Sequence record: NC_047713.1 | Length of the DNA: 64,000 nucleotides | Direction: 5' to 3' (one strand) | Part shown: piece after piece, positions 1 through 64,000 of the stretch | How positions within the stretch are numbered: the stretch's first letter is position 1 | How the letters are laid out: every line of letters starts with the position of its first letter | Position numbers and translations under genes: made by a program | Notes under the pieces: generated by a model | What the model was told of the DNA's origin: nothing | The model's input: the letters and a program-made list of their open reading frames with translations, nothing else | The model's database searches: none

Positions 1-855
1 ATGAATAATACACAATCTGGGGGCGAAGATGATCGCTACTGGAAACTCACTTGCGACAAGTCCCAAAATGGATACGCTGTAATCCGTTTCCTCCCTGCAC
101 CAGACAGCGAGGATATGCCTTTCGTGAAACTATACTCTCACGCCTTCCAGTCAAAAGGAGGCTGGTTTATAGAGAACAGTCTAACTACACTCAATCAGAA
201 AGATCCTGTATCTGAGTATAACTCTGAACTCTGGAACAACGGAACTGAAGCAGGTAAAGAACAGGCACGTAAGCAGAAACGTAAGCTCACCTATATCGCT
301 AACATCTACGTAGTGAAGGATCCAGCTAACCCCGACAATGAGGGTCGCGTATTCCTCTACAAGTTTGGTAAGAAGATCTTTGACAAACTCATGAGTGCAA
401 TGCAACCTGAGTTCGAAGATGAAGATGCCATCAACCCCTTTGATTTCTGGGAAGGTGCAAACTTCAACCTCAAGGCTAAGAGTGTTGCGGGTTATCGTAA
501 CTACGACTCCTCTGGATTCGGTAAGGTTACTGCCCTCAATGATGATGATGAGGTTCTAGAGGGTGTCTGGAAGAAGGAACACTCCCTCGCGGAACTCGTA
601 GCACCTGATCAGTTCAAGGACTATGAGACACTCAAGAAGCGTATGAATCAAGTTCTAGGACTTGGTGGTACTTCACGTCCCGCTCCACAAGAAGATAGTG
701 GTGATGAGGATATCGAATCACAACTTCGTTCCTCTCGTCCTGCATTTGCTAAGGAAGAGAGTTCATACTCTGAACCTGAACTACCTTCTATGAGTTCTAG
801 TGATGATGGAGAAACTGATGATGCAATGAGTTACTTCCAATCACTAGCTGATTGA
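1..855 (+). CDS. gp32: ssDNA-binding protein (probably 5'-partial)
   Basis: T4 gp32 motifs GYAVIRFLP, ENSLTTLNQKDPV, YKFGKKIFDK, NPFDFWEGANF, acidic C-terminal tail. The window probably starts at an internal Met. Confidence 0.92.
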   Translation: MNNTQSGGEDDRYWKLTCDKSQNGYAVIRFLPAPDSEDMPFVKLYSHAFQSKGGWFIENSLTTLNQKDPVSEYNSELWNNGTEAGKEQARKQKRKLTYIANIYVVKDPANPDNEGRVFLYKFGKKIFDKLMSAMQPEFEDEDAINPFDFWEGANFNLKAKSVAGYRNYDSSGFGKVTALNDDDEVLEGVWKKEHSLAELVAPDQFKDYETLKKRMNQVLGLGGTSRPAPQEDSGDEDIESQLRSSRPAFAKEESSYSEPELPSMSSSDDGETDDAMSYFQSLAD

Positions 856-877
856 TATACCAGGAGAATATTTTACT

Positions 878-1201
878 ATGAAAATTGTACTAGCTATCGT
901 AGCTGCCTTCTTTCTTGCACTTCCTGCTTATGCTGCTGATGTTCAAATGGGTTTCAACGGAAACCTGGTATTTGAACCTAATGAACTCACAATCTCCGCA
1001 GGAGATACAGTCCACTTTCTGAATGATATGCTTCCTCCACATAATATTATTGTGGAGGCTAGACCTGACCTTTCACGAGAGTCACTTATGTTTAACCCAG
1101 GTGAGTCACAAGATATTGTGTTCGCTGATGTAGGTGACTATGAGTTCTTCTGTGGTCCTCATCAGGGAGCCGGAATGACCGGAGTGATTCACGTTGAGTG
1201 A
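878..1201 (+). CDS. petE: Plastocyanin (photosynthesis AMG)
   Basis: Signal peptide ending AYA; type-1 Cu ligands PPHN and FFCGPHQGAGM; AGGAG RBS upstream. Confidence 0.95.
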   Translation: MKIVLAIVAAFFLALPAYAADVQMGFNGNLVFEPNELTISAGDTVHFLNDMLPPHNIIVEARPDLSRESLMFNPGESQDIVFADVGDYEFFCGPHQGAGMTGVIHVE

Positions 1202-1582
1202 TCAGTTCTGAACAAGATACTTTAGAGGTAGAGTCAATGCTGTCTTTACCTCTATAGTTTTTAACTCATAATAAGAAGTTGCACTCTGGTTCCAGTCATA
1301 CTGACGAACCTTATTTAAGTGCATATTATATCCAACAAACCCCCAGTTATACACTGCGTTCACCGATGTAATCGGATACTGATCGTAGAGTAGATTGGGG
1401 GTTTTTGCGTAGTAATTGTAAATATATACCTTTCCTGGTATAGGGGCATTGACTTCAGAGTCCTTGAGTCTAGCCATCACCAGATCCATAATATCATCAG
1501 ACTTTTCTGTTCCAATTAGATTATCTAGAATAGGTTTCAGTCTATTAGAACTCTTCTGTTGGGATATCTTCTTTCTAGCCAT
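1202..1582 (-). CDS. Hypothetical phage protein
   Basis: 126-aa ORF overlapping the gp4 stop; no recognised motif. Confidence 0.7.
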   Translation of the reverse strand: MARKKISQQKSSNRLKPILDNLIGTEKSDDIMDLVMARLKDSEVNAPIPGKVYIYNYYAKTPNLLYDQYPITSVNAVYNWGFVGYNMHLNKVRQYDWNQSATSYYELKTIEVKTALTLPLKYLVQN

Positions 1583-2015
1583 TCTTAAATAGATCCTTTT
1601 CTGTTAGTATCCTGAACTCTAACCCATTATCAAGACAGAACTCGCGACATGCCGCCCACTTGGCTTGGTTCTGTGCGTATAAACTTTCAGCAATCATTAC
1701 ATTTTTGGTGCGACGGGTTGATTTAGGTGGGCTACATTCCCGAAGGGGTTTGATTTCGATGAGACATTTTTTGACCCCACCTTCTTTCTTTTTGTATTCC
1801 ACATAGAAGTCTGGAAAATACTTAGCCACCCTTTTCTTCATAGGGTTGTAATATGGGACGCTGATTTCCTCCGAAGCCCATCGAATGACACTATCTCTAT
1901 CATCCAAATATTTCATGAACTTCCGTTCCCATCCCGATCTATAGACGATATTGCTAGGATCTCCGATATACTTTTTAGGATTACTGGGTTTATACACTCC
2001 CTTCATGCTTGCCAT
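1575..2015 (-). CDS. gp4: Head completion protein (TnsA-like endonuclease fold)
   Basis: GVYKPSNPKKYIGDPSNIVYRSGWERKFM...WASEEISVPY...YFPDF...IEIKP is typical of gp4. Confidence 0.88.
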   Translation of the reverse strand: MASMKGVYKPSNPKKYIGDPSNIVYRSGWERKFMKYLDDRDSVIRWASEEISVPYYNPMKKRVAKYFPDFYVEYKKKEGGVKKCLIEIKPLRECSPPKSTRRTKNVMIAESLYAQNQAKWAACREFCLDNGLEFRILTEKDLFKNG

Positions 2016-2440
2016 AGTCTAAACCCCCTGTGTGACTTTCTTTTTCCGTTTAGAACATTACCAATGTGTGCGTAACTGACATTGTGCTCCTCTCCAAACT
2101 TCATTACACCATCTACTTCATATATAACCCCATCCTTTATTAGTTTCCCCTTCTTTCTAAACTGGGGATACTCTGCTCCTTTGTTGAGTGCTGGTTTCCC
2201 CTTTCTTGCCTTTGAAGAAGCGGCAATTGCCTTACTCATATCACGACCCTTGGCAATCTCACTCAGTTTCTTCTTGGTTTCTTCGGTGTGTTTCTGCCCC
2301 AACATACCACCACCGGATACTGCCCCCCACTGACCAACAGAGTATGTTGCCTCGAAAGTATCCACATACACAATACCTTCTGGTTCTACCCCCAAGAATT
2401 CATCAATAGGATCAAAATGATAGGTCTTTGTAACCAACAT
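2003..2440 (-). CDS. NUMOD3/HTH DNA-binding protein (homing-endonuclease-like, no visible nuclease domain)
   Basis: GQKHTEETKKKLSEIAKG NUMOD3 motif; C-terminal HTH-like HIGNVLNGKRKSHRGF. Confidence 0.65.
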   Translation of the reverse strand: MLVTKTYHFDPIDEFLGVEPEGIVYVDTFEATYSVGQWGAVSGGGMLGQKHTEETKKKLSEIAKGRDMSKAIAASSKARKGKPALNKGAEYPQFRKKGKLIKDGVIYEVDGVMKFGEEHNVSYAHIGNVLNGKRKSHRGFRLWQA

Positions 2441-2469
2441 AAATAATAATAGTCCCTAGTAGTATTTAG
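2438..2469. promoter_or_regulatory. Divergent T4-type late promoters
   Basis: CATAAATA on + at 2438-2445 and CTAAATAC on - at 2462-2469, between divergent late genes. Confidence 0.55.
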
Positions 2470-2473
2470 TAGA

Positions 2474-3220
2474 GTGAGAAGAGATCTAACCCTACAGGAT
2501 GTTCGTCCTCTAATAGGGAACCTATCACGGACAAATATCTACCAAGTGCAATTTGGTGGATTGAGTCCTGGTCTTATTGGATATCTAGCTTCTAGGAGTG
2601 TTGGTTCCCAGTTTATCGCAGATGGTGCTGGTTTGATGTGCTATGAAGCTTCCCTACCAGGATCATCACTATCACAAGTTCAGAGTTCTAACTTCCACGG
2701 AGTGGTAGAGAACTTTGCACACACAAGAGTATTCACACCCATTACCTTATCATTCTATTGTGACAGTGGTTATCAAACACTGAGAATGTTGGAACACTGG
2801 ATGGAGTATGTTGTCAGTGGAAATGGAACATCAGGAATGGCATATGGTGGAAATAACTATAACTATCGTCTAAAGTATCCCAATGACCCATCAGATGGGT
2901 ATAAGTGTGACTCTACTAGTGTATATAAGTTTGAAGGTGACAGGGAAAATGGAAGTGTGATGGAGTATTCCTTCATTGGACTGTATCCTTCCAACCTATC
3001 CTCAGTCCCTGTTAGATACGGACCCAATAATGAGATTACTAGAGTAACTTGTAGTTTCTCCTATGATAGATATGTTGCTGGATCTAAACGAAGTTTTGAT
3101 TGGATTCTTGGTAACTCCAATAACAGAGATCAATCTAACGGTAACTTTATTAATCAAACAGTTAGGGATCTTTTGGATGTTGGTGTTGACTTTGTTGGTA
3201 ACATCCTAAACAGGAGATAA
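2474..3220 (+). CDS. Tail-tube-fold protein, baseplate tube initiator-like (gp54/gp19 family)
   Basis: CYEASLPGSSL...AHTRVFTPITLSFYCD...LEHWMEYV...VTCSFSYD tube-fold pattern; located before gp48. Confidence 0.65.
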   Translation: MRRDLTLQDVRPLIGNLSRTNIYQVQFGGLSPGLIGYLASRSVGSQFIADGAGLMCYEASLPGSSLSQVQSSNFHGVVENFAHTRVFTPITLSFYCDSGYQTLRMLEHWMEYVVSGNGTSGMAYGGNNYNYRLKYPNDPSDGYKCDSTSVYKFEGDRENGSVMEYSFIGLYPSNLSSVPVRYGPNNEITRVTCSFSYDRYVAGSKRSFDWILGNSNNRDQSNGNFINQTVRDLLDVGVDFVGNILNRR

Positions 3221-3228
3221 ATAGTAAT

Positions 3229-4188
3229 ATGGCAAAATCTAAGAAACAACTAAGATACCCACTTACTAGGATTGAGACCAACTCCGACTATCTATCTATT
3301 AATGTGTGTAAATATAATCCACCAGGTTTTGCTGGGGGTAACACTTCTGATACTATGTTCGATATCCCATCCAGCACTAGTATAGGTGGTGGTGGTAACT
3401 GCTCAAAGAAATCTATTGAGGGTAATATTTTATTGCCCATGCCTGATTCAATCGTAGACTCAAATATAACTAACTGGGAGAGTAATGAGATTAATAGTGT
3501 AGCTGCTTCTGCTATTGGCAGTATCAAACAGGGATTGGAGGAATTTACACTAGATAGTATGATAAACAGCCCAGGCAAAAAACTCACAGATGGGTTAGCG
3601 CGCGCACAAACTACAGCAAGTAACGCTTTAGACGCCGCAAAGGATCCAGCTGTTTCTGCTGCTTTGGAAAACTACTTTATTGGTAATGCTGTTAATCTAT
3701 TTGGTGCAAACGTAGACGCAACATCACTCCTATCCAGAGAAAAGGGTTTAGTTCTTAACCCAAACATGGAGTTTCTATTCAAAGGTGTTCAACTTCGATC
3801 TTTCGACTTCACCTTTGTCATGAACCCCAGAAGTAGACAGGAGTCTATCGAGGTTAAATCTATCATCAATACTTTCAAGAAGAGAATGGCAGCTAAGAGT
3901 AGTGCTGAGGGATCAGGACCTAGAGGGTTATTTGTCAAAGCGCCTGATGTATTTGAACTCCAATTTAAGAGGGGTTCTTCCAAACATCCTTTCTTATATA
4001 CTATGAAGACTTGCGCACTCACAAAGATGACTGTAGATTATATGAGAACTGGTAACTATATCACATATGAGGATAGTACTCCAGTTCAATTAGCAATGGC
4101 TTTGAGTTTCACTGAACTCAACCCAATATACGCAGAGGATTATGATATGAATAACCTACCTGGTGCAGATGAAGGAGTTGGATTCTAA
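3229..4188 (+). CDS. gp48: Baseplate tail tube cap
   Basis: ILLPMPDSIVD, LNPNMEFLFKGVQLRSFDFTFVMNPRS, LSFTELNPIY; synteny with gp53. Confidence 0.8.
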   Translation: MAKSKKQLRYPLTRIETNSDYLSINVCKYNPPGFAGGNTSDTMFDIPSSTSIGGGGNCSKKSIEGNILLPMPDSIVDSNITNWESNEINSVAASAIGSIKQGLEEFTLDSMINSPGKKLTDGLARAQTTASNALDAAKDPAVSAALENYFIGNAVNLFGANVDATSLLSREKGLVLNPNMEFLFKGVQLRSFDFTFVMNPRSRQESIEVKSIINTFKKRMAAKSSAEGSGPRGLFVKAPDVFELQFKRGSSKHPFLYTMKTCALTKMTVDYMRTGNYITYEDSTPVQLAMALSFTELNPIYAEDYDMNNLPGADEGVGF

Positions 4189-4847
4189 TGACTTATTTTA
4201 GAGAGCTACCAAACTTAGAGTACGAAAACTTCCTATCAGATTCCAATGGATCTGGTGATTATATCCTAATGAAGAATATCTTCGTTAGGGGAAAACTTCG
4301 TGATGACTTACAAAATGTATTAACTCTATTCAATAAGTATATTATTGAAGAGGATGAGAGGCCAGATCAGATTGCTCTGAAACTATATGGTGATCCAGGT
4401 TTAGATTGGGTTATTCGTATGGTGGGTGAAATTACTAACATGCCCAACGATTGGCCAATATCTTCACAACAACTCTATGAGTTCTGTGTGGAAAAGTATG
4501 ATGGTGAGAAGGGTATGAATGGTGTTAAGTATTATCAAACTACTGAAGTTAAAGACTCACAGGGTAGAATATTACTAGCAGCTGGTCTCACAGTTGATAA
4601 GAACTTCACAATCCCTGATCCCGATCCAGATCACCAGGGTAATATTATTAATCCAACTGAACCAGTTACTAACTACGCATACGAAACCAATCTTAACGAT
4701 AGTAAGAGGGAACTATATGTATTGAAGAAGTCGTTCATTGGTCAGTTTGTGAGTGATATGAGAGATATTAATACATATGGATTCAACTCTGAGTTTGTGA
4801 ATTCTAAAACTCTTCGTGTGGCAAACACTAGGGTAACCAATCCCTGA
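4188..4847 (+). CDS. gp53: Baseplate wedge component (LysM-like)
   Basis: YFRELPNLEY, ERPDQIALKLYGDPGLDWVI, DWPIS, YAYETNLNDSKREL. Confidence 0.87.
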   Translation: MTYFRELPNLEYENFLSDSNGSGDYILMKNIFVRGKLRDDLQNVLTLFNKYIIEEDERPDQIALKLYGDPGLDWVIRMVGEITNMPNDWPISSQQLYEFCVEKYDGEKGMNGVKYYQTTEVKDSQGRILLAAGLTVDKNFTIPDPDPDHQGNIINPTEPVTNYAYETNLNDSKRELYVLKKSFIGQFVSDMRDINTYGFNSEFVNSKTLRVANTRVTNP

Positions 4848-4883
4848 TAAATACAGCATACCTTTCTATATTATTCTTACATC

Positions 4884-5594
4884 ATGGCGTTACCTAAGAT
4901 TGCCAAGATAACCTATGAATTGGTTATTCCTTCCACTGGCAAAAAGATTAAGTATAGACCTTTTCTAGTTAAAGAAGAGAAAGTTCTTATTCTTGCACAA
5001 GAATCTGGTTCCCAAACGGAAATGACCAGAGCTATTAAAGATGTTATCTCTGCTTGTGTTCAAACTCGTGGATTTAAGGTCGATCAGATGGCAACCTTTG
5101 ATATTGAGTATGTCTTCTTAAACATTAGGGGGAGATCTGTCGGTGAATCTGTGGATGTTATCGTCACCTGTCCAGATGACGAAAAGACTACAGTTCCCGT
5201 TACTATTTATCTAGATGAAATTGAGGTTATCTTTGATGAAAACCACGAGGCAAACATCAAGTTAGATGATACTTACTCTGTACAGATGAAGTATCCCACT
5301 ATGGAACAGGTCATGGAAGCAGATGCTGACAACATCTCCATCCAAGAAAGTCTAGAACTGATTGCCAAGTGTATTGATCAGATTTATAGTGAAGAGGAAT
5401 CTTTCGCCGCTTCTGATTCCTCACTGAAGGAACTTGTATCATGGGTAGAGGATCTGGAACCTAAACAGTTTACTAAACTAGAGAACTTCTTCACCACCAT
5501 GCCTAAGTTATCACATACTATTAATGTGATGAACCCAGAAACAGATGTTGAGAGTTCTGTCGTATTGGAGGGACTGGGTAGTTTTTTCGCGTAA
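4884..5594 (+). CDS. gp26: Baseplate hub subunit
   Basis: MALPKI..TYEL.IPSTGKKIKYRPFLVKEEK; FDIEYVFLNIRGRSVGE; LEGLGSFF terminus. Confidence 0.9.
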   Translation: MALPKIAKITYELVIPSTGKKIKYRPFLVKEEKVLILAQESGSQTEMTRAIKDVISACVQTRGFKVDQMATFDIEYVFLNIRGRSVGESVDVIVTCPDDEKTTVPVTIYLDEIEVIFDENHEANIKLDDTYSVQMKYPTMEQVMEADADNISIQESLELIAKCIDQIYSEEESFAASDSSLKELVSWVEDLEPKQFTKLENFFTTMPKLSHTINVMNPETDVESSVVLEGLGSFFA

Positions 5595-5596
5595 GT

Positions 5597-5776
5597 ATGG
5601 CTCACATGGATCTAGAGTCATACTATAAGACCAACTTTGCACTGATGCAACACCACAAGTACAACCTCTCCGATATTGAAGATATGATCCCATGGGAGAG
5701 GGACATCTATGTTACTCTACTCAAGAACTGGATTGAGGAAGAGGAACAACGAATCGCACAACAGCAGAAAGGATGA
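5597..5776 (+). CDS. gp51: Baseplate hub assembly catalyst (59 aa; absent from ORF track)
   Basis: Own translation: MAHMDLESYYKTNFALMQHHKYNLSDIEDMIPWERDIYVTLLKNWIEEEEQRIAQQQKG, the classic gp51 signature directly after gp26. Confidence 0.88.
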   Translation: MAHMDLESYYKTNFALMQHHKYNLSDIEDMIPWERDIYVTLLKNWIEEEEQRIAQQQKG

Positions 5777-7707
5777 GTTTATTCACCTCCGCTACTTCAG
5801 GTGTAGATCCCCAAACAGGATCTTACCTCTCTAAGGAACAAAGAGTTGCGATGTTCCAATCCTCCCGTGGTCGTGGAGGTGGTGGAAGCGCTACGCCTGA
5901 AGGTAAAAGAGGTAAAGTTGCACCACAGAATGCCATTGTTGTAGCAAACAAGATGGCACAGGTGGTTCAGACACTCCAGACAAATACACAGGAGACTGTT
6001 CAAGCTGTTAATGTAAAGGTTCAAGAGAACGCACAGAATATTGAAAACCTCTACAAATCTGTTCAGAATAACAGATCAGCAGAGGCTAAGGAAGAAAAAG
6101 CAGAGACAAAAGATTTAAGAGCAGACAGAGAGAATGCACTAAGGGCAGGTAAAGAGAAACTTATTGAGGGCATGTCATCAGCTGTTGCTGGTCTTGTCGG
6201 TGTAGGTAAGAGGGCAGCTGATGCTGCACTTAAACCCGTTATGGGTTTCTGGGAAAAGATTAAAGGATTCTTGCTTAATATAGCAGCAGCTTGGGCTATT
6301 AAGAATCTCCCAGTTATTATGGGTTATGTTGAAGATTTTGTTAGTTGGTTAGGTGACTTTAAGAGTTGGTTGCCTAAGTCTCTTACGGGTCTTCGTGGTG
6401 TATGGTCTATTGCGGATAATATTATCCGAGCAATGTGGCGCGGTTTCAGTCGTATTGGCGGCACAATATACCGTATCGCTACATGGTTAACTAGAAAGTT
6501 ATTTTCACTACTCAAGAGAATATTTGCACCTATTGGTAGATTTGTTTTAAGAATAGTAGGTGGTATTGTTGACTTCCTGAGACCAATAGTATCTAGAGCA
6601 CTGAGAGGTTTGGGTGATGCACTTGGTGGAATGGGGAACTCCATCAATCGAGCTTTTGGTGGTGGTGGTAGTTCCAGTGGTCTAGGTGGAGTTAAAGGTG
6701 GCGCTGGTGTTGAACCTGGTCAGAAGGCAATAGCTGGAGCTGCCGAAGAAGGTGGAGGTCTTTTGAGTGGCATCAGGAAATTCTTCAAAGGGCTTGGGGA
6801 TAAAGGCAAGGCTGCTTTTACTAAAGGTCAAGAGTTATTCGCGAGTGGTGGTAAAAAGATTCAGCAGGGTATAGGTGCAATACAGGAAACCACCACTGGA
6901 GTTAAACCACAACCCGAAAAGCATGCGGGGTGGCTTAAAAAAGCATTAACTCCTATTGGTGACCTTCTTCCCGGTATGAAGGGAGCACTTAGTGGTGTAG
7001 GTAAACTAATCAATGGTGTTCTTAAAGTTGTTCCTGGTATTGGTTTTGCTATTGATTTGGCTCTAAACAAGGGAATCAATGGTGATGACTGGACTACTGC
7101 TATTGTAGCCGCTCTTGGTTCCTCTGTCGCTGGTGGTATTGGTATTGCTGGTGGTGCTAAGATTGGTGGTGGAGTTGGTTTTGCTCTTGGTACTGCTATT
7201 CCTGGTATAGGTAACATTGTTGGTGCCGCTATTGGTGCCGGTCTTGGTGGTATTATCGGTGGTATTGCTGGTGGTGCTCTTGGTGATACTGCAGCTAGAA
7301 TGGGTCTGGATGCATTAAATATAGGAGAAAGTGCTCAGTCGGAAAACAAACCAGCTGATATAGGTTCTCCTGGCGGTGCGATGGATCTTGAGGGTGGTGC
7401 TCACGAAACAGTACCTGCTAGTTCTGTGGGAGCTACAACTAACAATAACTCAACATCAGGTATGGTTAGTAGTGCAACCAGTGGTAGTAGCACACCAGAA
7501 GGTATGTCAGAACCAAACGGTGGTAATACTACTTCTGTTGAAACCATTAATCTAGCTCCTAATGTTGTAGATAGTGGTAAGGAGGATAGTTCTGGAAAAC
7601 TTGAAGTGCCGTCTATGATTGATGATAACCCCTTCTGGCAGACAGCAGATCCAGCTTCTGATATGTACAGGAGTTTCGCTTCAACTGAATACGAGTTGGT
7701 ACACTAA
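5773..7707 (+). CDS. Tape-measure-like / gp29-like protein with glycine-zipper segment
   Basis: 644 aa; N-terminal coiled coil, amphipathic helices, G/A/I-rich membrane-like stretch; position after gp26-gp51. Confidence 0.5.
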   Translation: MSLFTSATSGVDPQTGSYLSKEQRVAMFQSSRGRGGGGSATPEGKRGKVAPQNAIVVANKMAQVVQTLQTNTQETVQAVNVKVQENAQNIENLYKSVQNNRSAEAKEEKAETKDLRADRENALRAGKEKLIEGMSSAVAGLVGVGKRAADAALKPVMGFWEKIKGFLLNIAAAWAIKNLPVIMGYVEDFVSWLGDFKSWLPKSLTGLRGVWSIADNIIRAMWRGFSRIGGTIYRIATWLTRKLFSLLKRIFAPIGRFVLRIVGGIVDFLRPIVSRALRGLGDALGGMGNSINRAFGGGGSSSGLGGVKGGAGVEPGQKAIAGAAEEGGGLLSGIRKFFKGLGDKGKAAFTKGQELFASGGKKIQQGIGAIQETTTGVKPQPEKHAGWLKKALTPIGDLLPGMKGALSGVGKLINGVLKVVPGIGFAIDLALNKGINGDDWTTAIVAALGSSVAGGIGIAGGAKIGGGVGFALGTAIPGIGNIVGAAIGAGLGGIIGGIAGGALGDTAARMGLDALNIGESAQSENKPADIGSPGGAMDLEGGAHETVPASSVGATTNNNSTSGMVSSATSGSSTPEGMSEPNGGNTTSVETINLAPNVVDSGKEDSSGKLEVPSMIDDNPFWQTADPASDMYRSFASTEYELVH

Positions 7708-9668
7708 TGGCACAACCACAAATTGCTGCAAACAAAACTAAAGCTCTGAGGATTGGTCAGAGGTTGATGGTTGGTGCCAAGAGTTTTGGTAAAGGTGTCA
7801 GGAATAGTGTTGACACTTCACAACAGGTTATCACTCAGAGTGCTCGTAAGATCAAATCAGATCAGAAAAGAATCAACGCAGAGAATAAGAAACAAGAAAG
7901 GTTTGAAGATGCAGTACGGGAAGAAACAGAGAGAAGACAGAAATCCCTAACAAAGGGTGCATATGGTGTTGGTAGTGCTGCCAAGAAGCTAACCGAGAAG
8001 GTTATGGTGGATCCAATGAAAGCTATTTGGAACATTATTGCTGCTTGGGCTATTAAGAATCTCCCAATTATTGTTGATGAAGTTAGAAAATTTGTAAAGA
8101 AAGTGAGGATTGTAATAGCTGCTATTAATAACGCGTTTAGAGCAACTGGTAACCTATTTAAGGGGTGGTTATCATATGGACAGGCTTGGCTGACAAATAT
8201 GGTTACCTTTGACTGGGGTGACTCCACAGGTAGGTTGGAAGAAGCACAGGCTGAAATAGATAATAGTTATGATGAATTGGATGCAAGTTGGAATACTATC
8301 TACAATGTATGGGGTAAGGAGGAAGAAGAGTTAGACAAAATGCTAACTTGGTTGGATAGTGGTAAGACTATTAAACAGGCTACTGATGCTATTACACAAG
8401 GTATTCCATTGCCACAGACACCTGCTTTTGGTGATGGTAGTAGGGAAGGTGGCGGAGGTTATGGTGGATCAGGCATCCAAATGAGTGCTGATGAGCAACA
8501 ACTTACAGAGTCATTGATTGCTGGTGAGGAGGGGGTAAGAACCAAAGCATATCAGGATACTGAAGGTATTTGGACGATTGGTTACGGACAAACTAGAATT
8601 AATGGTCGTGCAGTAAGACCAGGTGATACAATAACAAAAGCACAAGCATTGGGTGGTTTTAGAGGTGCTCTTGCAGAACACCAACAAAGGGCAATCAATC
8701 AACTTGGTGAGGAGAGATGGTCACAACTGGACGCAAGATCTAGAGCAGTTCTCACCTCTATAACATACAACTATGGTAGTATTCCTGGTAGAGTTCTACC
8801 TGCTGCTAAAACTGGTAATGCTGAAGACATTGCTGTAGCGATGAATAGTTTGTATGGAGATAATAGAGGAGTTCTAAAAGGTAGAAGACAGAGAGAGCAA
8901 TCTATTCTCAGGGGCGGTACTTCTTCTTACTTAGATAAAGACTTTATGGCTGGTGGTCAATTTGCAGGCTCTGGTACTGGTCCTCTAGTCATGGGTGGTG
9001 GAAATGAATCTACTTCAGGTTCAATATCTTCATCTGGAGGCACAACCAACACAACTGCAATGAAGAGAGGTGATATGGTTGGTGGTTTTAGTGTTAGTTC
9101 TGCATTTGGACGTAGAGCTGCACCTACTGCTGGTGCTAGTTCTAATCATGGGGGTCTTGATATTGCTACTCCACAAGGAACATACTTAGCTTTTGATGTT
9201 GATGTTGAGATTATGTTCGCTGGTTCAGCTGGTGGATATGGATATGTCATTGATGCTTGGTCGGCATCATTAGGAATTCAGTTCCGTTGTGCTCACATGT
9301 CAGTATTAATGTGTAACCCAGGACAGAAAGTTCGTGCTGGAACTGCTGTTGGTAGAACTGGTGGTGCAGTGGGAAGTCGTGGAGCTGGTACATCCACTGG
9401 ACCTCATCTTCACTTTGAAGTGAGTAATCAGAAGGGTTCTGCTAACTATGGTGGTTCAAATAGTGCTAGTATGTTAGCCAGATACGCAAAACACTTAATC
9501 CTTAGCTCATCTAAACCACAACCACAGTCACTCAGACCAGCTACAGTAAGTTCTTCCTCACAGCAAACCGCTAATCAACTTAACTCTTCTGCTTCCTCCA
9601 GAAGAACTAATGGTAGGAGAACTGATCAAAAAATAATACTAATCAAGGAAAATACTATTATTAAATAA
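7707..9668 (+). CDS. Virion-associated peptidoglycan hydrolase: coiled coil + GH24 lysozyme + M23 peptidase
   Basis: E-GVRTKAYQ-D-TEGIW-T (E-x8-D-x5-T triad); M23 motifs HGGLD and GPHLHFEV. Confidence 0.82.
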   Translation: MAQPQIAANKTKALRIGQRLMVGAKSFGKGVRNSVDTSQQVITQSARKIKSDQKRINAENKKQERFEDAVREETERRQKSLTKGAYGVGSAAKKLTEKVMVDPMKAIWNIIAAWAIKNLPIIVDEVRKFVKKVRIVIAAINNAFRATGNLFKGWLSYGQAWLTNMVTFDWGDSTGRLEEAQAEIDNSYDELDASWNTIYNVWGKEEEELDKMLTWLDSGKTIKQATDAITQGIPLPQTPAFGDGSREGGGGYGGSGIQMSADEQQLTESLIAGEEGVRTKAYQDTEGIWTIGYGQTRINGRAVRPGDTITKAQALGGFRGALAEHQQRAINQLGEERWSQLDARSRAVLTSITYNYGSIPGRVLPAAKTGNAEDIAVAMNSLYGDNRGVLKGRRQREQSILRGGTSSYLDKDFMAGGQFAGSGTGPLVMGGGNESTSGSISSSGGTTNTTAMKRGDMVGGFSVSSAFGRRAAPTAGASSNHGGLDIATPQGTYLAFDVDVEIMFAGSAGGYGYVIDAWSASLGIQFRCAHMSVLMCNPGQKVRAGTAVGRTGGAVGSRGAGTSTGPHLHFEVSNQKGSANYGGSNSASMLARYAKHLILSSSKPQPQSLRPATVSSSSQQTANQLNSSASSRRTNGRRTDQKIILIKENTIIK

Positions 9669-9670
9669 CC

Positions 9671-9678
9671 TATAAATA
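9671..9678 (+). promoter_or_regulatory. T4 late promoter
   Basis: Exact TATAAATA, 24 nt before the ORF at 9703. Confidence 0.75.
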
Positions 9679-9702
9679 CCTAATATAGGTGTGTAAGGTG
9701 TA

Positions 9703-11052
9703 ATGTCTAAGAGACCAGCAATATATAGAAAAGTCTCAGTAGTTACTAAAGATGGTTTTAGGGCAGATATTCGTCTTGCTTGTGTGTCAATTGACTTCTT
9801 TCAGGATATAATGTCACCTGCACTAACGGCAAAGATTATTATTGCCAATACTATGACTAATATTGAGGATGATCAGGGTGCCACCGTATCTCTCTATGAA
9901 GGATTGAAGTTGCGCGGTGGTGAGGCAGTTGAGATTGAAATAGAAGCAAATAGTGAAGATAACTTACCTATTAAATTTAATAATCCTGCGTTGTATGTCA
10001 GTGGTGTATCTGAAATGAGTAGGAAGTCACTCAAACAGTTCTTCACTATCAACTTATACACCAAGGAGGCATATGATAATGAGACTAAGTTCCTAGAGAA
10101 AGCATATCCAAAAGAATCTAGAGTGAGTGATCATGTTAGTACTATAGTTTCTGAGTCTTTTCCTACAACTACTCTCAATAAGGTAGATACTACCTCAAAT
10201 ACTTATGGTTTTTTGGGTAATCAACTCAAGCCATTCTATGCTCTTATCAGGTTAGCAAGTAAAGCAGTTCCTGAAGGTGCTGGTAGTGGTGGAAATAGTG
10301 CGACAGCTGGTTTCTTCTTCTACCAATCTATGAGTGGATTTAACTTTAGATCCATTGATAAAATGATGGGGGAAGAACCAAAGGCACAATATACTTACAC
10401 TGAAGTTAGTTCATCTGAAGAGACTGGAGATTTTGAAGCTACCCCAGAACTACCTTCTAATAGGTTTAAGATTGAGAAGTTTCACGTCACTAAAAACCAG
10501 AACCTCTTGAAGAACCTTAGTCAAGGTGTATACGCCTCTGCTAAGAAGTTCTTTAACCCTGTAGATTTTACAGTCACCCCACCACAAGAGTTCTTCAGTG
10601 GTGATAAGTACATCAGGGGTGTTAGTAACTTGGGTCAGGCTTTTGATCCACAAGACATCAGCTTAGCGGGTGATTCTTTGAGTTTCACTAATGTACCATC
10701 TAGGATTCTTAATGAGGTATATGATATTGGAACTGTTGAGAAAGAAGTGAATCAGGAACCCACACAAAACCCTGATGAGTTTCTAGCACAGAGAAAGATG
10801 AGGTATAATACATTATTCACTCAAGATGTTTATATTCAAGTTAGTGTTAATACTAATCTTGAGGCTGGTGATCTTGTTAAATGTCTATTCCCTAAAACTC
10901 AAGAGTGTCCTACTGATGATATAGATCAGGATCAGTTAAGTGGTCTATATATGATTAAGGAAATTAGACATCACTTTGATACTAGGGGTTCTTATTCATC
11001 TATGAGACTACTTCGTGACACCTTTGGTTTATATGGAGTGAATAACAAATGA
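9703..11052 (+). CDS. Baseplate hub protein, gp27/GpD-like
   Basis: C-terminal NLEAGDLV...LSGLYMIKEIRHHF pattern typical of hub proteins; directly precedes gp5. Confidence 0.55.
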   Translation: MSKRPAIYRKVSVVTKDGFRADIRLACVSIDFFQDIMSPALTAKIIIANTMTNIEDDQGATVSLYEGLKLRGGEAVEIEIEANSEDNLPIKFNNPALYVSGVSEMSRKSLKQFFTINLYTKEAYDNETKFLEKAYPKESRVSDHVSTIVSESFPTTTLNKVDTTSNTYGFLGNQLKPFYALIRLASKAVPEGAGSGGNSATAGFFFYQSMSGFNFRSIDKMMGEEPKAQYTYTEVSSSEETGDFEATPELPSNRFKIEKFHVTKNQNLLKNLSQGVYASAKKFFNPVDFTVTPPQEFFSGDKYIRGVSNLGQAFDPQDISLAGDSLSFTNVPSRILNEVYDIGTVEKEVNQEPTQNPDEFLAQRKMRYNTLFTQDVYIQVSVNTNLEAGDLVKCLFPKTQECPTDDIDQDQLSGLYMIKEIRHHFDTRGSYSSMRLLRDTFGLYGVNNK

Positions 11053-13118
11053 CAATTAAACTTGGTAGAATCGCTGACATTGAACCACAAAAGGAACAGG
11101 TCGATGGCGGTGGATGGGCGTGGAGATACAAAGTACGCATCCTAGACAAACACTCACAGGATAAGAATGTTCTTCCTGATGAGGATCTACCGTGGGCACA
11201 GGTTATTATGCCTGTCACGGCAGGTTCTGGTGCTGCTAACTATGCAGTATCGCCTATGATTAACCAGGGTGACACTGTAAGAATTGAGTATTATGATCTA
11301 GACGAACAACAACCAGTTATTACAGGTATCCTCCCTAGAACTAAAAAGGTTTCTACAGGTCCAGTGGGTGAGAATAACGGATATCTACCACACACTGGTT
11401 ATACAGAGAGGAGAGAGCCAAACTCCAAACAGGTAAAGGATGAGTCACATGAATCTAATAAGGAGAGTCAAGTATCCACAAGGTCAGATAGGTTCTCCAG
11501 TGTTTTTGGTGATACTACAGTTCTAGCGGATAGTTGTGATCCTAATGCTTATAAGATTAACGCAGTAACTTCTGCTATCACTAATCTATTCAACCAGATT
11601 AATAACTTTGCTAATCAAGCGTCATACATTGAGACTATCACACAAGCAACTATTGATAGAATTCATGCCATTGTAAATCCATATGTGGGACAAATCTTCA
11701 ATGGATTGTTTGAGGGATTGGTTCCTATTCTCAACCAGGGTTTGGCTGCATTATACAAGAAAATATTCGCTCAAGTATTGGCTGCCACTAATGGTAATGT
11801 AATTGCTGCCACTGCTGCCGCAGAAGCAGCACTTATCGCACTTATGCCAGCTATTATGGCACTACAGGAAGCCATTCAGATGTTGGCATCTCTAACAGTT
11901 GAGCAAATGTTAGACGAGATTGATTCCCTAGTTAGGGATGCAGTTGATAATAATGATGACTTCTCCCGTTGTGCGGCAGAAGACTTCGCTTCTGCTATGA
12001 TCAACGATATTGTTGATAAGACTGATAATGGTATGCAACCACTACTAAACGCAGTCACTATTATTCTAGCACTCGCAAGTGTTGGTAGTGGATTCACCGC
12101 TGGTACTGCTATTCGTAGTACTTTGGATGTTCTAAAAGATCTCACATCTGCTCTACTTGCACCAGGTCAAAGTGGTGGTGGTAATTGTGGTGGAATCACA
12201 AAGGAATATGCATTTGGTATAGGTCCTGTGAAGGATGTGGGTGATGTTATGGATGCTCTTCTAGAGTCAGCAAACATAGCAAAGTCACTAGTAGATGAGG
12301 CAAAGAAAACACAACAGGAAGTTGATGGTCTCCTAGACACATTTGGTGACTTCCCATTTATGAGTTCCACTACAAATATTATATCTAATCTAGACAAGTG
12401 TTCCACACTAGAACCTACTACTTGTTTTGGTCCTGAAGTTGTATTATTTGGTGGTAGAGGTGATGGTGCTAAAGCTCGTGCTATTATTGGCAACACAAAA
12501 TCAAAATCAGATGATAGAATTGCTGGTAATGCGCAGGGTGGCATTGTTGCTATTGAAGTTCTGGATGGTGGTTCAGGTTATGAGTACCCACCATATGTGG
12601 ATATCAGAGACAATTGTGGTCTAGGTATTGGTGGTGTTGGTAGAGCAGTCCTAAAGGGTGATAAGGTAGATAAAATCTATATGGTGAATATTGGTGAAGA
12701 CTATCCTGGAGATGCACCTGGAGATGCACCTGGGGACTTTATTGTTGATACTATTATCATCGTTGATGGTGGCATAGGATATGAACCAGGTATTACTCCT
12801 GGAGGTGAATATGAAGTTATTACTGACCCAGATGGAACAGTAATTGATATTATTCCTACCAACCCAGTACCAATTCCTGGTCCTCCAACTATAAATATAC
12901 CAGATGTATCTCCACCTATTCCACCAGGAGGTAATATCATTGATGGTAATGTTGTAGATGAGAATGGTAAAGTAATAGCACCCGCTAAGATTGGTACTGG
13001 TTTAGTGTTCTATCCAGTTATCAAACAGATACCCCCACTTAAGGACCTCCTTGAGGGTAATGTTCCTGGATTTACACCGGAAGAAGTTGTATTCATTATT
13101 GATTGTATTCAGAGTTAG
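11049..13118 (+). CDS. gp5: Baseplate hub/spike protein gp5 (OB-fold N-terminus, no lysozyme domain seen)
   Basis: RYKVRILDKH...LPWAQVIMPVTAGSG...PVITG OB-fold motifs; DGGSGYEYPP repeats. Confidence 0.75.
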   Translation: MTIKLGRIADIEPQKEQVDGGGWAWRYKVRILDKHSQDKNVLPDEDLPWAQVIMPVTAGSGAANYAVSPMINQGDTVRIEYYDLDEQQPVITGILPRTKKVSTGPVGENNGYLPHTGYTERREPNSKQVKDESHESNKESQVSTRSDRFSSVFGDTTVLADSCDPNAYKINAVTSAITNLFNQINNFANQASYIETITQATIDRIHAIVNPYVGQIFNGLFEGLVPILNQGLAALYKKIFAQVLAATNGNVIAATAAAEAALIALMPAIMALQEAIQMLASLTVEQMLDEIDSLVRDAVDNNDDFSRCAAEDFASAMINDIVDKTDNGMQPLLNAVTIILALASVGSGFTAGTAIRSTLDVLKDLTSALLAPGQSGGGNCGGITKEYAFGIGPVKDVGDVMDALLESANIAKSLVDEAKKTQQEVDGLLDTFGDFPFMSSTTNIISNLDKCSTLEPTTCFGPEVVLFGGRGDGAKARAIIGNTKSKSDDRIAGNAQGGIVAIEVLDGGSGYEYPPYVDIRDNCGLGIGGVGRAVLKGDKVDKIYMVNIGEDYPGDAPGDAPGDFIVDTIIIVDGGIGYEPGITPGGEYEVITDPDGTVIDIIPTNPVPIPGPPTINIPDVSPPIPPGGNIIDGNVVDENGKVIAPAKIGTGLVFYPVIKQIPPLKDLLEGNVPGFTPEEVVFIIDCIQS

Positions 13119-13120
13119 AC

Positions 13121-13822
13121 ATGGCAGAACAAAATTGGGAAAGAAGAATACTCCAGAGTTTTGGTGCTAACTTTCGACTAGATGTTAGTAACCCACAGAA
13201 GACTGTTGGTGGTGAAGATGTATATAACTTCTACTCTGTTACAGATGAGGAGAAAGTATGTCTAATGGGACAACAACAGGATGGTCTCTGGCGCCTCTAC
13301 AATGATGATAAGGTAGAGATTGTAGGTGGTGCCAAAGTTGTTGAGGATGGTGTATGTGTAACTATTGTTGGTAAGAACGGTGATGTAGTTATTAACGCTG
13401 ACAACAATGGGAGGGTTAGAATCCGTGGGCAGAATATCAACCTCCAGGCAGATGAGGATGTTAATATCACTGCGGGTAGGAATGTTAATATCAAATCTGG
13501 TTCTGGTAGAACTCTCCTTGCGGGCAATACCCTGGAGAAAGACGCACTCAAAGGTAATCTATTAGACCCAGAGAAACAATGGGCATGGAGAGTATTTGAA
13601 GGAACTGGACTACCTGCTGGTATGTTCCCACAACTCATGTCACCCTTCAGTGGTATTACAGACCTAGCGGGATCTATTGTTGGTGGAGTTGGGTTCGGTG
13701 ATGCAATCAGTGGGGCTGTGAGTAGTGCAGTCAGTGGGGCAGTCAGTGGTGCTGTTGGTGGTGTCGCCGGTGGTGTCGCCGGTGATATTGCTGGTGACGC
13801 AATTGGTGGTATTATACCCTGA
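13121..13822 (+). CDS. gp5 C-terminal beta-helix-like spike protein (true start probably ATG 13121)
   Basis: VVINADNNGRVRIRGQNINLQADEDVNITAGRNVNIKSG beta-repeat; G/A/V-rich tail. Confidence 0.5.
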   Translation: MAEQNWERRILQSFGANFRLDVSNPQKTVGGEDVYNFYSVTDEEKVCLMGQQQDGLWRLYNDDKVEIVGGAKVVEDGVCVTIVGKNGDVVINADNNGRVRIRGQNINLQADEDVNITAGRNVNIKSGSGRTLLAGNTLEKDALKGNLLDPEKQWAWRVFEGTGLPAGMFPQLMSPFSGITDLAGSIVGGVGFGDAISGAVSSAVSGAVSGAVGGVAGGVAGDIAGDAIGGIIP

Positions 13823-13860
13823 TAAATATAAGAAGCACCTATAACTAGCACCTATTAGTA

Positions 13861-16650
13861 ATGGCAAGCATTCAATTCCCAGCAAATCCGAAAGTTGGTG
13901 ATACTTACTACGACGTAGATACAAATATAACTTACACCTGGGAGGGTGAATACTGGTTTGCAACAGGACCAGGCACAGGTATTGGTGCCACTGGAGCAAC
14001 TGGAGCACAAGGAAATCAAGGTTCTAGTGGTGAAAAGGGTGAGCCAGGAACTCGCGGAATTAAAGGAGATACTGGATCTACTGGTTCTACCGGTCCCACA
14101 GGTCCTGGTGGTTTTATTGGATTAACAGGTGCAACTGGTCCTCAAGGTTCTCCCGGTGGTGCTACCGGTGCTACAGGTAATATTGGTCCTTTAGGAACTA
14201 CTGGTGCAACTGGTCCTGATGGTGCTAGTGGTGCTACAGGTATTCAGGGTCCTATTGGTACTCCAGGTGGTGCAACTGGCGCTACTGGTTTAGCTGGTCC
14301 TCCAGGAAATGTTGGTGCTACTGGTCCTCTCGGTCCTAATGGTACTCCAGGTGGTGCTACTGGTCCTCTTGGTCCTGTTGGTTCTACTGGAGCCACTGGT
14401 GCTGGTGCTACTGGCTCTGATGGTGCTACTGGTTCTACAGGTATTCAGGGACTACAAGGTTCCCCAGGTGGTGCAACTGGTGCTACTGGTATTGATGGTT
14501 TACTAGGTCCTATTGGTGCCACAGGTACTACAGGAGCTACCGGTGTTGATGGTCCTATTGGTGCCACAGGTACTACAGGTGCCACAGGTGAGACAGGTGA
14601 TACAGGTTCAACCGGTGCTGCTGGTCCTACGGGTATTCCTGGAGCCACTGGATTTACTGGTCCCGAAGGGGCTACAGGTTTAAAAGGTGATGAAGGAGCT
14701 ACAGGTACTACAGGTCCCCAAGGTTCTCCGGGTGGTGCCACTGGTGCTACTGGTGTTGATGGTCCCGTAGGTTCTACAGGTGCCACGGCTGCTACTGGTG
14801 CAACTGGTCCTGACGGTCCTACTGGTCCCGCAGGTCCTACAGGTTTATTAGGTGCTACTGGTGCTACTGGTGATGATGGTTCTACTGGAGCCACTGGTGC
14901 TACTGGTTTTGGTGCTACTGGTGCCGATGGTGCTAGTGGAGCTACAGGTTCTACGGGTCCTGATGGACCTCTTGGTTCTACTGGAGCCACTGGTATTGCA
15001 GGTGGTGTGAGTCATGTATGGTCACCAGATGTTTCTATCCTAACCGCCAACAACTCTTTCCTATTCACCCATGATGTAGACGAAGATATTAAGGTTCTAA
15101 AGATATCCAAGTTTAGTTCAACATTCACCAATGAGGAGGCACTACTTAATAGTTTTGCAATCGGTGATTCACTTAGACTAACATCAGGTCCAGCAACATT
15201 CCAATATACTGTTAGAGCCAATGGTGGACTCACAGTATCATCTGGTGTTGACGTGTTTATGTTACTCGTCAGTGATGGTTTCTTAGCATCTGGTAGTGGA
15301 ACACTCAATGGTTCAACAGTTGTTCTTCAACGTCCCACATCATCCACCTTCGCTACATTTAACTTCGGTGTATCCACTATCAACTGGCCTACTACTGATG
15401 GTGATGTAACTATTGACTATCCATTCCTAGTAAACAATGGTCCTAGGTATGTTGCATTCAATCAGAAGGATCTACTAGGTAGGGATGATGAGCAGTTCTT
15501 CTTTGAACCTTTAGTATCTACAGACCTAAACTCATTCCAGTTCCAGGTTAAGACTACTAACTTCTTCAAATCAGAAATTGAAGGTGGTTACTACTATAGT
15601 GATATTGATGCCTATGTGTATCTAACTGATATCACCGAACTATATTCAGATCCAAGTAATCCAGTAACCAGTGTGGGTTCACCTTGGAATGTTCAGGTTG
15701 TAGGTATTGCCTCCGCCATTCCTGGTGTTGCTGGTTCTCCAGGTGGTGCAACCGGTGCTACTGGTCCTGCAGGTCCTCCAAGTGGTGCAACTGGTGCTAC
15801 AGGTGATCTTGGTCCTATTGGTCCCGGTGGTCCTACTGGTCCCGTTGGTGTTAACGGATCCCCAGGTTCACCCGGTGGTGCAACTGGTGCCACTGGTGCT
15901 GATGGTCCTGAAGGTGCTACTGGTTCTACAGGTGCAACAGGTGCATTCGTCACTGGTAGTAATCTTGTAGCTGGTATTATCACAGCCACCACATTCGATG
16001 GTGATGCCACATCAGCTAATAAGATTAAGACTAACCAATCCACCAGTGCGGCTGTTAACTATCTAACTTTCGTTTCTGATGATAACACTGGTGGTGCCGT
16101 TAGTGAAACCCTCAAGACAAACTTGAATGTAAGTTTCATTCCTTCTTCTGGTGATTTTATCGCTAGTAGGATTACAGCAAGTAACAACTTCTACCTGGGT
16201 GGTACTGAGGTCAATTCTTCAGCATCTGAACTAAATGTGTTGGTTGGTGTTACTGACTTCTTAGATGAAGATAATATGGCATCCGATAGTCCTACGGCTA
16301 TCCCATCACAACAATCAGTTAAGAGGTATGTTGACGCTAACGCTTTCTCTGGTATTACTACAGTTAGTATCCTAGTGGGCGCTGGTTCTAGTGATGTATA
16401 CTTCGCAAGTTCTATTGTTCCAACTACTAATGAGTCCATTGACTTGGGTAGTATTGACTATAAGTTCAGAGACCTCTACCTATCAGACACAACCATATAT
16501 ACTAACACTGGTGAACTTAGTGTAGGTTTGAATACCACAGCACCAACCGCAAAGGTTGTTCTTGGTCCAGCACTACAAACAATTGTTCAACAGTCCACTG
16601 ATTTTGATGACTTTAAGATCAGAATCGCAGCACAAAGTTGGGGTGGATAA
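13861..16650 (+). CDS. Collagen-like tail fibre/appendage protein
   Basis: Long Gly-X-Y tracts (GAT, GPT, GST); N-terminal [11 protein letters not shown]...YTW motif; C-terminal [14 protein letters not shown]...FRDLYLS fibre motif; TAAATA upstream at 13823. Confidence 0.85.
13981..15000 (+). repeat. Collagen Gly-X-Y repeat tract 1
   Basis: About 340 codons of G-X-Y with recurring PGG-ATGATG interruptions. Confidence 0.9.
15721..15945 (+). repeat. Collagen Gly-X-Y repeat tract 2
   Basis: [16 protein letters not shown]...[10 protein letters not shown]. Confidence 0.85.
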
Positions 16651-16653
16651 TTA

Positions 16654-17076
16654 ATGGGTTATCGTAATGAGAAAGCTCCCCACACTGGGAGCTTATTGGT
16701 AGGAACTGGAGGTAGAGTTACTTTTACTGGTAGATCCTCTGGTGATATGAATAAGATTGCCACTTGGGGTGAAGAAGGGGGACAGATAGAATCTACCAAC
16801 TTTTCTGATCTTCTGGCACTATACGAGGAGTCTTTCGCGGTATCTATTGTCAGTGAAGATGAACCTTCGCTAAGACCTTTGGGTGAAGACCTAAAACTAG
16901 GAGATCTGTGGTATAGTACGTCAGAACGGAGACAGTATGTTTTTACAAATGGAATTGATGACCTTCCAGTCACCTTTAGAGGCTGGACACCTGTTATTTC
17001 AGGACTTAGTACGATTGCTAACGGATTTGTTGTATCCAATGGTATCATTGTTGGTGTGGCAGCAACAACTCCATAA
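16654..17076 (+). CDS. Hypothetical fibre-associated protein
   Basis: 140 aa; P...GDLWYST motif of the kind seen in phage fibre modules. Confidence 0.6.
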   Translation: MGYRNEKAPHTGSLLVGTGGRVTFTGRSSGDMNKIATWGEEGGQIESTNFSDLLALYEESFAVSIVSEDEPSLRPLGEDLKLGDLWYSTSERRQYVFTNGIDDLPVTFRGWTPVISGLSTIANGFVVSNGIIVGVAATTP

Positions 17077-17078
17077 TA

Positions 17079-17087
17079 TGGTATAAT
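17079..17087 (+). promoter_or_regulatory. Extended -10 host-type promoter
   Basis: TGG-TATAAT upstream of the methyltransferase at 17112; no good -35. Confidence 0.45.
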
Positions 17088-17111
17088 GGTGGGTAAGTAT
17101 CTTATACCCAC

Positions 17112-17675
17112 ATGAGCCACGAGCACGAAGATTACGAATTTGAAAAAGATTATTGGGGTGATTGTTGTAATACCTTCGATGAGGATCAGAAACATTATGT
17201 GTATGCCCGTCTAATGGGATTAGAACAGGCACACTATAGTTTTCGTTTGCCTGGTATTTCTGTAATTGATATTGGTGGCGGTCCTTCTTCGATGTTATTG
17301 AAGACTGAAGGACTTACTAGAGGTTTGGTTGTAGATCCTATTTCATATCCTCAATGGACTAAAGATAGGTATTCAGTAAAGAATATTGAAGTCCATGTAG
17401 ATGTTGGTGAGAATGTAACAGAGACAGGATATGATGAGGTGTGGATATACAATTGTATGCAACACGCTATTGATCCAGAGAAGATTATTGCTAACGCAAG
17501 GGCAGCAGCACCAGTCCTACGATTGTTTGAGTGGATTGATATCCCAGCACACGATGGTCACCCTCATGAACTTACAGAGCAATCACTAAATAAGTGGATT
17601 GGTCAAACCGGTAGTGTCACATCTCTAGCAGAGAGTGGTTGCTATGGTAAAGCATATTATGGAGTATTTGAGTGA
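17112..17675 (+). CDS. Class I SAM-dependent methyltransferase-like protein
   Basis: VIDIGGGP motif I; YDEVWIYNCMQH...DPEKII. Confidence 0.65.
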   Translation: MSHEHEDYEFEKDYWGDCCNTFDEDQKHYVYARLMGLEQAHYSFRLPGISVIDIGGGPSSMLLKTEGLTRGLVVDPISYPQWTKDRYSVKNIEVHVDVGENVTETGYDEVWIYNCMQHAIDPEKIIANARAAAPVLRLFEWIDIPAHDGHPHELTEQSLNKWIGQTGSVTSLAESGCYGKAYYGVFE

Positions 17676-18751
17676 GATTTCATCTATTAGGTTTGCCCCA
17701 TACAGTAACCCACCCAGACTATACTGCTTGTGCATACACCATGAAGGTGTTGAAGTTTGGTAAGATGATGAAGGCGCGTGGTCATACAATTATTCACTAT
17801 GGTCACGAAGATAGTAAGTTGGTATGTGATGAGCATGTTTCAGTAACTACCAATGCAGACCTAGAGAAAGCATACGGCAGTTATGATTGGAGAAAGAACT
17901 TCTTCAAGTTCAATACATCGGACCACGCATATCAGACATTCTACAAGAATGCTATTGAAGAAGTAGGTAAGCGCAAACAGAAGAATGATTTCATCCTACC
18001 TTTCTGGGGTAGTGGTACTCGTCCTGTATGTGATGCTCACCCAGAAATGATTTGTGTGGAACCCGGTATTGGTTATGCTGGTGGTCACTGGTCTCAGTGG
18101 AAAGTGTTTGAGAGTTACGCTATTCTCCATGCATACTGTAATCTAACATCAGTAGGAACCTGCAAACAGAGTTGGTATGATGTTGTTATCCCTAATTACT
18201 TTGACTTAGATGATTTCACCTACGCCCCAGAAACTAAGGAAGACTATTTTCTATTCTTGGGGCGTGTATATAGCGGTAAGGGCATTGATATTGCTGTACA
18301 GGTTACTGAACACATAGGTGCTAAACTAAAAGTAGCAGGACAGAACCCAGAGAACCGAACTTTCCCACCACATGTGGAGTTTGTTGGATATGCTGATATT
18401 GAGATGAGACGGGAGTTGATGTCTAAAGCAAAGGCATCCTTTGTTGCATCACAATACCTAGAACCTTTCGGTGGTGTTCAGGTGGAGAACTTATTATCAG
18501 GAACTCCTACTATCACTACAGACTGGGGTGCTTTCGTTGAGAACAACCCAGACGGACTAACTGGTTTCCGTTGTCGTACATTCGGTGACTTTGTTGATGC
18601 CGCTAATAACATTGACCAGATATCTCCTGCAGTATGTCGCACTTTCGGTGAGCAGTTTGCACTGGAGAATATTGCTCCCAAGTACGAGAAGTATTTCCAG
18701 GATGTTCTCAATGTATATACTGGAAAGGGATGGTATGAACTAAATGAATGA
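17672..18751 (+). CDS. Glycosyltransferase, GT-B fold (GT4-like)
   Basis: FLFLGRVYSGKGID; EPFGGVQVE (E-x7-E); SGTPTITTDWG. Confidence 0.88.
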   Translation: MRFHLLGLPHTVTHPDYTACAYTMKVLKFGKMMKARGHTIIHYGHEDSKLVCDEHVSVTTNADLEKAYGSYDWRKNFFKFNTSDHAYQTFYKNAIEEVGKRKQKNDFILPFWGSGTRPVCDAHPEMICVEPGIGYAGGHWSQWKVFESYAILHAYCNLTSVGTCKQSWYDVVIPNYFDLDDFTYAPETKEDYFLFLGRVYSGKGIDIAVQVTEHIGAKLKVAGQNPENRTFPPHVEFVGYADIEMRRELMSKAKASFVASQYLEPFGGVQVENLLSGTPTITTDWGAFVENNPDGLTGFRCRTFGDFVDAANNIDQISPAVCRTFGEQFALENIAPKYEKYFQDVLNVYTGKGWYELNE

Positions 18752-19337
18752 ACTAATACAAACGATTGATTGTATTACTCAAACTGAAATCAATACAATC
18801 AAAGAATATGTCCAAGATGATTGGTGGCAACCTACTACTATCTTTGGAATGTCTGGTTGTGAAATTAATACAGATGTTAGATCCAATGATAGAATATCTC
18901 TCCATGATGATAGTATTGCCGCTCAGATTATTCATACGGGTATGAATAAGGCACTCATTGAGTATAGAACACAACTCTATAATGTTGATCCATACTTCAA
19001 CAATTACCCAGTTCCAGGATCATATAGGACTAATTGTCACAGGGAAGGTATTCAACTCCTCAGATACAAAGAAGGACAACACTACAACTGGCATCACGAT
19101 ACTGCAGCAGATCGTACAGTGAATGAGTATCACAGAACGATCTCTATTGTGTTATACTTATCAGATGACTTTGAGGGTGGTAGAACAGTCTTCCCCCACA
19201 GAGCATACAAACCAAAAGCAGGTCAGGCACTAATTTTTCCCTCTAACTGGTGTTTCCCACATAAGTGTGAACCAATCACAAAGGGTGTGAAGTTAGCATC
19301 TGTTTCCTGGTACTATTCACATTATAACTATGACTGA
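18744..19337 (+). CDS. 2OG-Fe(II) oxygenase (prolyl-hydroxylase-like)
   Basis: YNWHHDT (HxD), YLSDDFEGG, FPSNWCFPH distal His. Confidence 0.88.
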   Translation: MNELIQTIDCITQTEINTIKEYVQDDWWQPTTIFGMSGCEINTDVRSNDRISLHDDSIAAQIIHTGMNKALIEYRTQLYNVDPYFNNYPVPGSYRTNCHREGIQLLRYKEGQHYNWHHDTAADRTVNEYHRTISIVLYLSDDFEGGRTVFPHRAYKPKAGQALIFPSNWCFPHKCEPITKGVKLASVSWYYSHYNYD

Positions 19338-19506
19338 AAATAAGACTACACCACAAACAGTAGAAGAAGCAACTCATGCTGCTTTCACTGGAAAGATGAA
19401 CATGATCAAGTGTGCAGAACACTGTGGGATGACGATAAAACAGTTTAAATTAACCTTCCGTGAGTATCTAAAATACCACCCAATAGACGAAAATTATCCT
19501 ATCTAA
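19330..19506 (+). CDS. Small hypothetical protein (58 aa; absent from track)
   Basis: Own translation MTENKTTPQTVEEATHAAFTGKMNMIKCAEHCGMTIKQFKLTFREYLKYHPIDENYPI; overlaps the upstream stop. Confidence 0.65.
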   Translation: MTENKTTPQTVEEATHAAFTGKMNMIKCAEHCGMTIKQFKLTFREYLKYHPIDENYPI

Positions 19507-19540
19507 ATATATGTAAGCAAGTATATGATGGTACGGAACA

Positions 19541-22500
19541 TTGCCCCTTAATAAGTTAGAGAATTTCATTAAGAATACGGATGGACGTACTCTGTATGTT
19601 AATCCAAACGATCTTAATGCTACTGATAGTATTACAAACCAAGGCACTTCCCTTACAGAACCCTTCAGAACTATTCAGAGGGCGTTAATTGAGAGTGCGC
19701 GTTTCTCATATGTGCGTGGTGATGATAATGATCTCATCGAGAGAACCACCATCATGGTGTATCCCGGTGAGCATCCTATCGATAACCGTCCTGGTTTCGG
19801 TATTAAGACAGTAGGTAATAGTCCGGTAGCGGTAACTCCTTCAGGTGAATTGATTGATCCGTTCCAAGCATTTAACCTGACTGATGCTAGTAACTTTGAT
19901 ATTGAGTCTAGTAATAACGTTCTCTATAGATTTAACAGTATCTACGGTGGTGTTGTTGTTCCCCGTGGTACTTCTATCGTGGGTATGGACCTACGTAAGA
20001 CAAAGATTCGTCCGATATATGTTCCCAACCCCACTGATGATTCAGTAGATTACTCAGCGATCTTCCGTATCACAGGTACTTGCTACTTCTGGCAGTTCAC
20101 CATCTTCGATGGTAATGAGAATGGTGTAGTATTCACTGATCCAAGAGATTTCTCTGAGAATAACCAGTCCAGACCCACTTTCTCACACCACAAACTAACA
20201 GCATTTGAATACGCTGATGGTGTTAACCCAGCGGTAGAATCAGGGTTTGAACTTACTGACCTTGCTATGTATTATAGTAAGTTGTCTAACGCATATAATG
20301 AAGCATCTGGTCGTCCTATTGATGAGAAGTATCCATCAGATCCTGGTGGTTTTTCACCACAACGTCCTGAGTTTGAGATTGTTGGTGCATTCGCAACTGA
20401 CCCAATCAATATCACTCGTTTAATCTCTGGTGATGGTTTTGTCCCTGATGCTGTCATCACAGTAGATACACAGGTCCCACATGAACTAAACACTGGAACA
20501 CCAATTAAGATTCGTGGTGTTGCCATCAGTGACTATAATATCTCTACAAAAGTATCTGCAGTTCTTAGTCCTACTAGGTTTACGTATAACCTATCATTCG
20601 TAAGACCTAACCTACCAGCAGAACCTTCAGTATCCTCTGCAACTGTAACCGTTGAGACTGATACTGTAACAGGTGCTTCACCATACATCTTTAACTGTTC
20701 GATGAGATCAGTTTGGGGTATCAATGGAATGCACGCCGATGGTGCCAAAGCAACTGGATTCCGTTCCATGGTTGTTGCTCAGTTCACCGCGATCTCCCTT
20801 CAAAAAGATGATAGATCCTTCGTTACTTATAACAAACAGGCACGTAGATACGATGGTATCAATGTCAATAAGACTGTAAGGGGTGCTGAACTATCTGCAC
20901 AGTCATCTTCTACCAACTCGGCAACTGTATACCACCTAGATCCTGACGCTATCTATCGTCCTGACTGGGGTACAACTCACATCAAGATGAGTAATGATGC
21001 AGTCATTCAGATTGTGTCTGTATTCGCTATTGGTTTCAATCAACACTTTGCCTCTATCGGTGGAGCTGATGCATCAATCACGAACTCTAACTCCAACTTT
21101 GGTCAGTTTGCACTGAAAGCTGATGGATTTAAGAATGATGCTTTCCTCAAAGATGATAAAGGTTTCCTAACATCATTTGTTTCTCCTAAGAGTGCATATA
21201 ACCCAGAAACTGATGATGTTGAGATCATTGACTGGATTAACATTGACTTTGATCTAACTCGTAGTATTGCCTTTGCTAATCAACTCTATCTAACTGGTTA
21301 TACTAACGCGGAAGATAAACCACCAGTAGTTAATCAGGGTTTCCGAATTGGTGCCAACTACAAAGAGAGTCTCATTCAGAGAACAACAGTTGGTGCTGGT
21401 GCAGATGTAACCTCATCAGTAAGAATGTGTGATAATATTCTCGGTCCTGGTAACAATCAAGCAACTGGTAGTAGTGTCGCTAGAAAGGTATATCAAGTTC
21501 TAGCTGGACCTATCAACAATACCCTTTCATTGGGTGTTCATGGACTACTTAATGGTGAGAGTGTAAGAGTATTCTCATCAACAGGTGACCTACCTGAGAA
21601 CCTAGAAAGAGGTGCCCTATACTACGCAAATGTGGTTGATGGTGAGAATATTCGTATTGCTACTTCCGAGTCTAATGCACTCAACAACATCTTCCTCAAC
21701 ATCTATGGTGGTGTTGGACTTCGTGTTGAGTCTAGAGTTAATGATAAGGAAGCAGGTGAAAGAGGACATCCTGTTCAGTATGACTACACTAACCAGAACT
21801 GGTTTGTTCATACTGATGCCAATAGTGATATCTATCAGTATATTGTAGCCAACCCAACCTCCACAGATGGTATTGACTTTGTATCCATATTCAAGAGACT
21901 TGGTGATAACAGAGCACTAGAAGACAAACTATATCGCCTCAGGTATGTTATTCCTAAGGAGTCAAGGAACGCAAAACCACCTACCCCTGGTTATGTTCTA
22001 CAAGCATCAGCAACAACAGGTGCTAGGAATAACGATGACTTTATCCTACAGGATATTGGTATCAATGACTATGAATATAACAGAAACCCACGTTATATTG
22101 TAAGTTGTACTGTTATTGCTAATGAAGTTGAGGTTCGTAGTGAGATTCCACACAACTTGAATGTTGGTGATAAGATTAAAATAGTGAATGTTGCCAGTAC
22201 AAATAACACTGGCGCATCACAAATCAAAGGTTTCAATGGTGAGTTCCTAGTTACTAGAGTTATCAACTCTCGTGAGTTTAGGTATGATATTACTGATGTA
22301 AATGGTTTTAGTAGAAATCCTGGTACCTTCACCAACAACATCAATGAAAGAAACATTCTTCTACCTCGTTATGAGAGAAAGGATCTACAGAGTAATGTAT
22401 TCGTATATCGTATTGAAACTATCACTGATTTCCTAGAAGGTGAGAGGGATGGTATCTACCACTTATTCCTTCTTAATGGTTCTAACCCAGTAACAGAGAC

Positions 22501-25408
22501 ATTCACTGATATCCAATACAATCAACCTGTGGAAGATTTATATCCACAGATGGATCCTGATAACCTTATTCAGAACCCCCCTGCAACCACAACGTTTGCT
22601 AAGAGGGCACCCCTAGGTGATGTTACTATTGATGAACAACAGAACTCCATTACTAAAGAGTCTGTTGATAAAATATACAAGACACTTAATGTTGGTATCA
22701 TTGAGACTGCTACTGATGGCACTGTTGGTGCTGGTGGAACACGTACAACCACACTAACATTCCAAAGAGAGCACGAGTTCAACTCTGTGTATAGTTACAC
22801 CACACTAGTTGGTGGTGGTGGATATACTGATGGTACTTTCTATGATGTTAAACTACTCAGTGAGTTTGGCACAGTATGGGGAGGTGCTTCTGCTGTTGTT
22901 ACTGTTACTGCTGGTACAGTTACCGCAGTTACTATCATGGATCCTGGTTCAGGTTATTCTGCAGGTCAGACACTATTCATCGATGGAACTACAATTGGTG
23001 GTGGTACTAACGCTACTATTAGTATTACTCAGGCAGACTTAGAGGATAACAAGCATAGTATCCTACAGATTTCTGGTGGTGCTTTGTATAACCCAGATTC
23101 ATATGTAGTGATGACCAGTGTTGAGGATCAGTCTTCAGTTGGTGTTGCTAGAACTTCTGGAAGTCCTGCTATTATTCCTGGTATGTACGCATATCCAGCA
23201 GATAGTGGAACAGGTATTTCTTCAACTACATATAACTCCGATACAGGTTTAACAACACTAGTATCTACAGGTAGTGCTGGTTTTGGTCTTCAGAGGGGTA
23301 ACACTTTCGTTGTATTCAGTAGTAACTATAGCTATCTCGGTAAGTTCTTTGTATCTAATGTTCCAACTCCAGATACATTGGAGTTCTACTCATACCGAGA
23401 TCTAGGAACTGTATCTATTGTAGGTAAGACAGGTTTAGATGTAAATGATGCTAACACTGGTTCCTTAGGTGAGAACGTGGGTGTTAGAGCTACACCACTA
23501 TATGATAACGGTGTATTCTATCTTGAACAGTCTTCAGGTACTGGAACACAACTAACAGTTAGGGCTGAAGATGGTGGTGTGGCTGGTAATGTAGACTCTA
23601 AGATGTACCTAGGAAGATACTTCCAAATGGGTTCTGAGATTATCAGAGTTGCTAGTAAGAACTTTGATGGAGCCAATAACAATATCGTAACTGTTATCCG
23701 TGGTGCTCTTGGTACCGTTGTTAGCAACCTTCCCATTAATACTAAGGTGAAGGCAATCAGACCTTCCGCACTAGAACTTAGAAGACCTTCTATTCTACGT
23801 GCCTCAGGTCACACCTTTGAATATCTTGGTTATGGTCCTGGTAACTATTCCACTTCATTACCACAACTACAGGTTAAGCAACTCCCAGATGATGAAATTT
23901 ACCTAGTACAGGCTCAGGAACTATCCTGTGGTCAGGTTGTTTATACTGGTATGAGTGATAATGGTGACTTCTATATCGGTAATACCAAGTATTCCGCAAC
24001 CTCAGGAACACAATCAACCTTTGATGTTCCCATCCCAACTGTTGCTGGTCAACCAGGTAGTTCTAATAATGTTGTGTTTGATGAAGTTATCATCAACCGT
24101 CGTCTATTCGTATCTGGTGGTGAAACTAATGAGGTTCAGTCACAGTTTGATGGTCCTGTTAAGTTTACCCAGTCTGTTACTATTCAGAACAATCTTTTCG
24201 TAACTGGTACAACTCAACTCAATAGAATTGAGATCACCAGTACAGAGAACGCAACCAGTTCTGCTAATGGTGGAGCACTAACTATCAGAGGTGGTGCTGC
24301 TATTGGTAAAGACTTCTATGTTGGTGGTGAAATGTACACCAACGCATATCAAATAGAAGATACAAGTGCAGTTCTTGAAATTGGTACTAACCAGTCATCT
24401 AAGGATATCTCTGTTGGTGGTTCAACTGATACAGATAGAGTTGTTTTTAATACAACTAAACTAGCAACAGGTGAAGGTGCTGAAGAGGTAGTTAACGCAG
24501 ACGCTGGTGTTGTTGTTGAGGGTGGATTAGTTGTTCGTGATGTTATTATCGCGAAAGAGTTTAGAGGTGCTGGAACTGGTGGTGGTCCTGGTACTATCCT
24601 ACTCTGGGGTGGTTCTACTAGTGCTCTCCCTGACAGATATCTACTCTGCAACGGAGCTACTCTCAATAAAAACACATATAACAAACTATTCGAAGCCATT
24701 GGTTATATCCATGGTGGTAGTGGTAATAGTTTTAAGTTACCAGATTTGAGAAATAGGTTTATCCCTGGTGCTGGTAGTTCTTATGCGGTAGCTGCAAAAG
24801 GTGGGGATGATTCAGTTGTACTAACTGAAACGCAGATGCCACGCCACACGCACTCAACTTCAGCAGTCAACGCACCACATACTCACCCAGTATCGTTTAC
24901 TAGTGGAGCGGCAAATGCACCACATAAACACCCAGCTGGCACAGGTGGCGGTGGAAATCATAACCACCCATCAGGTGGCACAGGTGGTGGTGGTAATCAC
25001 AATCACCCATCAGGTGGCTCTAACAATACAGGCAACCATGGACACCCGTATAGTGCTCCGGGGCAATCCAAAACTGATGTTGCTAATTCTAACGAGAAGA
25101 ATGTAACTAGCAACGTCAATGCCTCAGGTGCAGGAACCGGTGGTGGTGGAGCACACTCCCACTCTGTTTCAGTTAACAGTACATCCTCAGCTCATAATCA
25201 CCCAGTAAGTGTCAACTCTGGATCTTCAGCTCATAATCACCCTGTTAGTGTTAATTCAGCTAATGCACCACATTCCCACCCAATTAGTGGTAATGCAGGT
25301 TCTGCAAACGCACCTCACGTTCACCCAATTGGTAATACTGGTGGTACTGCTTCCTTTGACAATAGACCCAAATACTACGCTCTCTGCTATATTATCCAAT
25401 CAGAGTGA
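19541..25408 (+). CDS. Large tail fibre/structural protein with tail-collar domain and His-rich needle
   Basis: 1955 aa; tail-collar motif GTILLWGG...YLLCNGA...FKLPDLRNRF; 11 HxH motifs near the C-terminus; CTAAATA at 19503. Confidence 0.85.
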   Translation: MPLNKLENFIKNTDGRTLYVNPNDLNATDSITNQGTSLTEPFRTIQRALIESARFSYVRGDDNDLIERTTIMVYPGEHPIDNRPGFGIKTVGNSPVAVTPSGELIDPFQAFNLTDASNFDIESSNNVLYRFNSIYGGVVVPRGTSIVGMDLRKTKIRPIYVPNPTDDSVDYSAIFRITGTCYFWQFTIFDGNENGVVFTDPRDFSENNQSRPTFSHHKLTAFEYADGVNPAVESGFELTDLAMYYSKLSNAYNEASGRPIDEKYPSDPGGFSPQRPEFEIVGAFATDPINITRLISGDGFVPDAVITVDTQVPHELNTGTPIKIRGVAISDYNISTKVSAVLSPTRFTYNLSFVRPNLPAEPSVSSATVTVETDTVTGASPYIFNCSMRSVWGINGMHADGAKATGFRSMVVAQFTAISLQKDDRSFVTYNKQARRYDGINVNKTVRGAELSAQSSSTNSATVYHLDPDAIYRPDWGTTHIKMSNDAVIQIVSVFAIGFNQHFASIGGADASITNSNSNFGQFALKADGFKNDAFLKDDKGFLTSFVSPKSAYNPETDDVEIIDWINIDFDLTRSIAFANQLYLTGYTNAEDKPPVVNQGFRIGANYKESLIQRTTVGAGADVTSSVRMCDNILGPGNNQATGSSVARKVYQVLAGPINNTLSLGVHGLLNGESVRVFSSTGDLPENLERGALYYANVVDGENIRIATSESNALNNIFLNIYGGVGLRVESRVNDKEAGERGHPVQYDYTNQNWFVHTDANSDIYQYIVANPTSTDGIDFVSIFKRLGDNRALEDKLYRLRYVIPKESRNAKPPTPGYVLQASATTGARNNDDFILQDIGINDYEYNRNPRYIVSCTVIANEVEVRSEIPHNLNVGDKIKIVNVASTNNTGASQIKGFNGEFLVTRVINSREFRYDITDVNGFSRNPGTFTNNINERNILLPRYERKDLQSNVFVYRIETITDFLEGERDGIYHLFLLNGSNPVTETFTDIQYNQPVEDLYPQMDPDNLIQNPPATTTFAKRAPLGDVTIDEQQNSITKESVDKIYKTLNVGIIETATDGTVGAGGTRTTTLTFQREHEFNSVYSYTTLVGGGGYTDGTFYDVKLLSEFGTVWGGASAVVTVTAGTVTAVTIMDPGSGYSAGQTLFIDGTTIGGGTNATISITQADLEDNKHSILQISGGALYNPDSYVVMTSVEDQSSVGVARTSGSPAIIPGMYAYPADSGTGISSTTYNSDTGLTTLVSTGSAGFGLQRGNTFVVFSSNYSYLGKFFVSNVPTPDTLEFYSYRDLGTVSIVGKTGLDVNDANTGSLGENVGVRATPLYDNGVFYLEQSSGTGTQLTVRAEDGGVAGNVDSKMYLGRYFQMGSEIIRVASKNFDGANNNIVTVIRGALGTVVSNLPINTKVKAIRPSALELRRPSILRASGHTFEYLGYGPGNYSTSLPQLQVKQLPDDEIYLVQAQELSCGQVVYTGMSDNGDFYIGNTKYSATSGTQSTFDVPIPTVAGQPGSSNNVVFDEVIINRRLFVSGGETNEVQSQFDGPVKFTQSVTIQNNLFVTGTTQLNRIEITSTENATSSANGGALTIRGGAAIGKDFYVGGEMYTNAYQIEDTSAVLEIGTNQSSKDISVGGSTDTDRVVFNTTKLATGEGAEEVVNADAGVVVEGGLVVRDVIIAKEFRGAGTGGGPGTILLWGGSTSALPDRYLLCNGATLNKNTYNKLFEAIGYIHGGSGNSFKLPDLRNRFIPGAGSSYAVAAKGGDDSVVLTETQMPRHTHSTSAVNAPHTHPVSFTSGAANAPHKHPAGTGGGGNHNHPSGGTGGGGNHNHPSGGSNNTGNHGHPYSAPGQSKTDVANSNEKNVTSNVNASGAGTGGGGAHSHSVSVNSTSSAHNHPVSVNSGSSAHNHPVSVNSANAPHSHPISGNAGSANAPHVHPIGNTGGTASFDNRPKYYALCYIIQSE

Positions 25409-25411
25409 TGG

Positions 25412-25419
25412 TATAAATA
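25412..25419 (+). promoter_or_regulatory. T4 late promoter
   Basis: Exact TATAAATA before the ORF at 25451. Confidence 0.75.
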
Positions 25420-25450
25420 TCTATAAGGTACTCTAACCATTTTATAGATA

Positions 25451-27559
25451 ATGGCGAATTTTAATAAGGCGTTTAACTTTAGAGGTGGCTTCCAAGTAGA
25501 TGAAGACACCTTTTTGGTGCGCGGTTCTAACGTTGGTATCGGATCTTCTGTTCCATCAGAAAGACTAGATGTTGACGGTGTTATTAAAGCTCGCGGTTTA
25601 ATTATTGACTCCACTGATGTTGTTGCCATTACTACCGCATATGTTGGTGTTGTAAGTGCAACTGAGGTTCAATCCGGTATATTCACTGGAACTCCAAAAA
25701 ATGGTGGTATTGCTACTTACTATGGTGATGGATCACAACTAATCAATCTCCCCACATCTCAGTGGGTTGATATTGATGTAGGATTGGGATTCACTAGTAT
25801 CTACGCAGCTGGAAATGTTGGTGTTGATACTGTAGATCCTAGGTATAAGTTTCAGGTTGGTGGAGTTCCTTTCAAAACCAAAACTGGTCCCCTCTTACAA
25901 GCACAAGATGGTGTAGGTGTTGAGGATGGTAACATTTATTTCTCTGGTATTGCCTCTGCCAGATTCAAACCCGGTCTAGAAAAGCAGGGTTTTGTGGGTT
26001 ATGGTTCATATATTAATACATTAAATGCAGCTGAACTCACCACTGGTGATATTCCTTCATATGCATATGGTGATCTTATTATCACCGAAGAAATTATAGC
26101 ACCTAAACTAACAGGTATTGCATCAACTGCTATCGGTGTTACAACTGATGCTCAGTTATCATTTGATACTGCAGTAGCAAACGAACTTAGGGCAAAGAAT
26201 AGATTTATCAGTACAGAAGGTTATCTTCAGATTGGTACTGATGAAGATGTTGCTGGTGTAGGTGATATTGAAGTAGTAAAAGATACAGATAACTCTAACA
26301 TCTATTCAATATCTAATACTCGAGCACAAATTCTGGTGGGTAATGAGAGACCCGGTGGATCTAATCGTGGTATTGGTGGAATAAGGAAGGGCACATTTAC
26401 TAGTGATCCACTCACATCAGCCACTGATGTAGATTTGGTTAACTATGATGTCGGTAACCTAAACTTCTATCTCCATAACGGATCTGGTGGTCAGGGTGCA
26501 ACAACTGGTAAGTTCCGTTGGATATATGGCCAGAGAGATATTTCAGTTATGGAGCTGGATAAAGATGGTCAATTAGTTCTACCTGATAATGTAGTGGTTA
26601 CAGGTCCACTCCTAAGTGTTGGTGGAAGTGCATATCTCAAGAATGGTGCTCAGTTAGATGGTGATCTAAATGTTACATCAGGTATTGGTTCTTTCGCTAA
26701 TGATGTTAATATCTTTGGAGAACTCAGTGTAGGTAGTATCTCAATATCTGGTGTTGTTACATTTAGTGGTATTGACACAGATATCCTAACTGTAGGATCA
26801 GACACAGTTATTCAATCTGGCATTGCAACCATTGCAAGAATTATGGTTGTTAATGATACAACCAATTCAGTAGATATCGATGGTTCTCTTGAGTCATCAA
26901 CATTAGTAACAACTAACGCTAGTTCTTCCACATTAGTATTCTCACAGAGTTTAACAGGACCGAATGGTTTCACAGTATCATCTGATGGTGGTGTAACAGC
27001 CTCTAGTGTGGATGTAGCAGGTAATATAGGTGCTGGTGGGACTATTCAAGGTGTTGATATTGTTACAAACACCGGAAGCATCAACGACCTCACTGTTAGT
27101 GAATTAATCGGATCTAAAGTCGATGTTAGTGAGGTCGAAACTGATAGTCTCAATGTAGCAAACTCATCCACAGTTAATGACCTAAGTGCTACTAGTATTG
27201 AGACCACATCCATTCAGGCAGACACCACTGATTTCAATGCCATGGAAGCAACTGCCGCAAGTGTGGATAGTTTAGGTTCTAAGAGTGGATCAAAAGTAGA
27301 TATGTCTGATGATCTAGACTTACAGAACAACGATATCGATGGAGTTAATGAGATAAACGTTGAGAACCTCAACGCAAACGATAGGGTTTCTAGCTTCTTT
27401 GGGCGCTATGGTATTACTAACAACAACTACGTTTCTATTGATTATGGGGACAGAGGTTTCGGTAGTCAAGATCTTCCAGCTATTACTTTCGAGGTGTTTG
27501 ATGATAACAACGTTTCCCTAGGACAGACATACTTCAAACTATATACCCCTGTCCCCTGA
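25451..27559 (+). CDS. Fibre-like structural protein
   Basis: 702 aa; GSNVGIGSSVP and GNVGVDT fibre-shaft repeats; beta-rich C-terminal half; late promoter. Confidence 0.7.
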   Translation: MANFNKAFNFRGGFQVDEDTFLVRGSNVGIGSSVPSERLDVDGVIKARGLIIDSTDVVAITTAYVGVVSATEVQSGIFTGTPKNGGIATYYGDGSQLINLPTSQWVDIDVGLGFTSIYAAGNVGVDTVDPRYKFQVGGVPFKTKTGPLLQAQDGVGVEDGNIYFSGIASARFKPGLEKQGFVGYGSYINTLNAAELTTGDIPSYAYGDLIITEEIIAPKLTGIASTAIGVTTDAQLSFDTAVANELRAKNRFISTEGYLQIGTDEDVAGVGDIEVVKDTDNSNIYSISNTRAQILVGNERPGGSNRGIGGIRKGTFTSDPLTSATDVDLVNYDVGNLNFYLHNGSGGQGATTGKFRWIYGQRDISVMELDKDGQLVLPDNVVVTGPLLSVGGSAYLKNGAQLDGDLNVTSGIGSFANDVNIFGELSVGSISISGVVTFSGIDTDILTVGSDTVIQSGIATIARIMVVNDTTNSVDIDGSLESSTLVTTNASSSTLVFSQSLTGPNGFTVSSDGGVTASSVDVAGNIGAGGTIQGVDIVTNTGSINDLTVSELIGSKVDVSEVETDSLNVANSSTVNDLSATSIETTSIQADTTDFNAMEATAASVDSLGSKSGSKVDMSDDLDLQNNDIDGVNEINVENLNANDRVSSFFGRYGITNNNYVSIDYGDRGFGSQDLPAITFEVFDDNNVSLGQTYFKLYTPVP

Positions 27560-27566
27560 AGAATAA

Positions 27567-27657
27567 TGTGACAGTCACCAAACTGGCACAGGGGGTTGGC
27601 AAACCCCCTTTTTTGTGCTATAATAACAGGGTAGTCAAACAGAGAGGTTAGGTTCTA
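27567..27657 (+). promoter_or_regulatory. Early element copy 1
   Basis: tgtgacagt-caccaa-actggcaca; GGGGG-TTGGCA-AA-CCCCC-T-tract; TGC-TATAAT. Confidence 0.85.
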
Positions 27658-28008
27658 GTGGGTTTCCTGAAAGCTCTGTTTGCTACTGCCTTGGTGGGTA
27701 TTGTTGGTGTGGTGTCTCCCGCCGAGGCAAGTGTAGGTGGCAATATGTCTCCAGTCGTAGAGGGTATGTGTATAAAGTACACACCCTTTGGTGATTTGCC
27801 CTGTAAGATTAGAGTATACGATAGTGAAGAACTAGTGTATATTACAGATGGTCATAATACTATGACATATACCAAGCACCCATTCATACCATATGCGTGG
27901 ACAATGTATGTGAATGAACAACGGATATCTAATATGTTATGCTCCCTAGATAAGTATAACTTCTCTTGTTTCACCTCAATCCAATTTGTTCCTGATTATG
28001 AAAACTAA
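27658..28008 (+). CDS. Hypothetical exported protein
   Basis: Signal-peptide-like N-terminus ending AEA; follows an element. Confidence 0.65.
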   Translation: MGFLKALFATALVGIVGVVSPAEASVGGNMSPVVEGMCIKYTPFGDLPCKIRVYDSEELVYITDGHNTMTYTKHPFIPYAWTMYVNEQRISNMLCSLDKYNFSCFTSIQFVPDYEN

Positions 28009-28330
28009 ATCATTGATGCTCACCAGTTTGATGGTGGCAACGATAACCGCATCACCTGTCATGGCATACGGATATCGCCAACCATACTATCAACAACCCC
28101 CAGTTGTTATTCAACAGCCAGCACCTGTTATCATTCAACAACCAAGACCCAGTACCCTAGAAACTGTTTTGGGTATTGCAGTTATTGGTGCAGGTTTATA
28201 CTGGAATAGTCCAGCATATCAGAACGATCATGGATATTATAATGGAAATAGAAACCATCATCACAACCAATACCAAGGTGGCAAAACATATGTAATTTGT
28301 AATGATTACGGACGGAGGTATTACTGCTGA
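27998..28330 (+). CDS. Hypothetical exported protein, P/Q/Y-rich
   Basis: MKTKSLMLTSLMVATITASPVMA signal peptide; PPVVIQQPAPVIIQQP repeat. Confidence 0.65.
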   Translation: MKTKSLMLTSLMVATITASPVMAYGYRQPYYQQPPVVIQQPAPVIIQQPRPSTLETVLGIAVIGAGLYWNSPAYQNDHGYYNGNRNHHHNQYQGGKTYVICNDYGRRYYC

Positions 28331-28539
28331 TGGATTTTGTGGCATTTATGATTGATAAGGAAAACGCCTTATCACTGATACAATCACTTCACGAATCTGC
28401 CGATAAGTGTAGTAAAGATGGAAGACGAATTATGGAAGCAAACTATACCAAACTAGCAGACATGATGATGGAACAATACCTAGTATCAGAGAGTATCCAC
28501 AGGAAGAGAAAAAGAAATAACGGAGATTATATCGGCTAA
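28330..28539 (+). CDS. Hypothetical protein
   Basis: 69-aa ORF, translationally coupled on both sides. Confidence 0.6.
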   Translation: MDFVAFMIDKENALSLIQSLHESADKCSKDGRRIMEANYTKLADMMMEQYLVSESIHRKRKRNNGDYIG

Positions 28540-29111
28540 TGATTGACTATCTTACCATCCCTAATAGCTTATCAGACAAACTTTGTGACGACATCATTCA
28601 CAAGTTTGACAGTGATGATAGAGTTGATTATGGTAAAATTAATATGGGAGATGTTGATACTGAGGTCAAAAGATGTAAAGAGTTGTTCATATCAATCCTA
28701 GATAACTGGCGAGATCTTGACAATCAGGTATTCAATGCGTCGGTGAAAGGGTTAAGTCAATACCGTGAGTACATTAATGAGTTATACGATGCCGATTATC
28801 TTCTAGGATCAGATAATTCTGATCAAGGTTACCGGGTAAAGAGATACGATATTGGTGAAGATTACTTTCATTGGCATCATGATCTACGCATAGATGAAAA
28901 CCGTAGGATGAGATCAGTTGCCTTCATATGGTATCTAAATGATGTGGAAGAGGGTGGTGAAACAGAATTTAGTAATGGTCTAAAGATACGTCCAGAGAAA
29001 GGTAAACTACTTCTATTTCCATCTACATGGAACAACGTACACAGAGGGAATACACCAATAAGTAATACGAAGTATGCTATTACTAGTTTCCTCTATTCCT
29101 CCTACGATTAG
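28539..29111 (+). CDS. 2OG-Fe(II) oxygenase
   Basis: FHWHHD, WYLNDVEEGGETEF, LFPSTWNNVHRG. Confidence 0.9.
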   Translation: MIDYLTIPNSLSDKLCDDIIHKFDSDDRVDYGKINMGDVDTEVKRCKELFISILDNWRDLDNQVFNASVKGLSQYREYINELYDADYLLGSDNSDQGYRVKRYDIGEDYFHWHHDLRIDENRRMRSVAFIWYLNDVEEGGETEFSNGLKIRPEKGKLLLFPSTWNNVHRGNTPISNTKYAITSFLYSSYD

Positions 29112-29140
29112 GTGATATATACTAAGTATGGGATACTTCA

Positions 29141-29695
29141 GTGACAAAGGGTTATCAAATCAGGGGAGACTTTATTGCAAGTCTCATTAAACAACACGAC
29201 TGTAAGATTGGTTATGAAATTGGGGTATCCAATGGTGCAACTTTTGGTAAGATCTTAAAGAAATGTGATAATATTGAGTGGCATGGTGTAGATCCATGGG
29301 TTGTATGTTCCGAGTATGATAAACGCCCCAATGGTAAGGGTAAGTGGAATCATGATGCTAACTATGAGAAAGTTCAGGAGATTGTTAGTAAGTATCCAAA
29401 GCGTGCATATACCCACCGCATGACCTCTGTAGAGGCTGCAAAGGAGGTAGAGGATAGAAGTATTGATATTATCTTTATAGACGGTCTGCACACCTACGAG
29501 GGGGTGAAGGAAGATCTAGAGGCTTGGGTGCCAAAGATCAAAATAGGTGGTATAATCTCTGGACATGACTATAAAGGTATGAAGAGACATGAGGGTGTGA
29601 CTATACGAGTGAATGAAGTATTTGGTGAAGAAAACATTACTACTGGTCCAGATGTGACCTGGTGGTTATACAAAACGGAGGAACACGATGACTGA
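29141..29695 (+). CDS. Class I SAM methyltransferase (Methyltransf_24-like)
   Basis: YEIGVSNG; DIIFIDGLHTYEGV...IGGIISGHDY. Confidence 0.85.
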   Translation: MTKGYQIRGDFIASLIKQHDCKIGYEIGVSNGATFGKILKKCDNIEWHGVDPWVVCSEYDKRPNGKGKWNHDANYEKVQEIVSKYPKRAYTHRMTSVEAAKEVEDRSIDIIFIDGLHTYEGVKEDLEAWVPKIKIGGIISGHDYKGMKRHEGVTIRVNEVFGEENITTGPDVTWWLYKTEEHDD

Positions 29696-30449
29696 GGGTT
29701 ATGTTGTTATTGCACTTGGCGATAAGTATGTTCAACTCGCCAAGAACTTTGAAGATACACTAAGACAAAACGGTGACAATCGTCCTGTTCATGTTGTCAC
29801 TGAAGACATGATTGATAAGGATAATGATAAGTATAGGGACTGTGATGTTCCCAACGAAAGGTATAACTGCTACCCCAAACTTCACTTCAATGAGTATGCG
29901 ATATTTGATCATAGTATCCTAATCGATGCCGATGTTCTGTGCGTAGGTGATACCCAACACGTTTGGGATATGTGTAAAGAACAGGAACAGTTTATTCTTC
30001 ACCGTGGGTGGGGACAAGTTACTAAATGGAATAGAGAACTACAGAAGAAAGTGTGGGACGTTCATGGGTTCGTACCTCCTCGCATTCACGGAGCTTTCTG
30101 TTATCTAAGGAAGGCAGATATCAATGAAGACTTCTTTGAATTTATCCAAAATAATGTGTGGTTTCAGTATACTGAATGGTGTACGGAAGATGTCAAAGCA
30201 AGACATCACAGGTTAAGTAGATCAGACCAGGTGATATATGCTATTGGTTATGGTAAGTTTGATCTCATGCCCTGTCAGTTAATGGAAGTTCCTATTATGA
30301 CTCATATATTGACAGCGGCACACGTTAATCCTCCATACGATACAATCACTTTTAAGGATCAAATTGGACCCGATTTACAACATCCAGTGGCATTTGCCCA
30401 TATCGAACAACTATTTCAGGAGAGCACCCCAGAAAGTTTTCTAAGGTGA
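29688..30449 (+). CDS. Glycosyltransferase-like protein, GT-A fold
   Basis: EGYVVIALGDKY; YPKLHFNEYAIFDHSILIDAD (DxD motif). Confidence 0.7.
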   Translation: MTEGYVVIALGDKYVQLAKNFEDTLRQNGDNRPVHVVTEDMIDKDNDKYRDCDVPNERYNCYPKLHFNEYAIFDHSILIDADVLCVGDTQHVWDMCKEQEQFILHRGWGQVTKWNRELQKKVWDVHGFVPPRIHGAFCYLRKADINEDFFEFIQNNVWFQYTEWCTEDVKARHHRLSRSDQVIYAIGYGKFDLMPCQLMEVPIMTHILTAAHVNPPYDTITFKDQIGPDLQHPVAFAHIEQLFQESTPESFLR

Positions 30450-30529
30450 CAGTCCACAAACTGGCACACAGGGCTTGGCAACCCTCCAAAAAGGTGCTAT
30501 ACTATCTAAGTAACCAAAGGAAATGATTT
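30445..30529 (+). promoter_or_regulatory. Early element copy 2
   Basis: ggtgacagt-ccacaa-actggcaca; TTGGCA; TGC-TATACT. Confidence 0.85.
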
Positions 30530-30751
30530 ATGAAACCAGCAGAAATTCTCTACGAAATGCAATCCATTCGTAAAGTCTGGCATAATAATAATTTCGTTAT
30601 CAGTCCCGAACTAAACCGTCGCTATTGTGAACTTCTTAAACTCCGCCGTGAACGAGTTTCTCAATTCTATAAAGAGGGAAGGGTCGCTACAGGATCACAG
30701 ACCCCCGACCTCAAAGCCCGAGAAGCAGCCAGACAAGCCGAGGTTGGTTGA
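30530..30751 (+). CDS. Hypothetical early protein
   Basis: ATG after element leader with AAGGA RBS. Confidence 0.7.
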   Translation: MKPAEILYEMQSIRKVWHNNNFVISPELNRRYCELLKLRRERVSQFYKEGRVATGSQTPDLKAREAARQAEVG

Positions 30752-30755
30752 GCCT

Positions 30756-30995
30756 ATGCAGGAACTTCTAGATACTTTCTATACAACTCCCTATGGTGAT
30801 TTTGCCATTAGAAAGACTCGTTTCGGTGTTCATACCTCATATGATCGAGAGGGAACCGATTTGGTGACAGGTTTAGAGTGGATTGACGTATTCACCACCA
30901 CACCTTGTCACCTACAATGGGAGAAGGAGGGTTACAAACCCCCCGAAGGTACAGTTCAAGCAACCTATGATAGTGTAGTCTCTGGAAAACTCTAA
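30756..30995 (+). CDS. Hypothetical early protein (true start probably ATG 30756)
   Basis: MQELLDTFY...KTRFGVHTSYDREG; the track's TTG extension overlaps the upstream gene. Confidence 0.65.
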   Translation: MQELLDTFYTTPYGDFAIRKTRFGVHTSYDREGTDLVTGLEWIDVFTTTPCHLQWEKEGYKPPEGTVQATYDSVVSGKL

Positions 30996-31342
30996 TGGAA
31001 GACCGAAAATCACAACTATACAGCATCATGTATGATGCTATCAGTGAACTAACTGAGCACGAGAGTGCTGAGGATATCTTTGACAATATTGTAGAGTATT
31101 TTGCTCTACGTGTTGAAGAAGCCCGTACTGAGGTTGATACTTACACGGATATGTTAAACGTATTCCGCAAAGACAACCCAGTGAGAGACGTTCCCGGTGC
31201 AGATCCATACAAGAGAACTGAATGGGAACAGGCATTTGGTGATATGGATGATATCAACCAAACATATATGCCATCAAACCAACATATTTGGAACGAGTTT
31301 CTTAAGAATATAAAATTCACGGACAATCAAGATACTAAATAA
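30995..31342 (+). CDS. Hypothetical protein
   Basis: 115-aa acidic ORF, coupled start. Confidence 0.65.
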   Translation: MEDRKSQLYSIMYDAISELTEHESAEDIFDNIVEYFALRVEEARTEVDTYTDMLNVFRKDNPVRDVPGADPYKRTEWEQAFGDMDDINQTYMPSNQHIWNEFLKNIKFTDNQDTK

Positions 31343-31362
31343 ACACTATCAGGAGAAAAGAG

Positions 31363-31560
31363 ATGACTACTGACCCAAACGATAAGTACGCTAAGTTCAA
31401 AGTACCATTTGGCACTAATGAACATCACGAAGATGATGAATGGGATCCCACAACTGAGGGTAAAATCTCTGATTGGCACAACCGACATCAAGATAAACTC
31501 TTAGATGAGTTTTGTGACACTCACCCAGGCGCACCCCAGTGTAAGGTGTTTGACGATTAA
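31363..31560 (+). CDS. cp12: CP12 Calvin-cycle inhibitor (AMG)
   Basis: C-terminal FCDTHPGAPQCKVFDD matches the CP12 C-x8-C-x2-(Y/F)DD motif; AGGAG RBS; CTAAATA at 31335. Confidence 0.88.
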   Translation: MTTDPNDKYAKFKVPFGTNEHHEDDEWDPTTEGKISDWHNRHQDKLLDEFCDTHPGAPQCKVFDD

Positions 31561-31612
31561 CAAAGTGGCACAAGACCACTTGACAGTACCACATTATTAG
31601 GTTACAGTACAT
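31549..31612 (+). promoter_or_regulatory. Early element copy 3 (degenerate left arm)
   Basis: tttgacgat-taacaa-agtggcaca; TTGACA-17-TACAGT. Confidence 0.65.
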
Positions 31613-31801
31613 TTGTTCAAGAGGTTTCTCATGACTACCGTTGTTGATTCAGAGGTTATCTTTGCTGACGCTTTCAGTGAAGATGGTATAGACTACGGAA
31701 CTGGTTATTATGTAACTAAGTTCTATAGCAATGGTATGACCGACCTATTTGGACCATACAATTTTGAGGAAGACGCCCTCAATCTTGCCACTGTTTATTG
31801 A
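31613..31801 (+). CDS. Hypothetical early protein
   Basis: Short acidic ORF; alternative ATG at 31631. Confidence 0.55.
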   Translation: MFKRFLMTTVVDSEVIFADAFSEDGIDYGTGYYVTKFYSNGMTDLFGPYNFEEDALNLATVY

Positions 31802-31817
31802 TTCCTTCCTTTTTATT

Positions 31818-31946
31818 ATGACTTTTGACACCTACGAAGACGAAAGTATCTTCACTATTCTCGGTATTGCCGAAGAAGGTGAAGAAGAAACAGAAAACCC
31901 CTATTCCACTGAGGATACTAAAACACTAAAAGAATATGGCTATTGA
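31818..31946 (+). CDS. Small acidic hypothetical protein
   Basis: MTFDTYEDESIFTILGIAEEGEEE...; ATG 31818 preferred over the track start. Confidence 0.5.
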   Translation: MTFDTYEDESIFTILGIAEEGEEETENPYSTEDTKTLKEYGY

Positions 31947-32019
31947 TTTCTCGTTCATTCTAGGTTTAGTTTTCATTTGGTTGGGACTAAATATTCGTAT
32001 AGTGAGAGAGGTTGAATAG
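31936..32019 (+). CDS. Tiny membrane peptide (27 aa)
   Basis: MAIDFSFILGLVFIWLGLNIRIVREVE fills the gap with overlaps at both ends. Confidence 0.4.
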   Translation: MAIDFSFILGLVFIWLGLNIRIVREVE

Positions 32020-32306
32020 TGGATTTTAGGGTCACAGTAAGAACCTACACCGGGGCAGTTAGAGTTGTCGAGGTGAGCAACATGCCGGACGAGGAGGCTG
32101 CCAGAGCGGAAGCTGTTGGTATGACTTTCGGTAAAGTTCTGCAGGTTGAGTGTTTAGATGAGATCCCAGAACAATCCAAACCTAAAAAGAAAAGAGGACC
32201 AGTTCAAGAGATTGAACGAGAACTTAGACCAGGTGAAACAGAAACAATCGTAACAGGTTACAATAGCAACCCGTTGGCAGTGTTTTTCACTTTAGATGTT
32301 TTTTAG
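32019..32306 (+). CDS. Hypothetical protein
   Basis: 95-aa ORF with GTG start coupled to the upstream stop. Confidence 0.55.
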   Translation: MDFRVTVRTYTGAVRVVEVSNMPDEEAARAEAVGMTFGKVLQVECLDEIPEQSKPKKKRGPVQEIERELRPGETETIVTGYNSNPLAVFFTLDVF

Positions 32307-32359
32307 GGGTTGACACACCCCTTTTTTTGTGCTATACTTATACTAATCGCAGGAGATTA
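32306..32359 (+). promoter_or_regulatory. Hairpin promoter without palindrome (element variant 4)
   Basis: GGGG-TTGACA-CA-CCCC-T-tract-GTGC-TATACT; AGGAG RBS. Confidence 0.75.
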
Positions 32360-32626
32360 ATGGAAGAAAACATGTCGATTTCGACAGAACTTCTAACCAG
32401 CATAAACGACGCTATGTATGTTGCTACTAACAACGCAGCTACTTACATGCATGGTGATAGAGGTGCTGACGCTATGTGTCTCCTAAACGAGTGGACTACA
32501 GAGGATGGTGAATGTTTACTCACACAATATGCAAAGGGTGAAGTATGTGAGCACATGGGAACTTTCATGTTTATCAACCTAGAAGAAGAAACATGGGGTG
32601 AGTTTATTATATCCGATGATGAGTAA
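32360..32626 (+). CDS. Hypothetical early protein
   Basis: ATG 32360 after AGGAG. Confidence 0.65.
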   Translation: MEENMSISTELLTSINDAMYVATNNAATYMHGDRGADAMCLLNEWTTEDGECLLTQYAKGEVCEHMGTFMFINLEEETWGEFIISDDE

Positions 32627-32873
32627 ACTATATACTACAGACAATTATTCAGGTACAATGAACCTAACTGAACATCAAAAGATTCAACTCTCACAATTTA
32701 TTCATGAGTCGTTCTCTACATTCTATGAGGAGGAACTAAAGTTTCAAGTAGAAACTCTAAAAGATGATGATAAGTTGGATTGGACTTATACAATCACACC
32801 AAGAGACTCAGGGGAGATTTATGATAAGGTTCAGGAATTATTCACACTGGAAAGGCGTGTGACAGTAGAATAA
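32616..32873 (+). CDS. Hypothetical early protein
   Basis: Overlapping ATG; ends V-T-V-E inside the next palindrome. Confidence 0.6.
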   Translation: MMSKLYTTDNYSGTMNLTEHQKIQLSQFIHESFSTFYEEELKFQVETLKDDDKLDWTYTITPRDSGEIYDKVQELFTLERRVTVE

Positions 32874-32938
32874 GTGACACAAGGGGGTTGGCAAACCCCC
32901 TTTTTGCTGCCATAATATACTCATACACACAAAGACCC
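32858..32938 (+). promoter_or_regulatory. Early element copy 5
   Basis: tgtgacagt-agaata-agtgacaca; GGGGG-TTGGCA-AA-CCCCC; TGC-CATAAT. Confidence 0.85.
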
Positions 32939-33067
32939 ATGAACGTCCCCAACTGGCAGAAGCACTCCAAGAAAGACCAGAAGGGTCGCGGAGTGAGCAA
33001 GGGTCAGATGAGAGCCCGCAAACAGGCTCTACGTGCCCTAAAGGCAAAGCTCCTTGTGACAGTCTAG
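32939..33067 (+). CDS. Small basic protein (42 aa; absent from track)
   Basis: MNVPNWQKHSKKDQKGRGVSKGQMRARKQALRALKAKLLVTV, lying exactly between two elements. Confidence 0.75.
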   Translation: MNVPNWQKHSKKDQKGRGVSKGQMRARKQALRALKAKLLVTV

Positions 33068-33137
33068 GAAGTGGCACAAGCCCCCTAGGCAAGACCCTCA
33101 AACCCTGCTATACTAAACACATACAAAGGAAACCACC
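33055..33137 (+). promoter_or_regulatory. Early element copy 6
   Basis: tgtgacagt-ctagga-agtggcaca; TAGGCA; TGC-TATACT. Confidence 0.88.
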
Positions 33138-33551
33138 ATGGCTCGTCACTCTGAAGTTCTCATCCAAGGCACCGAGGTTCCCGGTCTTCGCATGATCGTA
33201 ACCGTTCCAGTCGATCACACCTGGGCATCAGAAACCGCCGAGAGCATCTATGGATTTGGTGGCAACACCCAATATATCTGGCGGAAGTCTTGGGAGACTA
33301 ACCAACCCGCCCCCCGTGGTGGTGGTTCCTCCTCCTCCTCTGGCATGGGTCCTGGAGCTATCCTGATGGGGATGATTGGTCTTATCCTGGTTGCTGGTAT
33401 TGGTTCCGCCTTCGAGGGTAACGACACCCCCTCAGCTCCTTCCTATGACGCTCCCGCACCTGTTGAGAGGACATATGTTCCACAGGCACCAGCAGCAACA
33501 TCCTCCTACGATAACGGTCCTTGCCTCACAGCTAACTTTGAACCTTGTTAA
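33138..33551 (+). CDS. Hypothetical membrane protein
   Basis: One TM segment (AILMGMIGLILVAGIGS) and a P/A-rich C-terminal part. Confidence 0.7.
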   Translation: MARHSEVLIQGTEVPGLRMIVTVPVDHTWASETAESIYGFGGNTQYIWRKSWETNQPAPRGGGSSSSSGMGPGAILMGMIGLILVAGIGSAFEGNDTPSAPSYDAPAPVERTYVPQAPAATSSYDNGPCLTANFEPC

Positions 33552-33552
33552 T

Positions 33553-33726
33553 ATGAAAGACTTTCGTCCCCCACATCACACCACTACTAAAGAAGAGTGG
33601 GAGTTTATTTTCCAAACACAGATACATAACTGCGCCCAACTAAAGAACACAGAACTCCAACGTTTTGTGTGTGTAGATAGTATGGGCAACAAAACTACCA
33701 AATACGTTATCGAATACAATGACTGA
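33553..33726 (+). CDS. Hypothetical protein
   Basis: MKDFRPPHHTTTKEEWEF...; ATG 33553 preferred. Confidence 0.55.
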   Translation: MKDFRPPHHTTTKEEWEFIFQTQIHNCAQLKNTELQRFVCVDSMGNKTTKYVIEYND

Positions 33727-34009
33727 AAAAGAAGTAGAGCTACACTTTGGGAGTGAGTATGAGGCTGGCATTGACTATGGGGATAGTGATGATTCAGACA
33801 TTTTAGACTACACCAAAGAAGTAAGTGTCACACTAACCCGTTCAGATTGGAATTGGTTTGTTACACTGATGTCAGACTCCGTTAATAAGATGGAGGCTGC
33901 AGTTTCTGCACAAGGTATGGATGCTGAGTCCTTCCTTTCTATTGATGTTCTTCGCACTATTCGTAATGAAATCGCAACTCAGAGTGGACTCACTCAATAT
34001 ATTGATTGA
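33719..34009 (+). CDS. Hypothetical acidic protein
   Basis: 96-aa ORF, coupled start. Confidence 0.6.
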   Translation: MTEKEVELHFGSEYEAGIDYGDSDDSDILDYTKEVSVTLTRSDWNWFVTLMSDSVNKMEAAVSAQGMDAESFLSIDVLRTIRNEIATQSGLTQYID

Positions 34010-34283
34010 GATGCCAGTGGTGGCACCTAAAGGGTATCACTATGAGGCAGTAGAACACAAACAAAATGTAGTGTCTATTTGGTTATGTGGAGGTCCAACA
34101 TACCTCTACAAGATGGGAGAAACTGCTAGAACTATCCACTCCTTCTATAATATTAAGAAGAAAACCTGGTATGCACCTATCAACTGCAAGAAGCCAGGTA
34201 AGGAGGTATCAGTGGATAAGATACGACCTTACACATCAATGCAACTGAACTACAACCCTCTGGAGATGCTACTATATGGCTAA
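34002..34283 (+). CDS. Hypothetical cyanophage protein
   Basis: APKGYHYEAVEHKQNVVSIWL...YTSMQLNYNPLE; start TTG 34002 or ATG 34011. Confidence 0.65.
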   Translation: MIEMPVVAPKGYHYEAVEHKQNVVSIWLCGGPTYLYKMGETARTIHSFYNIKKKTWYAPINCKKPGKEVSVDKIRPYTSMQLNYNPLEMLLYG

Positions 34284-34318
34284 ATATATGTTATAATATC
34301 ATAACATATATCACGAAT

Positions 34319-34540
34319 ATGAAGTCCAAAGACCAATACAAGAAAGAGTTTCAATTCACACTGAATACATCCGATGATAAGATCGCGGAAGAGAATATTC
34401 TTCACGATTTCGCCAGAGAGGTTTCAGTTATTGATGCTTTCCTACAGGGTGGGAAGGTATCACTAAAGGAGGCAAAACAGCGTATCAAAGATGTATACAA
34501 AGTGTGGAAGAACTCACTGAAAAACAACAACCAAATGTAA
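34319..34540 (+). CDS. Hypothetical protein
   Basis: 73-aa ORF; CTAAATA about 40 nt upstream. Confidence 0.6.
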   Translation: MKSKDQYKKEFQFTLNTSDDKIAEENILHDFAREVSVIDAFLQGGKVSLKEAKQRIKDVYKVWKNSLKNNNQM

Positions 34541-34927
34541 ATGGAACCTTTCCTGCGAATGGCTGTTGATGTAGCTGAGTCTTCACCTTCTAGAAAGAAG
34601 GTTGGAGCTGTTCTAATGAATAAGAACAAAGTTATAGCAACAGCCACAAATCATGATTGTAAATCACACCCTCTACAAGCAAAGTGGGCAGACCGTGTGG
34701 GACTATCTGAAAAGATATATCTACACGCTGAGATGTCAGCAATGATCAAAGCCCGTGATGACTCAGACAAAATCGTTGTAGTTAGACTAGGAGGACATTC
34801 TGGTCACGAACTACGACAATCACGTCCTTGTCCTATATGTGAATCATACCTGAAATATTCGGGTATTGAACACGTATATTATTCCACTGGGAATAACAAA
34901 TTTACCTATGAATACTGGGGGAAATGA
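34541..34927 (+). CDS. Zn-dependent cytidine/dCMP-deaminase-family protein
   Basis: KKVGAVLM, HAE and PCPIC motifs. Confidence 0.85.
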   Translation: MEPFLRMAVDVAESSPSRKKVGAVLMNKNKVIATATNHDCKSHPLQAKWADRVGLSEKIYLHAEMSAMIKARDDSDKIVVVRLGGHSGHELRQSRPCPICESYLKYSGIEHVYYSTGNNKFTYEYWGK

Positions 34928-35124
34928 TGGAAACGTTCACAGCAACTTGTCCCAAAGACTACGACAGACATCACTATTCAGTTGTCAACAAAGACGGCAC
35001 GAATAGGATGTTTAGTAGTTGGGAACTCGCACAGAGTTACTGGTGGCATACTAACAAACTTGGTACACTATCACACATCGATGTGATAGACTATAAAGAA
35101 CAATCAAGAGGTTTTGGAGCATGA
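34924..35124 (+). CDS. Hypothetical protein
   Basis: ATGA-coupled 66-aa ORF. Confidence 0.6.
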   Translation: MMETFTATCPKDYDRHHYSVVNKDGTNRMFSSWELAQSYWWHTNKLGTLSHIDVIDYKEQSRGFGA

Positions 35125-35339
35125 ACATGTTGGGTAAACAATCAGAGACTGGGATGAAAGTAACCTTTCTTGGTTATATCCCAGAACAAGTGAAGTTCGC
35201 AGGATCGGACACACCAGACAAACTGAATACCACTACAACATATACCATTGAACAGGTAAAACGATTCAACTCGTATACCAAGATCAAACTAGTTGGTGAT
35301 GATCTGTGGTATAATTCAGTTCACTTTAGAGTTACTTAA
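35121..35339 (+). CDS. Hypothetical protein
   Basis: ATGA-coupled 72-aa ORF. Confidence 0.6.
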   Translation: MNMLGKQSETGMKVTFLGYIPEQVKFAGSDTPDKLNTTTTYTIEQVKRFNSYTKIKLVGDDLWYNSVHFRVT

Positions 35340-35539
35340 TGGATAACATCTATGGGCGTGAGTATCACAGACATGCTGTTGATTACGCTCTGATGATAGG
35401 TGAGTTAGAAGGAACTTACACTCACCTGAAACGAATGTCTTACTTTGAGGATGCTGCTATCCTTGAAGAAATGAAGAAACGTTACTACAAGATCTACTTC
35501 CGTACCTTACGTGAAGAAAGAGAAAAAGCAGAAAACTAA
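35339..35539 (+). CDS. Hypothetical protein
   Basis: TAATG-coupled 66-aa ORF. Confidence 0.65.
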   Translation: MDNIYGREYHRHAVDYALMIGELEGTYTHLKRMSYFEDAAILEEMKKRYYKIYFRTLREEREKAEN

Positions 35540-35557
35540 CCTAATTGAGGATTTTGA

Positions 35558-35866
35558 ATGGTGTTAACTTGGACCGACGAAGAAAAGACAAACCTAACCC
35601 GTGCAGAGGTTAGTATTCATGGAGAGAATATCACTCCAGATAAACTAGACAACAAAACTCTACCAACAGATATTCACGTAGTTGAATATGAGATGGAAAG
35701 TGTAACTTACTACGACGCGGTTCGTGCATACAAGATGGTTAGTATCTTTGATGTTTATCACGATAAGCTAAAAGGTGGTGGTAAAGTTGTTAGAATCACC
35801 AATGGGTATGGTAGCATTAGACCTAACCTGTGGAACAGCAATAAGAGTGAGAAGGGTGATGAGTGA
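35558..35866 (+). CDS. Hypothetical cyanophage protein
   Basis: 102-aa ORF with GAGG RBS. Confidence 0.7.
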   Translation: MVLTWTDEEKTNLTRAEVSIHGENITPDKLDNKTLPTDIHVVEYEMESVTYYDAVRAYKMVSIFDVYHDKLKGGGKVVRITNGYGSIRPNLWNSNKSEKGDE

Positions 35867-36038
35867 GAGGAAGGCAGAGGACTGGATTAGTGAGTGGAAA
35901 GGAATGAATGATGAGTTCATTGAAGAAGACACTATGTTCAGACTTGACATTCCTTCCACTGAAAAGACACAAGAATGGATGGATAGAGAACCATTAATCT
36001 TAAAAGTAGATCACTCGAAGTATTATTTTGATGACTGA
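35859..36038 (+). CDS. Hypothetical protein
   Basis: ATG 35859 overlapping the upstream stop. Confidence 0.5.
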   Translation: MSERKAEDWISEWKGMNDEFIEEDTMFRLDIPSTEKTQEWMDREPLILKVDHSKYYFDD

Positions 36039-36237
36039 AGAAGATCCAATGATTAACTGGAAACAGAAGATGATTGAGCAGTGTGATGTAAACGGAATTG
36101 AAAAGCAACTATTACGTGAAGGTGCTACGTCATCTGTGACAGCAATGGGCATAATGTCACTAAAGAAACGATACAAAAGGATTATGGGTATTGATGATGA
36201 TCCAAAGCCACCTGTAGTCCAATATGCCTCATATTGA
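36028..36237 (+). CDS. Hypothetical protein
   Basis: 69-aa ORF; stop lies in the next palindrome arm. Confidence 0.6.
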   Translation: MMTEEDPMINWKQKMIEQCDVNGIEKQLLREGATSSVTAMGIMSLKKRYKRIMGIDDDPKPPVVQYASY

Positions 36238-36317
36238 CACCTGAATAACTGGCACAAGGGGGGTAGGCACCCCCCTTTTTTGTGCCATAATACAGAGGTA
36301 AACAACGGGAACCACCC
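36233..36317 (+). promoter_or_regulatory. Early element copy 7
   Basis: attgacacc-tgaata-actggcaca; GGGGGG-TAGGCA-CCCCCC-T-tract; TGC-CATAAT. Confidence 0.82.
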
Positions 36318-36695
36318 ATGCAACTACCTACCCCCCTGCTAAACAGAGGTTACACTATAAACGGCAATACTGCCAGTAGGGTATATCAGCACGGTTTTAG
36401 AGTAGAGTTAGAGGCACTAACTACCCTAAACATGCCCATAGGTTTACTAAACTATATTATAAACGAAAACGATATAGAGTGCCCCTGGGCACCAGCAGAT
36501 GTAGAGCAGTTTGATACTATCTGGCACTATACTGTTACAGATATTAGAGGTGAGATACTAGATAATACATATGGTTTTATAACCTATTATATGTTTGATA
36601 CTCTCAGAGAGATACATAACACACTAACAGATATTACAGTAGATAATGCGTTAGATATTATGAATGGCACATCTGAACTATATGCCACCTGCTAA
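36318..36695 (+). CDS. Hypothetical early protein
   Basis: 125-aa single-gene cassette between two elements. Confidence 0.7.
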   Translation: MQLPTPLLNRGYTINGNTASRVYQHGFRVELEALTTLNMPIGLLNYIINENDIECPWAPADVEQFDTIWHYTVTDIRGEILDNTYGFITYYMFDTLREIHNTLTDITVDNALDIMNGTSELYATC

Positions 36696-36762
36696 ACTGG
36701 CACAGGGGGGCTAGGCACAGCCCCCTACACCTGCTATACTAAACACATACCAAACCAATACT
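36681..36762 (+). promoter_or_regulatory. Early element copy 8
   Basis: tatgccacc-tgctaa-actggcaca; TAGGCA; TGC-TATACT. Confidence 0.82.
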
Positions 36763-36939
36763 ATGTTTGAATTGATGTTACTGGCGGGGGTGGCATTCAC
36801 ACCTCTCCAAGGATCAGAAACTATCAACCAGTTTTGTGCTGAAGTTGTTGGTATCCCATACGCCAGTGATAACTTCACTGATGAAGAATGGGAACGTTTT
36901 ACTTATTGTCGCGAATCTATCAAGGTACCTCAAAAATGA
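36763..36939 (+). CDS. Small exported/membrane protein (58 aa; absent from track)
   Basis: MFELMLLAGVAFTPLQGSETINQFCAEVVGIPYASDNFTDEEWERFTYCRESIKVPQK. Confidence 0.7.
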   Translation: MFELMLLAGVAFTPLQGSETINQFCAEVVGIPYASDNFTDEEWERFTYCRESIKVPQK

Positions 36940-37220
36940 AATCAGTTATGTCTGGCGTTTATGGTGCTCTAATTGGCACCGCTTCTGCTATTGTTGTATT
37001 TGCTGGGTTGGAGTTCTTCTTCCCTACTCAAGATACATACACAGTTGATCTCAACAAAAGAGAAACTACTTCCCTAAAGATGTCTGTTATTCGCACACCC
37101 TGTGGATATGATTATTGTTTCATTCCTGCTATCAAGGAAGGAGAAGCAATTGAGATTGAAACACATAACCCAAACCCTGAGCCCGGTTTCCTTCGCCCTG
37201 TAGAATCTACTGATTACTGA
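36936..37220 (+). CDS. Hypothetical membrane-anchored protein
   Basis: ATGA-coupled start; N-terminal TM segment. Confidence 0.6.
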   Translation: MKSVMSGVYGALIGTASAIVVFAGLEFFFPTQDTYTVDLNKRETTSLKMSVIRTPCGYDYCFIPAIKEGEAIEIETHNPNPEPGFLRPVESTDY

Positions 37221-37221
37221 T

Positions 37222-37431
37222 ATGGATTATCAACCCCCAACTCTCTGTATTCGGAGTATTGAACCAGCTGCAACTCCCGGTAGGTTCTTGTTAGATATGC
37301 CTTCACTTTGGAGAGAACCAGGAGCATTAGAGGTGGATCAATATACCATCGATTATGTTACTGGTGGGAAATATGAGGTTCCTAAATGTCCCCCAGGTTA
37401 TCCAAATCCACCAACCCCCGATACACAATGA
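37222..37431 (+). CDS. Hypothetical Pro-rich protein
   Basis: 69-aa ORF. Confidence 0.55.
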   Translation: MDYQPPTLCIRSIEPAATPGRFLLDMPSLWREPGALEVDQYTIDYVTGGKYEVPKCPPGYPNPPTPDTQ

Positions 37432-37498
37432 CACCCGAAGAATTTGAAGAGAACGCAAGAATTATCACGGGTGACCCAACATGGTCCCTAGATGATGA

Positions 37499-37617
37499 TG
37501 TGACAGATGGGGAAGTGGCACACGCTTCCCCGCAAACCCCCTGAAACCTGTTATCTTATAGGAGTGGAGGGGATACACCCCCCACACCAAACAAACCCCG
37601 TACAACCCCTTCTAAGT
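37499..37617 (+). promoter_or_regulatory. Early element copy 9 (long-leader class)
   Basis: tgtgacaga-tgggga-agtggcaca; GGGGAAGTG/CGCTTCCCC hairpin; TGT-TATCTT. Confidence 0.75.
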
Positions 37618-37968
37618 ATGAATCTCAAGGCACTGGCACTCACTTCCGTTCTCGCCGTTGGTGGCATCTTTGGATCAGTTGCACCAGCCTCAGCTGGCAC
37701 CTGTTGGTTTGAAAACTACAGTGGTAGTTTGTCTCCAACATATTGTTCCACATATGTTAGGACTAACGCTAACGGACACAGGGTTGTGGATGTTGTTGAC
37801 TATGAAGGAACCGAAATGACGTTGGTATTCTGGACTGATAGTTCAGTTGAGATTCTCTACACTAACGGGCAATACAACGGACAAAGAGTTGTAGCAACTT
37901 GGTACTTCGATGATGATGGTGACCGTCGTATCTACGTTGGTGACTTTGAAATGAGTCTCCGAGTTTGA
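37618..37968 (+). CDS. Exported Cys-pair beta protein (paralog of 49635-49988)
   Basis: MNLKALALTSVLAVGGIFGSVAPASA signal peptide; CWF...C; W.FDDDGD...RV. Confidence 0.7.
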   Translation: MNLKALALTSVLAVGGIFGSVAPASAGTCWFENYSGSLSPTYCSTYVRTNANGHRVVDVVDYEGTEMTLVFWTDSSVEILYTNGQYNGQRVVATWYFDDDGDRRIYVGDFEMSLRV

Positions 37969-37975
37969 TAACACT

Positions 37976-38000
37976 GGAGGGTTTATAACCCTCCTTTTTT
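37976..38000 (+). terminator. Rho-independent terminator
   Basis: GGAGGGTT-TAT-AACCCTCC followed by T6. Confidence 0.8.
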
Positions 38001-38008
38001 ATGCCATG

Positions 38009-38037
38009 TTGCCATTGTAGTTGATATCTGTTATAAT
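38009..38037 (+). promoter_or_regulatory. Sigma70-like promoter without palindrome
   Basis: TTGCCA-17-TATAAT with extended TG. Confidence 0.75.
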
Positions 38038-38062
38038 ACCTTTGTCAGGATGAATTGGGATT

Positions 38063-38332
38063 ATGAAGCGCAAAGCAACAAGAAACTTTGATCTACGAAT
38101 TCGGTTGGATAACAACAAATGGAAGGTAGTTAAGTTAGAAGAAGGTAAGGTTATTACCCCAGCTAAGTTGAAAGAACTAAACCCCCGGCAGATAAGAGAT
38201 TACACTGAGCCAGTTGGTGAAGTTGATTTAAGTTTTCTATCAACAGAAGATAAGCGTTACTACCGTAAACATAAGTCTAATCCAGATATGGATTGGGCTC
38301 TAGATATTCTCTCCTACCCCCCAACTAAATGA
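38063..38332 (+). CDS. Hypothetical basic protein
   Basis: 89-aa ORF after a sigma70-like promoter. Confidence 0.6.
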   Translation: MKRKATRNFDLRIRLDNNKWKVVKLEEGKVITPAKLKELNPRQIRDYTEPVGEVDLSFLSTEDKRYYRKHKSNPDMDWALDILSYPPTK

Positions 38333-38493
38333 AAAGCAACTACCTTCTTCTAATGTCTCACTGGAAACGAGCAATGACTATGGGTAAGAAACAAGAAGCT
38401 GAAGACCTTATGTTACAAATCAAGGAGATAGTTTCTTCTGGTAATGTAACAGATAGGGAGTTGACAGCAGGTAAGTTTATTGGTTGGCGTTGA
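38329..38493 (+). CDS. Small hypothetical protein (54 aa)
   Basis: ATGA-coupled; MKSNYLLLMSHWKRAM... Confidence 0.55.
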   Translation: MKSNYLLLMSHWKRAMTMGKKQEAEDLMLQIKEIVSSGNVTDRELTAGKFIGWR

Positions 38494-38504
38494 TGTGTTA
38501 TAAT

Positions 38505-38529
38505 GGGGAGAGAAATCTCCCCTTTTTTT
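38505..38529 (+). terminator. Hairpin plus T-tract just before the HNH gene
   Basis: GGGGAGA-GAAA-TCTCCCC-T7. Confidence 0.65.
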
Positions 38530-38997
38530 ATGACAAGAGATTGGACTGGATATAAGAATGGAAAGCTCACTACTTTATATCAAGATGGAAGACATCCCAA
38601 AAGAAATGAAAGAATGTGGATGTGTGAGTGTGAATGTGGGAAAAGAAAGAGAGTTGCACAGAGTAAATTAAAGCAAACAAAATCTTGTGGTTGTAACAGA
38701 GGACCTAACAGCAATCCAAATGGGAATAACAATCACCCACTATACACAACTTGGTATGGAATGAAAACTAGATGCCTAAACCAGAATACCGGTAATTATA
38801 TGCGTTATGGTGGTAGGGGAATAACAATCTGTGAGGAGTGGAGAGATAACTTTCAGGCGTTTGTTGATTATGTTGGAGAGCGCCCAGAGGGACACACTTT
38901 GGATAGAATAAACAATGATGGTAACTACGAGCCAGGAAATGTTAGGTGGGCTACATCACAACAACAGGCACTAAACAGGCGTAACAACATTCACTAA
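38530..38997 (+). CDS. HNH homing endonuclease
   Basis: WMCECECG..SCGC; HPLYTTWYGMKTRC...YGGRGITIC..W...TLDRINNDGNYEPGNVRWAT. Confidence 0.9.
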   Translation: MTRDWTGYKNGKLTTLYQDGRHPKRNERMWMCECECGKRKRVAQSKLKQTKSCGCNRGPNSNPNGNNNHPLYTTWYGMKTRCLNQNTGNYMRYGGRGITICEEWRDNFQAFVDYVGERPEGHTLDRINNDGNYEPGNVRWATSQQQALNRRNNIH

Positions 38998-39025
38998 CAC
39001 ATTTTCCCTTATTTGACAAGCAGTG

Positions 39026-39173
39026 TTTTTCCATATTCTGGCAGGCTCACCCCTCCTACCACACCCAAAACACCCCCGATATGGTTTTTTACGAGTTTGG
39101 GTCTAGTGCCTGACTGGGTTCTCAGGGGCATCAAACCCCCATATCACCCTGATACCACCCCCCTACACAAAAC
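39026..39173. repeat. 148-bp non-coding repeat, copy A
   Basis: Gapless block-wise match to 48295-48442. Confidence 0.85.
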
Positions 39174-39183
39174 CACAAACCAT

Positions 39184-39290
39184 TGTGCCAGTTGGACTAG
39201 TGGCACAACCCCCCTAGGCAAGACCCCCCCCTATCGTGTATTGTATAGAAGTGGAGGGGAAACCCACCACACAAACCACTAACTAACCAA
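39184..39290 (+). promoter_or_regulatory. Early element copy 11 (long-leader class)
   Basis: tgtgccagt-tggact-agtggcaca; TAGGCA. Confidence 0.78.
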
Positions 39291-39473
39291 ATGAACCGCA
39301 TCCAACTCAACAAAGAACTCACACAACTTCGCGAAGAACGTGAAAAAGCACAACGTGAAGTTGATAACATCCAAGGATGTATGAATGAGTTAATGAGGAA
39401 GCGAAATGAGTTGGATATGGAACAGGAAGAACGTTCCGGTCAGATGTTATTTGACCAAATGTTTGGAGGTTGA
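39291..39473 (+). CDS. Small coiled-coil protein
   Basis: 60 aa, E/Q/R-rich heptads. Confidence 0.65.
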   Translation: MNRIQLNKELTQLREEREKAQREVDNIQGCMNELMRKRNELDMEQEERSGQMLFDQMFGG

Positions 39474-39502
39474 GTTAGTAACACAAACTATTCACTAAAA
39501 CA

Positions 39503-39748
39503 ATGAACACAACAACAATCAACATTCTCAAATCACTGGACATTCTTTCCACTTTGATTCAAGCATTCTATGAGATTGGATATGAACTTGGCACCTTCTA
39601 TCGCAACCATCTTCATTCACATGTAAAGTTTGCTATTGAATACTCTGGTCTTGTTATTCGTGAGACCTATGGTAACCGTCAAGAGTATTTCACAAAACTG
39701 AATAACCTTCGCAACCAAGCTGGTTCATACTTTGTCTATAGCGTGTGA
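39503..39748 (+). CDS. Hypothetical early protein
   Basis: 81 aa; TGA stop supplied by the next palindrome. Confidence 0.65.
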   Translation: MNTTTINILKSLDILSTLIQAFYEIGYELGTFYRNHLHSHVKFAIEYSGLVIRETYGNRQEYFTKLNNLRNQAGSYFVYSV

Positions 39749-39828
39749 CAGTTGAGGAAGTGGCACAAGCCCCCTAGGCAAACCCCTCAGGGGGTGCTAT
39801 ACTATATTCATACCAAAGGGAACCACCC
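39744..39828 (+). promoter_or_regulatory. Early element copy 12
   Basis: tgtgacagt-tgagga-agtggcaca; TAGGCA; TGC-TATACT. Confidence 0.9.
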
Positions 39829-40071
39829 ATGACTCACCTTTCTTTCACTCAAACCACACAAAACGCACTCCGTGAGTTGGATCGTTTAGAGGGAATAAAA
39901 GTTAGACTCGCTGGTCTGATTGTTGATCTTAAAGAGACACCATCAGCTAACTCTGAGACTTGGGTCAGGATGTATACTGACCGCCTCGTTTCTAATGTTA
40001 TCCCAGCCATCAAGGAAGTTAAAGAATATCTCACTAGTCAGGATGCACTAGTTACCAAAGCATCCAACTGA
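39829..40071 (+). CDS. Hypothetical early protein
   Basis: 80-aa single-gene cassette. Confidence 0.7.
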   Translation: MTHLSFTQTTQNALRELDRLEGIKVRLAGLIVDLKETPSANSETWVRMYTDRLVSNVIPAIKEVKEYLTSQDALVTKASN

Positions 40072-40148
40072 CAAACTGGCACAAGGGGGGTTGGCAAGAC
40101 CCCTCAAAACCCCTATACTAAACACATACCAAACAAAGGGAACAACCC
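40060..40148 (+). promoter_or_regulatory. Early element copy 13 (right arm only)
   Basis: actggcaca; GGGGGG-TTGGCA; TATACT. Confidence 0.8.
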
Positions 40149-40400
40149 ATGGCTCAACAAATCAAAATGAGAACACGAGTTTATTCTGATGTGACAGTAA
40201 GAGATCCACAGAGATATTATGATAGTGTGTTTCAGGGTTATAATGAGTATTGGACACTATTAGAATCAGATGATCCAAAGTGTATCTTAGTTGAGACTAC
40301 AGCACAATATGATCTAAACCCAGGGGGTTTGGATAACTTATATGATATGATTACACCTGAAATGTATCAGTCAACATACAGAACCTATATTGAAGTCTAA
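40149..40400 (+). CDS. Hypothetical early protein
   Basis: 83-aa single-gene cassette. Confidence 0.7.
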   Translation: MAQQIKMRTRVYSDVTVRDPQRYYDSVFQGYNEYWTLLESDDPKCILVETTAQYDLNPGGLDNLYDMITPEMYQSTYRTYIEV

Positions 40401-40402
40401 GA

Positions 40403-40485
40403 TGTGACAGTTGGGGAAGTGGCACACGCTTCCCCACAAACCACTCCATACCTGCTATACTAAACACATACCAAAGGAAACCAAC
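40403..40485 (+). promoter_or_regulatory. Early element copy 14
   Basis: tgtgacagt-tgggga-agtggcaca; GGGGAAGTG/CGCTTCCCC hairpin; TGC-TATACT. Confidence 0.88.
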
Positions 40486-40683
40486 ATGGTTATCGACACT
40501 GAAAACTATTTCACCACTGACAACGATCTTCTTCAGACAGTATCACAATTCATTCTCTCACTGAATAATAAATTGATCAGTCAGAATGCGAACTTTATGG
40601 AGTCTATTGGCGTTGATACTTTGACTGACTTCAACCAACAACTCATCCTTGAATGTGAAGAATACAAGTGTTATGATGTATAA
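40486..40683 (+). CDS. Hypothetical early protein
   Basis: ATG 40486 after AAGGA; the track start lies inside the element. Confidence 0.65.
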   Translation: MVIDTENYFTTDNDLLQTVSQFILSLNNKLISQNANFMESIGVDTLTDFNQQLILECEEYKCYDV

Positions 40684-40820
40684 TGAGATTACTTATTCTC
40701 TTCTTGTTTGTTACTGGGTTTCTAGTCCTTAGATTCGGAGTTGTCCCCCATGACAACTACGTATTCGATTGTGATAATATCCCACAAACAACAATCAACA
40801 CCATCGCCTGTGGTGGTTAA
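40683..40820 (+). CDS. Small membrane peptide (45 aa)
   Basis: MRLLILFLFVTGFLVLRFGVV..., TAATG-coupled. Confidence 0.5.
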   Translation: MRLLILFLFVTGFLVLRFGVVPHDNYVFDCDNIPQTTINTIACGG

Positions 40821-40843
40821 CACTCAACCTCAACTATTTCACC

Positions 40844-41353
40844 ATGACTGATACCAACAAGGCTCAAACAATTGAAGAGCTGAAAGCTGAAGTTTCTGAA
40901 CTGAAGGCAGCTAGGAAGGAAGAACTTCTGGCACAGGCAGAACAACGAAAGCAAGATGAGGAACTTCGTTCACTCGAACTTCAGAAACAAGCTCTAGAAA
41001 GTGGTTCCCTCCCCTCCCCCACAGGCACACCTCAGTCACTACAACGTAGGATGACTGATATTGAAAACGCACGAGTTCGCACCTGGGCATATGCACTAGG
41101 AGCCTATTTCACTGGTCCTATCATGCCAGCTGTGGTGGCTAATCGTACTAAGAACTGGACACCTTTCTGGGCTGGATTGGGTCTTGGCATTGTATCTCTC
41201 CCCCTAGCATTTGCTGACCTTGGTATCATCTCCTCTGTCCCTGCAGCTGCTTTAGGAACTGTACTTCAGGCTCAGAAATCTAACAAGAAGCGTGAGGAGT
41301 TGGGTATTGTTTCCCCTGAGGAAGCTGACCTTCTCCGTTTCAAACAGTTCTGA
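40844..41353 (+). CDS. Coiled-coil plus membrane protein
   Basis: N-terminal E/K/Q coiled coil; hydrophobic C-terminal helices. Confidence 0.7.
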   Translation: MTDTNKAQTIEELKAEVSELKAARKEELLAQAEQRKQDEELRSLELQKQALESGSLPSPTGTPQSLQRRMTDIENARVRTWAYALGAYFTGPIMPAVVANRTKNWTPFWAGLGLGIVSLPLAFADLGIISSVPAAALGTVLQAQKSNKKREELGIVSPEEADLLRFKQF

Positions 41354-41450
41354 TTAAGTTACATCTCTGACCTCCTCAGTTTATACTGACGACTAAACCA
41401 ACTGAGAGCGCTGGTCCCCTCTCACAACTCACCTTATCTAACTATCTACT

Positions 41451-41987
41451 ATGGCTATTTTCTCCGAAGAGTTCACCAACAGCATCAAGTCTAAAGTTGA
41501 TTCAGTGAAGGATAAATTCACAGGTATCAACATCGGGAAACAGAGTGTTGTTGCTATTGTGGGAGGTACGTTGGTATTCTCTACCCTCGCAGTTGGTGCA
41601 GTTGGTGCTACAGTTCGTCAGGTTGTTGGTTCTAACATGGCAAAACAATGTAATGTGGCTGTTGGTAACTATGTGGAGTTGGCTGAAGTTCAGGAAACCG
41701 AACTAGTGAGGGCTAATGGATATATTCAATCGGTTCTAGAAAACCCTTGGAGCGCCCTAGTCCTTGGTGCTAGGATGTCTGAGATGGCAGACGAGATGAG
41801 TGCTCGTTGGGATGAGATTGGTGAAGCTGATGATAACTATTTGGAGGCATGTGTTCCTGATAGTGACTTCAAACAATGGGTGTTTGGTGGATATGTTGAA
41901 GCCGATCGTGAAGCTAAGTGGGAAGCAGAATCTACCCTAGAAGATACTCGCCAAATCACAATCAAACTCTCTGAACAACTCGGATGA
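41451..41987 (+). CDS. Membrane-anchored helical protein
   Basis: TM segment VVAIVGGTLVFSTLAVGAVGA; acidic helical body. Confidence 0.7.
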   Translation: MAIFSEEFTNSIKSKVDSVKDKFTGINIGKQSVVAIVGGTLVFSTLAVGAVGATVRQVVGSNMAKQCNVAVGNYVELAEVQETELVRANGYIQSVLENPWSALVLGARMSEMADEMSARWDEIGEADDNYLEACVPDSDFKQWVFGGYVEADREAKWEAESTLEDTRQITIKLSEQLG

Positions 41988-42235
41988 ACAACCCTTTCGC
42001 CTCACTAACTACCGAAGAGTTTATCTCTCTATCTGATGCATGTGCTCTCTCTGAACAAATGTGGAGGGAGCGCTCCCGTTCTATAAAAGCAGGGGAGCCA
42101 CGTTGGTTTTTAGATGGCGAACCTATGTTCACTGAGGAGGAATGTCGCTCAGAAATGAAACGATATCGTGAGTTACAGAAACGAGTTTCCTGGTTCACCC
42201 TCACACCAGAGGAGAGGGAGGGTGTGCCAGTCTAA
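41984..42235 (+). CDS. Hypothetical protein
   Basis: ATGA-coupled; ends V-P-V in the next palindrome. Confidence 0.65.
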   Translation: MNNPFASLTTEEFISLSDACALSEQMWRERSRSIKAGEPRWFLDGEPMFTEEECRSEMKRYRELQKRVSWFTLTPEEREGVPV

Positions 42236-42304
42236 GAAGTGGCACAACCCCCCTAGACAAACCCCTCTTTTTCTGCTATACTATTCACATACAGACAAAA
42301 CACT
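42223..42304 (+). promoter_or_regulatory. Early element copy 15
   Basis: tgtgccagt-ctaaga-agtggcaca; TAGACA; TGC-TATACT. Confidence 0.88.
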
Positions 42305-43210
42305 ATGGCTAAGAATCTCCACCTAGAACACCCAGAAGACCAGCTCCTCACTGGTGACGATAGTGTCATCAGTTGGTTCTACGCAACCTCTAGTTCCTCT
42401 GTGAAGATGGATGGAGCTCCTGCTATTGTATGGGGAACTAACCCAGAAAATGGTGAGTTCTTTGTGGGAACTAAGTCAGTGTTTAATAAGAAGAAGATCA
42501 AGATATGTTATACCCAGAAAGATATTACAACCTTATATGGTCATCAACCTAATGTGGTTGCTATCCTTACCGCCTGTTTGGCATACCTCCCCCGCACTGA
42601 TGTAGTGTATCAGGGTGACTTTATTGGGTTTGGTGGTGATGATACCTATACCCCCAATACCGTCACCTATGTGTTCCCTGAGGTCATTCAGGAACGTGTT
42701 ATCATGGCACCCCACACTTTCTATGTGGGTGAGAAGATGACTGAGATGGATGCCTTCCCTATCTTATCCACTCTAGATGAATCACGTCACGTTCACTTTG
42801 TTCAACCTACCGTGGATATCTACAACAATAAGGCAAACTGGGAAGAGTTTCAGCGTTGTTATGATGAAGTGAAAGAGGTAGATGGTTTCCTAGGTATCAA
42901 GAGAGCCGCAGAGGCAAAGATCATCATCAACCAGTTACTCCGTAACAACAAGTATCTTAGTATTCCACTATTGACTGAGATCTTTGGTACTAAAGAGATG
43001 GCTATTCTGTACACCTTCGCACTACATGAGAAGTTCAGAATCCTTGAGGATGCTATCTACTACGATGGTCCCCAGTGTTTGTTAGATGGTGATGATGTAG
43101 AGGCTGAGGGTATTGTTAGAACCAACCAGTTTGGTTCTATGAAACTCGTCAATCGTTACATCTTCAGTGTAGCAAACTTCAACAACAGTAAGTTCAGAGA
43201 GGTGAAGTAA
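42305..43210 (+). CDS. Conserved phage protein with KxDG (ligase/nucleotidyltransferase motif I-like)
   Basis: MAKNLHLEHPED; SVKMDGAPAIVWG; YQGDF; EGIV; MKLVNR. Confidence 0.6.
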   Translation: MAKNLHLEHPEDQLLTGDDSVISWFYATSSSSVKMDGAPAIVWGTNPENGEFFVGTKSVFNKKKIKICYTQKDITTLYGHQPNVVAILTACLAYLPRTDVVYQGDFIGFGGDDTYTPNTVTYVFPEVIQERVIMAPHTFYVGEKMTEMDAFPILSTLDESRHVHFVQPTVDIYNNKANWEEFQRCYDEVKEVDGFLGIKRAAEAKIIINQLLRNNKYLSIPLLTEIFGTKEMAILYTFALHEKFRILEDAIYYDGPQCLLDGDDVEAEGIVRTNQFGSMKLVNRYIFSVANFNNSKFREVK

Positions 43211-43404
43211 TGGTTGACTTCGATACTCTAACCCACGAAGAACTAGAGAGACTATCTGATGACTGTGAGGACTTTCTTCTCCATAGAAATATACCTCTAA
43301 GGTCACATTCCTATGAGAATATCATCAGACATGCTATCTTGGAAGGATACCAACTATCTCGGTATCCTGGTGTGACACCTGGGAAACTGGCACAAGACCC
43401 CTAG
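43210..43404 (+). CDS. Hypothetical protein
   Basis: TAATG-coupled; reads through the next palindrome. Confidence 0.6.
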   Translation: MVDFDTLTHEELERLSDDCEDFLLHRNIPLRSHSYENIIRHAILEGYQLSRYPGVTPGKLAQDP

Positions 43405-43454
43405 ACAAACCAGACCACACCTGCTATACTATATTCATACCAAACAAACAACCC
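43371..43454 (+). promoter_or_regulatory. Early element copy 16
   Basis: tgtgacacc-tgggaa-actggcaca; TAGACA; TGC-TATACT. Confidence 0.85.
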
Positions 43455-43712
43455 ATGCAACTCACAGCACAACACGCAAACATCGTTGTTGATTTCTACC
43501 CTGTCAAGTACTCTGATGGCACTATCAGTGAGCGTCTAATGTATAAAACAGTGAAGTTCGTTGGTTCACCTGCATCTAAGTCATATATCAACAAAGAATC
43601 CTTTGAAAAGGAAGTTGATTCTCGTGTGTATGGTTTTGGTTATGAGGTAACTGATCTACATACAGAGCCACAACTCTTCAACTCTGCACTTGTTCAAACT
43701 CGCTGGTCATAA
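43455..43712 (+). CDS. Hypothetical early protein
   Basis: 85 aa after the element leader. Confidence 0.7.
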   Translation: MQLTAQHANIVVDFYPVKYSDGTISERLMYKTVKFVGSPASKSYINKESFEKEVDSRVYGFGYEVTDLHTEPQLFNSALVQTRWS

Positions 43713-43714
43713 GT

Positions 43715-43906
43715 ATGAATTACACACAACGGTTGTATGAGGCTGAACAACTCTCCACTATGTGTTACCTTTGTAATATTGACCTAACGGAATGTATTAC
43801 AGAGGTTTCTGATTACCTAGAGTTGGGTTATAATGACAGTAAAGATATTGCCTCAGGTACCTATAAAGTTCTCTCAACAATGAATCCCCATGAGCCTATC
43901 AAATGA
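43715..43906 (+). CDS. Hypothetical protein
   Basis: 63-aa ORF. Confidence 0.55.
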   Translation: MNYTQRLYEAEQLSTMCYLCNIDLTECITEVSDYLELGYNDSKDIASGTYKVLSTMNPHEPIK

Positions 43907-44249
43907 ATCAATGAGCAAGCTTGTCGATAACATTGCCTCTGATGTTTTCCATCTTATTGCTTCTGACCCATACTATACTGAGACCTTTATGAATCTATTA
44001 CCCGGTGCAATCACTGAGGTTATTGGTGATACTTCCCCTGAACTTATTGGTGAGTTGGGTGGTAGAATCATGGACAGAGTTGGGGTTGATGGATGTGATG
44101 TCAATTCCGATAAAGTATGGGAGGAGAGATATAGATCTCTGTTTCGTTATGTCAAAAACACATACGCATCAGAGTATGTTGATGGGGCAGAATATGGTCA
44201 GATGGGTACAATGTATGGAGATTTTACTAGTACCTCGGAGTTAGACTGA
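43890..44249 (+). CDS. Hypothetical protein (probable paralog of 46647-46871)
   Basis: LSNESMSKLVD...ASD...E..M.L pattern shared. Confidence 0.65.
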   Translation: MSLSNESMSKLVDNIASDVFHLIASDPYYTETFMNLLPGAITEVIGDTSPELIGELGGRIMDRVGVDGCDVNSDKVWEERYRSLFRYVKNTYASEYVDGAEYGQMGTMYGDFTSTSELD

Positions 44250-44452
44250 TGCCATCATTTACACCCTATGGTAGATACCAACTAACATCAGTTCAGGTAG
44301 ATTTGATCCTACACTGCATGAGTGAGTATAAAGGACTCACCACACAGGAAGATAACGAGAGGAGAAAGATTGTAGAAGAACTTAGCAACTCTTTTACTGA
44401 TACTGACCCATCAGATCCTTACCTAGATCATTACTATACTTGTGACTATTGA
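44249..44452 (+). CDS. Hypothetical protein
   Basis: TGATG-coupled 67-aa ORF. Confidence 0.55.
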   Translation: MPSFTPYGRYQLTSVQVDLILHCMSEYKGLTTQEDNERRKIVEELSNSFTDTDPSDPYLDHYYTCDY

Positions 44453-44826
44453 TGAATGAACTCTTTCCTTTTCCTGGTTTCCAGTATAGATTAGACTATA
44501 CAGATAACGGAACCCCAAAGCTATGTTGGTTTGAATGTGAGGATCATTTAGCCAAACATATATCTAGATACAAACTAACAAAGAAAACTCACAGGGCAAA
44601 GATCCAAACCCCCCGCGGGGTAAAGTTGGCGAAAGACCCGCTAGCCACCAAACCAGCCAGGAAACGGAAAACTACCCCCTCAAACCCCAGTGATACCAAG
44701 GGTTCTAAAGTATCAAAAACTACAAAATCCATAACGAAGGGCAAGAAGGTAGAAACACCCACCCCCTCCCGTAGGAAAGCGAAGAAATCAGTTTTTAGTA
44801 CCGTGGAGGACTTCTTTACCAAATGA
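44449..44826 (+). CDS. Hypothetical protein with basic disordered tail
   Basis: FPFPGFQYRLDY...CWFECEDHL; K/T/P-rich C-terminus. Confidence 0.65.
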   Translation: MMNELFPFPGFQYRLDYTDNGTPKLCWFECEDHLAKHISRYKLTKKTHRAKIQTPRGVKLAKDPLATKPARKRKTTPSNPSDTKGSKVSKTTKSITKGKKVETPTPSRRKAKKSVFSTVEDFFTK

Positions 44827-45014
44827 TTGTACCTAACGAATCAGAATTGCTTCACCTAAAGATACAAGCAGCAATGAGGGAGAATGCTTTTCCTCACAAT
44901 CAGTTGATGTATCTGGGTGAGAGAGAAGATCAACACTGGTATCTAATAGCAGGAAAACATGAAGTGCCAGTAACAATGTTAGAAGGATTTGAGAGGATTG
45001 ATGATGAAGAATGA
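44823..45014 (+). CDS. Hypothetical cyanophage protein
   Basis: ATGA-coupled; LMYLGERE..HWYLIAG.HEVPV. Confidence 0.65.
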   Translation: MIVPNESELLHLKIQAAMRENAFPHNQLMYLGEREDQHWYLIAGKHEVPVTMLEGFERIDDEE

Positions 45015-45152
45015 TAAACTAAAGACATATCACCTAAAGGTAAAGTTTATGGATGAACTAACCTATGGTCAGTTTATTACAGCACCCAGTGAAGAGGAAG
45101 CCATGAGACTTTTCATTGAGGAGTATATCTACATCGCATCGGAGAGAGACAC

Positions 45153-45344
45153 ATGAACCACAATAAGGTAGCAGAGGCTCTTCATGAAGAAGTAACTGAT
45201 TATATCTTTAAGAACCATTATCGCCATATCAAATCAGTTTATACTGATGTTGTTGAGGAATACATAGAGAGGGAAGTGGGTCCTCTAACTGAGAAGAACC
45301 ACAAACAACTAGTTAAACAACTCGTTAAATTCTACATCTCCTGA
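45153..45344 (+). CDS. Hypothetical protein
   Basis: 63-aa ORF. Confidence 0.55.
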   Translation: MNHNKVAEALHEEVTDYIFKNHYRHIKSVYTDVVEEYIEREVGPLTEKNHKQLVKQLVKFYIS

Positions 45345-45358
45345 TTGAGCTTTTCGTT

Positions 45359-45568
45359 ATGTCTTCACCATCAGCATTCACACCAGCATTAGGTCTAGAA
45401 GTTGAATACAGGGGCTTTGTGGGTTATATCAAGTTTATAGATGAAGAATATTTAACAGTGTGTGTGAAGAAGAAAGAGCACCAAATGTTTGGTGATGTTT
45501 GTATGGTTGTGTATCCAAGTCAGTGGGAACACATTAAACTAATGGGCGGACCTCACAGAGACCGCTAG
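45359..45568 (+). CDS. Hypothetical SH3-like small protein
   Basis: GLEVEYRGFVGYIKFIDEEYLTVCV beta pattern. Confidence 0.55.
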   Translation: MSSPSAFTPALGLEVEYRGFVGYIKFIDEEYLTVCVKKKEHQMFGDVCMVVYPSQWEHIKLMGGPHRDR

Positions 45569-45652
45569 GACAGTTGGAGAAGTGTCACAAGGGGGGTTCG
45601 CAACCCTCCTTTTCTATGCTATACTATATTCATACCAAAGGGAACCACCCCC
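45566..45652 (+). promoter_or_regulatory. Early element copy 17
   Basis: taggacagt-tggaga-agtgtcaca; TTCGCA; TGC-TATACT. Confidence 0.82.
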
Positions 45653-45799
45653 ATGACTATCAACCTCAAAAGTCTATTCATCACCACTTGTGTGGGTCTC
45701 ACCCTAATACTAGGGAGCTTCGCTTTTACCAGTGATTATGGTACTGAGACCGGGCGTGGCGAACAGACTGAGAGCCCTTACTACGGACCCGCTTTCTAA
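45653..45799 (+). CDS. Small membrane/exported peptide (48 aa)
   Basis: MTINLKSLFITTCVGLTLILGSFAF..., a cassette between two elements. Confidence 0.65.
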   Translation: MTINLKSLFITTCVGLTLILGSFAFTSDYGTETGRGEQTESPYYGPAF

Positions 45800-45867
45800 A
45801 GTGGCACAAGGGGGGTTGGCAAGACCCTCTACACCTGCTATACTAAACACATACCAAACAAGGAACC
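45785..45867 (+). promoter_or_regulatory. Early element copy 18 (right arm only)
   Basis: agtggcaca; GGGGGG-TTGGCA; TGC-TATACT. Confidence 0.8.
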
Positions 45868-46044
45868 ATGTTTAAACTTCAACTCAAATGGCAGAAAGAA
45901 GGTGAGTGGATTGATACAGTATACGCTCCTACAGAATACGCAACAGCTTTCTTTCGTTGGAGACAGTACCAAGAGCTTTGGGGTGATACTCACACCTATC
46001 GCCTCCTCGATGTGACACCTCAGGAAGTGGCACAAGCCTCCTAG
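45868..46044 (+). CDS. Small hypothetical protein (58 aa)
   Basis: MFKLQLKWQKEGEWIDTVY..., a cassette between two elements. Confidence 0.65.
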   Translation: MFKLQLKWQKEGEWIDTVYAPTEYATAFFRWRQYQELWGDTHTYRLLDVTPQEVAQAS

Positions 46045-46093
46045 GCAAACCACCCCACACCTGCTATACTAAACACATACCAAACAAAGAACC
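46011..46093 (+). promoter_or_regulatory. Early element copy 19
   Basis: tgtgacacc-tcagga-agtggcaca; TAGGCA; TGC-TATACT. Confidence 0.87.
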
Positions 46094-46375
46094 ATGAATT
46101 TCAAGTCCTTCCTTCTCTCCTCTCTCATCGTTACCACTGGGCTAGTAGCTTCAGCACCAGGAGCCAAAGCCGCTGAATGTTTCAATGGTGATGGATATCG
46201 GGTTTGTATGGAGAGCTTAGGCATGAATCGTTGGGAAGTATCCTTCGAGAACAACCATGGCTCAGAGTTTATGGAGGTTCAGTGTATTGGCAAGAGTGTG
46301 AGTGATTGGACCTCACGGGGTGATTTGAGTCAGTCTGAAGCACAGTATCTCGCAGAGGAATTCTGTTCCTGGTAA
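46094..46375 (+). CDS. Exported Cys-containing protein
   Basis: MNFKSFLLSSLIVTTGLVASAPGAKA signal peptide; four Cys. Confidence 0.72.
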   Translation: MNFKSFLLSSLIVTTGLVASAPGAKAAECFNGDGYRVCMESLGMNRWEVSFENNHGSEFMEVQCIGKSVSDWTSRGDLSQSEAQYLAEEFCSW

Positions 46376-46408
46376 GATACAACAACTAACCAACTCTACA
46401 CTATTATC

Positions 46409-46567
46409 ATGTTTGTATCCTTCACTGAAATCCAAGACTACATTCGCGAAGACCAATACACATATAGTGAGCGTCAGTTCCGCTCACGCAAATACAACAA
46501 AAACGAACGTCGTTATCAGCGTCGTCAGAAGCAACAACAAAGAGAACGCAACTACGATAGCGTGTGA
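46409..46567 (+). CDS. Small R/Q-rich protein (52 aa)
   Basis: MFVSFTEIQDYIRE...; TGA in the next palindrome. Confidence 0.6.
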   Translation: MFVSFTEIQDYIREDQYTYSERQFRSRKYNKNERRYQRRQKQQQRERNYDSV

Positions 46568-46646
46568 CAGTTGGAGAAGTGGCACACGCTTCTCCACAAA
46601 CCCCTCAGGGGGTGCTATACTATATTCATACCAAAGGGAACCACCC
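46563..46646 (+). promoter_or_regulatory. Early element copy 20
   Basis: tgtgacagt-tggaga-agtggcaca; GGAGAAGTG/CGCTTCTCC hairpin; TGC-TATACT. Confidence 0.9.
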
Positions 46647-46871
46647 ATGACCACCACCACTCCAAACCTCTACAACGAAGCTATCCGTCGTTTGGCTGAC
46701 GGGTTCTCCTCAGAGTTCGCTGAGTTCTGTGCAGGAGACGAGAGGGTTCACGAGATCATGATGGAACTCGCTAGTGAGTTCGTAGAAACCAATATCCCTG
46801 TAGTGAGTGAGGACAGCCAGACTGACGTGGCATCTGAGCTCCTCATGAGTATCACAGTCACCAAGGTGTGA
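46647..46871 (+). CDS. Hypothetical early protein
   Basis: ATG 46647 after the element; the track's longer ORF spans the element and is an artefact. Confidence 0.7.
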   Translation: MTTTTPNLYNEAIRRLADGFSSEFAEFCAGDERVHEIMMELASEFVETNIPVVSEDSQTDVASELLMSITVTKV

Positions 46872-46951
46872 CAGTCTAGGAACTGGCACAAGGGGGGTTG
46901 GCAACACCCCCCAAAACCTCTATACTAAACACATACCAAACAACCCAGACC
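46867..46951 (+). promoter_or_regulatory. Early element copy 21
   Basis: tgtgacagt-ctagga-actggcaca; TTGGCA; TATACT. Confidence 0.88.
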
Positions 46952-47500
46952 ATGAACTTCAAGAAACTCCTCCTTTCCACTCTCGCACTTGGTTCAGTTG
47001 TAGCCCCTTCAGCAAACGCTGGTTATACCTATGAGGGTTATCACTTGATGGATGGTTCTGACTTTCCTGGTTATGAGAGAGTGGCAACCCCAATGATTCA
47101 GGCTCTCAATGAAATGGGTGTTCCTGTTGTTGATGGTGGTAAGAATAACGTAGAAATGTGTATTCCTGAAGAGGAAAAGATGACTCTTGGTTTCTACGTT
47201 CCAGCATCCAATGTGATGGTTATCTGCACCAAGTCTATCCCAGGTTGGCTCCAGATGGAGACACTTACCCACGAAACAGTTCATGTCATCCAAGACGCAA
47301 GAGCTGGTATTGATAACGGAGATTTGGGAGAGGCACCAACCGATCACCTTATCACCCTCGCTAATGAGATGGATCCCGATAAGATGAATATCATCTACAG
47401 CCTCTACGATGAGTCTGATTACGCAGTAGAGATTGAAGCTTTCTACTTTGAAACAGAACCCCAGGCGGTTATGAATGAGATCCAGAAGTGGGCATTCTGA
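46952..47500 (+). CDS. Exported zinc-metallopeptidase-like protein (HEXXH)
   Basis: MNFKKLLLSTLALGSVVAPSANA signal peptide; LTHETVHVIQD; downstream EIEA. Confidence 0.7.
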   Translation: MNFKKLLLSTLALGSVVAPSANAGYTYEGYHLMDGSDFPGYERVATPMIQALNEMGVPVVDGGKNNVEMCIPEEEKMTLGFYVPASNVMVICTKSIPGWLQMETLTHETVHVIQDARAGIDNGDLGEAPTDHLITLANEMDPDKMNIIYSLYDESDYAVEIEAFYFETEPQAVMNEIQKWAF

Positions 47501-47542
47501 TACACTAAGTAACACTCACCAAACACACTAACTAACAACATC

Positions 47543-47929
47543 ATGGGCACACGTTCACGCATCGGTTATCAACTTCCAACTGGCAATATCGTTTCTGTGT
47601 ATCATCATTGGGATTCATATCCTACGTGGTTGGGTAAGAGACTCACCAAAAACTACATCACTGATAAAACCATCACCGAACTGATTGATGGTGGTGATAT
47701 GTCATCTATCGAGAGTAATCGCGACTGGGATCTTAATGAAGTTGCCCCACATGTTCAGTATTATTCACAACGTGGTGACACTGGATGTGAACCCCTCCTT
47801 CACAAAAACCAAAGAGAGTTTATCAAAACCACTGTAGACTGTTGGGGTGAGTATTCCTACTTATACAGGAATGGACGTTGGTTCTGTTATGATGAGAAGG
47901 GTAAGTCTGTTTCACTGAAGAACTTATGA
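47543..47929 (+). CDS. Conserved phage hypothetical protein
   Basis: MGTRSRIG...SVYHHWDSYP..LG..L, a widespread phage family pattern. Confidence 0.75.
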   Translation: MGTRSRIGYQLPTGNIVSVYHHWDSYPTWLGKRLTKNYITDKTITELIDGGDMSSIESNRDWDLNEVAPHVQYYSQRGDTGCEPLLHKNQREFIKTTVDCWGEYSYLYRNGRWFCYDEKGKSVSLKNL

Positions 47930-48294
47930 TTAGCAAACTGTTTTCACTATCTCTTGTTCTTGCGGGTTCTATCTTACCCGCACATGCATACCCCAATATC
48001 GTATATTGGGAACGCATTGATTGTAACCTCATCACCGAAACTATCCAGAAGTGTGATAGGTACAATGGGCAGAATGGAGTTTTCATCGAATCATACTACC
48101 TGGACATATACACAAACGAACATAGCTTTATAGATCCACGCGAACCGGAAATAGTTGTACCTGATGTTATTGAAGAAGAACTCTATATTGTTGAACCTGT
48201 GTTAGAAGATGAGACACTAGATGATATTCAACCAGATGTAGAATACAACCAACCGATAACAACATCAGACCCACTCCTGAATGATAGTTACTGA
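47926..48294 (+). CDS. Exported protein with acidic tail
   Basis: MISKLFSLSLVLAGSILPAHA signal peptide; Cys pair. Confidence 0.65.
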   Translation: MISKLFSLSLVLAGSILPAHAYPNIVYWERIDCNLITETIQKCDRYNGQNGVFIESYYLDIYTNEHSFIDPREPEIVVPDVIEEELYIVEPVLEDETLDDIQPDVEYNQPITTSDPLLNDSY

Positions 48295-48442
48295 TTTTTC
48301 CATATTCCTGTCGGCAACCACCTCCTACCATACCCCCTGCCAAACCGATATGGATTTTTCACCTTTCCCGTCTAGTGGCTCACTGGTATCTCAGCGAGGC
48401 ACAAATGAGATTTCACCCCCATACCACCCCTCTGACCAAAAC
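48295..48442. repeat. 148-bp non-coding repeat, copy B
   Basis: Gapless block-wise match to 39026-39173. Confidence 0.85.
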
Positions 48443-48447
48443 GGATC

Positions 48448-48759
48448 ATGAAACGCTACGGACTTTATTGGCTGAGAGCTATCACCCTAGGTGCTGGGCT
48501 AAACTTTGTTCTGACTGGTTATCTCATGGGTCACCAAAAGTGGAAGTTTCAACATGCAGCTCCACTCTCAGCGTTTATCTGTGTGAATCTATCGTATGTG
48601 GCGGATCGTCTTATCTTTGGTGATAAGAAGGAACCTGAAGATTTAGATCCAGATACTATTGTTATATCAACCCCACACTGTTGCCCCGTATGTTCAGAGT
48701 ATCCTTGCACTTGTGACAGTTGGGAAAGTGGCACAAGTCCCCTAGGCAACACCCTCTGA
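48448..48759 (+). CDS. Hypothetical two-TM protein with Cys-rich tail
   Basis: Two hydrophobic segments; CCPVC..YPCTC; reads into the next element. Confidence 0.55.
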   Translation: MKRYGLYWLRAITLGAGLNFVLTGYLMGHQKWKFQHAAPLSAFICVNLSYVADRLIFGDKKEPEDLDPDTIVISTPHCCPVCSEYPCTCDSWESGTSPLGNTL

Positions 48760-48795
48760 ACCTGCTATACTAAACACATACCAAAGGAACCAACC
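48712..48795 (+). promoter_or_regulatory. Early element copy 22
   Basis: tgtgacagt-tgggaa-agtggcaca; TAGGCA; TGC-TATACT. Confidence 0.88.
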
Positions 48796-48993
48796 ATGAA
48801 AGTCTCTCAGGAAGTTTTCAAGAGTTACATTCAGATACTGGATGAAAACACACAAACATCATGGGATATCCTAAATGTTTTGAATGATATTGTTAGAGGT
48901 GACTGGGATAACTCAGTCCAGTATTGTTTGGAAAATCCATCAGGCGACCCTATGGATGATTTCAACTACGCAGGCAGTCGCCACCACTATTGA
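48796..48993 (+). CDS. Hypothetical early protein
   Basis: 65 aa after the element. Confidence 0.65.
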   Translation: MKVSQEVFKSYIQILDENTQTSWDILNVLNDIVRGDWDNSVQYCLENPSGDPMDDFNYAGSRHHY

Positions 48994-49026
48994 TAACCAA
49001 CTCACCACACTAACTAACACAAACTC

Positions 49027-49248
49027 ATGACCCTCACTGATTTACAAACAGCACACCCTTATGGGGAGTATTCAGAGCGACATGGTTGTTATTATACAGT
49101 AGACTACGATTCGGAGATAGGATACTTCCGTCAGTTGAATGATAGAACTTTTGAAACTGATTGGAACTGGGTTGATTTTGATACTATGAGTGAAAAAGAA
49201 GCAGAGTATATTTGTGAAGTAGCAAAGACTATTTCTACACGTTCCTGA
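49027..49248 (+). CDS. Hypothetical protein
   Basis: 73 aa after an A/C-rich leader. Confidence 0.65.
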   Translation: MTLTDLQTAHPYGEYSERHGCYYTVDYDSEIGYFRQLNDRTFETDWNWVDFDTMSEKEAEYICEVAKTISTRS

Positions 49249-49276
49249 TACTAACCACCCACACTAACTAACAACT

Positions 49277-49561
49277 ATGACACGCACTCCAATGACAGTC
49301 ACCCTCAAGCGTAGCGAATGGGAATGTTATACAGACACTCCTGATACTATCATCGAAACCATCAACACATACTTCTCTTATGTGTTATCAACTAAAGATA
49401 ACGCGTTTGATGCACAAGCTGAGATATTTAAGTTTATGGGTATGTTTAGTGAGTTTGGGTTTATGGATAGTGAGTGCCTAGAATGTGCAACTAGAGTTAT
49501 CAACAGATATTTCGATTCATACCTCTCCCGATGGAGCCAGGTGGGTGATGTGACAGTCTAG
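49277..49561 (+). CDS. Hypothetical protein
   Basis: 94 aa; ends V-T-V in the next palindrome. Confidence 0.65.
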   Translation: MTRTPMTVTLKRSEWECYTDTPDTIIETINTYFSYVLSTKDNAFDAQAEIFKFMGMFSEFGFMDSECLECATRVINRYFDSYLSRWSQVGDVTV

Positions 49562-49634
49562 GAACTGGCACACGCTTCTCCGCAAACCCCTCAGGGGGTG
49601 CTATACTATATTCATACCAAAGGAACCAACCCCC
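49549..49634 (+). promoter_or_regulatory. Early element copy 23
   Basis: tgtgacagt-ctagga-actggcaca; TGC-TATACT. Confidence 0.88.
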
Positions 49635-49988
49635 GTGAACTTCAAGTCTTTAGCACTCTCTTCAGTTATCGCCGTTTCCTCTATCTTTGGAACCGTATCA
49701 GGAGCTGAAGCAAAACCCGCCAATTGCTGGTTTGAAGATCAAACAACACCCATCACAGCCGCCAACTGTAACATCACTAAAATGTATCATGATGGATCTA
49801 TCTTTGATTGGGTTGGCACCTACTTCCTTGTCAGTGAGTTGGGAGCACTAATCTACCTGAAAGACAACGGAACCTTTATCGCAGAACCTATCAATGGTGA
49901 TCCAGAGGAGTACGGAACCTGGCGTTATGATCATGAGGGTGATATTCAAATGAGGATGGGAGGAACTTACTTTACCTTCCGAGTGTGA
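49635..49988 (+). CDS. Exported Cys-pair beta protein (paralog of 37618-37968)
   Basis: MNFKSLALSSVIAVSSIFGTVSGAEA signal peptide; CWF...C; WRYDHEGD...RV. Confidence 0.7.
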   Translation: MNFKSLALSSVIAVSSIFGTVSGAEAKPANCWFEDQTTPITAANCNITKMYHDGSIFDWVGTYFLVSELGALIYLKDNGTFIAEPINGDPEEYGTWRYDHEGDIQMRMGGTYFTFRV

Positions 49989-50067
49989 CAGTTGAGGAAG
50001 TGGCACACGCTTCCCCCAAAACCCCTCAGGGGGTGCTATACTATATTCATACCAAACAAGGAAACCA
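49984..50067 (+). promoter_or_regulatory. Early element copy 24
   Basis: tgtgacagt-tgagga-agtggcaca; TGC-TATACT. Confidence 0.88.
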
Positions 50068-50334
50068 ATGTTCCCACACCTCCACATCTCTGAATCAAAC
50101 CTCGGACCTCACACCTCCATGTTTTTCAAAGTATCATCACAACCACAAGATGAGTGGCAGAATGGCATTTTCCATAACTCACCTTATGGCATCTTTCACC
50201 TTCATTCTGAGAAAGGTGTTTATAAGTTGGAACTATCTTCCTCAGGTTTGAATACTCCTAAGTTTCGCAAGTGTAAGTGTGAAGATGAACTTACCGCACT
50301 CACTAAGATTCGTCAGTGGATGGATAAGTTCTGA
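50068..50334 (+). CDS. Conserved phage hypothetical protein
   Basis: DEWQNGIFHNSPYGIF...KFRKCK. Confidence 0.7.
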   Translation: MFPHLHISESNLGPHTSMFFKVSSQPQDEWQNGIFHNSPYGIFHLHSEKGVYKLELSSSGLNTPKFRKCKCEDELTALTKIRQWMDKF

Positions 50335-50369
50335 TATTATCTAACACAAACCACTCACAACAAACTATC

Positions 50370-50543
50370 ATGAACCGACTAGAACTACTGACCCAACGTG
50401 AACAACTGATGGAGAGGATTGACTCTATCTGTGATGAATTCTTTTATAAGAACTATAATGGAGATACGTCAGAAGCAGATGAATTAGTTCGTATTCTATG
50501 TGATGCTGTTTGTGAAACCATAGACCCAGCGGGCATGGTGTGA
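50370..50543 (+). CDS. Small hypothetical protein (57 aa)
   Basis: MNRLELLTQREQLMERIDSIC...; TGA in the next palindrome. Confidence 0.65.
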   Translation: MNRLELLTQREQLMERIDSICDEFFYKNYNGDTSEADELVRILCDAVCETIDPAGMV

Positions 50544-50622
50544 CAGTTGGACTAGTGGCACAAGCTTCTCCGCAAACCCCTCCTCACCTGCTATACTATA
50601 TTCATACCAAAGGAAACCGACC
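50539..50622 (+). promoter_or_regulatory. Early element copy 25
   Basis: tgtgacagt-tggact-agtggcaca; TGC-TATACT. Confidence 0.88.
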
Positions 50623-50886
50623 ATGTTCCAAGTCTGTATTGAAGATTCACTAGATCACCGTCATACAGTTGATGAGTTTGAGACTCTGGAAGAAGCACAA
50701 GAGTGTTATAACGAGTGTTTGAAGATTGGTCCTGAGGGTTATGAACTCTCTGTTGAGTTAGAGCAAGTTATTGGCGACCATGATGATTATATTTCAATTG
50801 ATTTCACCGAGTGGTTTACACAAGAGGAGTGGGATGTGGCTCATCCATGGAATGAGAAGGAAGGAGTATGGGAAAACATAGACTGA
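50623..50886 (+). CDS. Hypothetical acidic early protein
   Basis: 87-aa single-gene cassette. Confidence 0.7.
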   Translation: MFQVCIEDSLDHRHTVDEFETLEEAQECYNECLKIGPEGYELSVELEQVIGDHDDYISIDFTEWFTQEEWDVAHPWNEKEGVWENID

Positions 50887-50970
50887 TGTGACAGTTGGAG
50901 AAGTGGCACACGCTTCTCCGCAAGACCCGCCTCACCTGCTATACTATATTCATACCAAAGGGAACCACCC
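50887..50970 (+). promoter_or_regulatory. Early element copy 26
   Basis: tgtgacagt-tggaga-agtggcaca; GGAGAAGTG/CGCTTCTCC hairpin; TGC-TATACT. Confidence 0.9.
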
Positions 50971-51261
50971 ATGACCACCAACACCCTCATCAGACTCGGC
51001 ACTCTCGGTTTTGGGGCTTTCGCAATGACGGTTAACCTGGCACCCATGAGCACTCCGGTCGTTCCTCTCCTTTCCCAACTTACTCCAGTTTACGCTGAGG
51101 TCACTCAGTTTGACAACAGCCAATACAAGTTTGTTTCTCATCAGGAGTTTGTTTTCATGAATAAAACAAGAGAGAACGCACTAGAAGAAATTGATAAAAT
51201 TGTGGAAGACTTTGAGCGTGAGATCGATGAAGCTTTCTCACCAGACAACTTTCGTTTCTGA
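50971..51261 (+). CDS. Hypothetical protein, copy 1
   Basis: 96 aa with a hydrophobic N-terminus. Confidence 0.65.
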   Translation: MTTNTLIRLGTLGFGAFAMTVNLAPMSTPVVPLLSQLTPVYAEVTQFDNSQYKFVSHQEFVFMNKTRENALEEIDKIVEDFEREIDEAFSPDNFRF

Positions 51262-51270
51262 TAGGGGGCT

Positions 51271-51356
51271 TGTGCCACCTAAATAAGTGGCACACGCTTC
51301 CCCGCAAGACCCGCCTCACCTGCTATACTATTCACATACCAAACAAAGGAAACCAA
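51271..51356 (+). promoter_or_regulatory. Early element copy 27
   Basis: tgtgccacc-taaata-agtggcaca; TGC-TATACT. Confidence 0.85.
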
Positions 51357-51611
51357 ATGACCACCACCCAAACCAAAACCGAGTTCCTCACCGAGGCAAT
51401 GATCGAACAGGTGAACAACCTCTGGAAGGTTTATAACGTGGAGTCAGGTCACACCATCACCCCACTCCTTAAGTATGAAGTGGCTAAGAAGTATATCAAG
51501 GTCTATCGTCTTGATGTTGTCAATGGTGAGATTAAGGGAACCACCCATGACCACCAACACCCTCATCAGACTCGGCACTCTCGGTTTTGGGGCTTTCGCA
51601 ATGACGGTTAA
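51357..51611 (+). pseudogene. Truncated/chimeric copy of 51933-52274
   Basis: Identical up to ...VNGEI, then switches at the duplication junction to KGTTHDH... Confidence 0.8.
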
Positions 51612-51837
51612 CCTGGCACCCATGAGCACTCCGGTCGTTCCTCTCCTTTCCCAACTTACTCCAGTTTACGCTGAGGTCACTCAGTTTGACAACAGCCAAT
51701 ACAAGTTTGTTTCTCATCAGGAGTTTGTTTTCATGAATAAAACAAGAGAGAACGCACTAGAAGAAATTGATAAAATTGTGGAAGACTTTGAGCGTGAGAT
51801 CGATGAAGCTTTCTCACCAGACAACTTTCGTTTCTGA
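51547..51837 (+). CDS. Hypothetical protein, copy 2
   Basis: Exact duplicate of 50971-51261. Confidence 0.6.
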   Translation: MTTNTLIRLGTLGFGAFAMTVNLAPMSTPVVPLLSQLTPVYAEVTQFDNSQYKFVSHQEFVFMNKTRENALEEIDKIVEDFEREIDEAFSPDNFRF

Positions 51838-51846
51838 TAGGGGGCT

Positions 51847-51932
51847 TGTGCCACCTAAATAAGTGGCACACGCTTCCCCGCAAGACCCGCCTCACCTGCT
51901 ATACTATTCACATACCAAACAAAGGAAACCAA
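51847..51932 (+). promoter_or_regulatory. Early element copy 28 (duplicate of 27)
   Basis: Within the tandem duplication. Confidence 0.8.
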
Positions 51933-52274
51933 ATGACCACCACCCAAACCAAAACCGAGTTCCTCACCGAGGCAATGATCGAACAGGTGAACAACCTCTG
52001 GAAGGTTTATAACGTGGAGTCAGGTCACACCATCACCCCACTCCTTAAGTATGAAGTGGCTAAGAAGTATATCAAGGTCTATCGTCTTGATGTTGTCAAT
52101 GGTGAGATTCGTGACGGTCGTTCTGTGTTTATGTTTATCGATAAGGAGACTGGAGCAGTTCTGAAACCAGCCAGTTGGAGAGCACCCGCTAAGGGTATCC
52201 GGTTCTACATTGAGTCGTTGGCAGAGAACCCTGAGCTGGTTGATCAATACGGTTCATTCCTCTACCGTCGCTGA
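51933..52274 (+). CDS. Conserved phage hypothetical protein
   Basis: KKYIKV...VFMFIDKETG.VLKPASWRAPAKGIR pattern. Confidence 0.75.
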   Translation: MTTTQTKTEFLTEAMIEQVNNLWKVYNVESGHTITPLLKYEVAKKYIKVYRLDVVNGEIRDGRSVFMFIDKETGAVLKPASWRAPAKGIRFYIESLAENPELVDQYGSFLYRR

Positions 52275-52356
52275 TGTGACAGCCACCAAGGTGGCACAGG
52301 GGGGCTAGGCAGCTCCCCTTCCTTATGCTATACTATATTCATACCAAAGGACCCCG
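52275..52356 (+). promoter_or_regulatory. Early element copy 29
   Basis: tgtgacagc-caccaa-ggtggcaca; TAGGCA; TGC-TATACT. Confidence 0.85.
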
Positions 52357-53610
52357 ATGACTCTGACCCTTCGCCCCCACCAAACTGAAGCTCTTCAGGC
52401 GATGGCTCAGACCCGTCTAGGTCAGATCCTTGTACCCACTGGTGGTGGTAAGACATTGATTGCCATCATGGATGTTGTGAGGACCCTGGAGACCGCACAG
52501 ACCCCTCAGACCATCGTTGTGGTTGCTCCTCGTATCCTTCTAGCTCAGCAACTCTGTAGTGAGTATATGGAGGTTCTGAGCGACCAGTTCGCTAATATCA
52601 TTCCCGCCCATATTCACTCAGGTCATACACCTCACTTTTCTACCACTAACATTCAGAAGATTCATCTTTTCGAGAAGATGATGGATACCGCCAACCTCCA
52701 TCGCATATATTTCACCACATACAACTCACTTCCACGTTTAGCAGAAGCAGGTGTAAGTGTCGATGCTATTATGTTCGACGAAGCACATAACTCTACTCGT
52801 AATGACTTCTATCCCGCTACCAAGTATTTCTCACAGACCGCTAGTCGTTGTTACTTCTTTACAGCAACTCCCCGTCACTCGGTAACATCCAAGAGACACG
52901 GAATGAACGAGTCTGATGTATACGGACAGGTCATCTATAATGTTCCCGCTCCTACACTTGTACAGGGTGGGTTCATCATCCCCCCTCAGGTTCTTGTTAA
53001 AGAGATGGAGTTCGTAGCTAAACATGAGCTCATCTCACAACGTGATACAAACCACCTCATCTCTTGCATTGATGATAACAACACGAGCAAAGTTCTAGTT
53101 TGTGCTAAATCTGTCAAACAGATCATGCGTATGTTTAGTGAGACCGATATCAGCCAACAACTTGATGATCGTGGTTTCTCCTATATGTACATCTCAGCTA
53201 AGACTGGTGGTGTTATCAATGGTAAGAAAGTATCACGTACTATGTTCTTCGATACTCTAAACGAGTGGGGTAAGGATAACAACAAGAAGTTCATTGTTCT
53301 TCATCATTCTATTCTCTCTGAAGGTATCAACGTAAGTGGTTTGGAGTCCGCTATCTTCTTACGTACCATGGATCATATTACTATCTCCCAAACGATTGGA
53401 CGTGTGATAAGACTTCACAAAGACGATGCCCAAGGTATGAGAGATGGTTCGATTCGCCCCGGTGATCTTAACTCCTATACTAAGTCCTTTGGTTTGTGTA
53501 TTGTTCCAGTTTATTCTAAGACACAACAAACCGTTGCTAAGTCTCTTCAAGCAGTTGTCAATACCGTCTTTGTTGAAGGTGAAGCAGCAACCACAGTTGT
53601 GAGGCGTTAG
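52357..53610 (+). CDS. SF2 DEAH-box helicase (type III restriction Res-like)
   Basis: LRPHQ Q-motif, PTGGGKT, FDEAH, FTATP, LSEGINV, QTIGRVIR. Confidence 0.92.
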   Translation: MTLTLRPHQTEALQAMAQTRLGQILVPTGGGKTLIAIMDVVRTLETAQTPQTIVVVAPRILLAQQLCSEYMEVLSDQFANIIPAHIHSGHTPHFSTTNIQKIHLFEKMMDTANLHRIYFTTYNSLPRLAEAGVSVDAIMFDEAHNSTRNDFYPATKYFSQTASRCYFFTATPRHSVTSKRHGMNESDVYGQVIYNVPAPTLVQGGFIIPPQVLVKEMEFVAKHELISQRDTNHLISCIDDNNTSKVLVCAKSVKQIMRMFSETDISQQLDDRGFSYMYISAKTGGVINGKKVSRTMFFDTLNEWGKDNNKKFIVLHHSILSEGINVSGLESAIFLRTMDHITISQTIGRVIRLHKDDAQGMRDGSIRPGDLNSYTKSFGLCIVPVYSKTQQTVAKSLQAVVNTVFVEGEAATTVVRR

Positions 53611-53611
53611 T

Positions 53612-53740
53612 ATGAATTATCAAAACCAAGCTCTTGTGATACTTCTAGGTCTAATGATCATAGCTGGTATTAACGTACTTCACTACGAACAACAATGGCA
53701 ATGTAGGATGCATCGATCCTATTGTTTTGTTTCTGAATAA
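53612..53740 (+). CDS. Small membrane peptide (42 aa)
   Basis: MNYQNQALVILLGLMIIAGINVL... Confidence 0.45.
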   Translation: MNYQNQALVILLGLMIIAGINVLHYEQQWQCRMHRSYCFVSE

Positions 53741-54429
53741 TACCATAAGTAACCCTTCCAACGCGAACCCCATTTGATTGAAGTACAGATACCTTTGCCA
53801 CGATCCTCCTCATTAAAGGATCTCATCGCATCACTAATAGAGTCAAAGACGGGAGTAACATGACCAGTCTTATGAACTCCATAGACTTGTTTCTTATTCT
53901 TAGCGTGTTTATGAATCCACCATTTGTAACCATATGCCGATCCCTCTCTTGTGATACTTCTCCTGATATTTGATGGCCTACCATTCACAAACTCAGCGGC
54001 AGCAACCCAACCGTGAAAGGTCTTTATCTTACCCGTTTCCAAGCACCTACACTTGATCACGTTCTTATCATGTTTCTTAGGTTTCTTCTTCCTTTGATAA
54101 CCCCAACGCCTATCCCCTTTATGATATGACTCTTTATTATTGAGCTTCCTGGTAGTATGCTCCATCACTAAAACGTTGTATTCAGGTTGATACTTATTCA
54201 TCCAATATTCCATCCTCTCTTTAACCTTATTCTCATTCACTTCTTCTAGTATCCGTATAGTGAAGTCATCGGAGTTATAGTAAGATAAGGCATTTGATAA
54301 GGGAGTATTTTCCTCCTTATGATTTCTAAGGATACGAGCCCAAACTTTATTCAAGGGAAGCGTATCATAACCGATGTATTTGTGAGAGGTTTGTCTATTC
54401 AAGATGATGTAGATGTTTATGATGCTCAC
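53719..54429 (-). CDS. GIY-YIG-type homing endonuclease with two NUMOD1-like domains
   Basis: NIYIILNRQTSHKYIG; later ILEE..E; KTFHGWVAAAEFV...AYGYKW and VFDSISDAMR...WKGYLW. Confidence 0.75.
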   Translation of the reverse strand: MSIINIYIILNRQTSHKYIGYDTLPLNKVWARILRNHKEENTPLSNALSYYNSDDFTIRILEEVNENKVKERMEYWMNKYQPEYNVLVMEHTTRKLNNKESYHKGDRRWGYQRKKKPKKHDKNVIKCRCLETGKIKTFHGWVAAAEFVNGRPSNIRRSITREGSAYGYKWWIHKHAKNKKQVYGVHKTGHVTPVFDSISDAMRSFNEEDRGKGICTSIKWGSRWKGYLWYYSETKQ

Positions 54430-54842
54430 GGAAGATACTCTCTATTCTGGTTGTATATATAAGTATTGTTTTATTTTATCACATGTGCCTGTTTATCTCC
54501 CTTATGAATGTTATAATAGAAAGGAAGAGATAAAGACATATATTCAACTGAATCATCTAAGAGAAGGTAACACTAATCCCCTATACAATAACCCAATAGA
54601 AAGTGATCTAATAGAAGGTAATCATATAGAGGAAGGTTAATAGAAAGCCCTATAGAAAGCCCCTTATAATAGTATCATATAAAGAGGTCTTTAAGTTGCT
54701 CTAAGTCTCACTGGAAACCTACCTGCCCGTTGAACCTAAACCTCCCTGCCCGTTGCAACCTAAGCCCGTTATAACACGGGACTTCGGAAAAGTCAAGGGA
54801 TCTCCGAAAAACTTAATATTTCTCCCCTCCCCCCTGGACTCC

Positions 54843-54926
54843 TGTGCCAATTCCCAAACTGGCACACAAAAGCCCGCAGACCCCCCGAAATGGCATATAC
54901 TATATTCATACCAAAGGGAACCACCC
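54843..54926 (+). promoter_or_regulatory. Early element copy 30
   Basis: tgtgccaat-tcccaa-actggcaca; TATACT; standard leader. Confidence 0.82.
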
Positions 54927-55073
54927 ATGGCTAAGATCACCACCCAGACCCGTTACACCAGCCAGGTAGCCCAGGACCGTAAGGCAGCAGCACTCCAGAG
55001 GGCTGAGGAGCGTCGCCTCACGGGTTCTGCCGACGTGGATCAGGTGAACCGCCTCTACACTCAGGCACTCTGA
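54927..55073 (+). CDS. Small hypothetical early protein (48 aa)
   Basis: MAKITTQTRYTSQVAQDRKAAAL...; true start follows the element. Confidence 0.65.
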   Translation: MAKITTQTRYTSQVAQDRKAAALQRAEERRLTGSADVDQVNRLYTQAL

Positions 55074-55170
55074 TAACTGGTACACACCCCCTAGGCATCA
55101 CCCCCTCTATACCCTATAATATAGAGGTAGGGGGGGAAACCACTCTACACTCACTCTAAACTCTCTAAAC
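55061..55170 (+). promoter_or_regulatory. Early element copy 31 (degenerate, long leader)
   Basis: actggtaca; TAGGCA; TATAAT. Confidence 0.7.
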
Positions 55171-55539
55171 ATGAAAACGTTTCGTTACTCATCAACCGAT
55201 CTCAACCAGGGCATGGCTAACCTACTCATCAGCCTCGAGCATGGGGTGGCAGCTGATAGGGTACAGGTTAACCCTATCGAGGTGGGTACCCCAGTAGTTT
55301 CATACGTAACCGATACCACTCGCCGCGGTACTCACGTTATCGTAGGGTTCGCTCGTGGCACCACTACCGAGGCTAACCCGTGGGGCACCGAGGGGCTTAA
55401 AACCGTTTACCAGGTGGCATGGGTAGCTGAGGCAGTGAGGTTCATACCTGAGGCAGCTGTACCTATCGTGAGTACCACCCGGGCTAACGAAGAGATGGCA
55501 CAGGCTCTGATGGTAGCAGCCCTGGCACCCCGATACTGA
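55171..55539 (+). CDS. Hypothetical early protein
   Basis: 122 aa, GC-richer codons than the structural genes. Confidence 0.65.
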   Translation: MKTFRYSSTDLNQGMANLLISLEHGVAADRVQVNPIEVGTPVVSYVTDTTRRGTHVIVGFARGTTTEANPWGTEGLKTVYQVAWVAEAVRFIPEAAVPIVSTTRANEEMAQALMVAALAPRY

Positions 55540-55602
55540 TAACCGATATACAGGGGGGCTCTCAGTAGCCCCCTCTATACAACCCCCCTATACAGAACCC
55601 CG

Positions 55603-55764
55603 ATGAACAGCCAACAGCATCTCGACTCTCTTGTATCAGAACTAGCCCAGGGCGGTTGCCAAGAGATCGCAGTTATCAAGCTCCCTTCCCAAGCGAAGAG
55701 GAACCACAAGACCCTGTTCAGCCCACCCAACCGTAAAGGACCCCGGGCTAAGGTTTCAGCCTAA
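55603..55764 (+). CDS. Small hypothetical protein (53 aa)
   Basis: MNSQQHLDSLVSELAQGG... Confidence 0.5.
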   Translation: MNSQQHLDSLVSELAQGGCQEIAVIKLPSQAKRNHKTLFSPPNRKGPRAKVSA

Positions 55765-55802
55765 CTCCCCCATTCACTCAACCCCCCTACACTCTGAGAA
55801 CT

Positions 55803-55994
55803 ATGAACAACATCGATAACCTGGCAATGGACCGTTTGGATCAGTTGGCTTCCATGGTCAGCCAGCACATGGAGAACGGAAACGAATCACTCGCTGAACT
55901 CTGTGACCAGGAGGCACGGGACCTACTCAACGAACTGGAATCCGATGACTATACCTTCTGGACTATGCAAGACCTCAGCGGGCTGGAAGCCTAG
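55803..55994 (+). CDS. Hypothetical acidic protein
   Basis: 63-aa ORF. Confidence 0.6.
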   Translation: MNNIDNLAMDRLDQLASMVSQHMENGNESLAELCDQEARDLLNELESDDYTFWTMQDLSGLEA

Positions 55995-56449
55995 GGACAG
56001 GTTACCCAGGGGGACAGATCGACAGTCCCCCGAATCGACAGGTCCCCCGTCCGTTGAGCCGATACCCCCGGATCGCGATACCCCCCGAATTAAATAAGTA
56101 CCTAGAGCTAACCTACAAACCTTTACCCGACCGCTATAACTATCGAACTCATTTTATTTTTCCCAGGGTCACCGAGCCCCAGAGGTCGCCTATATTATTC
56201 CCTTCCCAGTTTCCCAGGGTTCCCAAAATTTCCCCAGGTAAAAAGATACCCCATAAGGTTACGCAGTAAACACGGAGTGTTTCTCTTCAAGTATCTCCCT
56301 GTCACTCTCACTCTCCCATTATAACATATAACACACTATATTACACACTGATACTCTGAGGTTCTAAACACAGAGATATGGTGTGGAACGTAGTGAAACT
56401 ATGGTAGAATGTAGAAGTTCTATATACACCAGTTGTTACCCCTATATGA

Positions 56450-56614
56450 ATGAAAAAGGAAAACACGTTTATCACTGAGTTACAAGAGAATGTCTCCACG
56501 GGAGATCTAATGGCTTCTATTCCTCCACAGGTCCTCTCAGAGATGGGATGGTATGAAGGTACAGAGGTCCGTTGGGTCGTCGATGGAAACGAGTTAGTTC
56601 TTATGGAGGCTTGA
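56450..56614 (+). CDS. AbrB/MazE/SpoVT-like DNA-binding protein (54 aa; absent from track)
   Basis: ...SIPPQVLSEMGWYEGTEVRWVVDGNELVL matches the swapped-hairpin pattern IP..i...lg...G..v.....g.l.l. Confidence 0.7.
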   Translation: MKKENTFITELQENVSTGDLMASIPPQVLSEMGWYEGTEVRWVVDGNELVLMEA

Positions 56615-56661
56615 TGTCTTCTGTAAGTTAGAAATCTTATGAAGTCTTAGAGACTAAAAAA

Positions 56662-56853
56662 ATGGCACAAAAAACATCCCTGTATCATATCTACGTCAAC
56701 AAAGAGCCCATCTATGTCAATCTAGATGAGGATGATTTTAAGCGAGAATATAGTTACCTGATGGGGTTTTTGGAGTTGACTAATCTAAAGAAAGATGCTA
56801 CAATAGAGTATGAGGAGTGTGAGACGATACTCGGTTTAGAGTCGTCTTACTAA
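56662..56853 (+). CDS. Hypothetical cyanophage protein
   Basis: YHIYVNKEPIYVNLDEDDF...ESSY. Confidence 0.65.
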   Translation: MAQKTSLYHIYVNKEPIYVNLDEDDFKREYSYLMGFLELTNLKKDATIEYEECETILGLESSY

Positions 56854-56892
56854 TCCTACATACTAGTATGAACACATTAATGGAGTATTGAA

Positions 56893-57660
56893 ATGGCAAA
56901 GGGTTTCACCGTGAAGGCGAAGACACCCCCTAAAGGAACCGAAGCTAAAAAGGCATCGGAATGGGATTATGATAAGGCTAAGGAGATTATGCGTGGTAAG
57001 AGCGTAGTATTCTGTCTCCCTGGTCGTGGCGTTAGTTATACGTATCTAAAGAACTTTGTTCAACTATGTTTTGACTTAGTTCAAATGGGAGCTTCGATTC
57101 AGATCTCTCAAGACTATAGTTCAATGGTTAACTTTGCACGTTGTAAGTGCTTAGGTGCCAACGTCCTACGGGGTCCTGATCAGATTCCATGGGATGGTCG
57201 CCTTAAGTACGATTACCAACTCTGGATTGATAGTGATATCGTATTCAACACTGAGAAGTTCCTACAACTTGTTCTAATGGACAAGGACATCGCTTCTGGT
57301 TGGTATTGTACTGAAGATGGACGTACCTCCTCTGTAGCCCACTGGTTAGAGGAAGATGACTTTGCCAAGAATGGTGGTGTCATGAACCATGAGAACCTAG
57401 AAACAATGGCTAAGCGTAAGAAGCCTTTCACGGTTGACTACACTGGCTTTGGTTGGGTCCTTATCAAGAATGGTGTCTTTGAGCACCCTGAGATGAAGTA
57501 TCCATGGTTCGCACCTAAGATGCAGATCTTTGAATCTGGTGATGTACAGGATATGTGTGGTGAAGACGTTAGCTTCTGTTTAGATGCTATCGAAGCTGGA
57601 TTTGAGATCTGGTGTGACCCTCGTATCCGTGTTGGACATGAGAAGTCACGAGTGATCTAA
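56893..57660 (+). CDS. Glycosyltransferase-like protein (GT-A/GT2-like)
   Basis: VVFCLPG, LWIDSD (DxD), YTGFGWVLIK, GEDVSFC, RVGHEK. Confidence 0.75.
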   Translation: MAKGFTVKAKTPPKGTEAKKASEWDYDKAKEIMRGKSVVFCLPGRGVSYTYLKNFVQLCFDLVQMGASIQISQDYSSMVNFARCKCLGANVLRGPDQIPWDGRLKYDYQLWIDSDIVFNTEKFLQLVLMDKDIASGWYCTEDGRTSSVAHWLEEDDFAKNGGVMNHENLETMAKRKKPFTVDYTGFGWVLIKNGVFEHPEMKYPWFAPKMQIFESGDVQDMCGEDVSFCLDAIEAGFEIWCDPRIRVGHEKSRVI

Positions 57661-57824
57661 TGGACCACTTGTATGATATAATCATAGAAGGTCAGGTTAT
57701 TCATAAAGGAGTATGTGAAGAGGAGTTTCTAGATCTTATGGAGATCTTCTCTTCCAACTATTATGAATGTGGGTTCCCCCATCCTGACACCATCTCTCAC
57801 ACAATGTATACTAAGGAGAACTAA
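57660..57824 (+). CDS. Small hypothetical protein (54 aa)
   Basis: TAATG-coupled; MDHLYDIIIEG... Confidence 0.6.
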   Translation: MDHLYDIIIEGQVIHKGVCEEEFLDLMEIFSSNYYECGFPHPDTISHTMYTKEN

Positions 57825-57955
57825 TGTACGGAAACACTAAGACTCAGGATGCGGCAAGACCTAAGAGAACCTCTCAAGGTCGTTCAGCAAACACTAAGAT
57901 GAGTGCTACCTCACGAAACTCTCGTAAGAAGCGTTACCGCGGACAAGGTAGATAA
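57824..57955 (+). CDS. Small basic protein (43 aa)
   Basis: ...RPKRTSQG...SRNSRKKRYRGQGR; AAGGAG RBS. Confidence 0.7.
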   Translation: MYGNTKTQDAARPKRTSQGRSANTKMSATSRNSRKKRYRGQGR

Positions 57956-57963
57956 GATATCTC

Positions 57964-57994
57964 GACCACCTCTAAATACTAGGGGTGGTTTTTT
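57964..57994 (+). terminator. Terminator hairpin containing a late-promoter motif
   Basis: ACCACCTCTA-AATAC-TAGGGGTGGT-T5; CTAAATA at 57972-57978. Confidence 0.65.
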
Positions 57995-58008
57995 AATGCT
58001 ATTTCTTT

Positions 58009-58617
58009 ATGGGAGTGTTGTATGAGTTTTTGAATATACATCCAGATGATATGTGGGTGTATAATAAACTACAACTTTGTCGTAAGTTGGAGTATATCTG
58101 TGGACCTCTAGGGGCACCAGTACCCTTTCCTGGTTGGTATATCCTCAAGCCTGCTATAACCTTCCTTGGTATGGGAAGAAACTCAAGAAAGATATGGTTA
58201 ACTCCTGAAGATAAGACAGAAAACTTTGGAATACCAGGTGAGTTTTGGTCTGAGTACTTTGAAGGGGAACATATTAGCGTAGACTATTACAAAAAGCATC
58301 AGATATTAACTGTCAAGGGTTACCCAGAGGATAAGAAACACATCTCTGAGTGTTCTAGATGGAGAAAGTGGCAGAAAGTTGATAGAGAAATACCATTTCC
58401 AGAAGTATTAGGGGATGTATGGAGAAACTATAGTACTATTAACATTGAATGCATTGGTGGAAATATGATTGAAGCCCATGTTAGGGGTAACCCTGACTTT
58501 GTTTGGGGTAATGAAGAAGCTATTCCAGTGTGGAAAGGTGATAGAATAGATCCACCGGATGGTTATACATATGTCAAGAGTCCAGATTACGAAAGAGTTG
58601 GGTTCTACATCAAGTAA
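58009..58617 (+). CDS. Hypothetical protein, possibly ATP-grasp-like
   Basis: YILKP...GMG; FWSEYFEGEHISVDY; NIECIGGNMIEAH. Confidence 0.5.
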   Translation: MGVLYEFLNIHPDDMWVYNKLQLCRKLEYICGPLGAPVPFPGWYILKPAITFLGMGRNSRKIWLTPEDKTENFGIPGEFWSEYFEGEHISVDYYKKHQILTVKGYPEDKKHISECSRWRKWQKVDREIPFPEVLGDVWRNYSTINIECIGGNMIEAHVRGNPDFVWGNEEAIPVWKGDRIDPPDGYTYVKSPDYERVGFYIK

Positions 58618-58684
58618 ATAAAGTATCAGGGGATAGAAACCCCCTTAAAAGTTCTATAACTGTTGTTTTTAGGACTATAGTACT

Positions 58685-58822
58685 ATGGGAAGACCAGTAG
58701 ATCGTTCAGAAGGAGTTCTGTTAGTCACCGATTATGGTGCTCTTGAGTGGGCATTGAAGAAAAAGAAGGAAATGTCTAAGAGATGTCCGTCATGTTCTTG
58801 TCAGACAAAGGCAACTTCCTGA
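58685..58822 (+). CDS. Small hypothetical protein (45 aa)
   Basis: MGRPVDRS...LVTDYG...; AGGA RBS. Confidence 0.5.
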   Translation: MGRPVDRSEGVLLVTDYGALEWALKKKKEMSKRCPSCSCQTKATS

Positions 58823-58829
58823 TAATACA

Positions 58830-58846
58830 CTAAATACAACTAAATA
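58830..58846 (+). promoter_or_regulatory. Tandem late-promoter motifs
   Basis: CTAAATA twice, 10 bp apart, before gp25. Confidence 0.65.
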
Positions 58847-58856
58847 CGCAACAATA

Positions 58857-59261
58857 ATGGCAGAAGTCACACGTATTTCTAGGGCATTTAAGGACATTAG
58901 TCTCTCGTTCAAACCTCATCCGGTTACGGGAGATATTTCTGTGCTCAAAAACGAGAGAGCGATCAACAAATCTGTACAGAATATCGTCGAAACCATTCCT
59001 GGTGAGAAGTTTTTCAATCCTAACTTTGGTTCTGACGTTAGATCAATGCTTTTTGAGTTAGTTGACTTTGGTAGTTCCGCATTAATTGAGGATCAGATCC
59101 TAACTTCCATTAATAACTACGAACCAAGAGTTAATAAAGTAAAAGTATCGGTAGATCCGAGACCTGATACTAATGAATTCGAGGTTACTGTTAATTATGA
59201 AATCATAGGACAACCATTTCCTTCCCAAACATTCACATTCATCTTAGAGGCAACTAGGTAA
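58857..59261 (+). CDS. gp25: Baseplate wedge subunit
   Basis: SRAFKDISLSF, NERAINKSVQNIV.T..GEKFFNPNFGS, NYEPRV. Confidence 0.93.
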   Translation: MAEVTRISRAFKDISLSFKPHPVTGDISVLKNERAINKSVQNIVETIPGEKFFNPNFGSDVRSMLFELVDFGSSALIEDQILTSINNYEPRVNKVKVSVDPRPDTNEFEVTVNYEIIGQPFPSQTFTFILEATR

Positions 59262-61186
59262 TGGCATTTACTAAGTTCACTAACCTAGATTACGACCAGA
59301 TTAAGGCGTCTATTAAGGATTATCTAAGAGCAAACTCAGATTTCACTGGGTTTGACTTTGATGGTTCTAACTTTTCTGTGCTAATTGATACTTTAGCATA
59401 CAACGCCTACATCAACTCAGTAAATGCCAACATGATTGTCAATGAATCCTTTTTGGATTCAGCAGTCGTTAGGAGAAACGTGGTTTCTCTTGCTGGAAAT
59501 ATCGGATATCTACCAAGATCAAAGAAAGCAGCACAAGCAAAGATTACACTTACTATTGCAACCGCCTCAGATACTCCTACGCTCACCCTGAAGGCGGGTT
59601 TGGTGTGTGTTGGGGCACAAGATAACACAAACTATGTGTTCTCCATTCCAGAGGATATTACGACACTAGTAAATGATGGGGTTGCTCAGTTTGGAACTAC
59701 TGAAGATCCCATTACTGTCTACCAAGGAACATATTTACAGAACTCCTTTACCTATGATGGGTCCTTAGATCAGAGATTCATCATTACCAACTCCAATATG
59801 GACTACAGTACCCTTGTGGTGCGTGTTAAAGATCAAAATGAACAGACTCCTGGTAAAGTCTGGAACAGAGTAGAGAATATTATCAAGATCAATAGGGATA
59901 GTGAGATATATTTCTTAGCAGAAGTTGAAAAGGAGTACTATGAACTCCTATTTGGTGATGGAATCTTTGGTAAGAAGCTAAAACAGGGACAACAACCTGT
60001 TGCAAGTTACATTTTGACTGATGGGTCATCAGGAAATGGACCTTCTAAGTTCAGTTATTCGGGTTCTGTGGTCAGTTCGAGTGGTGGAGTGATAATCCCT
60101 ACCAATACCATCGATATAACCACTGTAGAGAGTGCTAGGAATGGTGCAAATATTGAATCTGTTGACTCTGTAAGGTATTATGCACCCAAACTCTATGGTG
60201 CTCAGTATAGAAGTGTAACTGCTCGTGATTACGAGGGTATTATTAAGGAAATTTACCCAAATACGGAGTCTGTCTCTGTTGTTGGTGGTGAAGAACTCGA
60301 TCCACCCCAGTTTGGTAACGTTTTAATCAGTATCAAACCGGTAAATGGTACCGAAGTCTCTGATTTTGACAAAAAGAACATATTGGAGGGGTTGAAACAG
60401 TACACAATCGCTGGAATCAACCAACAACTAGTGGATCTTAAGATTCTATTCGTCGAATTGGACTCTTATGTCTATTATGATGTAACTAAAGTGGCATCTG
60501 CTGACTCTTTGAAGACAGAAGTCATTGGTTCACTCAATACTTACGCAAAATCAGTCGATCTTAACAAGTTTGGCGGTAGATTCAAGTATTCGAAGGCACA
60601 GAAGGTAATTGACGACACCAGTATCGCTGTTACCTCCAATATTACTCGTGTTGTTATCCGTAGAAACCTATCTGCAGCGATTGGGCAGTTTGCACAGTAT
60701 GAATTGTGCTTTGGTAACGGTTTTCACATCAAAGCATCAGGTGGAAACATCAAAACCACTGGTTTCCGCATTACTGGGTTGAATGATGTTGTATATTTAA
60801 CAGATACACCAAATAAAGATGCAAATGGAAATGTAGATAACTCAGGGAAGGGTAAGATTTCCGTAATTACTGGAATTGCCGATGATAATGGTAGTTTCCG
60901 ATATACTGTTGTTATTGATAAGGCAGGAACAGTGGATTATACAAAAGGAGAGATAATGTTGAACACTTTACAGATAAGTTCTACTGTTAAACCCAATAGA
61001 ATTGTTGAAGTACAGGCATACCCAACATCTAATGATATTATTGGTTTGAAGGACCTTTATGTGTCACTAGCTGTTCCTGATAGTGAGATAAATATGGTTA
61101 AGGATACTATTACCAGTGGTGAGCAAATCTCTGGTGTAGGATTCAAAGTAACCTCCAGTTACGGCAACGGCAAGTTAACACGGTAA
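59261..61186 (+). CDS. gp6: Baseplate wedge subunit
   Basis: LDYDQIKASIKDYL, FDFDGSNFSVLIDTLAYN, YELLFGDG.FGKKL, RSVTARDY. Confidence 0.93.
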   Translation: MAFTKFTNLDYDQIKASIKDYLRANSDFTGFDFDGSNFSVLIDTLAYNAYINSVNANMIVNESFLDSAVVRRNVVSLAGNIGYLPRSKKAAQAKITLTIATASDTPTLTLKAGLVCVGAQDNTNYVFSIPEDITTLVNDGVAQFGTTEDPITVYQGTYLQNSFTYDGSLDQRFIITNSNMDYSTLVVRVKDQNEQTPGKVWNRVENIIKINRDSEIYFLAEVEKEYYELLFGDGIFGKKLKQGQQPVASYILTDGSSGNGPSKFSYSGSVVSSSGGVIIPTNTIDITTVESARNGANIESVDSVRYYAPKLYGAQYRSVTARDYEGIIKEIYPNTESVSVVGGEELDPPQFGNVLISIKPVNGTEVSDFDKKNILEGLKQYTIAGINQQLVDLKILFVELDSYVYYDVTKVASADSLKTEVIGSLNTYAKSVDLNKFGGRFKYSKAQKVIDDTSIAVTSNITRVVIRRNLSAAIGQFAQYELCFGNGFHIKASGGNIKTTGFRITGLNDVVYLTDTPNKDANGNVDNSGKGKISVITGIADDNGSFRYTVVIDKAGTVDYTKGEIMLNTLQISSTVKPNRIVEVQAYPTSNDIIGLKDLYVSLAVPDSEINMVKDTITSGEQISGVGFKVTSSYGNGKLTR

Positions 61187-61198
61187 TAGGTATTAAAC

Positions 61199-64000
61199 AT
61201 GATCGGTACTGAGCTAGGTATTGACGTGAGAGTTAAGATTCAGGATGTGGTTTCCTCACAACTTCCTGATTATATTTTAAGTGAAGCTCCACTCACCGAC
61301 GATTTTCTAAAACAGTTTTACATATCTCAGGAATACCAAGGCGGTACTGTAGATTTTGCGTCAAACCTAGATCAATACCTCTCTCTGACAACACTTGGCA
61401 GTGAGAATCTTTATACTGCCTTTGAACTTACACAAGATGTAAGTATTGATGATACTATTATTCATGTTAATACTACAAGTACCTTCCCCAACGAATGGGG
61501 TCTTTTAAAGATTGATGATGAGATTGTCACCTATACCGGTCTCACCACAAACACCTTCACTGGAGTTGTAAGAGGTTTCAGTGGTATTTCTAGTTACAGA
61601 GATTCTGATAATCCTTCCGAACTTGTATTTGAAACCACAACCGCTGCCACTCACACTACAGAAACCAATGTTGAGAATCTATCAACACTCTTCCTAAAGA
61701 ATTTCTACGACAAACTCAAGTATACCTTTGCTCCTGGTTTTGAGAACCTAGAGTTCAATAGTGAAGTTAGTGTTGGTCAGTGGATTCGTCAGGCAAGATC
61801 ATTCTACCAATCTAAGGGTAGTGAAGAGTCCTTCAAGATTCTATTCAGAGTATTATATGGTGAAGATCCTCTAGTTATTGATCTAGAGCAGTTCCTTATC
61901 AAACCTTCCCAAGCAGAGTACTCTAGAAGGGACTATGCGGTTGCTATTCCAGTCAGTGGTAACCCTATAACCCTCAAGGGTAAGACAGTGTATCAGAGTG
62001 ATGCAGAGGACGTGTTTGGTGCCATCTCAGAGATTGAGACATTTACTAGAGATAACAAATTATATTACAGAATCTACTTCTTTGTTAGTAATGATGAAAT
62101 TGCTAATGAGAGAAAACTATTCACTATCCCTGGTAGATCAAGAACACAGAGAGGATGGAATCAGGGTGACACTACAATCACTGTAGATACTACTCTTGGG
62201 TTTAGGGATAACAACGAGTTTATCACTGAAGATGGAACTAAGTTTACATACTTGGAGAGAACTGTTAACCAGTTTCTAGGTGTTGAATGTAGTGATACAG
62301 AGAAAACACTAGGTGTTAATGAAGATATCATTGATGATATTACTATCTTTGGTATTAATGATGCTGGTGAGACTGTCTCATTACGTATGACTGGTGTTAT
62401 CTCTGATATTGAGTTCCCCGATGAAGTCCCATTCACTACACCTGGGGAGAAGATATCTGTAGATACCTTAGGTGAGAATATCATCTCTGCTGATGTAACT
62501 AGAAGTGAGCCTACACAGAGACAGATCATTGCTAATAGTTTCATCTATAACACTTCAGTAAGAATGGAAGTAGATGAACTCAATGGTTCTGATTTCCAAA
62601 TCAATACTGCCTACTTAGATAAAGCTTTCATTTCTCCTGGTGACTCTGTTGATATTCTCCAAAGAGGCTCGCAGCTTGTCTATGTCGCTAATCGCAAAGT
62701 AACCTCAGTTGACTATCTCAATAGTATTATAACAATCAATGACTCATTTGGCATCCCTTTAGATCAATCACTTGATATCAGAAGGAATCAGAACTATGCA
62801 AAGAGTAGCACTACAGATATTGAGTATGGTCAGAACTCTGTTCTATCCAATGTTCTGAACCTTTATGATGCAACAGAGTTTGATGGTAACTTCTATGTTG
62901 CAACTAACTCCCTACCTTCCTATGATATGGAAGTTAAAGTTGTTGAGAGTATCCTCACTGGAATCACTACTTCTAACTTTGAAGGATATAACTCATTCAC
63001 TGATCAGTACTCAACAATTATCTTTGATTCTGCCACTTCATTCATAACTGGTGATCTAATTTCATATAGAGTTATCTCAGTAGAAAGAACAGGTATTCCC
63101 CTTATCACTGAAGGTGAATACTTTGTAGAGGTTCTCAGCAACCCCAGAAAGATTAAACTATATGTATCACCTTCCTTCATTGGAAGTGATAACTTTGTTG
63201 GATTCGTATATAACGATGCAGTAGGTGCTCATGCATTCACTCTAGAGGAACAGAAAGATAGAAGAATCAATACTAAGAATGTATTCAAGAAGATTCCCTT
63301 TACAGCAACCAAACAGAATATCACTATCCCTAGAACACCCGATGTAACCCCCTCAGGTTCCCCTGTGGCAGTTCTTACTAATGGTGTAGAGGTATTGTCA
63401 TATAAGTCACCAGATAAGGTGTTCTTGGGTCCTTTAGAAGAAGTTGTTCCTGTTGCTTCTGGTGAGGGTTATAGTGTTATTGGACCACCCAATATCCTAA
63501 TCACACCACCTAATATTCAAGTTACAGATCCAACTGGTATTCCTACTGATGGTGGTGTTGCTAGAGTATCACCAGTTATCTCTGGTAGGTTGAAGAAGAT
63601 CTATATCGATCCACAAGACTTTGATATTGAGGAAGTATTCTCAATCACTGTTGTTGGTGGTAACAGTCGTGGTGCCACAGCAAAACCACAGATTTCTAAG
63701 AGAACTCGTTCTATCCCCTTTGATACGAGACTTGATATCTACGGTGGTGGTATTAATCCAAATGAAGAGACCATCCTATTCTTAACTGAACACAAACTCG
63801 CCAAGGGTGATGCAATTATCTACGAAAACAACGATACACAAAGTATTGGTGTTAATGTTGCTGGTGGTAGTAACATCTATAATGGCCAGACACTATCTAA
63901 CGGTGCTGTGTATTTTGCAGAACCCCTTAATAATGTAACCATTAAGATCTATGAGACTCTAGAAGATTTGAACTTGGGTATCAATACCGTTGGGTTCACT
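61199..64000 (+). CDS. gp7: Baseplate wedge initiator (3'-partial; absent from track)
   Basis: ATG 61199; frame checked at both ends. VKIQDVVSSQLPDYI...FLKQFYISQEYQGG, FYQSKGSEESFKILFRVLYG; follows gp6. Confidence 0.85.
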   Translation, partial: MIGTELGIDVRVKIQDVVSSQLPDYILSEAPLTDDFLKQFYISQEYQGGTVDFASNLDQYLSLTTLGSENLYTAFELTQDVSIDDTIIHVNTTSTFPNEWGLLKIDDEIVTYTGLTTNTFTGVVRGFSGISSYRDSDNPSELVFETTTAATHTTETNVENLSTLFLKNFYDKLKYTFAPGFENLEFNSEVSVGQWIRQARSFYQSKGSEESFKILFRVLYGEDPLVIDLEQFLIKPSQAEYSRRDYAVAIPVSGNPITLKGKTVYQSDAEDVFGAISEIETFTRDNKLYYRIYFFVSNDEIANERKLFTIPGRSRTQRGWNQGDTTITVDTTLGFRDNNEFITEDGTKFTYLERTVNQFLGVECSDTEKTLGVNEDIIDDITIFGINDAGETVSLRMTGVISDIEFPDEVPFTTPGEKISVDTLGENIISADVTRSEPTQRQIIANSFIYNTSVRMEVDELNGSDFQINTAYLDKAFISPGDSVDILQRGSQLVYVANRKVTSVDYLNSIITINDSFGIPLDQSLDIRRNQNYAKSSTTDIEYGQNSVLSNVLNLYDATEFDGNFYVATNSLPSYDMEVKVVESILTGITTSNFEGYNSFTDQYSTIIFDSATSFITGDLISYRVISVERTGIPLITEGEYFVEVLSNPRKIKLYVSPSFIGSDNFVGFVYNDAVGAHAFTLEEQKDRRINTKNVFKKIPFTATKQNITIPRTPDVTPSGSPVAVLTNGVEVLSYKSPDKVFLGPLEEVVPVASGEGYSVIGPPNILITPPNIQVTDPTGIPTDGGVARVSPVISGRLKKIYIDPQDFDIEEVFSITVVGGNSRGATAKPQISKRTRSIPFDTRLDIYGGGINPNEETILFLTEHKLAKGDAIIYENNDTQSIGVNVAGGSNIYNGQTLSNGAVYFAEPLNNVTIKIYETLEDLNLGINTVGFT

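Follow-up and report, generated by a model that had tools for sequence, protein, structure and literature searches.

Organization of the fiber locus

The window, i.e., the whole stretch of DNA that we analyzed, is the first 64 kb of the genome of Synechococcus phage ACG-2014f_Syn7803C8, a marine, T4-like cyanomyovirus (KJ019058/NC_047713, a record in which the collagen, glycosyltransferase and 2OG oxygenase genes described here are already annotated, and the methyltransferase gene is not). All features given below with start and end coordinates are on the + strand. The gene gp016 (13861..16650) encodes a Thr-rich collagen-like fiber of 929 aa that matches Pfam Collagen (PF01391; 139 bits, cut-off 27.2) and PHROG tail-fiber families, and is the only large collagen-like ORF of the 223-kb genome. 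It contains two collagen-like segments, the first (aa 42-383; 13984..15009) with G-X-Y runs split by P-G-G-A-T-G-type interruptions of one residue, and the second (aa 622-696; 15724..15948) with G-X-Y repeats. These segments total 417 residues, with 134 in-frame G-X-Y triplets when runs of at least 3 triplets are counted; in runs of at least 4, we observe 132 triplets, whereas residue shuffles of the same protein average 4.9 and never exceed 21. Thr occupies the Y position of 57 of the 134 triplets (43%), and the commonest triplets are GAT (33), GST (10), GPT (5) and GTT (4). Pro is found at Y in 12 triplets, 8 of which are GSP or GTP, and seven one-residue interruptions read [S/T]-P-G-G-A-T-G. 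This confirmed an earlier, sequence-only reading of this DNA, which described about 415 codons of Thr-dominated G-X-Y repeats, with Pro at Y mainly where GSP or GTP meets a GG interruption. The N-terminal ~40 aa of gp016 are common to gp014 of phage S-CAM7 (51% identity overall), and a by-eye comparison showed a similar N-terminus in gp076 of phage S-CBWM1.

The same reading placed three overlapping enzyme genes 460 nt downstream. The spacing is 461 nt (16650 to 17112), but it is not empty, as it holds an overlooked gene, gp017 (16654..17076; 140 aa), which has no collagen repeats and no Pfam or NCBIfam match. [quoted passage not shown] The overlaps themselves are as described: gp018 (17112..17675; 187 aa), a predicted class I SAM-dependent methyltransferase, shares 4 nt with gp019 (17672..18751; 359 aa, GTG start), a GT-B/GT4-type glycosyltransferase, which in turn shares 8 nt with gp020 (18744..19337; 197 aa), a 2OG-Fe(II) oxygenase of the prolyl-4-hydroxylase family. 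The oxygenase stop is overlapped by gp021 (19330..19506; 58 aa), which returned no match in a family search and is kept in S-CAM7-like loci (58-62% identity). Downstream lies gp022 (19541..25408), a tail fiber protein of 1955 aa and the conserved 3′ neighbor of the oxygenase clade; about half of 48 lineages have a homologue of its N-terminal part behind the oxygenase, and gp022 is a possible alternative substrate.

A variant late promoter box, GATAAATA (13821..13828), with one mismatch to the T4-type box, precedes the collagen gene by 33 nt. Exact late boxes, TATAAATA, occur at 9671 and 25412, each just 5′ of a structural gene, and all of these boxes are consensus matches only; two such T4-type boxes bound the run of structural genes in which gp018-gp020 lie, and we found no strong terminator before 27590 in the run holding the enzyme genes. 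None of the three enzymes contains a membrane-like segment.

Identity of the modifying enzymes

All three enzyme assignments of the sequence-only reading held. The glycosyltransferase gp019 matches PF00534 (Glycos_transf_1; 47.6 bits, cut-off 26.4), and its invariant E264-x7-E272 motif, K203 and R198 are kept in both glycosyltransferase subfamilies that we distinguish; relatives align from residue 1 of the protein starting at the GTG at 17672, versus the RefSeq ATG at 17741. The oxygenase gp020 matches PF13640 (66.7 bits, cut-off 27), with H117-x-D119, H173 and K183 invariant, and a PDB search using its clade profile was led by prolyl 4-hydroxylases, i.e., those of Bacillus anthracis (E = 2.7e-13), Chlamydomonas (1.6e-9), PBCV-1 (1.3e-8) and human, with all of the nearest solved relatives being prolyl hydroxylases. 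The third protein, gp018, has no Pfam match even at E < 10. Its AlphaFold2 model (pLDDT 90) gave 444 Foldseek matches to the PDB at E <= 0.001, and 50 of 50 among the matches listed have the SAM-methyltransferase fold, nearly all annotated as methyltransferases and including the sugar O-methyltransferases RebM and AtmM. Together with the invariant D53, G55, G57 and D75, the model supports gp018 as a class I SAM-methyltransferase, by predicted fold and motif only.

Glycosyltransferase, methyltransferase and collagen genes are linked across phages

Fusions and neighboring genes show that the glycosyltransferase is coupled to methyltransferases. For example, 53 of the 120 closest relatives of gp019 (73-97% identical) are extended at the C-terminus, usually by a Pfam methyltransferase domain (Methyltransf_23/11/25/12 or FkbM type), and in 14-16 of 80 IMG/VR loci a gp018-type gene adjoins the glycosyltransferase on one side or the other. 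Of the 47 lineages in the window's glycosyltransferase subfamily, 25 have either such a fusion or a methyltransferase gene of its own, and most glycosyltransferases of the second subfamily are fused to a methyltransferase.

The phage genome contains four further annotated glycosyltransferases and sugar-nucleotide genes at other sites, and therefore adjacency in this one genome is weakly significant (roughly 10% chance). The pairing of fiber and enzymes recurs in hundreds of uncultured phages. In the window's subfamily, a collagen ORF is located within 7 kb in 27 of 47 lineages, directly flanking the glyco genes in 14, whereas the fetched 7-kb flanks contain no collagen ORF in 20; the frequency of collagen ORFs is 13% at a distance of one gene and declines to 0 of 72 at a distance of at least 7 genes. 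Of 44 lineages in the second subfamily, 45% have a Thr-rich collagen gene directly 5′ of the glycosyltransferase, compared to 0-5% with a collagen ORF at each downstream position. The lineages in these counts are phylogenetically non-independent, and collagen genes are common throughout the hypervariable tail-fiber region, so that the association is partly regional. The second subfamily (31% identical to gp019) is that of S-CBWM1, of an unrelated myovirus genus, in which the glycosyltransferase directly follows a Thr-rich collagen gene annotated 'tail fiber'.

Collagen composition follows the same pattern. Where the glycosyltransferase is present, collagen ORFs have a median Thr fraction at Y of 0.58, versus 0.21 in comparable tail-fiber loci without it (p = 6e-11; p = 2e-8 per locus), a difference that holds within matched GC bands and with equal background Thr content. 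The glycosyltransferase is therefore associated with Thr-rich collagen genes both genomically and compositionally. The proposal that glycosyltransferase and methyltransferase act jointly on a sugar, and that this activity is tied to Thr-rich collagen fibers, gains independent comparative support, because of the fusions, the adjacency in two subfamilies and on two phage backbones, and the covariation with Thr at Y.

Proposed mechanism and alternative explanations

The fiber-plus-enzyme pairing suggests that phages carrying it may sugar-coat their own fibers. In the full model, which we hold to be slightly favored, gp019 glycosylates and gp018 methylates the collagen fiber gp016, and gp020 hydroxylates fiber protein. 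Here gp016 would form a trimeric collagen-like fiber of the virion; late in infection, soluble gp019 would move a sugar from a nucleotide-sugar donor in the host cytoplasm, most likely to the hydroxyl of the many Y-position Thr residues of gp016, and gp018 would then O-methylate the added sugar. The oxygenase probably hydroxylates a residue of gp016 or of a neighboring fiber protein, with the 12 X-Pro-Gly sites of gp016, most of them at helix interruptions, as candidates. The benefit may be a triple helix stabilized in the absence of hydroxyproline, or a fiber surface that is masked or tuned; the sequence-only reading had suggested stability of the helix, tuning of host range or shielding as putative purposes.

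The main rival, which we judge unlikely, is that gp019 and gp018 are auxiliary genes altering a glycan of the host envelope during infection (the lipopolysaccharide O-chain or another surface polysaccharide), a change that might, e.g., block adsorption of other phages or of released progeny, with adjacency to fiber genes arising only from a common hypervariable region. Glycosyltransferases from the hypervariable tail-fiber region of cyano- and pelagimyophages have been interpreted in this way in published work (PMC7029224). The envelope reading is favored by the nature of the gp019 family (5790 matches), which is a general glycan-building module fused to or beside GT2, GT25 ('LPS biosynthesis') and GT32 domains and sulfotransferases, and also fused to TPR repeats; by a 75%-identical copy in an ordinary glycan cluster of a bacterial chromosome, beside a GT32+GT2 protein and with no collagen gene; by the lineages lacking a nearby collagen gene; and by a separate 10-kb cluster of sugar-nucleotide and glycosyltransferase genes in this phage. 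The bacterial copy and the collagen-free lineages also weigh against the earlier proposal that the phage glycosylates and methylates its own fiber, which is partly supported. An envelope target does not predict Thr-rich Y positions in collagens beside the glycosyltransferase, nor the location of the second subfamily directly 3′ of a Thr-rich collagen gene, nor the decay of collagen frequency with gene distance, and the gp018-gp020 cluster encodes no membrane protein, flippase or polyprenol-linked step. Modification of phage DNA bases (hypermodification) or of a small molecule (sugar, pteridine) by the two enzymes appears very improbable. The best solved relatives of gp019 are indeed cyanobacterial small-molecule enzymes, i.e., glucosylsucrose synthase 7fg9 (E = 9e-18; PMC9909042) and pteridine glucosyltransferases, and a phage enzyme that is a candidate for DNA glycosylation is reported to have the same structural relative (PMC13326640); however, these matches span only the donor-binding C-terminal half of gp019 (residues 169-350), no base-hydroxymethylase or similar gene is present near gp018-gp020, and such targets leave both the adjacency to collagen genes and the covariation with Thr unexplained.

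Collagen prolyl hydroxylation by gp020, also part of the sequence-only reading, is weakly supported, and a role unrelated to collagen is a serious contender that we place somewhat short of even. Under this alternative, gp020 is one of many cyanophage 2OG paralogues and acts on a different fiber protein or residue, on nucleic acid or on a metabolite tied to 2-oxoglutarate status. The genome annotation lists at least 6 2OG-Fe(II) oxygenase genes, most among replication/repair genes, tblastn found paralogues at many positions in 352 phage records, and the function of viral prolyl 4-hydroxylases has been termed 'cryptic' (PMC9301287). Several collagens adjoining the gp020 clade lack proline altogether, with none at X or Y, several others are Lys-rich at Y, and the most constant neighbor of the clade is the giant tail fiber, not a collagen gene. 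Against this, the clade (41-98% identity; 221 IMG/VR loci) was found only inside tail-fiber regions, with about 35 of 48 lineages having a collagen ORF no more than 6 kb away and collagen ORFs occupying 22-51% of the five upstream gene positions; Pro is slightly enriched in the collagens of these loci (p about 0.01-0.03); the gp020 start overlaps the gp019 stop in the window; and the nearest solved relatives all act on peptidyl-proline, led by the B. anthracis enzyme, which is active on collagen peptides.

Comparison with known systems

The gp016-gp020 system appears comparable to BclA3/SgtA, to Mimivirus L230 and to PBCV-1 A064R. Bacillus BclA exosporium glycoproteins bear methylated sugars. 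In Clostridioides difficile, the G-X-Thr-rich, collagen-like BclA3 is O-glycosylated on Thr by SgtA, encoded immediately adjacent (PMC7157674). The likeness to BclA3/SgtA and to Bacillus BclA lies in a G-X-Thr-rich collagen-like protein with a glycosyltransferase gene close by, with glycan and acceptor being candidates in our phage; those proteins are on the spore surface, whereas gp016 would be on the virion. SgtA has a GT-A fold with TPR repeats (PMC7157674) and is thus not homologous to gp019, a GT-B/GT4 enzyme.

Mimivirus encodes collagen-like proteins and modifies them with 2OG hydroxylase and glycosyltransferase activities that are also virus-encoded (PMC9614988). L230 combines Lys hydroxylation and hydroxylysine glucosylation in a single bifunctional protein, whereas this tailed phage has separate genes, an oxygenase of prolyl-hydroxylase type and Thr as the likely sugar site. 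The prolyl 4-hydroxylases of B. anthracis, Chlamydomonas and PBCV-1 share the catalytic H-x-D...H and Lys set of gp020, which aligns with solved enzymes over residues 98-190 only, its N-terminal 95 residues having no solved relative; unlike these enzymes, some members of the gp020 clade adjoin proline-free collagens, and its substrate is putative.

In PBCV-1, the soluble, multidomain glycosyltransferase-plus-methyltransferase A064R (and A061L) builds and O-methylates a glycan of a virion protein (PMC9614988), and the same fusion logic is seen in many gp019 relatives. The glycosyltransferase domains of A064R are GT-A-like or of a new family, with no homology to gp019, and its target is the N-linked glycan of a capsid protein, with no collagen substrate. 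Among mycobacteriophages, the glycosylated targets are reportedly capsid and tail-tube subunits, and no collagen fiber, methyltransferase or oxygenase is known to be involved. As summarized in PMC12582341 (citing Freeman et al. 2023), these are tailed phages with both glycosyltransferase genes and glycosylated virion proteins.

Results

The collagen-like fibre gene and its genomic setting

Our analysis of gp016 (13861-16650, + strand; 929 aa) confirmed that this is a genuine Thr-rich collagen gene, as proposed in the sequence-only reading, with two collagen-like segments (aa 42-383 and aa 622-696) that together contain 134 in-frame G-X-Y triplets, and a score against the Pfam Collagen family (PF01391) of 139.2 bits vs a cut-off of 27.2. 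Shuffled versions of the protein gave a mean of 4.9 and a maximum of 21 triplets in runs of at least four, whereas the real protein has 132. Threonine occupies the Y position of 57 triplets (43%), with GAT (33) and GST (10) the most common triplets, and proline occurs 30 times at X and 12 times at Y. The association of Y-position proline with GSP and GTP interruptions, also remarked on in that reading, was borne out, with GSP or GTP accounting for 8 of these 12 prolines and seven one-residue interruptions having the sequence [S/T]-P-G-G-A-T-G. This interruption motif is retained in the orthologue from phage S-CAM7 (51% identity). gp016 is predicted to form a trimeric triple helix; no solved relative of its non-collagen domains was found. 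It is the sole large collagen-like ORF in the whole 223-kb genome.

The collagen gene is separated from the first enzyme gene by 461 nt, matching the spacing of about 460 nt noted earlier, and this interval is not empty: it is filled by gp017 (16654-17076, + strand; 140 aa), identified as an ORF call and by an N-terminal match to an S-CAM7 fibre. Residues 1-56 are similar to the N-terminal end of S-CAM7's second collagen fibre (E = 8e-12), a type of protein that is 635-1043 aa long in relatives. With no G-X-Y collagen repeats in its 140 aa, gp017 looks like a short relative or a remnant of a second collagen fibre gene.

Comparison with Synechococcus phage ACG-2014f_Syn7803C8 (KJ019058/NC_047713; Kyanoviridae, Atlauavirus) showed 100% identity over the 5.5-kb region; the window shares its coordinate numbering with this record, and 44 further ACG-2014f records match the region at 97-99% identity. 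The gp016-gp020 genes are part of a baseplate and tail-fibre module, with gp013 (a tail protein), gp014 (a gp5-like baseplate hub/lysozyme) and gp015 located upstream of gp016, and gp022 (a 1955-aa tail fibre) and gp023 (a tail protein) located downstream of the enzyme genes. Exact T4-type late promoter boxes occur just 5′ of gp013 (9671) and just 5′ of gp023 (25412), a one-mismatch variant is present 33 nt 5′ of gp016 (13821), and the only strong terminator-like hairpin between 9 and 28 kb is 3′ of gp023 (27590). The window shows no enrichment of the exact box (3 found vs 3.8 expected), so the argument on timing is one of position: overlapping enzyme genes within a run of structural genes are compatible with late co-expression.

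The window also contains annotated homing-type endonuclease genes, encoding a group I intron endonuclease and an HNH endonuclease (2003-2440 and 38530-38997), and the gp43 DNA polymerase is annotated outside the window as two CDSs approximately 0.5 kb apart (NC_047713 120530-123546). Elsewhere in the genome, a sugar cluster (NC_047713 155911-165864) encodes three nucleotide-sugar epimerases, an aminotransferase, three glycosyltransferases, a methyltransferase and a galactose-3-O-sulfotransferase, ending approximately 0.9 kb before the tail fibre gene gp237, and a glycosyltransferase gene and an epimerase gene come after a gene annotated as a “26-residue repeat surface protein”, next to tail-collar fibre genes (NC_047713 214550-217283). 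This phage is well provided with sugar-chemistry genes close to its fibre genes.

A methyltransferase recognized by fold and a GT4-type glycosyltransferase

The first enzyme gene, gp018 (17112-17675, + strand), encodes a protein with no Pfam match at E < 10 and no NCBIfam match; no precomputed Pfam domain was present in the best 120 of its 693 homologues, and a profile search of PDB sequences with the gp018 family reached a methyltransferase only at E ~0.5. An AlphaFold2 model built from 34 homologues (pLDDT 90, pTM 0.84) gave 444 Foldseek matches in the PDB at E ≤ 0.001. The 50 of these that were listed all have the SAM-methyltransferase fold, nearly all are annotated as methyltransferases, and they include the sugar O-methyltransferases RebM and AtmM. 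Many SAM-methyltransferases matched with a probability of 1.00, E ~1e-7 and TM-scores of 0.52-0.67, and the predicted model has the Rossmann-like seven-stranded fold. The glycine-rich motif I (D53-I-G55-G-G57) and an acidic residue at the end of strand 2 (D75) are invariant in the 34 homologues; from general knowledge of the fold, we take D53, G55, G57 and D75 to be SAM-binding residues. We accept gp018 as a class I SAM-methyltransferase by its predicted fold, the sequence models having failed to recognize it. Designed “Cake” propeller proteins, which were matched by the single sequence, faded with the family profile and were rejected as spurious.

The next gene, gp019 (17672-18751, + strand), encodes a GT-B protein of the Glycos_transf_1/CAZy GT4 type, scoring above the Pfam gathering thresholds of PF00534 (47.6 bits vs 26.4) and PF13692 (41.3 vs 27). 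In 15 sequences from both subfamilies of this enzyme, both glutamates of E264-x7-E272 are invariant, and the basic residues K203 and R198 in the donor-binding domain are invariant or nearly so. Its relatives align from residue 1 of an ORF that starts at GTG 17672 and overlaps the methyltransferase stop by 4 nt, and the RefSeq start (ATG 17741) drops 23 residues conserved in all relatives; the RefSeq start therefore probably truncates gp019, and GTG 17672 is probably the true start. The best named relatives fall far below NCBIfam cut-offs. No segment with a Kyte-Doolittle 19-residue mean of 1.6 is present in gp017-gp021 (gp021 being a 58-aa ORF), and the membrane flippase plus glycosyltransferase of a Gtr-type O-antigen system is lacking, with no such Pfam family at the locus.

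The glycosyltransferase family is large, with 4639 matches in a word-indexed search and 5790 in an exhaustive one, and among its representatives are fusions to GT2, GT25 and GT32 domains, sulfotransferases, DUF6625 and TPR repeats; to judge from such sequences, it is a generic glycan-building module. A copy 75% identical to the cyanophage enzyme is located in a 3.3-Mb bacterial chromosome (locus L087, 10001-13225), beside a 696-aa GT32+GT2+TPR protein with a Thr/Ala-rich linker and with no collagen gene. This bacterium, which has FabA/FabB-type neighbours, is probably not a cyanobacterium, and a copy of this identity implies a recent exchange between phage and cell.

Recurrent pairing of the glycosyltransferase with methyltransferases

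Many relatives of gp019 are physically coupled to a methyltransferase. For example, 53 of the closest 120 relatives (73-97% identity) are 480-600 aa long, and most of these 53 have a C-terminal Pfam methyltransferase domain (Methyltransf_23/11/25/12 or FkbM-type). A gp018-type gene adjoins the glycosyltransferase in 14-16 of 80 IMG/VR loci, upstream in some and downstream in others, and further loci have separate FkbM-type or Methyltransf_12-type genes. After dereplication of the subfamily present in the window at 95% glycosyltransferase identity (47 lineages), a fused extension was found in 17 lineages, a separate methyltransferase gene within two genes in 8 more, and a second glycosyltransferase within two genes in 19. 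When gp018 was compared by BLASTP with the methyltransferase domains of fused glycosyltransferase relatives, the motif I region alone was matched, which indicates that gp018 belongs to a methyltransferase lineage other than the fused ones. By these comparisons, at least three unrelated methyltransferase lineages have been recruited to one glycosyltransferase family, either by fusion or by adjacency. This recurrent recruitment is strong evidence that the product would be a methylated sugar, and does not address the target to which this sugar is attached.

A group of eight loci (L020, L028 and relatives) has a gene encoding a papain-family cysteine protease (280 aa) 5′ of the glycosyltransferase, and two methyltransferase genes and a second glycosyltransferase 3′, with no collagen gene nearby.

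Thr-rich collagen genes are neighbours of the glycosyltransferase in many phages

Isolated phages with this glycosyltransferase are confined to the ACG-2014f, S-CAM7 and S-CBWM1 groups. The S-CAM7 enzyme (86% identical) has two Thr-rich collagen genes directly 5′, and a second GT1-like gene and an orthologue of the gp020 oxygenase 3′. The enzyme of S-CBWM1, a myovirus of another genus, is 31% identical and is encoded directly 3′ of a 328-aa “tail fiber protein” containing 67 G-X-Y triplets, 29 of which are G-X-Thr. Most S-CBWM1-type glycosyltransferases are fused to a methyltransferase, and collagens adjacent to them have a median fraction of Thr at Y of 0.52. The trio of a Thr-rich collagen, a GT4 enzyme and a methyltransferase is thus seen again in another phage backbone, with a divergent enzyme.

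Co-occurrence of collagen and glycosyltransferase genes, the check put forward with the sequence-only reading, was found in both subfamilies, across lineages that are not phylogenetically independent: a collagen ORF lies within 7 kb in 27 of 47 lineages of the window subfamily (217 loci, with ORFs called mechanically) and immediately upstream in 20 of 44 S-CBWM1-type lineages (45%; dereplicated from 125 IMG/VR loci). In the latter, collagen ORFs occupy the second to fourth upstream positions in 17-31% of cases and each of six downstream positions in 0-5%. In the window subfamily, the frequency of collagen ORFs is 13% at a distance of one gene and drops to 0 of 72 ORFs from the seventh gene outwards, a collagen ORF flanks the glyco genes in 14 lineages, and 20 of the 47 lineages have no collagen ORF in their flanks.

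Dereplicated collagen ORFs with 25 or more triplets were compared between two sets of loci, one with the glycosyltransferase and no oxygenase orthologue (n = 32), and the other consisting of sister tail-fibre loci with the oxygenase orthologue and no glycosyltransferase (n = 65). Median Thr at Y was 0.58 in loci with the glycosyltransferase vs 0.21 in those without (Mann-Whitney p = 6e-11; per locus p = 2e-8), and the difference was also seen in GC-matched bands (0.61 vs 0.19, p = 8e-9; 0.57 vs 0.30, p = 3.5e-7). Because the lineages are not phylogenetically independent, the evidence is less strong than these p-values suggest. In all sets, Thr makes up an equal share of non-collagen ORFs, at 7.0-8.4%.

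The oxygenase belongs to a prolyl hydroxylase-like clade of tail-fibre loci

The third enzyme gene, gp020 (18744-19337, + strand), encodes a 2OG oxygenase that passes the PF13640 threshold (66.7 bits vs 27). Its iron triad (H117-x-D119...H173) and 2OG-binding K183, aligned to 3itq, are invariant in 34 homologues, and a PDB search with a profile of the gp020 clade was headed exclusively by prolyl hydroxylases (Bacillus anthracis P4H, E = 2.7e-13; Chlamydomonas, 1.6e-9; PBCV-1, 1.3e-8; human C-P4H alpha-2, 1.3e-5). At least six 2OG-Fe(II) oxygenases are annotated genome-wide (gp020, gp027, gp153, gp174, gp180 and gp181), most of them among replication and repair genes; the second such gene in the window (28539-29111) is directly 5′ of a DNA methyltransferase gene (29141-29695), and distant gp020 paralogues are found in 352 phage records, in many different genomic locations. 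With this many paralogues, the proximity of one to a fibre gene is unremarkable on its own.

The gp020 clade proper comprises 221 IMG/VR loci (41-98% identity), and every locus examined is a tail-fibre region. Of 48 lineages, approximately 35 have one or more collagen ORFs within 6 kb; across the 48, a collagen ORF is the third upstream gene in 51%, and the first and the second upstream positions are each occupied by one in 22-24%. The most common layout consists of a collagen gene, two small ORFs (~108 and 165 aa), the oxygenase and a giant tail fibre; this pair of small ORFs is present in many marine loci (L119, L128, L142, L149, L164 and others) and is not found in the window.

The neighbouring collagens are heterogeneous. 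As a peptidyl-proline substrate, gp016 would offer its Y-position prolines, and some collagens of the clade are very Pro-rich (up to 50 Y-Pro and 64 X-Pro in 110 triplets); several others contain zero proline, and some are Lys-rich at Y (73 of 180 triplets in one case, and 64 of 116 in Marine virus AG-345-L05, L084 5692-7263, with further examples near an oxygenase orthologue in loci L142, L178, L108 and L161). Y-position proline or the P-G-G-A-T motif looked promising as a correlate of oxygenase presence in glycosyltransferase-derived loci, and failed across the 48 oxygenase lineages because several of these have proline-free collagens; a weak trend remains, in which oxygenase loci have slightly more proline than loci with the glycosyltransferase alone (p = 0.012 at Y, 0.026 at X). 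Fibre proteins are the probable substrates of the clade. Not every member can be a collagen prolyl hydroxylase, and lysine or the giant fibre are live alternative targets. Given the Lys-rich neighbours, lysine may be the target of some members, as it is of Mimivirus L230. One paper describes viral P4H genes as having a “cryptic” role (PMC9301287).

Discussion

The sequence observation itself is real and largely annotated already, and as a set of genes, the combination of collagen and enzymes is widespread in uncultured aquatic phages. Our proposal is that Thr-rich collagen fibres would be O-glycosylated by phage GT4 enzymes, with the sugars O-methylated by phage methyltransferases that are often fused to them, and that in some lineages a phage enzyme of the prolyl-4-hydroxylase type would also hydroxylate the fibres. 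For the glycosyltransferase and methyltransferase, this link is a hypothesis drawn from reproducible comparative evidence, with the collagen fibre as the putative acceptor; for the oxygenase, it is a hypothesis drawn from weaker evidence. In its full form, i.e., a self-contained collagen-maturation pathway of glycosylation, methylation and, in some cases, hydroxylation in aquatic tailed phages, spanning hundreds of uncultured cyanophage lineages and at least two backbones, we regard the proposal as possible and put it forward tentatively. Such a pathway could provide a glycosylated-threonine route to triple-helix stability, together with tuning of the virion surface. In the cuticle collagen of the vent worm Riftia, galactosylated Thr at Y reportedly stabilizes the triple helix in place of hydroxyproline, which offers a plausible physical rationale for glycosylated Thr in a phage collagen.

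The glycosyltransferase and methyltransferase might instead modify a glycan of the host envelope, since modification of host lipopolysaccharide is the published reading of such genes in cyanophages and pelagimyophages (PMC7029224). A generic family with such varied fusion partners would suit this role, as would the bacterial chromosomal copy that has no collagen gene, the 20 lineages with no collagen in their flanks, and the presence in the same phage of a 10-kb sugar cluster (155.9-165.9 kb) separate from gp016-gp020, and of the further glycosyltransferase and epimerase at 214.5-217.3 kb. The direction and size of the covariation with Thr at Y, however, are what glycosylation of the fibre would predict and are not predicted by an envelope target, and we consider this alternative unlikely. 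A DNA or small-molecule target is suggested by the best solved relatives of gp019, which are cyanobacterial small-molecule glucosyltransferases (pteridine glucosyltransferases and 7fg9, a glucosylsucrose synthase; PMC9909042), and by a same-fold relative proposed to glycosylate DNA in another phage (PMC13326640). However, the alignment to solved relatives is confined to the donor-binding half of gp019, and we judge such a target highly improbable. If modification of the fibre is correct, part of the “LPS-type auxiliary metabolic genes” of marine and freshwater phages would be virion-maturation genes, and host recognition, fibre stability and the very abundant “P4H” and glycosyltransferase genes of viruses in aquatic viromes would be read differently.

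Our literature search found no report linking cyanophage collagen fibres to glycosylation, and to our knowledge, virus-encoded collagen modification is documented only for giant viruses. Mimivirus L230 provides both a hydroxylase and a glycosyltransferase activity for the collagen-like proteins of the virus itself, and in PBCV-1 A064R, virus-encoded fused glycosyltransferase and methyltransferase domains act on a virion glycan (PMC9614988). In tailed phages, virion glycosylation is documented for mycobacteriophages, according to work cited in PMC12582341. The nearest functional analogue of gp016 and gp019 is the BclA3/SgtA system of C. difficile, where SgtA, encoded beside the gene for the G-P-T-rich collagen-like BclA3, puts GlcNAc on BclA3 threonines (PMC7157674). 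The same gene arrangement, a Thr-rich G-X-Thr region with an adjacent glycosyltransferase gene, is present here and recurs in S-CAM7, S-CBWM1 and many IMG/VR loci. In contrast to SgtA, which is a GT-A enzyme plus TPR (PMC7157674), gp019 matches only GT-B families, i.e., the two systems would be analogous and not homologous.

Follow-up and report, generated by a model that had tools for sequence, protein, structure and literature searches.

An early-promoter unit of about 85 bp, present in about 29 copies, partitions the early region of Synechococcus phage ACG-2014f_Syn7803C8, a T4-like cyanomyovirus, into small gene cassettes. The window analysed is bases 1-64000 of the full genome (223 kb), and the array occupies 27.5-55.2 kb, where 29 copies stand among 86 mostly hypothetical ORFs; the remaining 190 kb has three copies only, upstream of cobS, psbA and gp217. 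With the 24-bp pattern, two or fewer mismatches and both strands, 47 matches were found versus 0.04 expected. The strict plus-strand copies number 23 and span 27567-54866, and when degenerate and right-arm-only copies are included there are 29 elements at 27567-55173, every one of them on the plus strand. An earlier reading made from the letters of the DNA (the sequence-only reading) had given about 30 copies, 29 with the right arm, all on the plus strand and many bracketing a single ORF, and these statements hold, exactly one ORF being present in 13 of the 29 element-to-element intervals; its array coordinates (27567-55170) are also correct, the final element running up to the gp106 ATG (55171). 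The elements are as follows.

27567..27660, plus strand: element 1, upstream of gp024; after the palindrome TGTGACAGTCACCAAACTGGCACA come a GC stem whose loop holds TTGGCA, T6 (terminator-like), TGCTATAAT and a GTG start
30445..30532, plus strand: element upstream of gp030; left arm with one mismatch
31549..31633, plus strand: degenerate element upstream of gp034; right arm AAAGTGGCACA only, then TTGACA
32858..32941, plus strand: element upstream of gp039; right arm TGACACA; GC stem and T5, terminator-like
33055..33140, plus strand: element upstream of gp040
36233..36320, plus strand: element upstream of gp052; GC stem and T6
36681..36765, plus strand: element upstream of gp053
37499..37620, plus strand: element upstream of gp057; variant -10 TATCTT; long leader that starts with the hairpin GTGGAGGGG..CCCCCCAC
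39184..39293, plus strand: element upstream of gp061; perfect-arm palindrome; hairpin leader
39744..39831, plus strand: element upstream of gp063; the 2.4-kb deletion in KJ019148 has its left end here
40060..40151, plus strand: element upstream of gp064; lacks the left arm; a GC stem spans TTGGCA
40403..40488, plus strand: element upstream of gp065
42223..42307, plus strand: element upstream of gp070; the 2.4-kb deletion in KJ019148 has its right end here
43371..43457, plus strand: element upstream of gp072
45566..45655, plus strand: element upstream of gp081; degenerate arms; GC stem and T-run
45785..45870, plus strand: element upstream of gp082; right arm only
46011..46096, plus strand: element upstream of gp083
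46563..46649, plus strand: element upstream of gp085
46867..46954, plus strand: element upstream of gp086
48712..48798, plus strand: element upstream of gp090
49549..49637, plus strand: element upstream of gp093; two different gp093 replacements are bounded on the left at 49623-49629
49984..50070, plus strand: element upstream of gp094; the gp093 replacements are bounded on the right at 49978-49982
50539..50625, plus strand: element upstream of gp096
50887..50973, plus strand: element upstream of gp097; in relatives, an 880-bp deletion and a replacement have their left ends here
51271..51359, plus strand: element upstream of gp098; within the first copy of a 576-bp tandem duplication
51847..51935, plus strand: element upstream of gp100; identical to the 51271 copy; right end of the 880-bp deletion
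52275..52359, plus strand: element upstream of the helicase gene gp101
54843..54929, plus strand: element upstream of gp105; 272-328 bp insertion in relatives at the leader/ATG (54896-54940)
55061..55173, plus strand: last element, degenerate (TGGTACA), upstream of gp106; long leader

Each copy has the same order of parts, namely the palindrome, 29-30 nt, a -10 of the TGn-extended type (TATACT), a short leader that contains a ribosome site (AAGGA or AGGGA) and the ATG. The start of TGGCACA precedes TATACT by 36-37 nt in nearly all copies, and the distance from the -10 to the ATG is 28-35 nt. The sequence-only reading had described a TGC-TATACT -10, and a TGn-extended -10 (TATACT or TATAAT) is indeed found in 27 of the 29 copies, but other parts of its description are only partly upheld. 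The distance from the start of the site to the ATG, put at 82-89 bp, is nearly fixed (81-91 bp in 26 of 29 copies), with outliers at 37499 (119), 39184 (107) and 55061 (110). The GC hairpin placed over the -35 position is a stable stem with a -35-like hexamer in its loop in nine copies only and is absent from the other 20; four further copies have a different spacer stem (CCCCTCAGGGGG), and a stem with dG of -8 or lower is found in 13 of 29, with a terminator-like T-run in only four. The -35-like hexamers TTGGCA, TAGGCA and TAGACA lie at 17 bp in about half of the copies, the rest having CCGCAA or CCACAA. All four combinations of sub-modules occur within the elements, and the stop codon of the upstream ORF often falls within the element, either as TG[TGA]CA or as a TAG in the spacer. 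The promoter role proposed earlier agrees well with this anatomy, fixed as it is in 29 copies: each copy is very probably a self-contained early-gene promoter unit, a promoter plus leader at the head of a gene cassette.

Marine viral contigs contain the motif in abundance, and across 514 unique copies from about 120 of these other contigs conservation is confined to the palindrome TGTGCCAsTT-N4-AAsTGGCACA, its rigid spacing and the -10; a conserved -35 was sought in the same 514 copies and none was found. One multi-copy contig, L084, was checked and proved to be a relative of S-SSM7 and similar T4-like cyanophages. This wider consensus has a 10-4-10 geometry, which displaces the 9-6-9 arrangement originally described. 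The arms are spaced by N10 in 327 of 327 copies, and the -10 starts 29 or 30 nt past the palindrome in 258 of 542 copies, as counted by orientation with each palindromic site taken on both strands. The suggestion that the site is a dimeric operator fits this constant spacing, together with the fixed -10 distance and the keeping of sequence over pairing. Since there is no conserved -35 and the distance from palindrome to -10 is rigid, the palindrome may be read as an activator site; its centre, near -53.5, is at neither the classical class I nor the class II activator position.

Searches for the strict site in genomes gave 55 matches, 17 of which are cyanobacterial and none of which is in a named marine Synechococcus or Prochlorococcus genome. 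In 10 of 12 tested cyanobacterial loci the site is about 40 nt upstream of the Rfam Cyano-1 RNA, which is the Yfr2 family (PMC8400943), in the layout palindrome-N30-TATTCT. Among 31 yfr2 promoters from genome and metagenome loci, 21 have the palindrome at the matching offset with six or fewer mismatches, nine with zero mismatches, and its presence at yfr2 promoters spans many cyanobacterial orders. The palindrome-to-core geometry at Nostocales yfr2 is as in the phage. The GC-rich yfr2 loci have the half-site GTGACAGTT as in the phage, but in everted order, and marine-type yfr2 promoters have everted half-sites that adjoin each other (CAAC TGTCAC A GTGACA GTTG), whereas those of the phage are inverted with N4 between them; the inverted form occurs at yfr2 genes of non-marine cyanobacteria. 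The Prochlorococcus protein PMM1637 (GntR/PlmA-type) binds and activates the yfr2 promoter palindrome, as seen by pull-down, EMSA and GFP reporter (PMC6191309). Because the phage palindrome is shared with yfr2 promoters and PMM1637 binds there, the phage early promoters may depend on a host factor, and we tentatively suggest a host PlmA-type regulator as the most likely reader of the phage site. Two traits of PlmA-type promoters, fixed -10 phasing and a poor -35, are present in the phage-type sites, and activator dependence would be a third. A host regulator may thus switch the phage early genes on.

A different reader, either a non-PlmA host factor or a phage protein (virion-delivered or made early), for example a repressor acting at the early-to-middle switch, seems rather unlikely, although it has several points in its favour. 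PlmA is a reader whose identity we infer, the yfr2 promoters of the marine hosts arrange their half-sites otherwise, and the phage has many small early proteins of unknown function, as well as a 'transcriptional regulator' (gp281) that lacks a Pfam match; in addition, the two S positions of the palindrome prefer the same base, a heterotypic preference that a symmetric dimer would not predict and that is odd for a homodimer. Against this, yfr2 promoters have the site in uninfected cells of many cyanobacterial orders, where some host protein must be reading it, and a PlmA-type GntR protein is the only factor shown to bind a yfr2 promoter palindrome (PMC6191309). The lack of a -35 points to activation that starts at time zero, and a position upstream of -40 would be unusual for a repressor.

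It is very unlikely that the palindrome works by forming a hairpin, in RNA or single-stranded DNA, where the upstream transcript has its 3′ end, whether as a terminator, a stabiliser or an RNase site. The upstream ORF does have the palindrome at its 3′ end, several copies reach folding energies of -9 to -12 kcal/mol, and four elements have a true terminator-like stem and T-run just downstream of it, but most phage copies contain an A-G mismatch and fold weakly (-3 to -6.6 kcal/mol), and the palindrome also stands ahead of host yfr2 genes, at places where no ORF terminates. In about 400 copies the mirrored positions avoid complementarity, pairing less than expected, with 104 Watson-Crick pairs observed at the S positions versus 182 expected (Fisher 4e-16); what is conserved is sequence rather than pairing, and the spacing to the -10 varies by no more than 1 nt. 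Since mirrored bases vary against complementarity, the palindrome is predicted to be a protein-binding site in duplex DNA, and not a hairpin.

Gene gain, loss and replacement were located by comparison with seven close relatives of about 45, the events being collapsed by coordinate and not by phylogeny. Twenty of 37 indel or replacement breakpoints are 15 bp or less from an element, against an expectation of 11 % by base coverage (p=2e-10) or of 28/85 (33 %) by gene junctions (p=0.006), and the earlier proposal of PeSL-like shuffling, for which breakpoints in relatives should coincide with elements, is thus strengthened. Left breakpoints of one insertion and one replacement in KJ019146/150/059 lie at 36235-36292 in the gp052 element, and the right breakpoint (36695) of a 3.1-3.5 kb replacement falls within the palindrome of the gp053 element. 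Junction homology at the elements is 41-84 bp: 41 bp of leader (39254-39294) in the gp061 element flank a 227-bp insertion in relatives, 74 bp are shared at the junction of the KJ019148 deletion, which runs from the gp063 to the gp070 element, and 83 bp at the 880-bp deletion between the gp097 and gp100 elements. Three relatives have a one-ORF cassette insertion with a copy of the whole gp065 element (84 bp) on either side, and in KJ019146 an inserted 0.6-kb cassette is likewise bracketed by 81 bp of the gp081 element. Of the 576-bp tandem duplication, the first copy is 50958-51533, its end at 50958 being within the leader of the gp097 element, and relatives have an insertion, a deletion and a replacement at the gp106 element. 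The homology ends (36240, 36258, 36292, 36695, 39254, 49623/49629, 49978/49982, 54896, 55086 and 55167) are scattered over the arms, the -35/-10 spacer, the leader and the ATG. Insertions in the relatives include one cassette of an element plus an ORF and one solo element, which sits between two genes; two further events are element-associated in the coordinates of the relative. The 17 breakpoints away from elements include four homing-endonuclease indels and several unexplained events, and one off-element deletion was mediated by a different short intergenic repeat that has no palindrome. The phage encodes the general recombination genes UvsX, UvsY, UvsW and gp46/47. We consider it likely, from these genome comparisons, that homologous recombination between elements shuffles the cassettes in the manner of PeSLs.

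The sequence-only reading had also raised an integron-like array, in which a tyrosine or other site-specific recombinase would cut and rejoin the palindrome and the cassettes would move as circles, and in spite of the cassette-like layout, the imperfect palindrome at each boundary and the precise element-to-element deletions and insertions, with a solo element inserted between two genes, this is highly improbable, for the search that it called for found no integrase or recombinase, by annotation, among the 287 annotated features of the 223-kb genome, the crossovers are in the palindrome, -35/-10 spacer, leader and ATG and not at one position, the junction homology covers the whole element (74-84 bp), a palindrome-free short repeat mediates deletion equally well, the palindrome is conserved in sequence and also stands before a host sRNA gene, which is no cassette, and every cassette bears its own promoter. 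Conservation of a folded single strand of the attC type was likewise rejected, as sequence is conserved, pairing is avoided and the cassettes are promoter-bearing.

The overall explanation that we favour, with somewhat more confidence than doubt, is that of early-promoter units read by a host factor and shuffled by PeSL-type homologous recombination. The 24-bp site would bind a dimeric transcription factor, for which we propose a host PlmA-type regulator, at about -65 to -42 (as reckoned from the -10), and as an activator site it would recruit host RNA polymerase immediately upon entry of the DNA into the cell; the unit would be completed by a -35 that is weak or absent, the TGn-extended -10, a leader of 20-25 nt containing a ribosome-binding site, and the ATG. 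Since a unit of about 85 bp recurs about 29 times in one orientation, the homologous recombination machinery of the phage (UvsX, UvsY, gp46/47) would pair different copies and so delete, insert, duplicate or replace the ORFs between them, each ORF moving with the promoter in front of it while the next element supplies its stop codon.

Several known systems resemble this array in part. The PMM1637-responsive CGRE1 element of yfr2 promoters in marine picocyanobacteria is likewise a palindrome, about 21-24 bp long, that lies upstream of the -35 position in a promoter that relies on an activator, and the half-site GTG(A/C)CAGTT of GC-rich yfr2 promoters is identical to the phage arms, but the marine yfr2 half-sites are everted and adjacent where those of the phage are inverted with N4. 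By its published description (position -55 to -57, with a GTGATCAC-like centre), CGRE1 has no obvious match to the everted motif found here. Its authors state that it is restricted to picocyanobacteria, and the word 'phage' is in the reference list only of their paper (Lambrecht 2018, PMC6191309).

In the early region of phage Syn9 (43-52 kb, just before gene 25), the motif TGTG(A/C)CA..-N..-GTG(G/T)C(C/A)AC is found upstream of the -10 boxes that belong to small early ORFs, with variants upstream of gp55, 63, 68, 73, 75, 78 and 79. An early-gene regulatory element has reportedly been described for Syn9 and other T4-like cyanophages (Weigele 2007; Doron 2016), and the motif is presumably that element, in line with the relation to Syn9 suggested by the sequence-only reading. 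The right arm in Syn9 is mostly GTGTCCAC, one base longer than GTGGCAC, and the ACG-2014f array is much denser and more uniform, its conserved leader included. Integron attC arrays are similar in being one-directional, with small ORFs separated by imperfect palindromes. Integron cassettes have a dedicated recombinase, one exchange position and fold-conserved sites, and are promoterless; the phage array differs in that no integrase is annotated, there is no single crossover point, sequence and not fold is conserved and there is a promoter per cassette.

Close parallels are with PeSL (promoter-early stem-loop) cassettes, known from the T4-like phages RB49/phi1, T4/PST and KVP40/nt-1 (Arbiol 2010; Comeau 2014, PMC4122927). 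A high density of PeSL-like units was not described for cyanophages in the literature searched, and S-PM2 is said to lack it (PMC4503421). The two share a repeated composite of a sigma-70-type early promoter, Shine-Dalgarno sequence and start codon, clustered in a hyperplastic region where it flanks small ORFs of unknown function, and in both the indels and replacements of close relatives are at the units, with homologous recombination as the proposed mechanism. Exchange between nearby PeSL units also gives rise to mini-circles. The stem-loop/terminator that defines PeSLs, where it overlaps the promoter or lies just before it, is present in 9-13 of the 29 phage copies, with a T-run in four, while the constant upstream module of the phage unit is a 24-bp palindrome of the protein-binding type, which PeSLs lack, and its -35 is weak or absent.

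The window sequence is identical to bases 1-64000 of KJ019058 / NC_047713 (223,270 bp), the genome of the T4-like cyanomyovirus ACG-2014f_Syn7803C8 (Kyanoviridae), and the array region, flanked by the tail-fibre genes on one side and the gene 25/6 baseplate genes on the other, comprises about 85 small genes on the plus strand, most of them hypothetical. The repeat array proposed from the sequence alone is real: the 24-bp palindrome pattern has 47 matches, counting both strands, against 0.04 expected, the strict plus-strand copies number 23 (27567-54866), and with degenerate and right-arm-only copies included the total is 29 elements, every one of which is on the plus strand. TGGCACA starts 36-37 nt upstream of TATACT, the TGC before TATACT makes an extended −10, and the ATG lies 28-35 nt downstream of the −10. 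The near-constant distance from site to ATG also stands, at 81-91 bp from the palindrome start in 26 of 29 copies, as does the bracketing of single ORFs, seen in 13 of the 29 element-to-element intervals; the stop codon of the upstream ORF is often within the element, as TG[TGA]CA or as TAG in the spacer. The GC hairpin said to lie over the −35 position is a feature of only some copies, since a stable stem with TTGGCA or TAGGCA in its loop is present in only 9 of 29 and another spacer stem in four more; a T-run that would make a terminator is found in only 4 of 29. A hairpin with TGGCACA in the loop, formed by pairing of spacer GGGGAAG/GGAGAAG with downstream CTTCCCC/CTTCTCC, does not appear to be a selected structure, as it occurs in only four of the nine copies of that spacer subtype, the rest being recombinant combinations.

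Three elements have longer leaders beginning with a GC hairpin (GTGGAGGGG..CCCnCCAC, about −11 kcal/mol), and in other viral contigs this leader type is found behind 11 of the 503 palindrome-promoter copies among the matches listed. Two segments are unusually long for regions with no annotated gene, and are GC-rich, hairpin-containing and variable among relatives; Rfam finds nothing in them, and a search of the whole window found no Rfam family.

37565-37617, plus strand, long leader
39250-39290, plus strand, long leader
55127-55170, plus strand, long leader
55540-55802, long segment with no annotated gene
55995-56449, long segment with no annotated gene

Scans with the motif beyond the window, as the sequence-only reading had suggested, found it in many marine viral contigs. 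The rest of the phage genome has just three further copies, all distant from the early array, and the metabolic genes behind them therefore share an early-type promoter.

genome 113935 (outside the window), element upstream of cobS
genome 154735 (outside the window), element upstream of gp217
genome 169157 (outside the window), element upstream of psbA

The strict 24-mer was found in more than 120 IMG/VR viral contigs among the matches listed, often in several copies per contig, and S-SSM7-type cyanomyoviruses are relatives of one such multi-copy contig (L084). The −10 boxes in the Syn9 early region, which has the equivalent genome position, are preceded by the variant TGTG(A/C)CA..GTG(G/T)C(C/A)AC, and we take the phage promoter motif to be, most likely, the 'novel early regulatory element' of Syn9, although the motif letters were not found in the literature searchable here. 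When 514 unique viral-contig copies (among the matches listed) were anchored only on the right arm and a −10-like box, the left arm emerged strongly, giving the consensus TGTGCCAsTT-N4-AAsTGGCACA. Among these listed copies the −10 begins 29 or 30 nt after the palindrome, with no conserved bases and no −35 in between. A purine followed by T, 6 nt past the −10, is likely to be the start site, which would place the palindrome at about −65 to −42.

The palindrome could in principle act as a folded strand or as a site in duplex DNA; a folded strand would be expected to preserve pairing between mirrored positions, and the viral-contig copies show the reverse. At its two G/C-degenerate positions, 8 and 17, the matches listed have G..G (141) and C..C (118) versus G..C (57) and C..G (47), such that Watson-Crick pairs are observed 104 times versus 182 expected (Fisher 4e-16); all inner mirrored pairs are likewise under expectation, and most palindrome copies of the window phage have an A-G mismatch and fold weakly. 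A hairpin was rejected on the basis of this anti-covariation of mirrored positions. Because the letters are conserved, the arm spacing is rigid (N10 in 327 of 327 listed copies), the −10 phasing is fixed and pairing is avoided, the data point to a predicted duplex-DNA site read by a protein, in keeping with the operator-type reading originally offered. A sigma-54-like reading of TGGCAC fails on its spacing to any GC element, and sigma-54 is not known from cyanobacteria. The same base is favoured at positions 8 and 17 on one strand in viral contigs (L006-L125), as GG or CC, and therefore exactly one arm holds the 7-bp mini-palindrome GTGnCAC.

The proposal that elements delimit exchangeable gene cassettes was examined by setting 25-62 kb of the window against the corresponding segment in seven of the about 45 ACG-2014f genomes (95-99 % identity), with chained BLAST hits, inspected junctions and a hand-curated list of breakpoints for events of at least 100 bp. 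Gain and loss breakpoints do coincide with elements: by statistics that ignore kinship, 20 of 37 lie within 15 bp of an element, where 11 % is expected by coverage (p=2e-10), and the excess persists relative to the gene junctions that bear elements (28 of 85, p=0.006), and within the dense array alone (20 of 29 breakpoints versus 24 of 55 junctions, p=0.005). The following events are representative.

39744 and 42223, elements joined by a 2.4-kb deletion with 74 bp of shared sequence
40401-40484 and 45569-45649, one-ORF cassette insertions in which the whole element is duplicated
49549 and 49984, elements bounding two different replacements of gp093
gp052, replaced by 3.1-3.5 kb including methyltransferase and helicase genes, its ends falling within the two palindromes and a promoter spacer

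Of the events counted as lying away from elements, two prove to be linked to one when the relative's sequence is considered. The first is a lone element of 97 bp, complete with palindrome, terminator-like stem, promoter and leader, between the gp068 and gp069 homologues of two relatives (KJ019150, L131, 20028-20112, corresponding to window 41980-41989); in the window phage these two genes overlap (ATGA). The second is a cassette of element plus ORF.

Among the other events are four indels of homing-endonuclease genes (three HNH, one GIY-YIG), one deletion between copies of a CCACACTAACTAAC repeat and several more, and free-standing homing-endonuclease genes account for most of the non-element indels.

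38530-38997, HNH gene gp060, missing in five relatives
50325-50370, HNH gene insertion in KJ019059
57661, GIY-YIG gene insertion in KJ019100
57937, HNH-like gene insertion in KJ019150 and KJ019059

The CCACACTAACTAAC repeat is a promoter-less intercistronic sequence (..CCACACTAACTAAC..ATG) present at 48994-49038 and 49246-49290, and also at 39260-39290; in four relatives gp091 has been deleted between copies of it, and the homology at the junction is 44 bp. The break at 51533 is the edge of a perfect 576-bp tandem duplication (50958-51533 = 51534-52109), which starts or ends within the element 50887 leader at one side and within an ORF at the other. It created gp098/gp099, and KJ019100, KJ019148 and KJ019101 do not have it.

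Two mechanisms of exchange were considered. An integron-like array moved by a tyrosine recombinase was suggested by the form of the palindrome; however, no site-specific recombinase is annotated in the phage genome, the ends of homology are scattered along the element (in the arms, the −35/−10 spacer, the leader and the ATG), and the CCACACTAACTAAC repeat, which is not the element, works equally in a deletion. Sub-modules within elements are present in all four combinations, and the annotated recombination genes are UvsX, UvsY, UvsW and gp46/47. The junctions indicate that exchange is homologous, between dispersed repeats, as proposed for the promoter-early stem-loop (PeSL) cassettes of T4-like phages, and is not integron-type; the enrichment of breakpoints at elements and the scatter of homology ends along them uphold the earlier comparison with PeSL shuffling.

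When a stricter consensus was run against prokaryotic genomes, one for each species, it matched 55 stretches, 17 of them cyanobacterial, which is a strong excess because cyanobacteria make up only about 1-2 % of prokaryotic species. Matches in Acidobacteriota, Ktedonobacter and Bacillota are probably unrelated or due to chance, since a search beside them for an autoregulated regulator gene found no consistent neighbour. In Nostocales, Cyanothece, a Synechococcales MAG and others, the palindrome lies in a non-coding stretch and is followed by 30 nt, TATTCT and GTGTGTGAGGAG.., and at 10 of 12 cyanobacterial loci tested the Rfam Cyano-1 RNA begins about 40 nt past it. Cyano-1 is the Yfr2 sRNA family (PMC8400943). 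With further yfr2 loci taken from a metagenome scan for yfr2 genes, the palindrome was found at the same offset, with at most six mismatches, in 21 of 31 recognizable yfr2 promoters, nine of the 21 having none. The yfr2 promoters of Prochlorococcus and marine Synechococcus contain a palindrome, CGRE1, that is bound and activated by PMM1637 (Lambrecht et al., 2018, PMC6191309), a PlmA-type GntR regulator of a kind shared by all cyanobacteria (PMC6191309).

Four GC-rich yfr2 loci were Rfam-confirmed at 52-58 bits, and three of them (L214, L232 and L274) have CAAC-TGTCAC-A-GTGACA-GTTG upstream of yfr2, with only a partial copy in the fourth (L210). In its length of 21 nt, its palindromic form and its GTTG/CAAC 13 nt apart, the motif agrees with the description of CGRE1, although the stated position and centre of CGRE1 have no obvious fit to it; it is likely, though not certain, to be CGRE1. 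Its half-site is the same as that of the phage arms (GTGACAGTT) but in everted order. The everted host-type form AACYGTCAC-N-GTGACRGTT also occurs in 22 viral contigs (L310-L331), once per contig and, for several of the contigs, in conserved intergenic contexts; one of them (L318) resembles a cyanophage and carries tRNAs together with a wcaG RNA. A parallel between GTTG versus GTTA after the left arm and low-light versus high-light CGRE1 was discarded, as the base tracks neither and the share of A is 12-14 % at most, whichever GC class is taken.

The argument is weakest where it concerns the reader of the site: we infer that cyanomyovirus early promoters use a yfr2-type host activator site, with PlmA as the leading candidate. 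Phage-encoded candidates were set aside, gp158 ('DNA binding protein') being a pyrimidine-dimer glycosylase, gp190 a sigma-70-family factor, and gp281 having no Pfam match. At genome 137139-137831 (23139-23831 of locus L003), outside the window, the phage encodes a factor of the sigma-70 family in which Pfam recognizes regions 2 and 4; the genome also encodes the gp55 late sigma. We suggest tentatively, as a proposal that may well prove wrong, that copies of an ancestral yfr2 promoter drive the whole early gene set of T4-like cyanophages, that the palindrome is a predicted PlmA site through which the metabolic state of the host would gate first transcription, and that the same unit would serve as substrate for the shuffling of early genes among phages that infect a cell together.

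How transcription begins in T4-like cyanophages, which do not have the MotA/AsiA system of T4, is understood only in part, and as far as we found no host activator for their early promoters is named in the literature. The PlmA-type regulator has links with PII-PipX signalling as well as with nitrogen and light stress, and if it reads the palindrome, early infection would be wired into host nitrogen and light signalling. The known PlmA-type target site would also extend past marine picocyanobacteria, the same palindrome heading yfr2 in Nostocales, Cyanothece and others. The interest is chiefly that the question of what switches on cyanophage early genes becomes directly testable with the EMSA and reporter assay established on the yfr2 promoter. 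With approximately 45 ACG-2014f genomes sequenced, nature has provided an experiment in PeSL-type, promoter-mediated modular shuffling in a cyanophage, which would explain the turnover of the ORFan-rich early region.

Neither a dense PeSL-like array in any cyanophage nor a link of the cyanophage early motif to yfr2 or PlmA is described in the literature searchable here; Gregory 2016 has nothing on promoters or cassettes, and the word 'phage' is absent from the text of Lambrecht et al. (2018; PMC6191309), reference list aside. Cyanophage S-PM2 is reported to be without dense PeSLs (PMC4503421). Homologous recombination between units is the mechanism proposed for PeSLs (PMC4122927), and the phage unit works likewise, although its constant module is an operator-type palindrome whereas that of the PeSL is the stem-loop, which in this phage is optional.

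Follow-up and report, generated by a model that had tools for sequence, protein, structure and literature searches.

The DNA analysed here, referred to as the window, comprises the initial 64 kb of the genome of a T4-like marine cyanomyovirus, Synechococcus phage ACG-2014f_Syn7803C8 (99.9% identity to KJ019058/NC_047713), and its numbering is that of the NC_047713 record. From 27.5 to ~55 kb the window carries small plus-strand genes only, all hypothetical; these early genes are separated by ~26 same-strand intergenic cassettes (27.5–54.9 kb) of 82–91 bp, with two longer copies of 107–119 bp. Each cassette consists of a 24-bp near-palindrome, TGTG(A/C)CA-N10-TGGCACA; a variable stretch of 29–30 nt with a weak -35-like sequence (TTGGCA, TAGGCA or CCGCAA); an extended -10 box, TGCTATACT; and a conserved leader with a ribosome-binding site, followed by ATG. 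Spacing is 29–30 nt from TGGCACA to the -10 box and 24–33 nt from there to the start codon, and 21 copies could be aligned nearly without gaps. A sigma-70 scan of the cassettes picked TTGGCA/TAGGCA/TAGACA-N17-TATACT, often with the TG extension. Upstream genes stop within the cassette in 17 of 23 cases, six of them at the TGA of TGTGACA.

When the entire 223-kb genome was scanned, nearly all palindrome matches fell at 27.5–54.9 kb, with only two clear ones outside. In the window, GTGGCACA occurs 20 times (1.95 expected), CGCTTC(C/T)CC eight times, always on the plus strand (0.18 expected by chance), and CCCCTCAGGGGGTGC four times (none expected). The last of these is the module that the initial annotation had described as common to the copies at 39744, 46563, 49549 and 49984, and these are indeed its four matches; every other string quoted there was also found in the window where it had been placed.

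The copies carry alternative GC-rich stem-loops: a G-run and a C-run around the -35 (class A), CCCCCT..AGGGGG (class B), or a hairpin that takes its 5′ arm from the palindrome spacer (class C, in which the -35 is poor). They are listed below with reference to isolates (W05, W09–W12) from a comparison set of 11, the window phage and ten relatives.

27567..27657 (+): G5/C5 hairpin, then TTTTTT (intrinsic-terminator form); -10 box TATAAT; follows a tail protein gene
30445..30529 (+): hairpin AGGG..CCCT, its loop containing TTGGCA; the left-arm TGA is the upstream stop codon
33055..33137 (+): class B (AGCCCCCTAGGCAA) with spacer GTCTAGGAAG; isolate W11 has a conversion tract here
36233..36317 (+): hairpin GGGGGG..CCCCCC and TTTTTT, terminator-like; -10 box CATAAT
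36681..36762 (+): class A hairpin GGGGGCT/AGCCCCC
37499..37617 (+): class C; matched hairpin 37509-37517 / 37523-37531 (GGGGAAGTG/CGCTTCCCC); atypical -10 box (TATCTT); long leader
39184..39290 (+): perfect palindrome TGTGCCA-N10-TGGCACA; spacer GTTGGACTAG; long leader
39744..39828 (+): class B with module CCCCTCAGGGGGTGC (hairpin CCCCCT..AGGGGG); module replaced in isolate W10
40060..40148 (+): class A hairpin; degenerate left arm
40403..40485 (+): class C; matched hairpin 40413-40421 / 40427-40435
42223..42304 (+): class B-like with a perfect palindrome; parent of the W09 hybrid element on the right-hand side
43371..43454 (+): class B-like, without a stable hairpin
45785..45867 (+): class A hairpin; degenerate left arm
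46011..46093 (+): class B-like (AGCCTCCTAGGCAA)
46563..46646 (+): class C; matched hairpin 46573-46581 / 46587-46595, pair 3 A:T; CCCCTCAGGGGGTGC module
46867..46951 (+): class A hairpin GGGGGG..CCCCCC, loop TTGGCA (-35-like); spacer GTCTAGGAAC
48712..48795 (+): class B-like, without a stable hairpin; palindrome read through by the upstream ORF
49549..49634 (+): class C 3′ arm CGCTTCTCC with non-matching spacer GTCTAGGAAC; CCCCTCAGGGGGTGC module
49984..50067 (+): class C; hairpin of 8/9 pairs (A-C mismatch at pair 2); CCCCTCAGGGGGTGC module
50539..50622 (+): AGCTTCTCC with spacer GTTGGACTAG, hairpin broken; orthologue in W05 and W09 is GTTGGAGAAG, hairpin formed
50887..50970 (+): class C; hairpin 50897-50905 / 50911-50919 matched; parent of the W11/W12 hybrid on the left-hand side
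51271..51356 (+): perfect palindrome; spacer CCTAAATAAG does not match the class C 3′ arm; parent of the W11/W12 hybrid on the right-hand side
51847..51932 (+): identical to the 51271 copy, from which it arose by a 576-bp tandem duplication (50958-51533 = 51534-52109)
52275..52356 (+): class A hairpin; upstream of a helicase gene
54843..54926 (+): perfect palindrome; divergent middle

As the product of a tandem duplication, the 51847 copy is not independent of the 51271 copy. The 50539 relative (AGCTTCTCC, spacer GGACTAG) was missing from the list in the initial annotation.

Could the palindrome itself act as an RNA stem? This was rejected, as positions 5 and 20 form an A-G mismatch in 64% of the copies, and the symmetric positions 8 and 17 hold the same base (83 G,G and 41 C,C versus 39 complementary; Fisher p<0.001). 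The internal stem-loops are predicted to fold: the window copies have a mean z-score of -1.19, with 46% under -1.64, and the gap region of 178 unique family members, drawn from IMG/VR contigs of uncultured viruses, has a mean z of -1.15 and reaches MFE <= -10 in 38% of cases versus 3.5% of control stretches (Mann-Whitney p=6e-6). With rho-independent terminators the cassettes share a GC-rich hairpin directly 3′ of the stop codon, and the 27567 and 36233 copies, which have the T-run, are the only ones to resemble classical intrinsic terminators. Class C and most other copies differ in having no T-run after the hairpin, and in many copies the hairpin begins only about 5 nt past the stop codon.

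The closest described elements are the promoter-early stem-loop (PeSL) cassettes of T4-like phages of other bacteria (RB49/phi1, T4/PST and KVP40/nt-1), whose promoter and terminator activity has been tested (Arbiol et al. 2010, PMC2839356; Comeau et al. 2014, PMC4122927); the initial annotation did not recognize promoter cassettes of this kind. Both are short conserved intergenic cassettes in hyperplastic early regions, with small one-strand genes of unknown function on either side, and both combine a sigma-70-like promoter, a G-run/C-run stem-loop, a ribosome-binding site and a start codon. In both, cassettes bound indels or replacements among close relatives, with hybrid cassettes at the junctions. 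They differ in that the conserved palindrome takes the place of the AT-rich upstream region of PeSLs, and that the stem-loop, which lies upstream of the promoter in PeSLs, is here inside it, between palindrome and -10 box and over the -35, extending in class C into the palindrome spacer. Moreover, the -35 is weak and the -10 box extended here, and the host is a cyanobacterium. An early-gene regulatory element of cyanophage Syn9 was reportedly described by Doron et al. in 2016 (ISME J). Syn9 is likewise a T4-like cyanophage, and the element again belongs to early genes. The present architecture (palindrome variant, 29 nt, TATTCT) recurs in the Syn9 genome in at least four places at 46–53 kb, a handful as compared with the ~26 copies of ACG-2014f_Syn7803C8.

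The class C hairpin had been proposed to show a compensatory change. Each of the four matched stems has 9 bp with one T.G pair and the loop GCACA; the 37499 and 40403 copies share the stem GGGGAAGTG/CGCTTCCCC, and the 46563 and 50887 copies GGAGAAGTG/CGCTTCTCC. The covariation holds and reaches other phage lineages; it involves pair 3 (in this lineage), pair 7 and pair 8. The 18 unique haplotypes include eight with G:C and seven with A:T at pair 3, and 14 with T.G and four with T:A at pair 8; the observed level of pairing was reached by shuffled arms in 10 of 5000 trials. At pair 7, the IMG/VR contigs hold 49 cases of C:G and seven of G:C, with no non-complementary case among the 56; a search with the spacer left unconstrained found 8–9 of 9 positions paired in 40 of 47 elements. 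Three copies had been said to join this 3′ arm to non-matching spacers, which is correct at 49549 and 51271; at 49984, GAGGAAGTG/CGCTTCCCC forms 8 of 9 pairs with a single A-C mismatch.

It is possible, though in our view the less probable reading, that the class C inverted repeat is functionless and that its arms were matched by joint duplication or gene conversion, the compensatory look being due to a small number of double changes by chance, or to template switching that corrected a quasi-palindrome. The arms are only 17 nt apart, so their association can in part be put down to co-conversion and common ancestry; the matched copies are paralogues and may themselves have a common origin. Mismatched arms are retained in most isolates, indeed nearly all, at three loci (49.5, 50.5 and 51.3 kb); uncompensated polymorphisms occur at pairs 2 and 9; the 37.5-kb locus has an uncompensated G/A polymorphism, with the mismatched allele in five of the eight isolates grouped there; and the hairpin is absent at several stable loci and rare in the wider family (2 of 161 unique members in the first broad sample). 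Weighing against a repeat without function are full double changes at two pairs, pair 3 (G:C to A:T) and pair 7 (G:C to C:G), and a wobble to Watson-Crick change at a third. Not one of the 56 environmental matches is a half-changed intermediate, although position 17 switches freely between G and C across the family, and near-identical downstream contexts carry both pair-7 states. The class C hairpin is optional, and selection on it is not strong.

Mosaicism and recombination among the cassette copies, which the initial annotation had deduced from the window, are real. The PHI test on 21 paralogues gave p<0.001 with a window of 5 and p=0.0014 with one of 10, and the Mantel correlation among element blocks was weak (r about 0.2), so the left and right halves of the elements are largely unlinked. 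In the cassette map of the 11 isolates, the ten relatives included, differences consist of entire inter-element gene units, and two hybrid elements sit at cassette deletions in sister isolates. One (W11:49691 / W12:49911) joins the left of the 50887 copy to the right of the 51271 copy and lacks the gene that separates these two, its crossover lying inside the common TGGCACA..TATACTAT block; the other (W09:39415) joins the left of the 39744 copy to the right of the 42223 copy with loss of ~2.5 kb and a crossover in CAAACCCCTC. At orthologous loci, the alternative state of clustered multi-base differences was found verbatim in paralogues, and conversion tracts with paralogous donors were located at 33072, 39761, 40420 and 50556. 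The 50.5-kb locus has GGAGAAG (hairpin formed) in two isolates and GGACTAG (hairpin broken) in eight of the nine others, exactly the breakage in recombinants that had been surmised. Polymorphism in the elements showed no significant excess over the flanking genes (1.35% versus 1.05%).

Crossovers had been placed at or near the TGGCACA arm. Exchange between copies does occur, and it is not limited to this arm: the exchange points may fall anywhere in the conserved blocks, be it an arm, GCAA or the -10 box with the leader. We regard it as very unlikely that the inverted repeats (the 24-bp palindrome and, in class C, a second overlapping one) act in DNA as sites where a dedicated protein binds and drives site-specific or hotspot recombination of cassettes in the manner of integrons. 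The imperfect palindrome is highly conserved and systematically asymmetric, and gene turnover among isolates goes cassette by cassette; as with attC, small, promoterless-looking genes are arrayed each with an imperfect palindrome. Each phage cassette, by contrast, has its own predicted promoter, and the crossovers are spread over homologous blocks instead of falling at one point. An integrase is not known from this phage group. A stem-loop-binding helper protein was speculated on by Arbiol et al. (PMC2839356). The exchange intervals differ (TGGCACA..TATACTAT, CAAACCCCTC, after the -10 box, the spacer) and the conversion tracts are of unequal length, a pattern that general homologous recombination would be expected to give.

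The isolate genomes were assembled from short reads, and rearrangements in single isolates could therefore be assembly errors. That the differences at large are artefacts of repeated cassettes is hardly credible, even with identical blocks between repeats of up to about 40–60 nt and with the 576-bp tandem duplication seen in the window isolate alone. Key configurations are common to two or more isolates, the informative ones recurring in two to four independently assembled genomes; the common blocks are shorter than ordinary sequencing reads; and joints inside elements also appear, as weak evidence, in environmental contigs. Least credible is independent point mutation in copies that diverged after duplication, to which short elements with many single-base differences might lend themselves, given the orthologous-locus tracts of 2–7 clustered differences identical to other copies, the hybrids that coincide exactly with loss of the genes between, the PHI result, and the presence of all four combinations of spacer type with class and of class with downstream module.

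We consider the elements to be, probably, a cyanophage variant of the PeSL cassettes, with predicted promoters and terminators and with copies that recombine. Host sigma-70-type RNA polymerase would start early transcripts at every cassette, and the palindrome would be the binding site of a protein, an activator or operator site, rather than an RNA stem. In read-through RNA of the upstream gene, the GC-rich stem-loop may attenuate transcription or stabilize the 3′ end. These promoter, terminator and protein-binding roles are all inferred; RNA runs cover the region solely as assembled contigs, in which transcript starts and stops do not show. Phage homologous recombination exchanges sequence between copies via the identical blocks of 10–40 bp that they have in common, leaving gene-conversion tracts inside elements and deleting, inserting or replacing whole gene cassettes; mosaic combinations result, and in some of them the class C hairpin has lost the match between its arms. 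As the cassette copies recombine with one another, gene gain, loss and exchange go cassette by cassette.

The window is 99.9% identical to KJ019058 / NC_047713 (Synechococcus phage ACG-2014f_Syn7803C8) across 37000-52000, with window coordinates equal to record coordinates. This phage, a T4-like cyanomyovirus with a 223-kb genome, belongs to the genus Atlauavirus, and the same stretch is matched at 90-99% by 43 further records of the ACG-2014f group (45 records in all). In the annotated record, 27-56 kb contains > 80 small genes; almost all are annotated as 'hypothetical', and almost all lie on the + strand. Early, hyperplastic regions of T4-like phages usually look like this. Anchoring the search on TGGCACA, we found approximately 26 copies of the repeated intergenic element from 27567 to 54926, without exception on the + strand, and only two further clear copies in the rest of the 223-kb genome. 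Each copy is named here by its start coordinate.

The copies align almost gap-free and share one order of parts: the palindrome TGTG(A/C)CA-N10-TGGCACA, then 29-30 nt, a -10 box TATACT (mostly with TG before it), a conserved leader A(AACA/TATT)CATACCAAAGGAACC and ATG, the start codon lying 24-33 nt after the -10 box. They fall into three classes by the stretch that follows TGGCACA:

Class A: a G-run/C-run hairpin with a -35-like TTGGCA in its loop; TTTTTT follows in two copies.
Class B: AGCCCCCTAGGCAA.
Class C: CGCTTC(C/T)CC, the downstream half described in the initial annotation.

A consensus scan read TTGGCA/TAGGCA/TAGACA-N17-TATACT as sigma-70-like promoters in class A and class B copies; the -35 is poor in class C copies. 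Of 23 upstream genes, 17 stop within the element: six at the TGA of TGTGACA, seven in the spacer and four past the right arm. Because the upstream gene ends within the element and promoter and leader follow, the cassette supplies a stop codon, a predicted promoter, a ribosome-binding site and the start context.

Judged by their sequence, these elements are a putative cyanophage variant of a known mobile regulatory cassette, the promoter-early stem-loop element (PeSL) of T4-like phages. PeSLs were first described in RB49/phi1 and later in T4/PST and KVP40/nt-1; each is a small cassette with a strong sigma-70-like promoter and a G-run/C-run stem-loop that terminates transcription, and they are concentrated in hyperplastic regions, where they mediate insertion, deletion and replacement of small genes via mini-circle intermediates (PMC2839356; PMC4122927). 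The testable defining features are common to both systems. Like PeSLs, the present elements lie between small, mostly unknown genes of a hyperplastic region, along the direction of transcription; they carry a predicted sigma-70-like early promoter (-35, about 17 nt, -10), a stable stem-loop (which in PeSLs typically pairs a G-run with a C-run) and, at their 3' end, a ribosome-binding site with the start codon; and close relatives differ by cassette-bounded indels and replacements with recombinant cassettes at the junctions. The exception is the AT-rich upstream region of PeSLs, whose position is taken here by the palindrome. In addition, the stem-loop lies inside the promoter in the present elements, but upstream of it in PeSLs.

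The case for shuffling rests on paralogues and on isolates. Among the paralogues, compatibility is higher between neighbouring informative sites than between sites far apart (PHI p < 0.001 at window size 5; p = 0.0014 at window size 10), and the distances for spacer, class, module and leader blocks are weakly correlated (Mantel r 0.07-0.27). One spacer is shared across classes A, B and C, and one module across classes B and C. For the comparison between isolates, 26-58 kb of ten relatives was cut at each element, and this cassette map was used instead of greedy pairwise chaining of BLAST hits, which the repeats confounded. Clustering of the inter-element segments gave 30 units, and it is by whole units that the 11 isolates (W numbers denote relatives of the window isolate) differ:

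One unit is present in W10 only.
One unit is present in four isolates.
Three adjacent units are absent from W09.
Two units give way to two different ones in W11 and W12.
One unit is absent from W11 and W12.
One unit is duplicated in the window only.

An inserted and a replaced cassette were identified, together with two hybrid elements at junctions, whose crossover intervals could be mapped. Specifically, the hybrid in W11 and W12 joins the left of the 50887 copy to the right of the 51271 copy, with the crossover in the shared block from TGGCACA to TATACTAT, while the W09 hybrid joins the left of the 39744 copy to the right of the 42223 copy, with the crossover in CAAACCCCTC. Some differences between orthologous elements, moreover, cluster in tracts of 2-7 bases, and the alternative version is present verbatim in other copies. 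In the 39744 copy the CAGGGGGTG module is replaced by CCTCACCTG in W10, and at 50539 the spacer is GGAGAAG in two isolates, Syn7803C21 and C19, which makes the hairpin, and GGACTAG in eight of the other nine, which breaks it. The PHI result, the hybrids and the tracts bear out the mosaic, recombinant nature proposed for these elements in the initial annotation, and fit neither congruent histories of left and right halves nor independent point mutation. Exchange at the TGGCACA arm, where crossovers had been placed, does occur, but it is not confined there, and exchange points lie in all conserved blocks. An integron-like system would cross over at one defined point in the palindrome; the exchange intervals found here fall at several positions of the element. 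Polymorphism of the elements is not above that of their flanks, so that hypervariability is no signature here. Joints inside elements were also seen in contigs from environmental RNA libraries; these may reflect cross-mapping of paralogues or DNA, and we give them little weight. Overall, the population evidence for cassette shuffling is unusually direct.

The 51847 copy is an exact duplicate of the 51271 copy, arising from a perfect 576-bp tandem duplication (50958-51533 = 51534-52109). Among the 11 isolates compared, the duplication is confined to this one. One end falls within the leader of the 50887 cassette, the other within the gene at 51933-52274, without homology at the joint, and a truncated hybrid gene results. 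The duplication may be of recent origin or may be an artefact of assembly.

A tendency to form a stem-loop is shared by the wider family, as folding statistics show. From the left arm to the -10 box (53 nt), 24 window copies have a mean folding z-score of -1.19 against dinucleotide shuffles, with 46% of copies below -1.64; the position of the stem differs among copies, and ∼30% of window copies have no stable stem. Likewise, the stretch separating palindrome and -10 box in 178 unique members of the wider family has a mean z of -1.15 versus -0.27 in control stretches 300 nt downstream, and an MFE ≤ -10 is reached by 38% of these stretches versus 3.5% of the controls (p = 6e-6). Statistically, then, the family tends to place a GC-rich stem-loop between the stop codon of the upstream gene and the -10 box, and class C is one form that this stem-loop takes.

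In the class C hairpin, the 5' arm lies in the palindrome spacer and the 3' arm downstream of TGGCACA. The strings quoted in the initial annotation are all present far above chance expectation in the window: CGCTTCYCC 8 times (0.18 expected), CCCCTCAGGGGGTGC 4 times (0 expected) and GTGGCACA 20 times (1.95 expected). The four copies said to be matched do form a 9-bp stem with the loop GCACA, GGGGAAGTG/CGCTTCCCC at 37499 and 40403 and GGAGAAGTG/CGCTTCTCC at 46563 and 50887; the 49984 copy, listed as non-matching, in fact keeps 8 of 9 pairs. The 18 unique haplotypes from the 11 isolates include 8 with G:C and 7 with A:T at pair 3, and 14 with T.G and 4 with T:A at pair 8. Shuffled 3' arms matched the observed pairing in 10 of 5000 trials, a figure that overstates the evidence, the copies being related. 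In the uncultured viral contigs of IMG/VR, with the last spacer base and its partner both left free, 56 matches comprised 49 C:G, 7 G:C and 0 non-complementary combinations, and the C:G and G:C states both occur on near-identical downstream contexts. When the whole spacer was left free, 40 of 47 elements paired at 8-9 of 9 positions and 7 were 'broken'. The covariation originally proposed is thus supported by full double changes at two paired positions and by a change from wobble to Watson-Crick at one.

Several observations speak against strong selection on this stem: an uncompensated G/A polymorphism within it at the 37.5-kb locus, frequent loss of the terminal pair, mismatched arms kept at three loci in most or all isolates, and presence of the hairpin in only 2 of 161 unique members of a first broad sample. 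On balance, the pairing is probably under selection, and the class C hairpin is an optional, modestly supported feature. A specific role as terminator or attenuator is rather doubtful. An intrinsic terminator has a U-tract directly after a GC-rich hairpin; class C hairpins are followed by GCAAACC/ACAAACC and no U-tract, and a T-run occurs only in copies 27567 and 36233. Rfam covariance models gave no match at E ≤ 1 on either strand of 26000-57000.

The palindrome itself has the conserved core T-G-T-G-(A/C)-C-A-(G/C)-T-T-nnnn-A-A-(G/C)-T-G-G-C-A-C-A in 178 unique family members, with a -10-like box at a fixed distance. A sigma-54 promoter (TGGCAC-N5-TTGC) was discarded, the gap from TGGCAC to TTGG in class A copies being ∼8 nt by eye, not 5; cyanobacteria are not known to possess sigma-54. 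The palindrome is also unlikely to form an RNA stem, because positions 5/20 carry an A-G mismatch in 64% of copies and the symmetric positions 8/17 favour the same base (124 versus 39 complementary; Fisher p < 0.001); these common mismatches and anti-complementary positions led us to rule that reading out. A protein-binding site would be the better reading. Half-sites and spacing of CRP, NtcA and CIRCE sites do not seem to match it. The same-base bias could reflect an asymmetric protein site or ancient sub-families. Positions 8 and 17 tend to be G,G or C,C among window copies as well as IMG/VR loci (L117-L198); in class C copies, the two also vary together with base 3 of the 3' arm. We consider it unlikely, though conceivable, that a dedicated phage or host protein at the palindrome serves as on/off switch of the early cassettes and makes them recombination hotspots, in a purpose-built marine cyanophage system of cassette exchange with the class C hairpin as a translation-coupled attenuator, a role suggested by the start of its 5' arm ∼5 nt after the stop codon.

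Other elements were noted in or around the array:

37552-37617 and 39239-39290: an atypical -10 (TATCTT/TATTGT), then a long conserved G-rich/C-rich leader (TATAGGAGTGGAGGGGATACACCCCCC...).
39025-39175 and 48298-48445: two copies of a ∼150-bp non-coding element, 78% identical over the aligned stretches, with the conserved blocks TTTTTCCATATTC, CCTCCTACCA, CCGATATGG, GTCTAGTG and ATACCACCCC at the same spacing in both.
39270-39290, 47525-47542, 49010-49026 and 49260-49276: a shorter second type of intergenic joint, ..CACACTAACTAACA.., directly before start codons without a cassette.
38530-38997: an HNH endonuclease gene, absent with its flanks (38491-39076) from 6 of 10 related isolates.
37976-37994 and 38505-38522: predicted classical hairpin and T-run terminators flanking the HNH gene.
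38009: a predicted TTGCCA-N17-TATAAT promoter, also flanking the HNH gene.

The TATAGGAGTGGAGGGGATACACCCCCC-type leader, which may be a small RNA or structured leader, also follows the palindrome in Syn9 (NC_008296, about 53049-53100) and in IMG/VR contigs (e.g. loci L137 and L180). In environmental contigs from two runs, 49004 is joined to 49259, removing the gene between two CACACTAACTAACA-type joints. The presence and absence of the HNH gene is the pattern of a homing endonuclease. In one environmental lineage, that of the IMG/VR locus L120 (- strand) and its relatives, only 6-7 nt separate the -10-like box and the start codon downstream of it (TTACAATAGCAGTATG), so that their mRNA would be leaderless or nearly so.

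A scan of IMG/VR for the palindrome, 25-35 nt and TATACT returned 82 contigs versus ∼1 expected by a rough estimate, many of them holding arrays of several copies. An IMG/VR scan with 14-mers gave mostly single chance matches and was set aside, except for a few loci later found to be real. Syn9 has at least four copies, at 46-53 kb; S-SKS1, the closest of the other cultured phages, carries just a few, none with the class C hairpin. Doron et al. reportedly described a novel early-gene regulatory element in Syn9 in 2016, and overlap with the palindrome cassette is possible.

PeSL shuffling is on record for a few pairs of enterobacteria and vibrio phages (PMC2839356; PMC4122927). In the cyanophage S-PM2, PeSL-like motifs are sparse, too few to invoke such shuffling (PMC4503421), and the population-genomics paper on the ACG-2014f isolates makes no mention of promoters, PeSLs or palindromes (PMC5112629). 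Here, a cyanophage lineage carries a dense array of putative PeSL-type cassettes. Since ∼45 sequenced ACG-2014f isolates record deletions, insertions, replacements and conversion tracts, rates and crossover positions are measurable in a natural population, and the natural matched and mismatched hairpin alleles at one locus are a ready-made test of hairpin function. That palindrome and -10 box occur together in many uncultured cyanophage contigs, and in Syn9 too, points to a shared element controlling early genes, whose binding factor could be sought.
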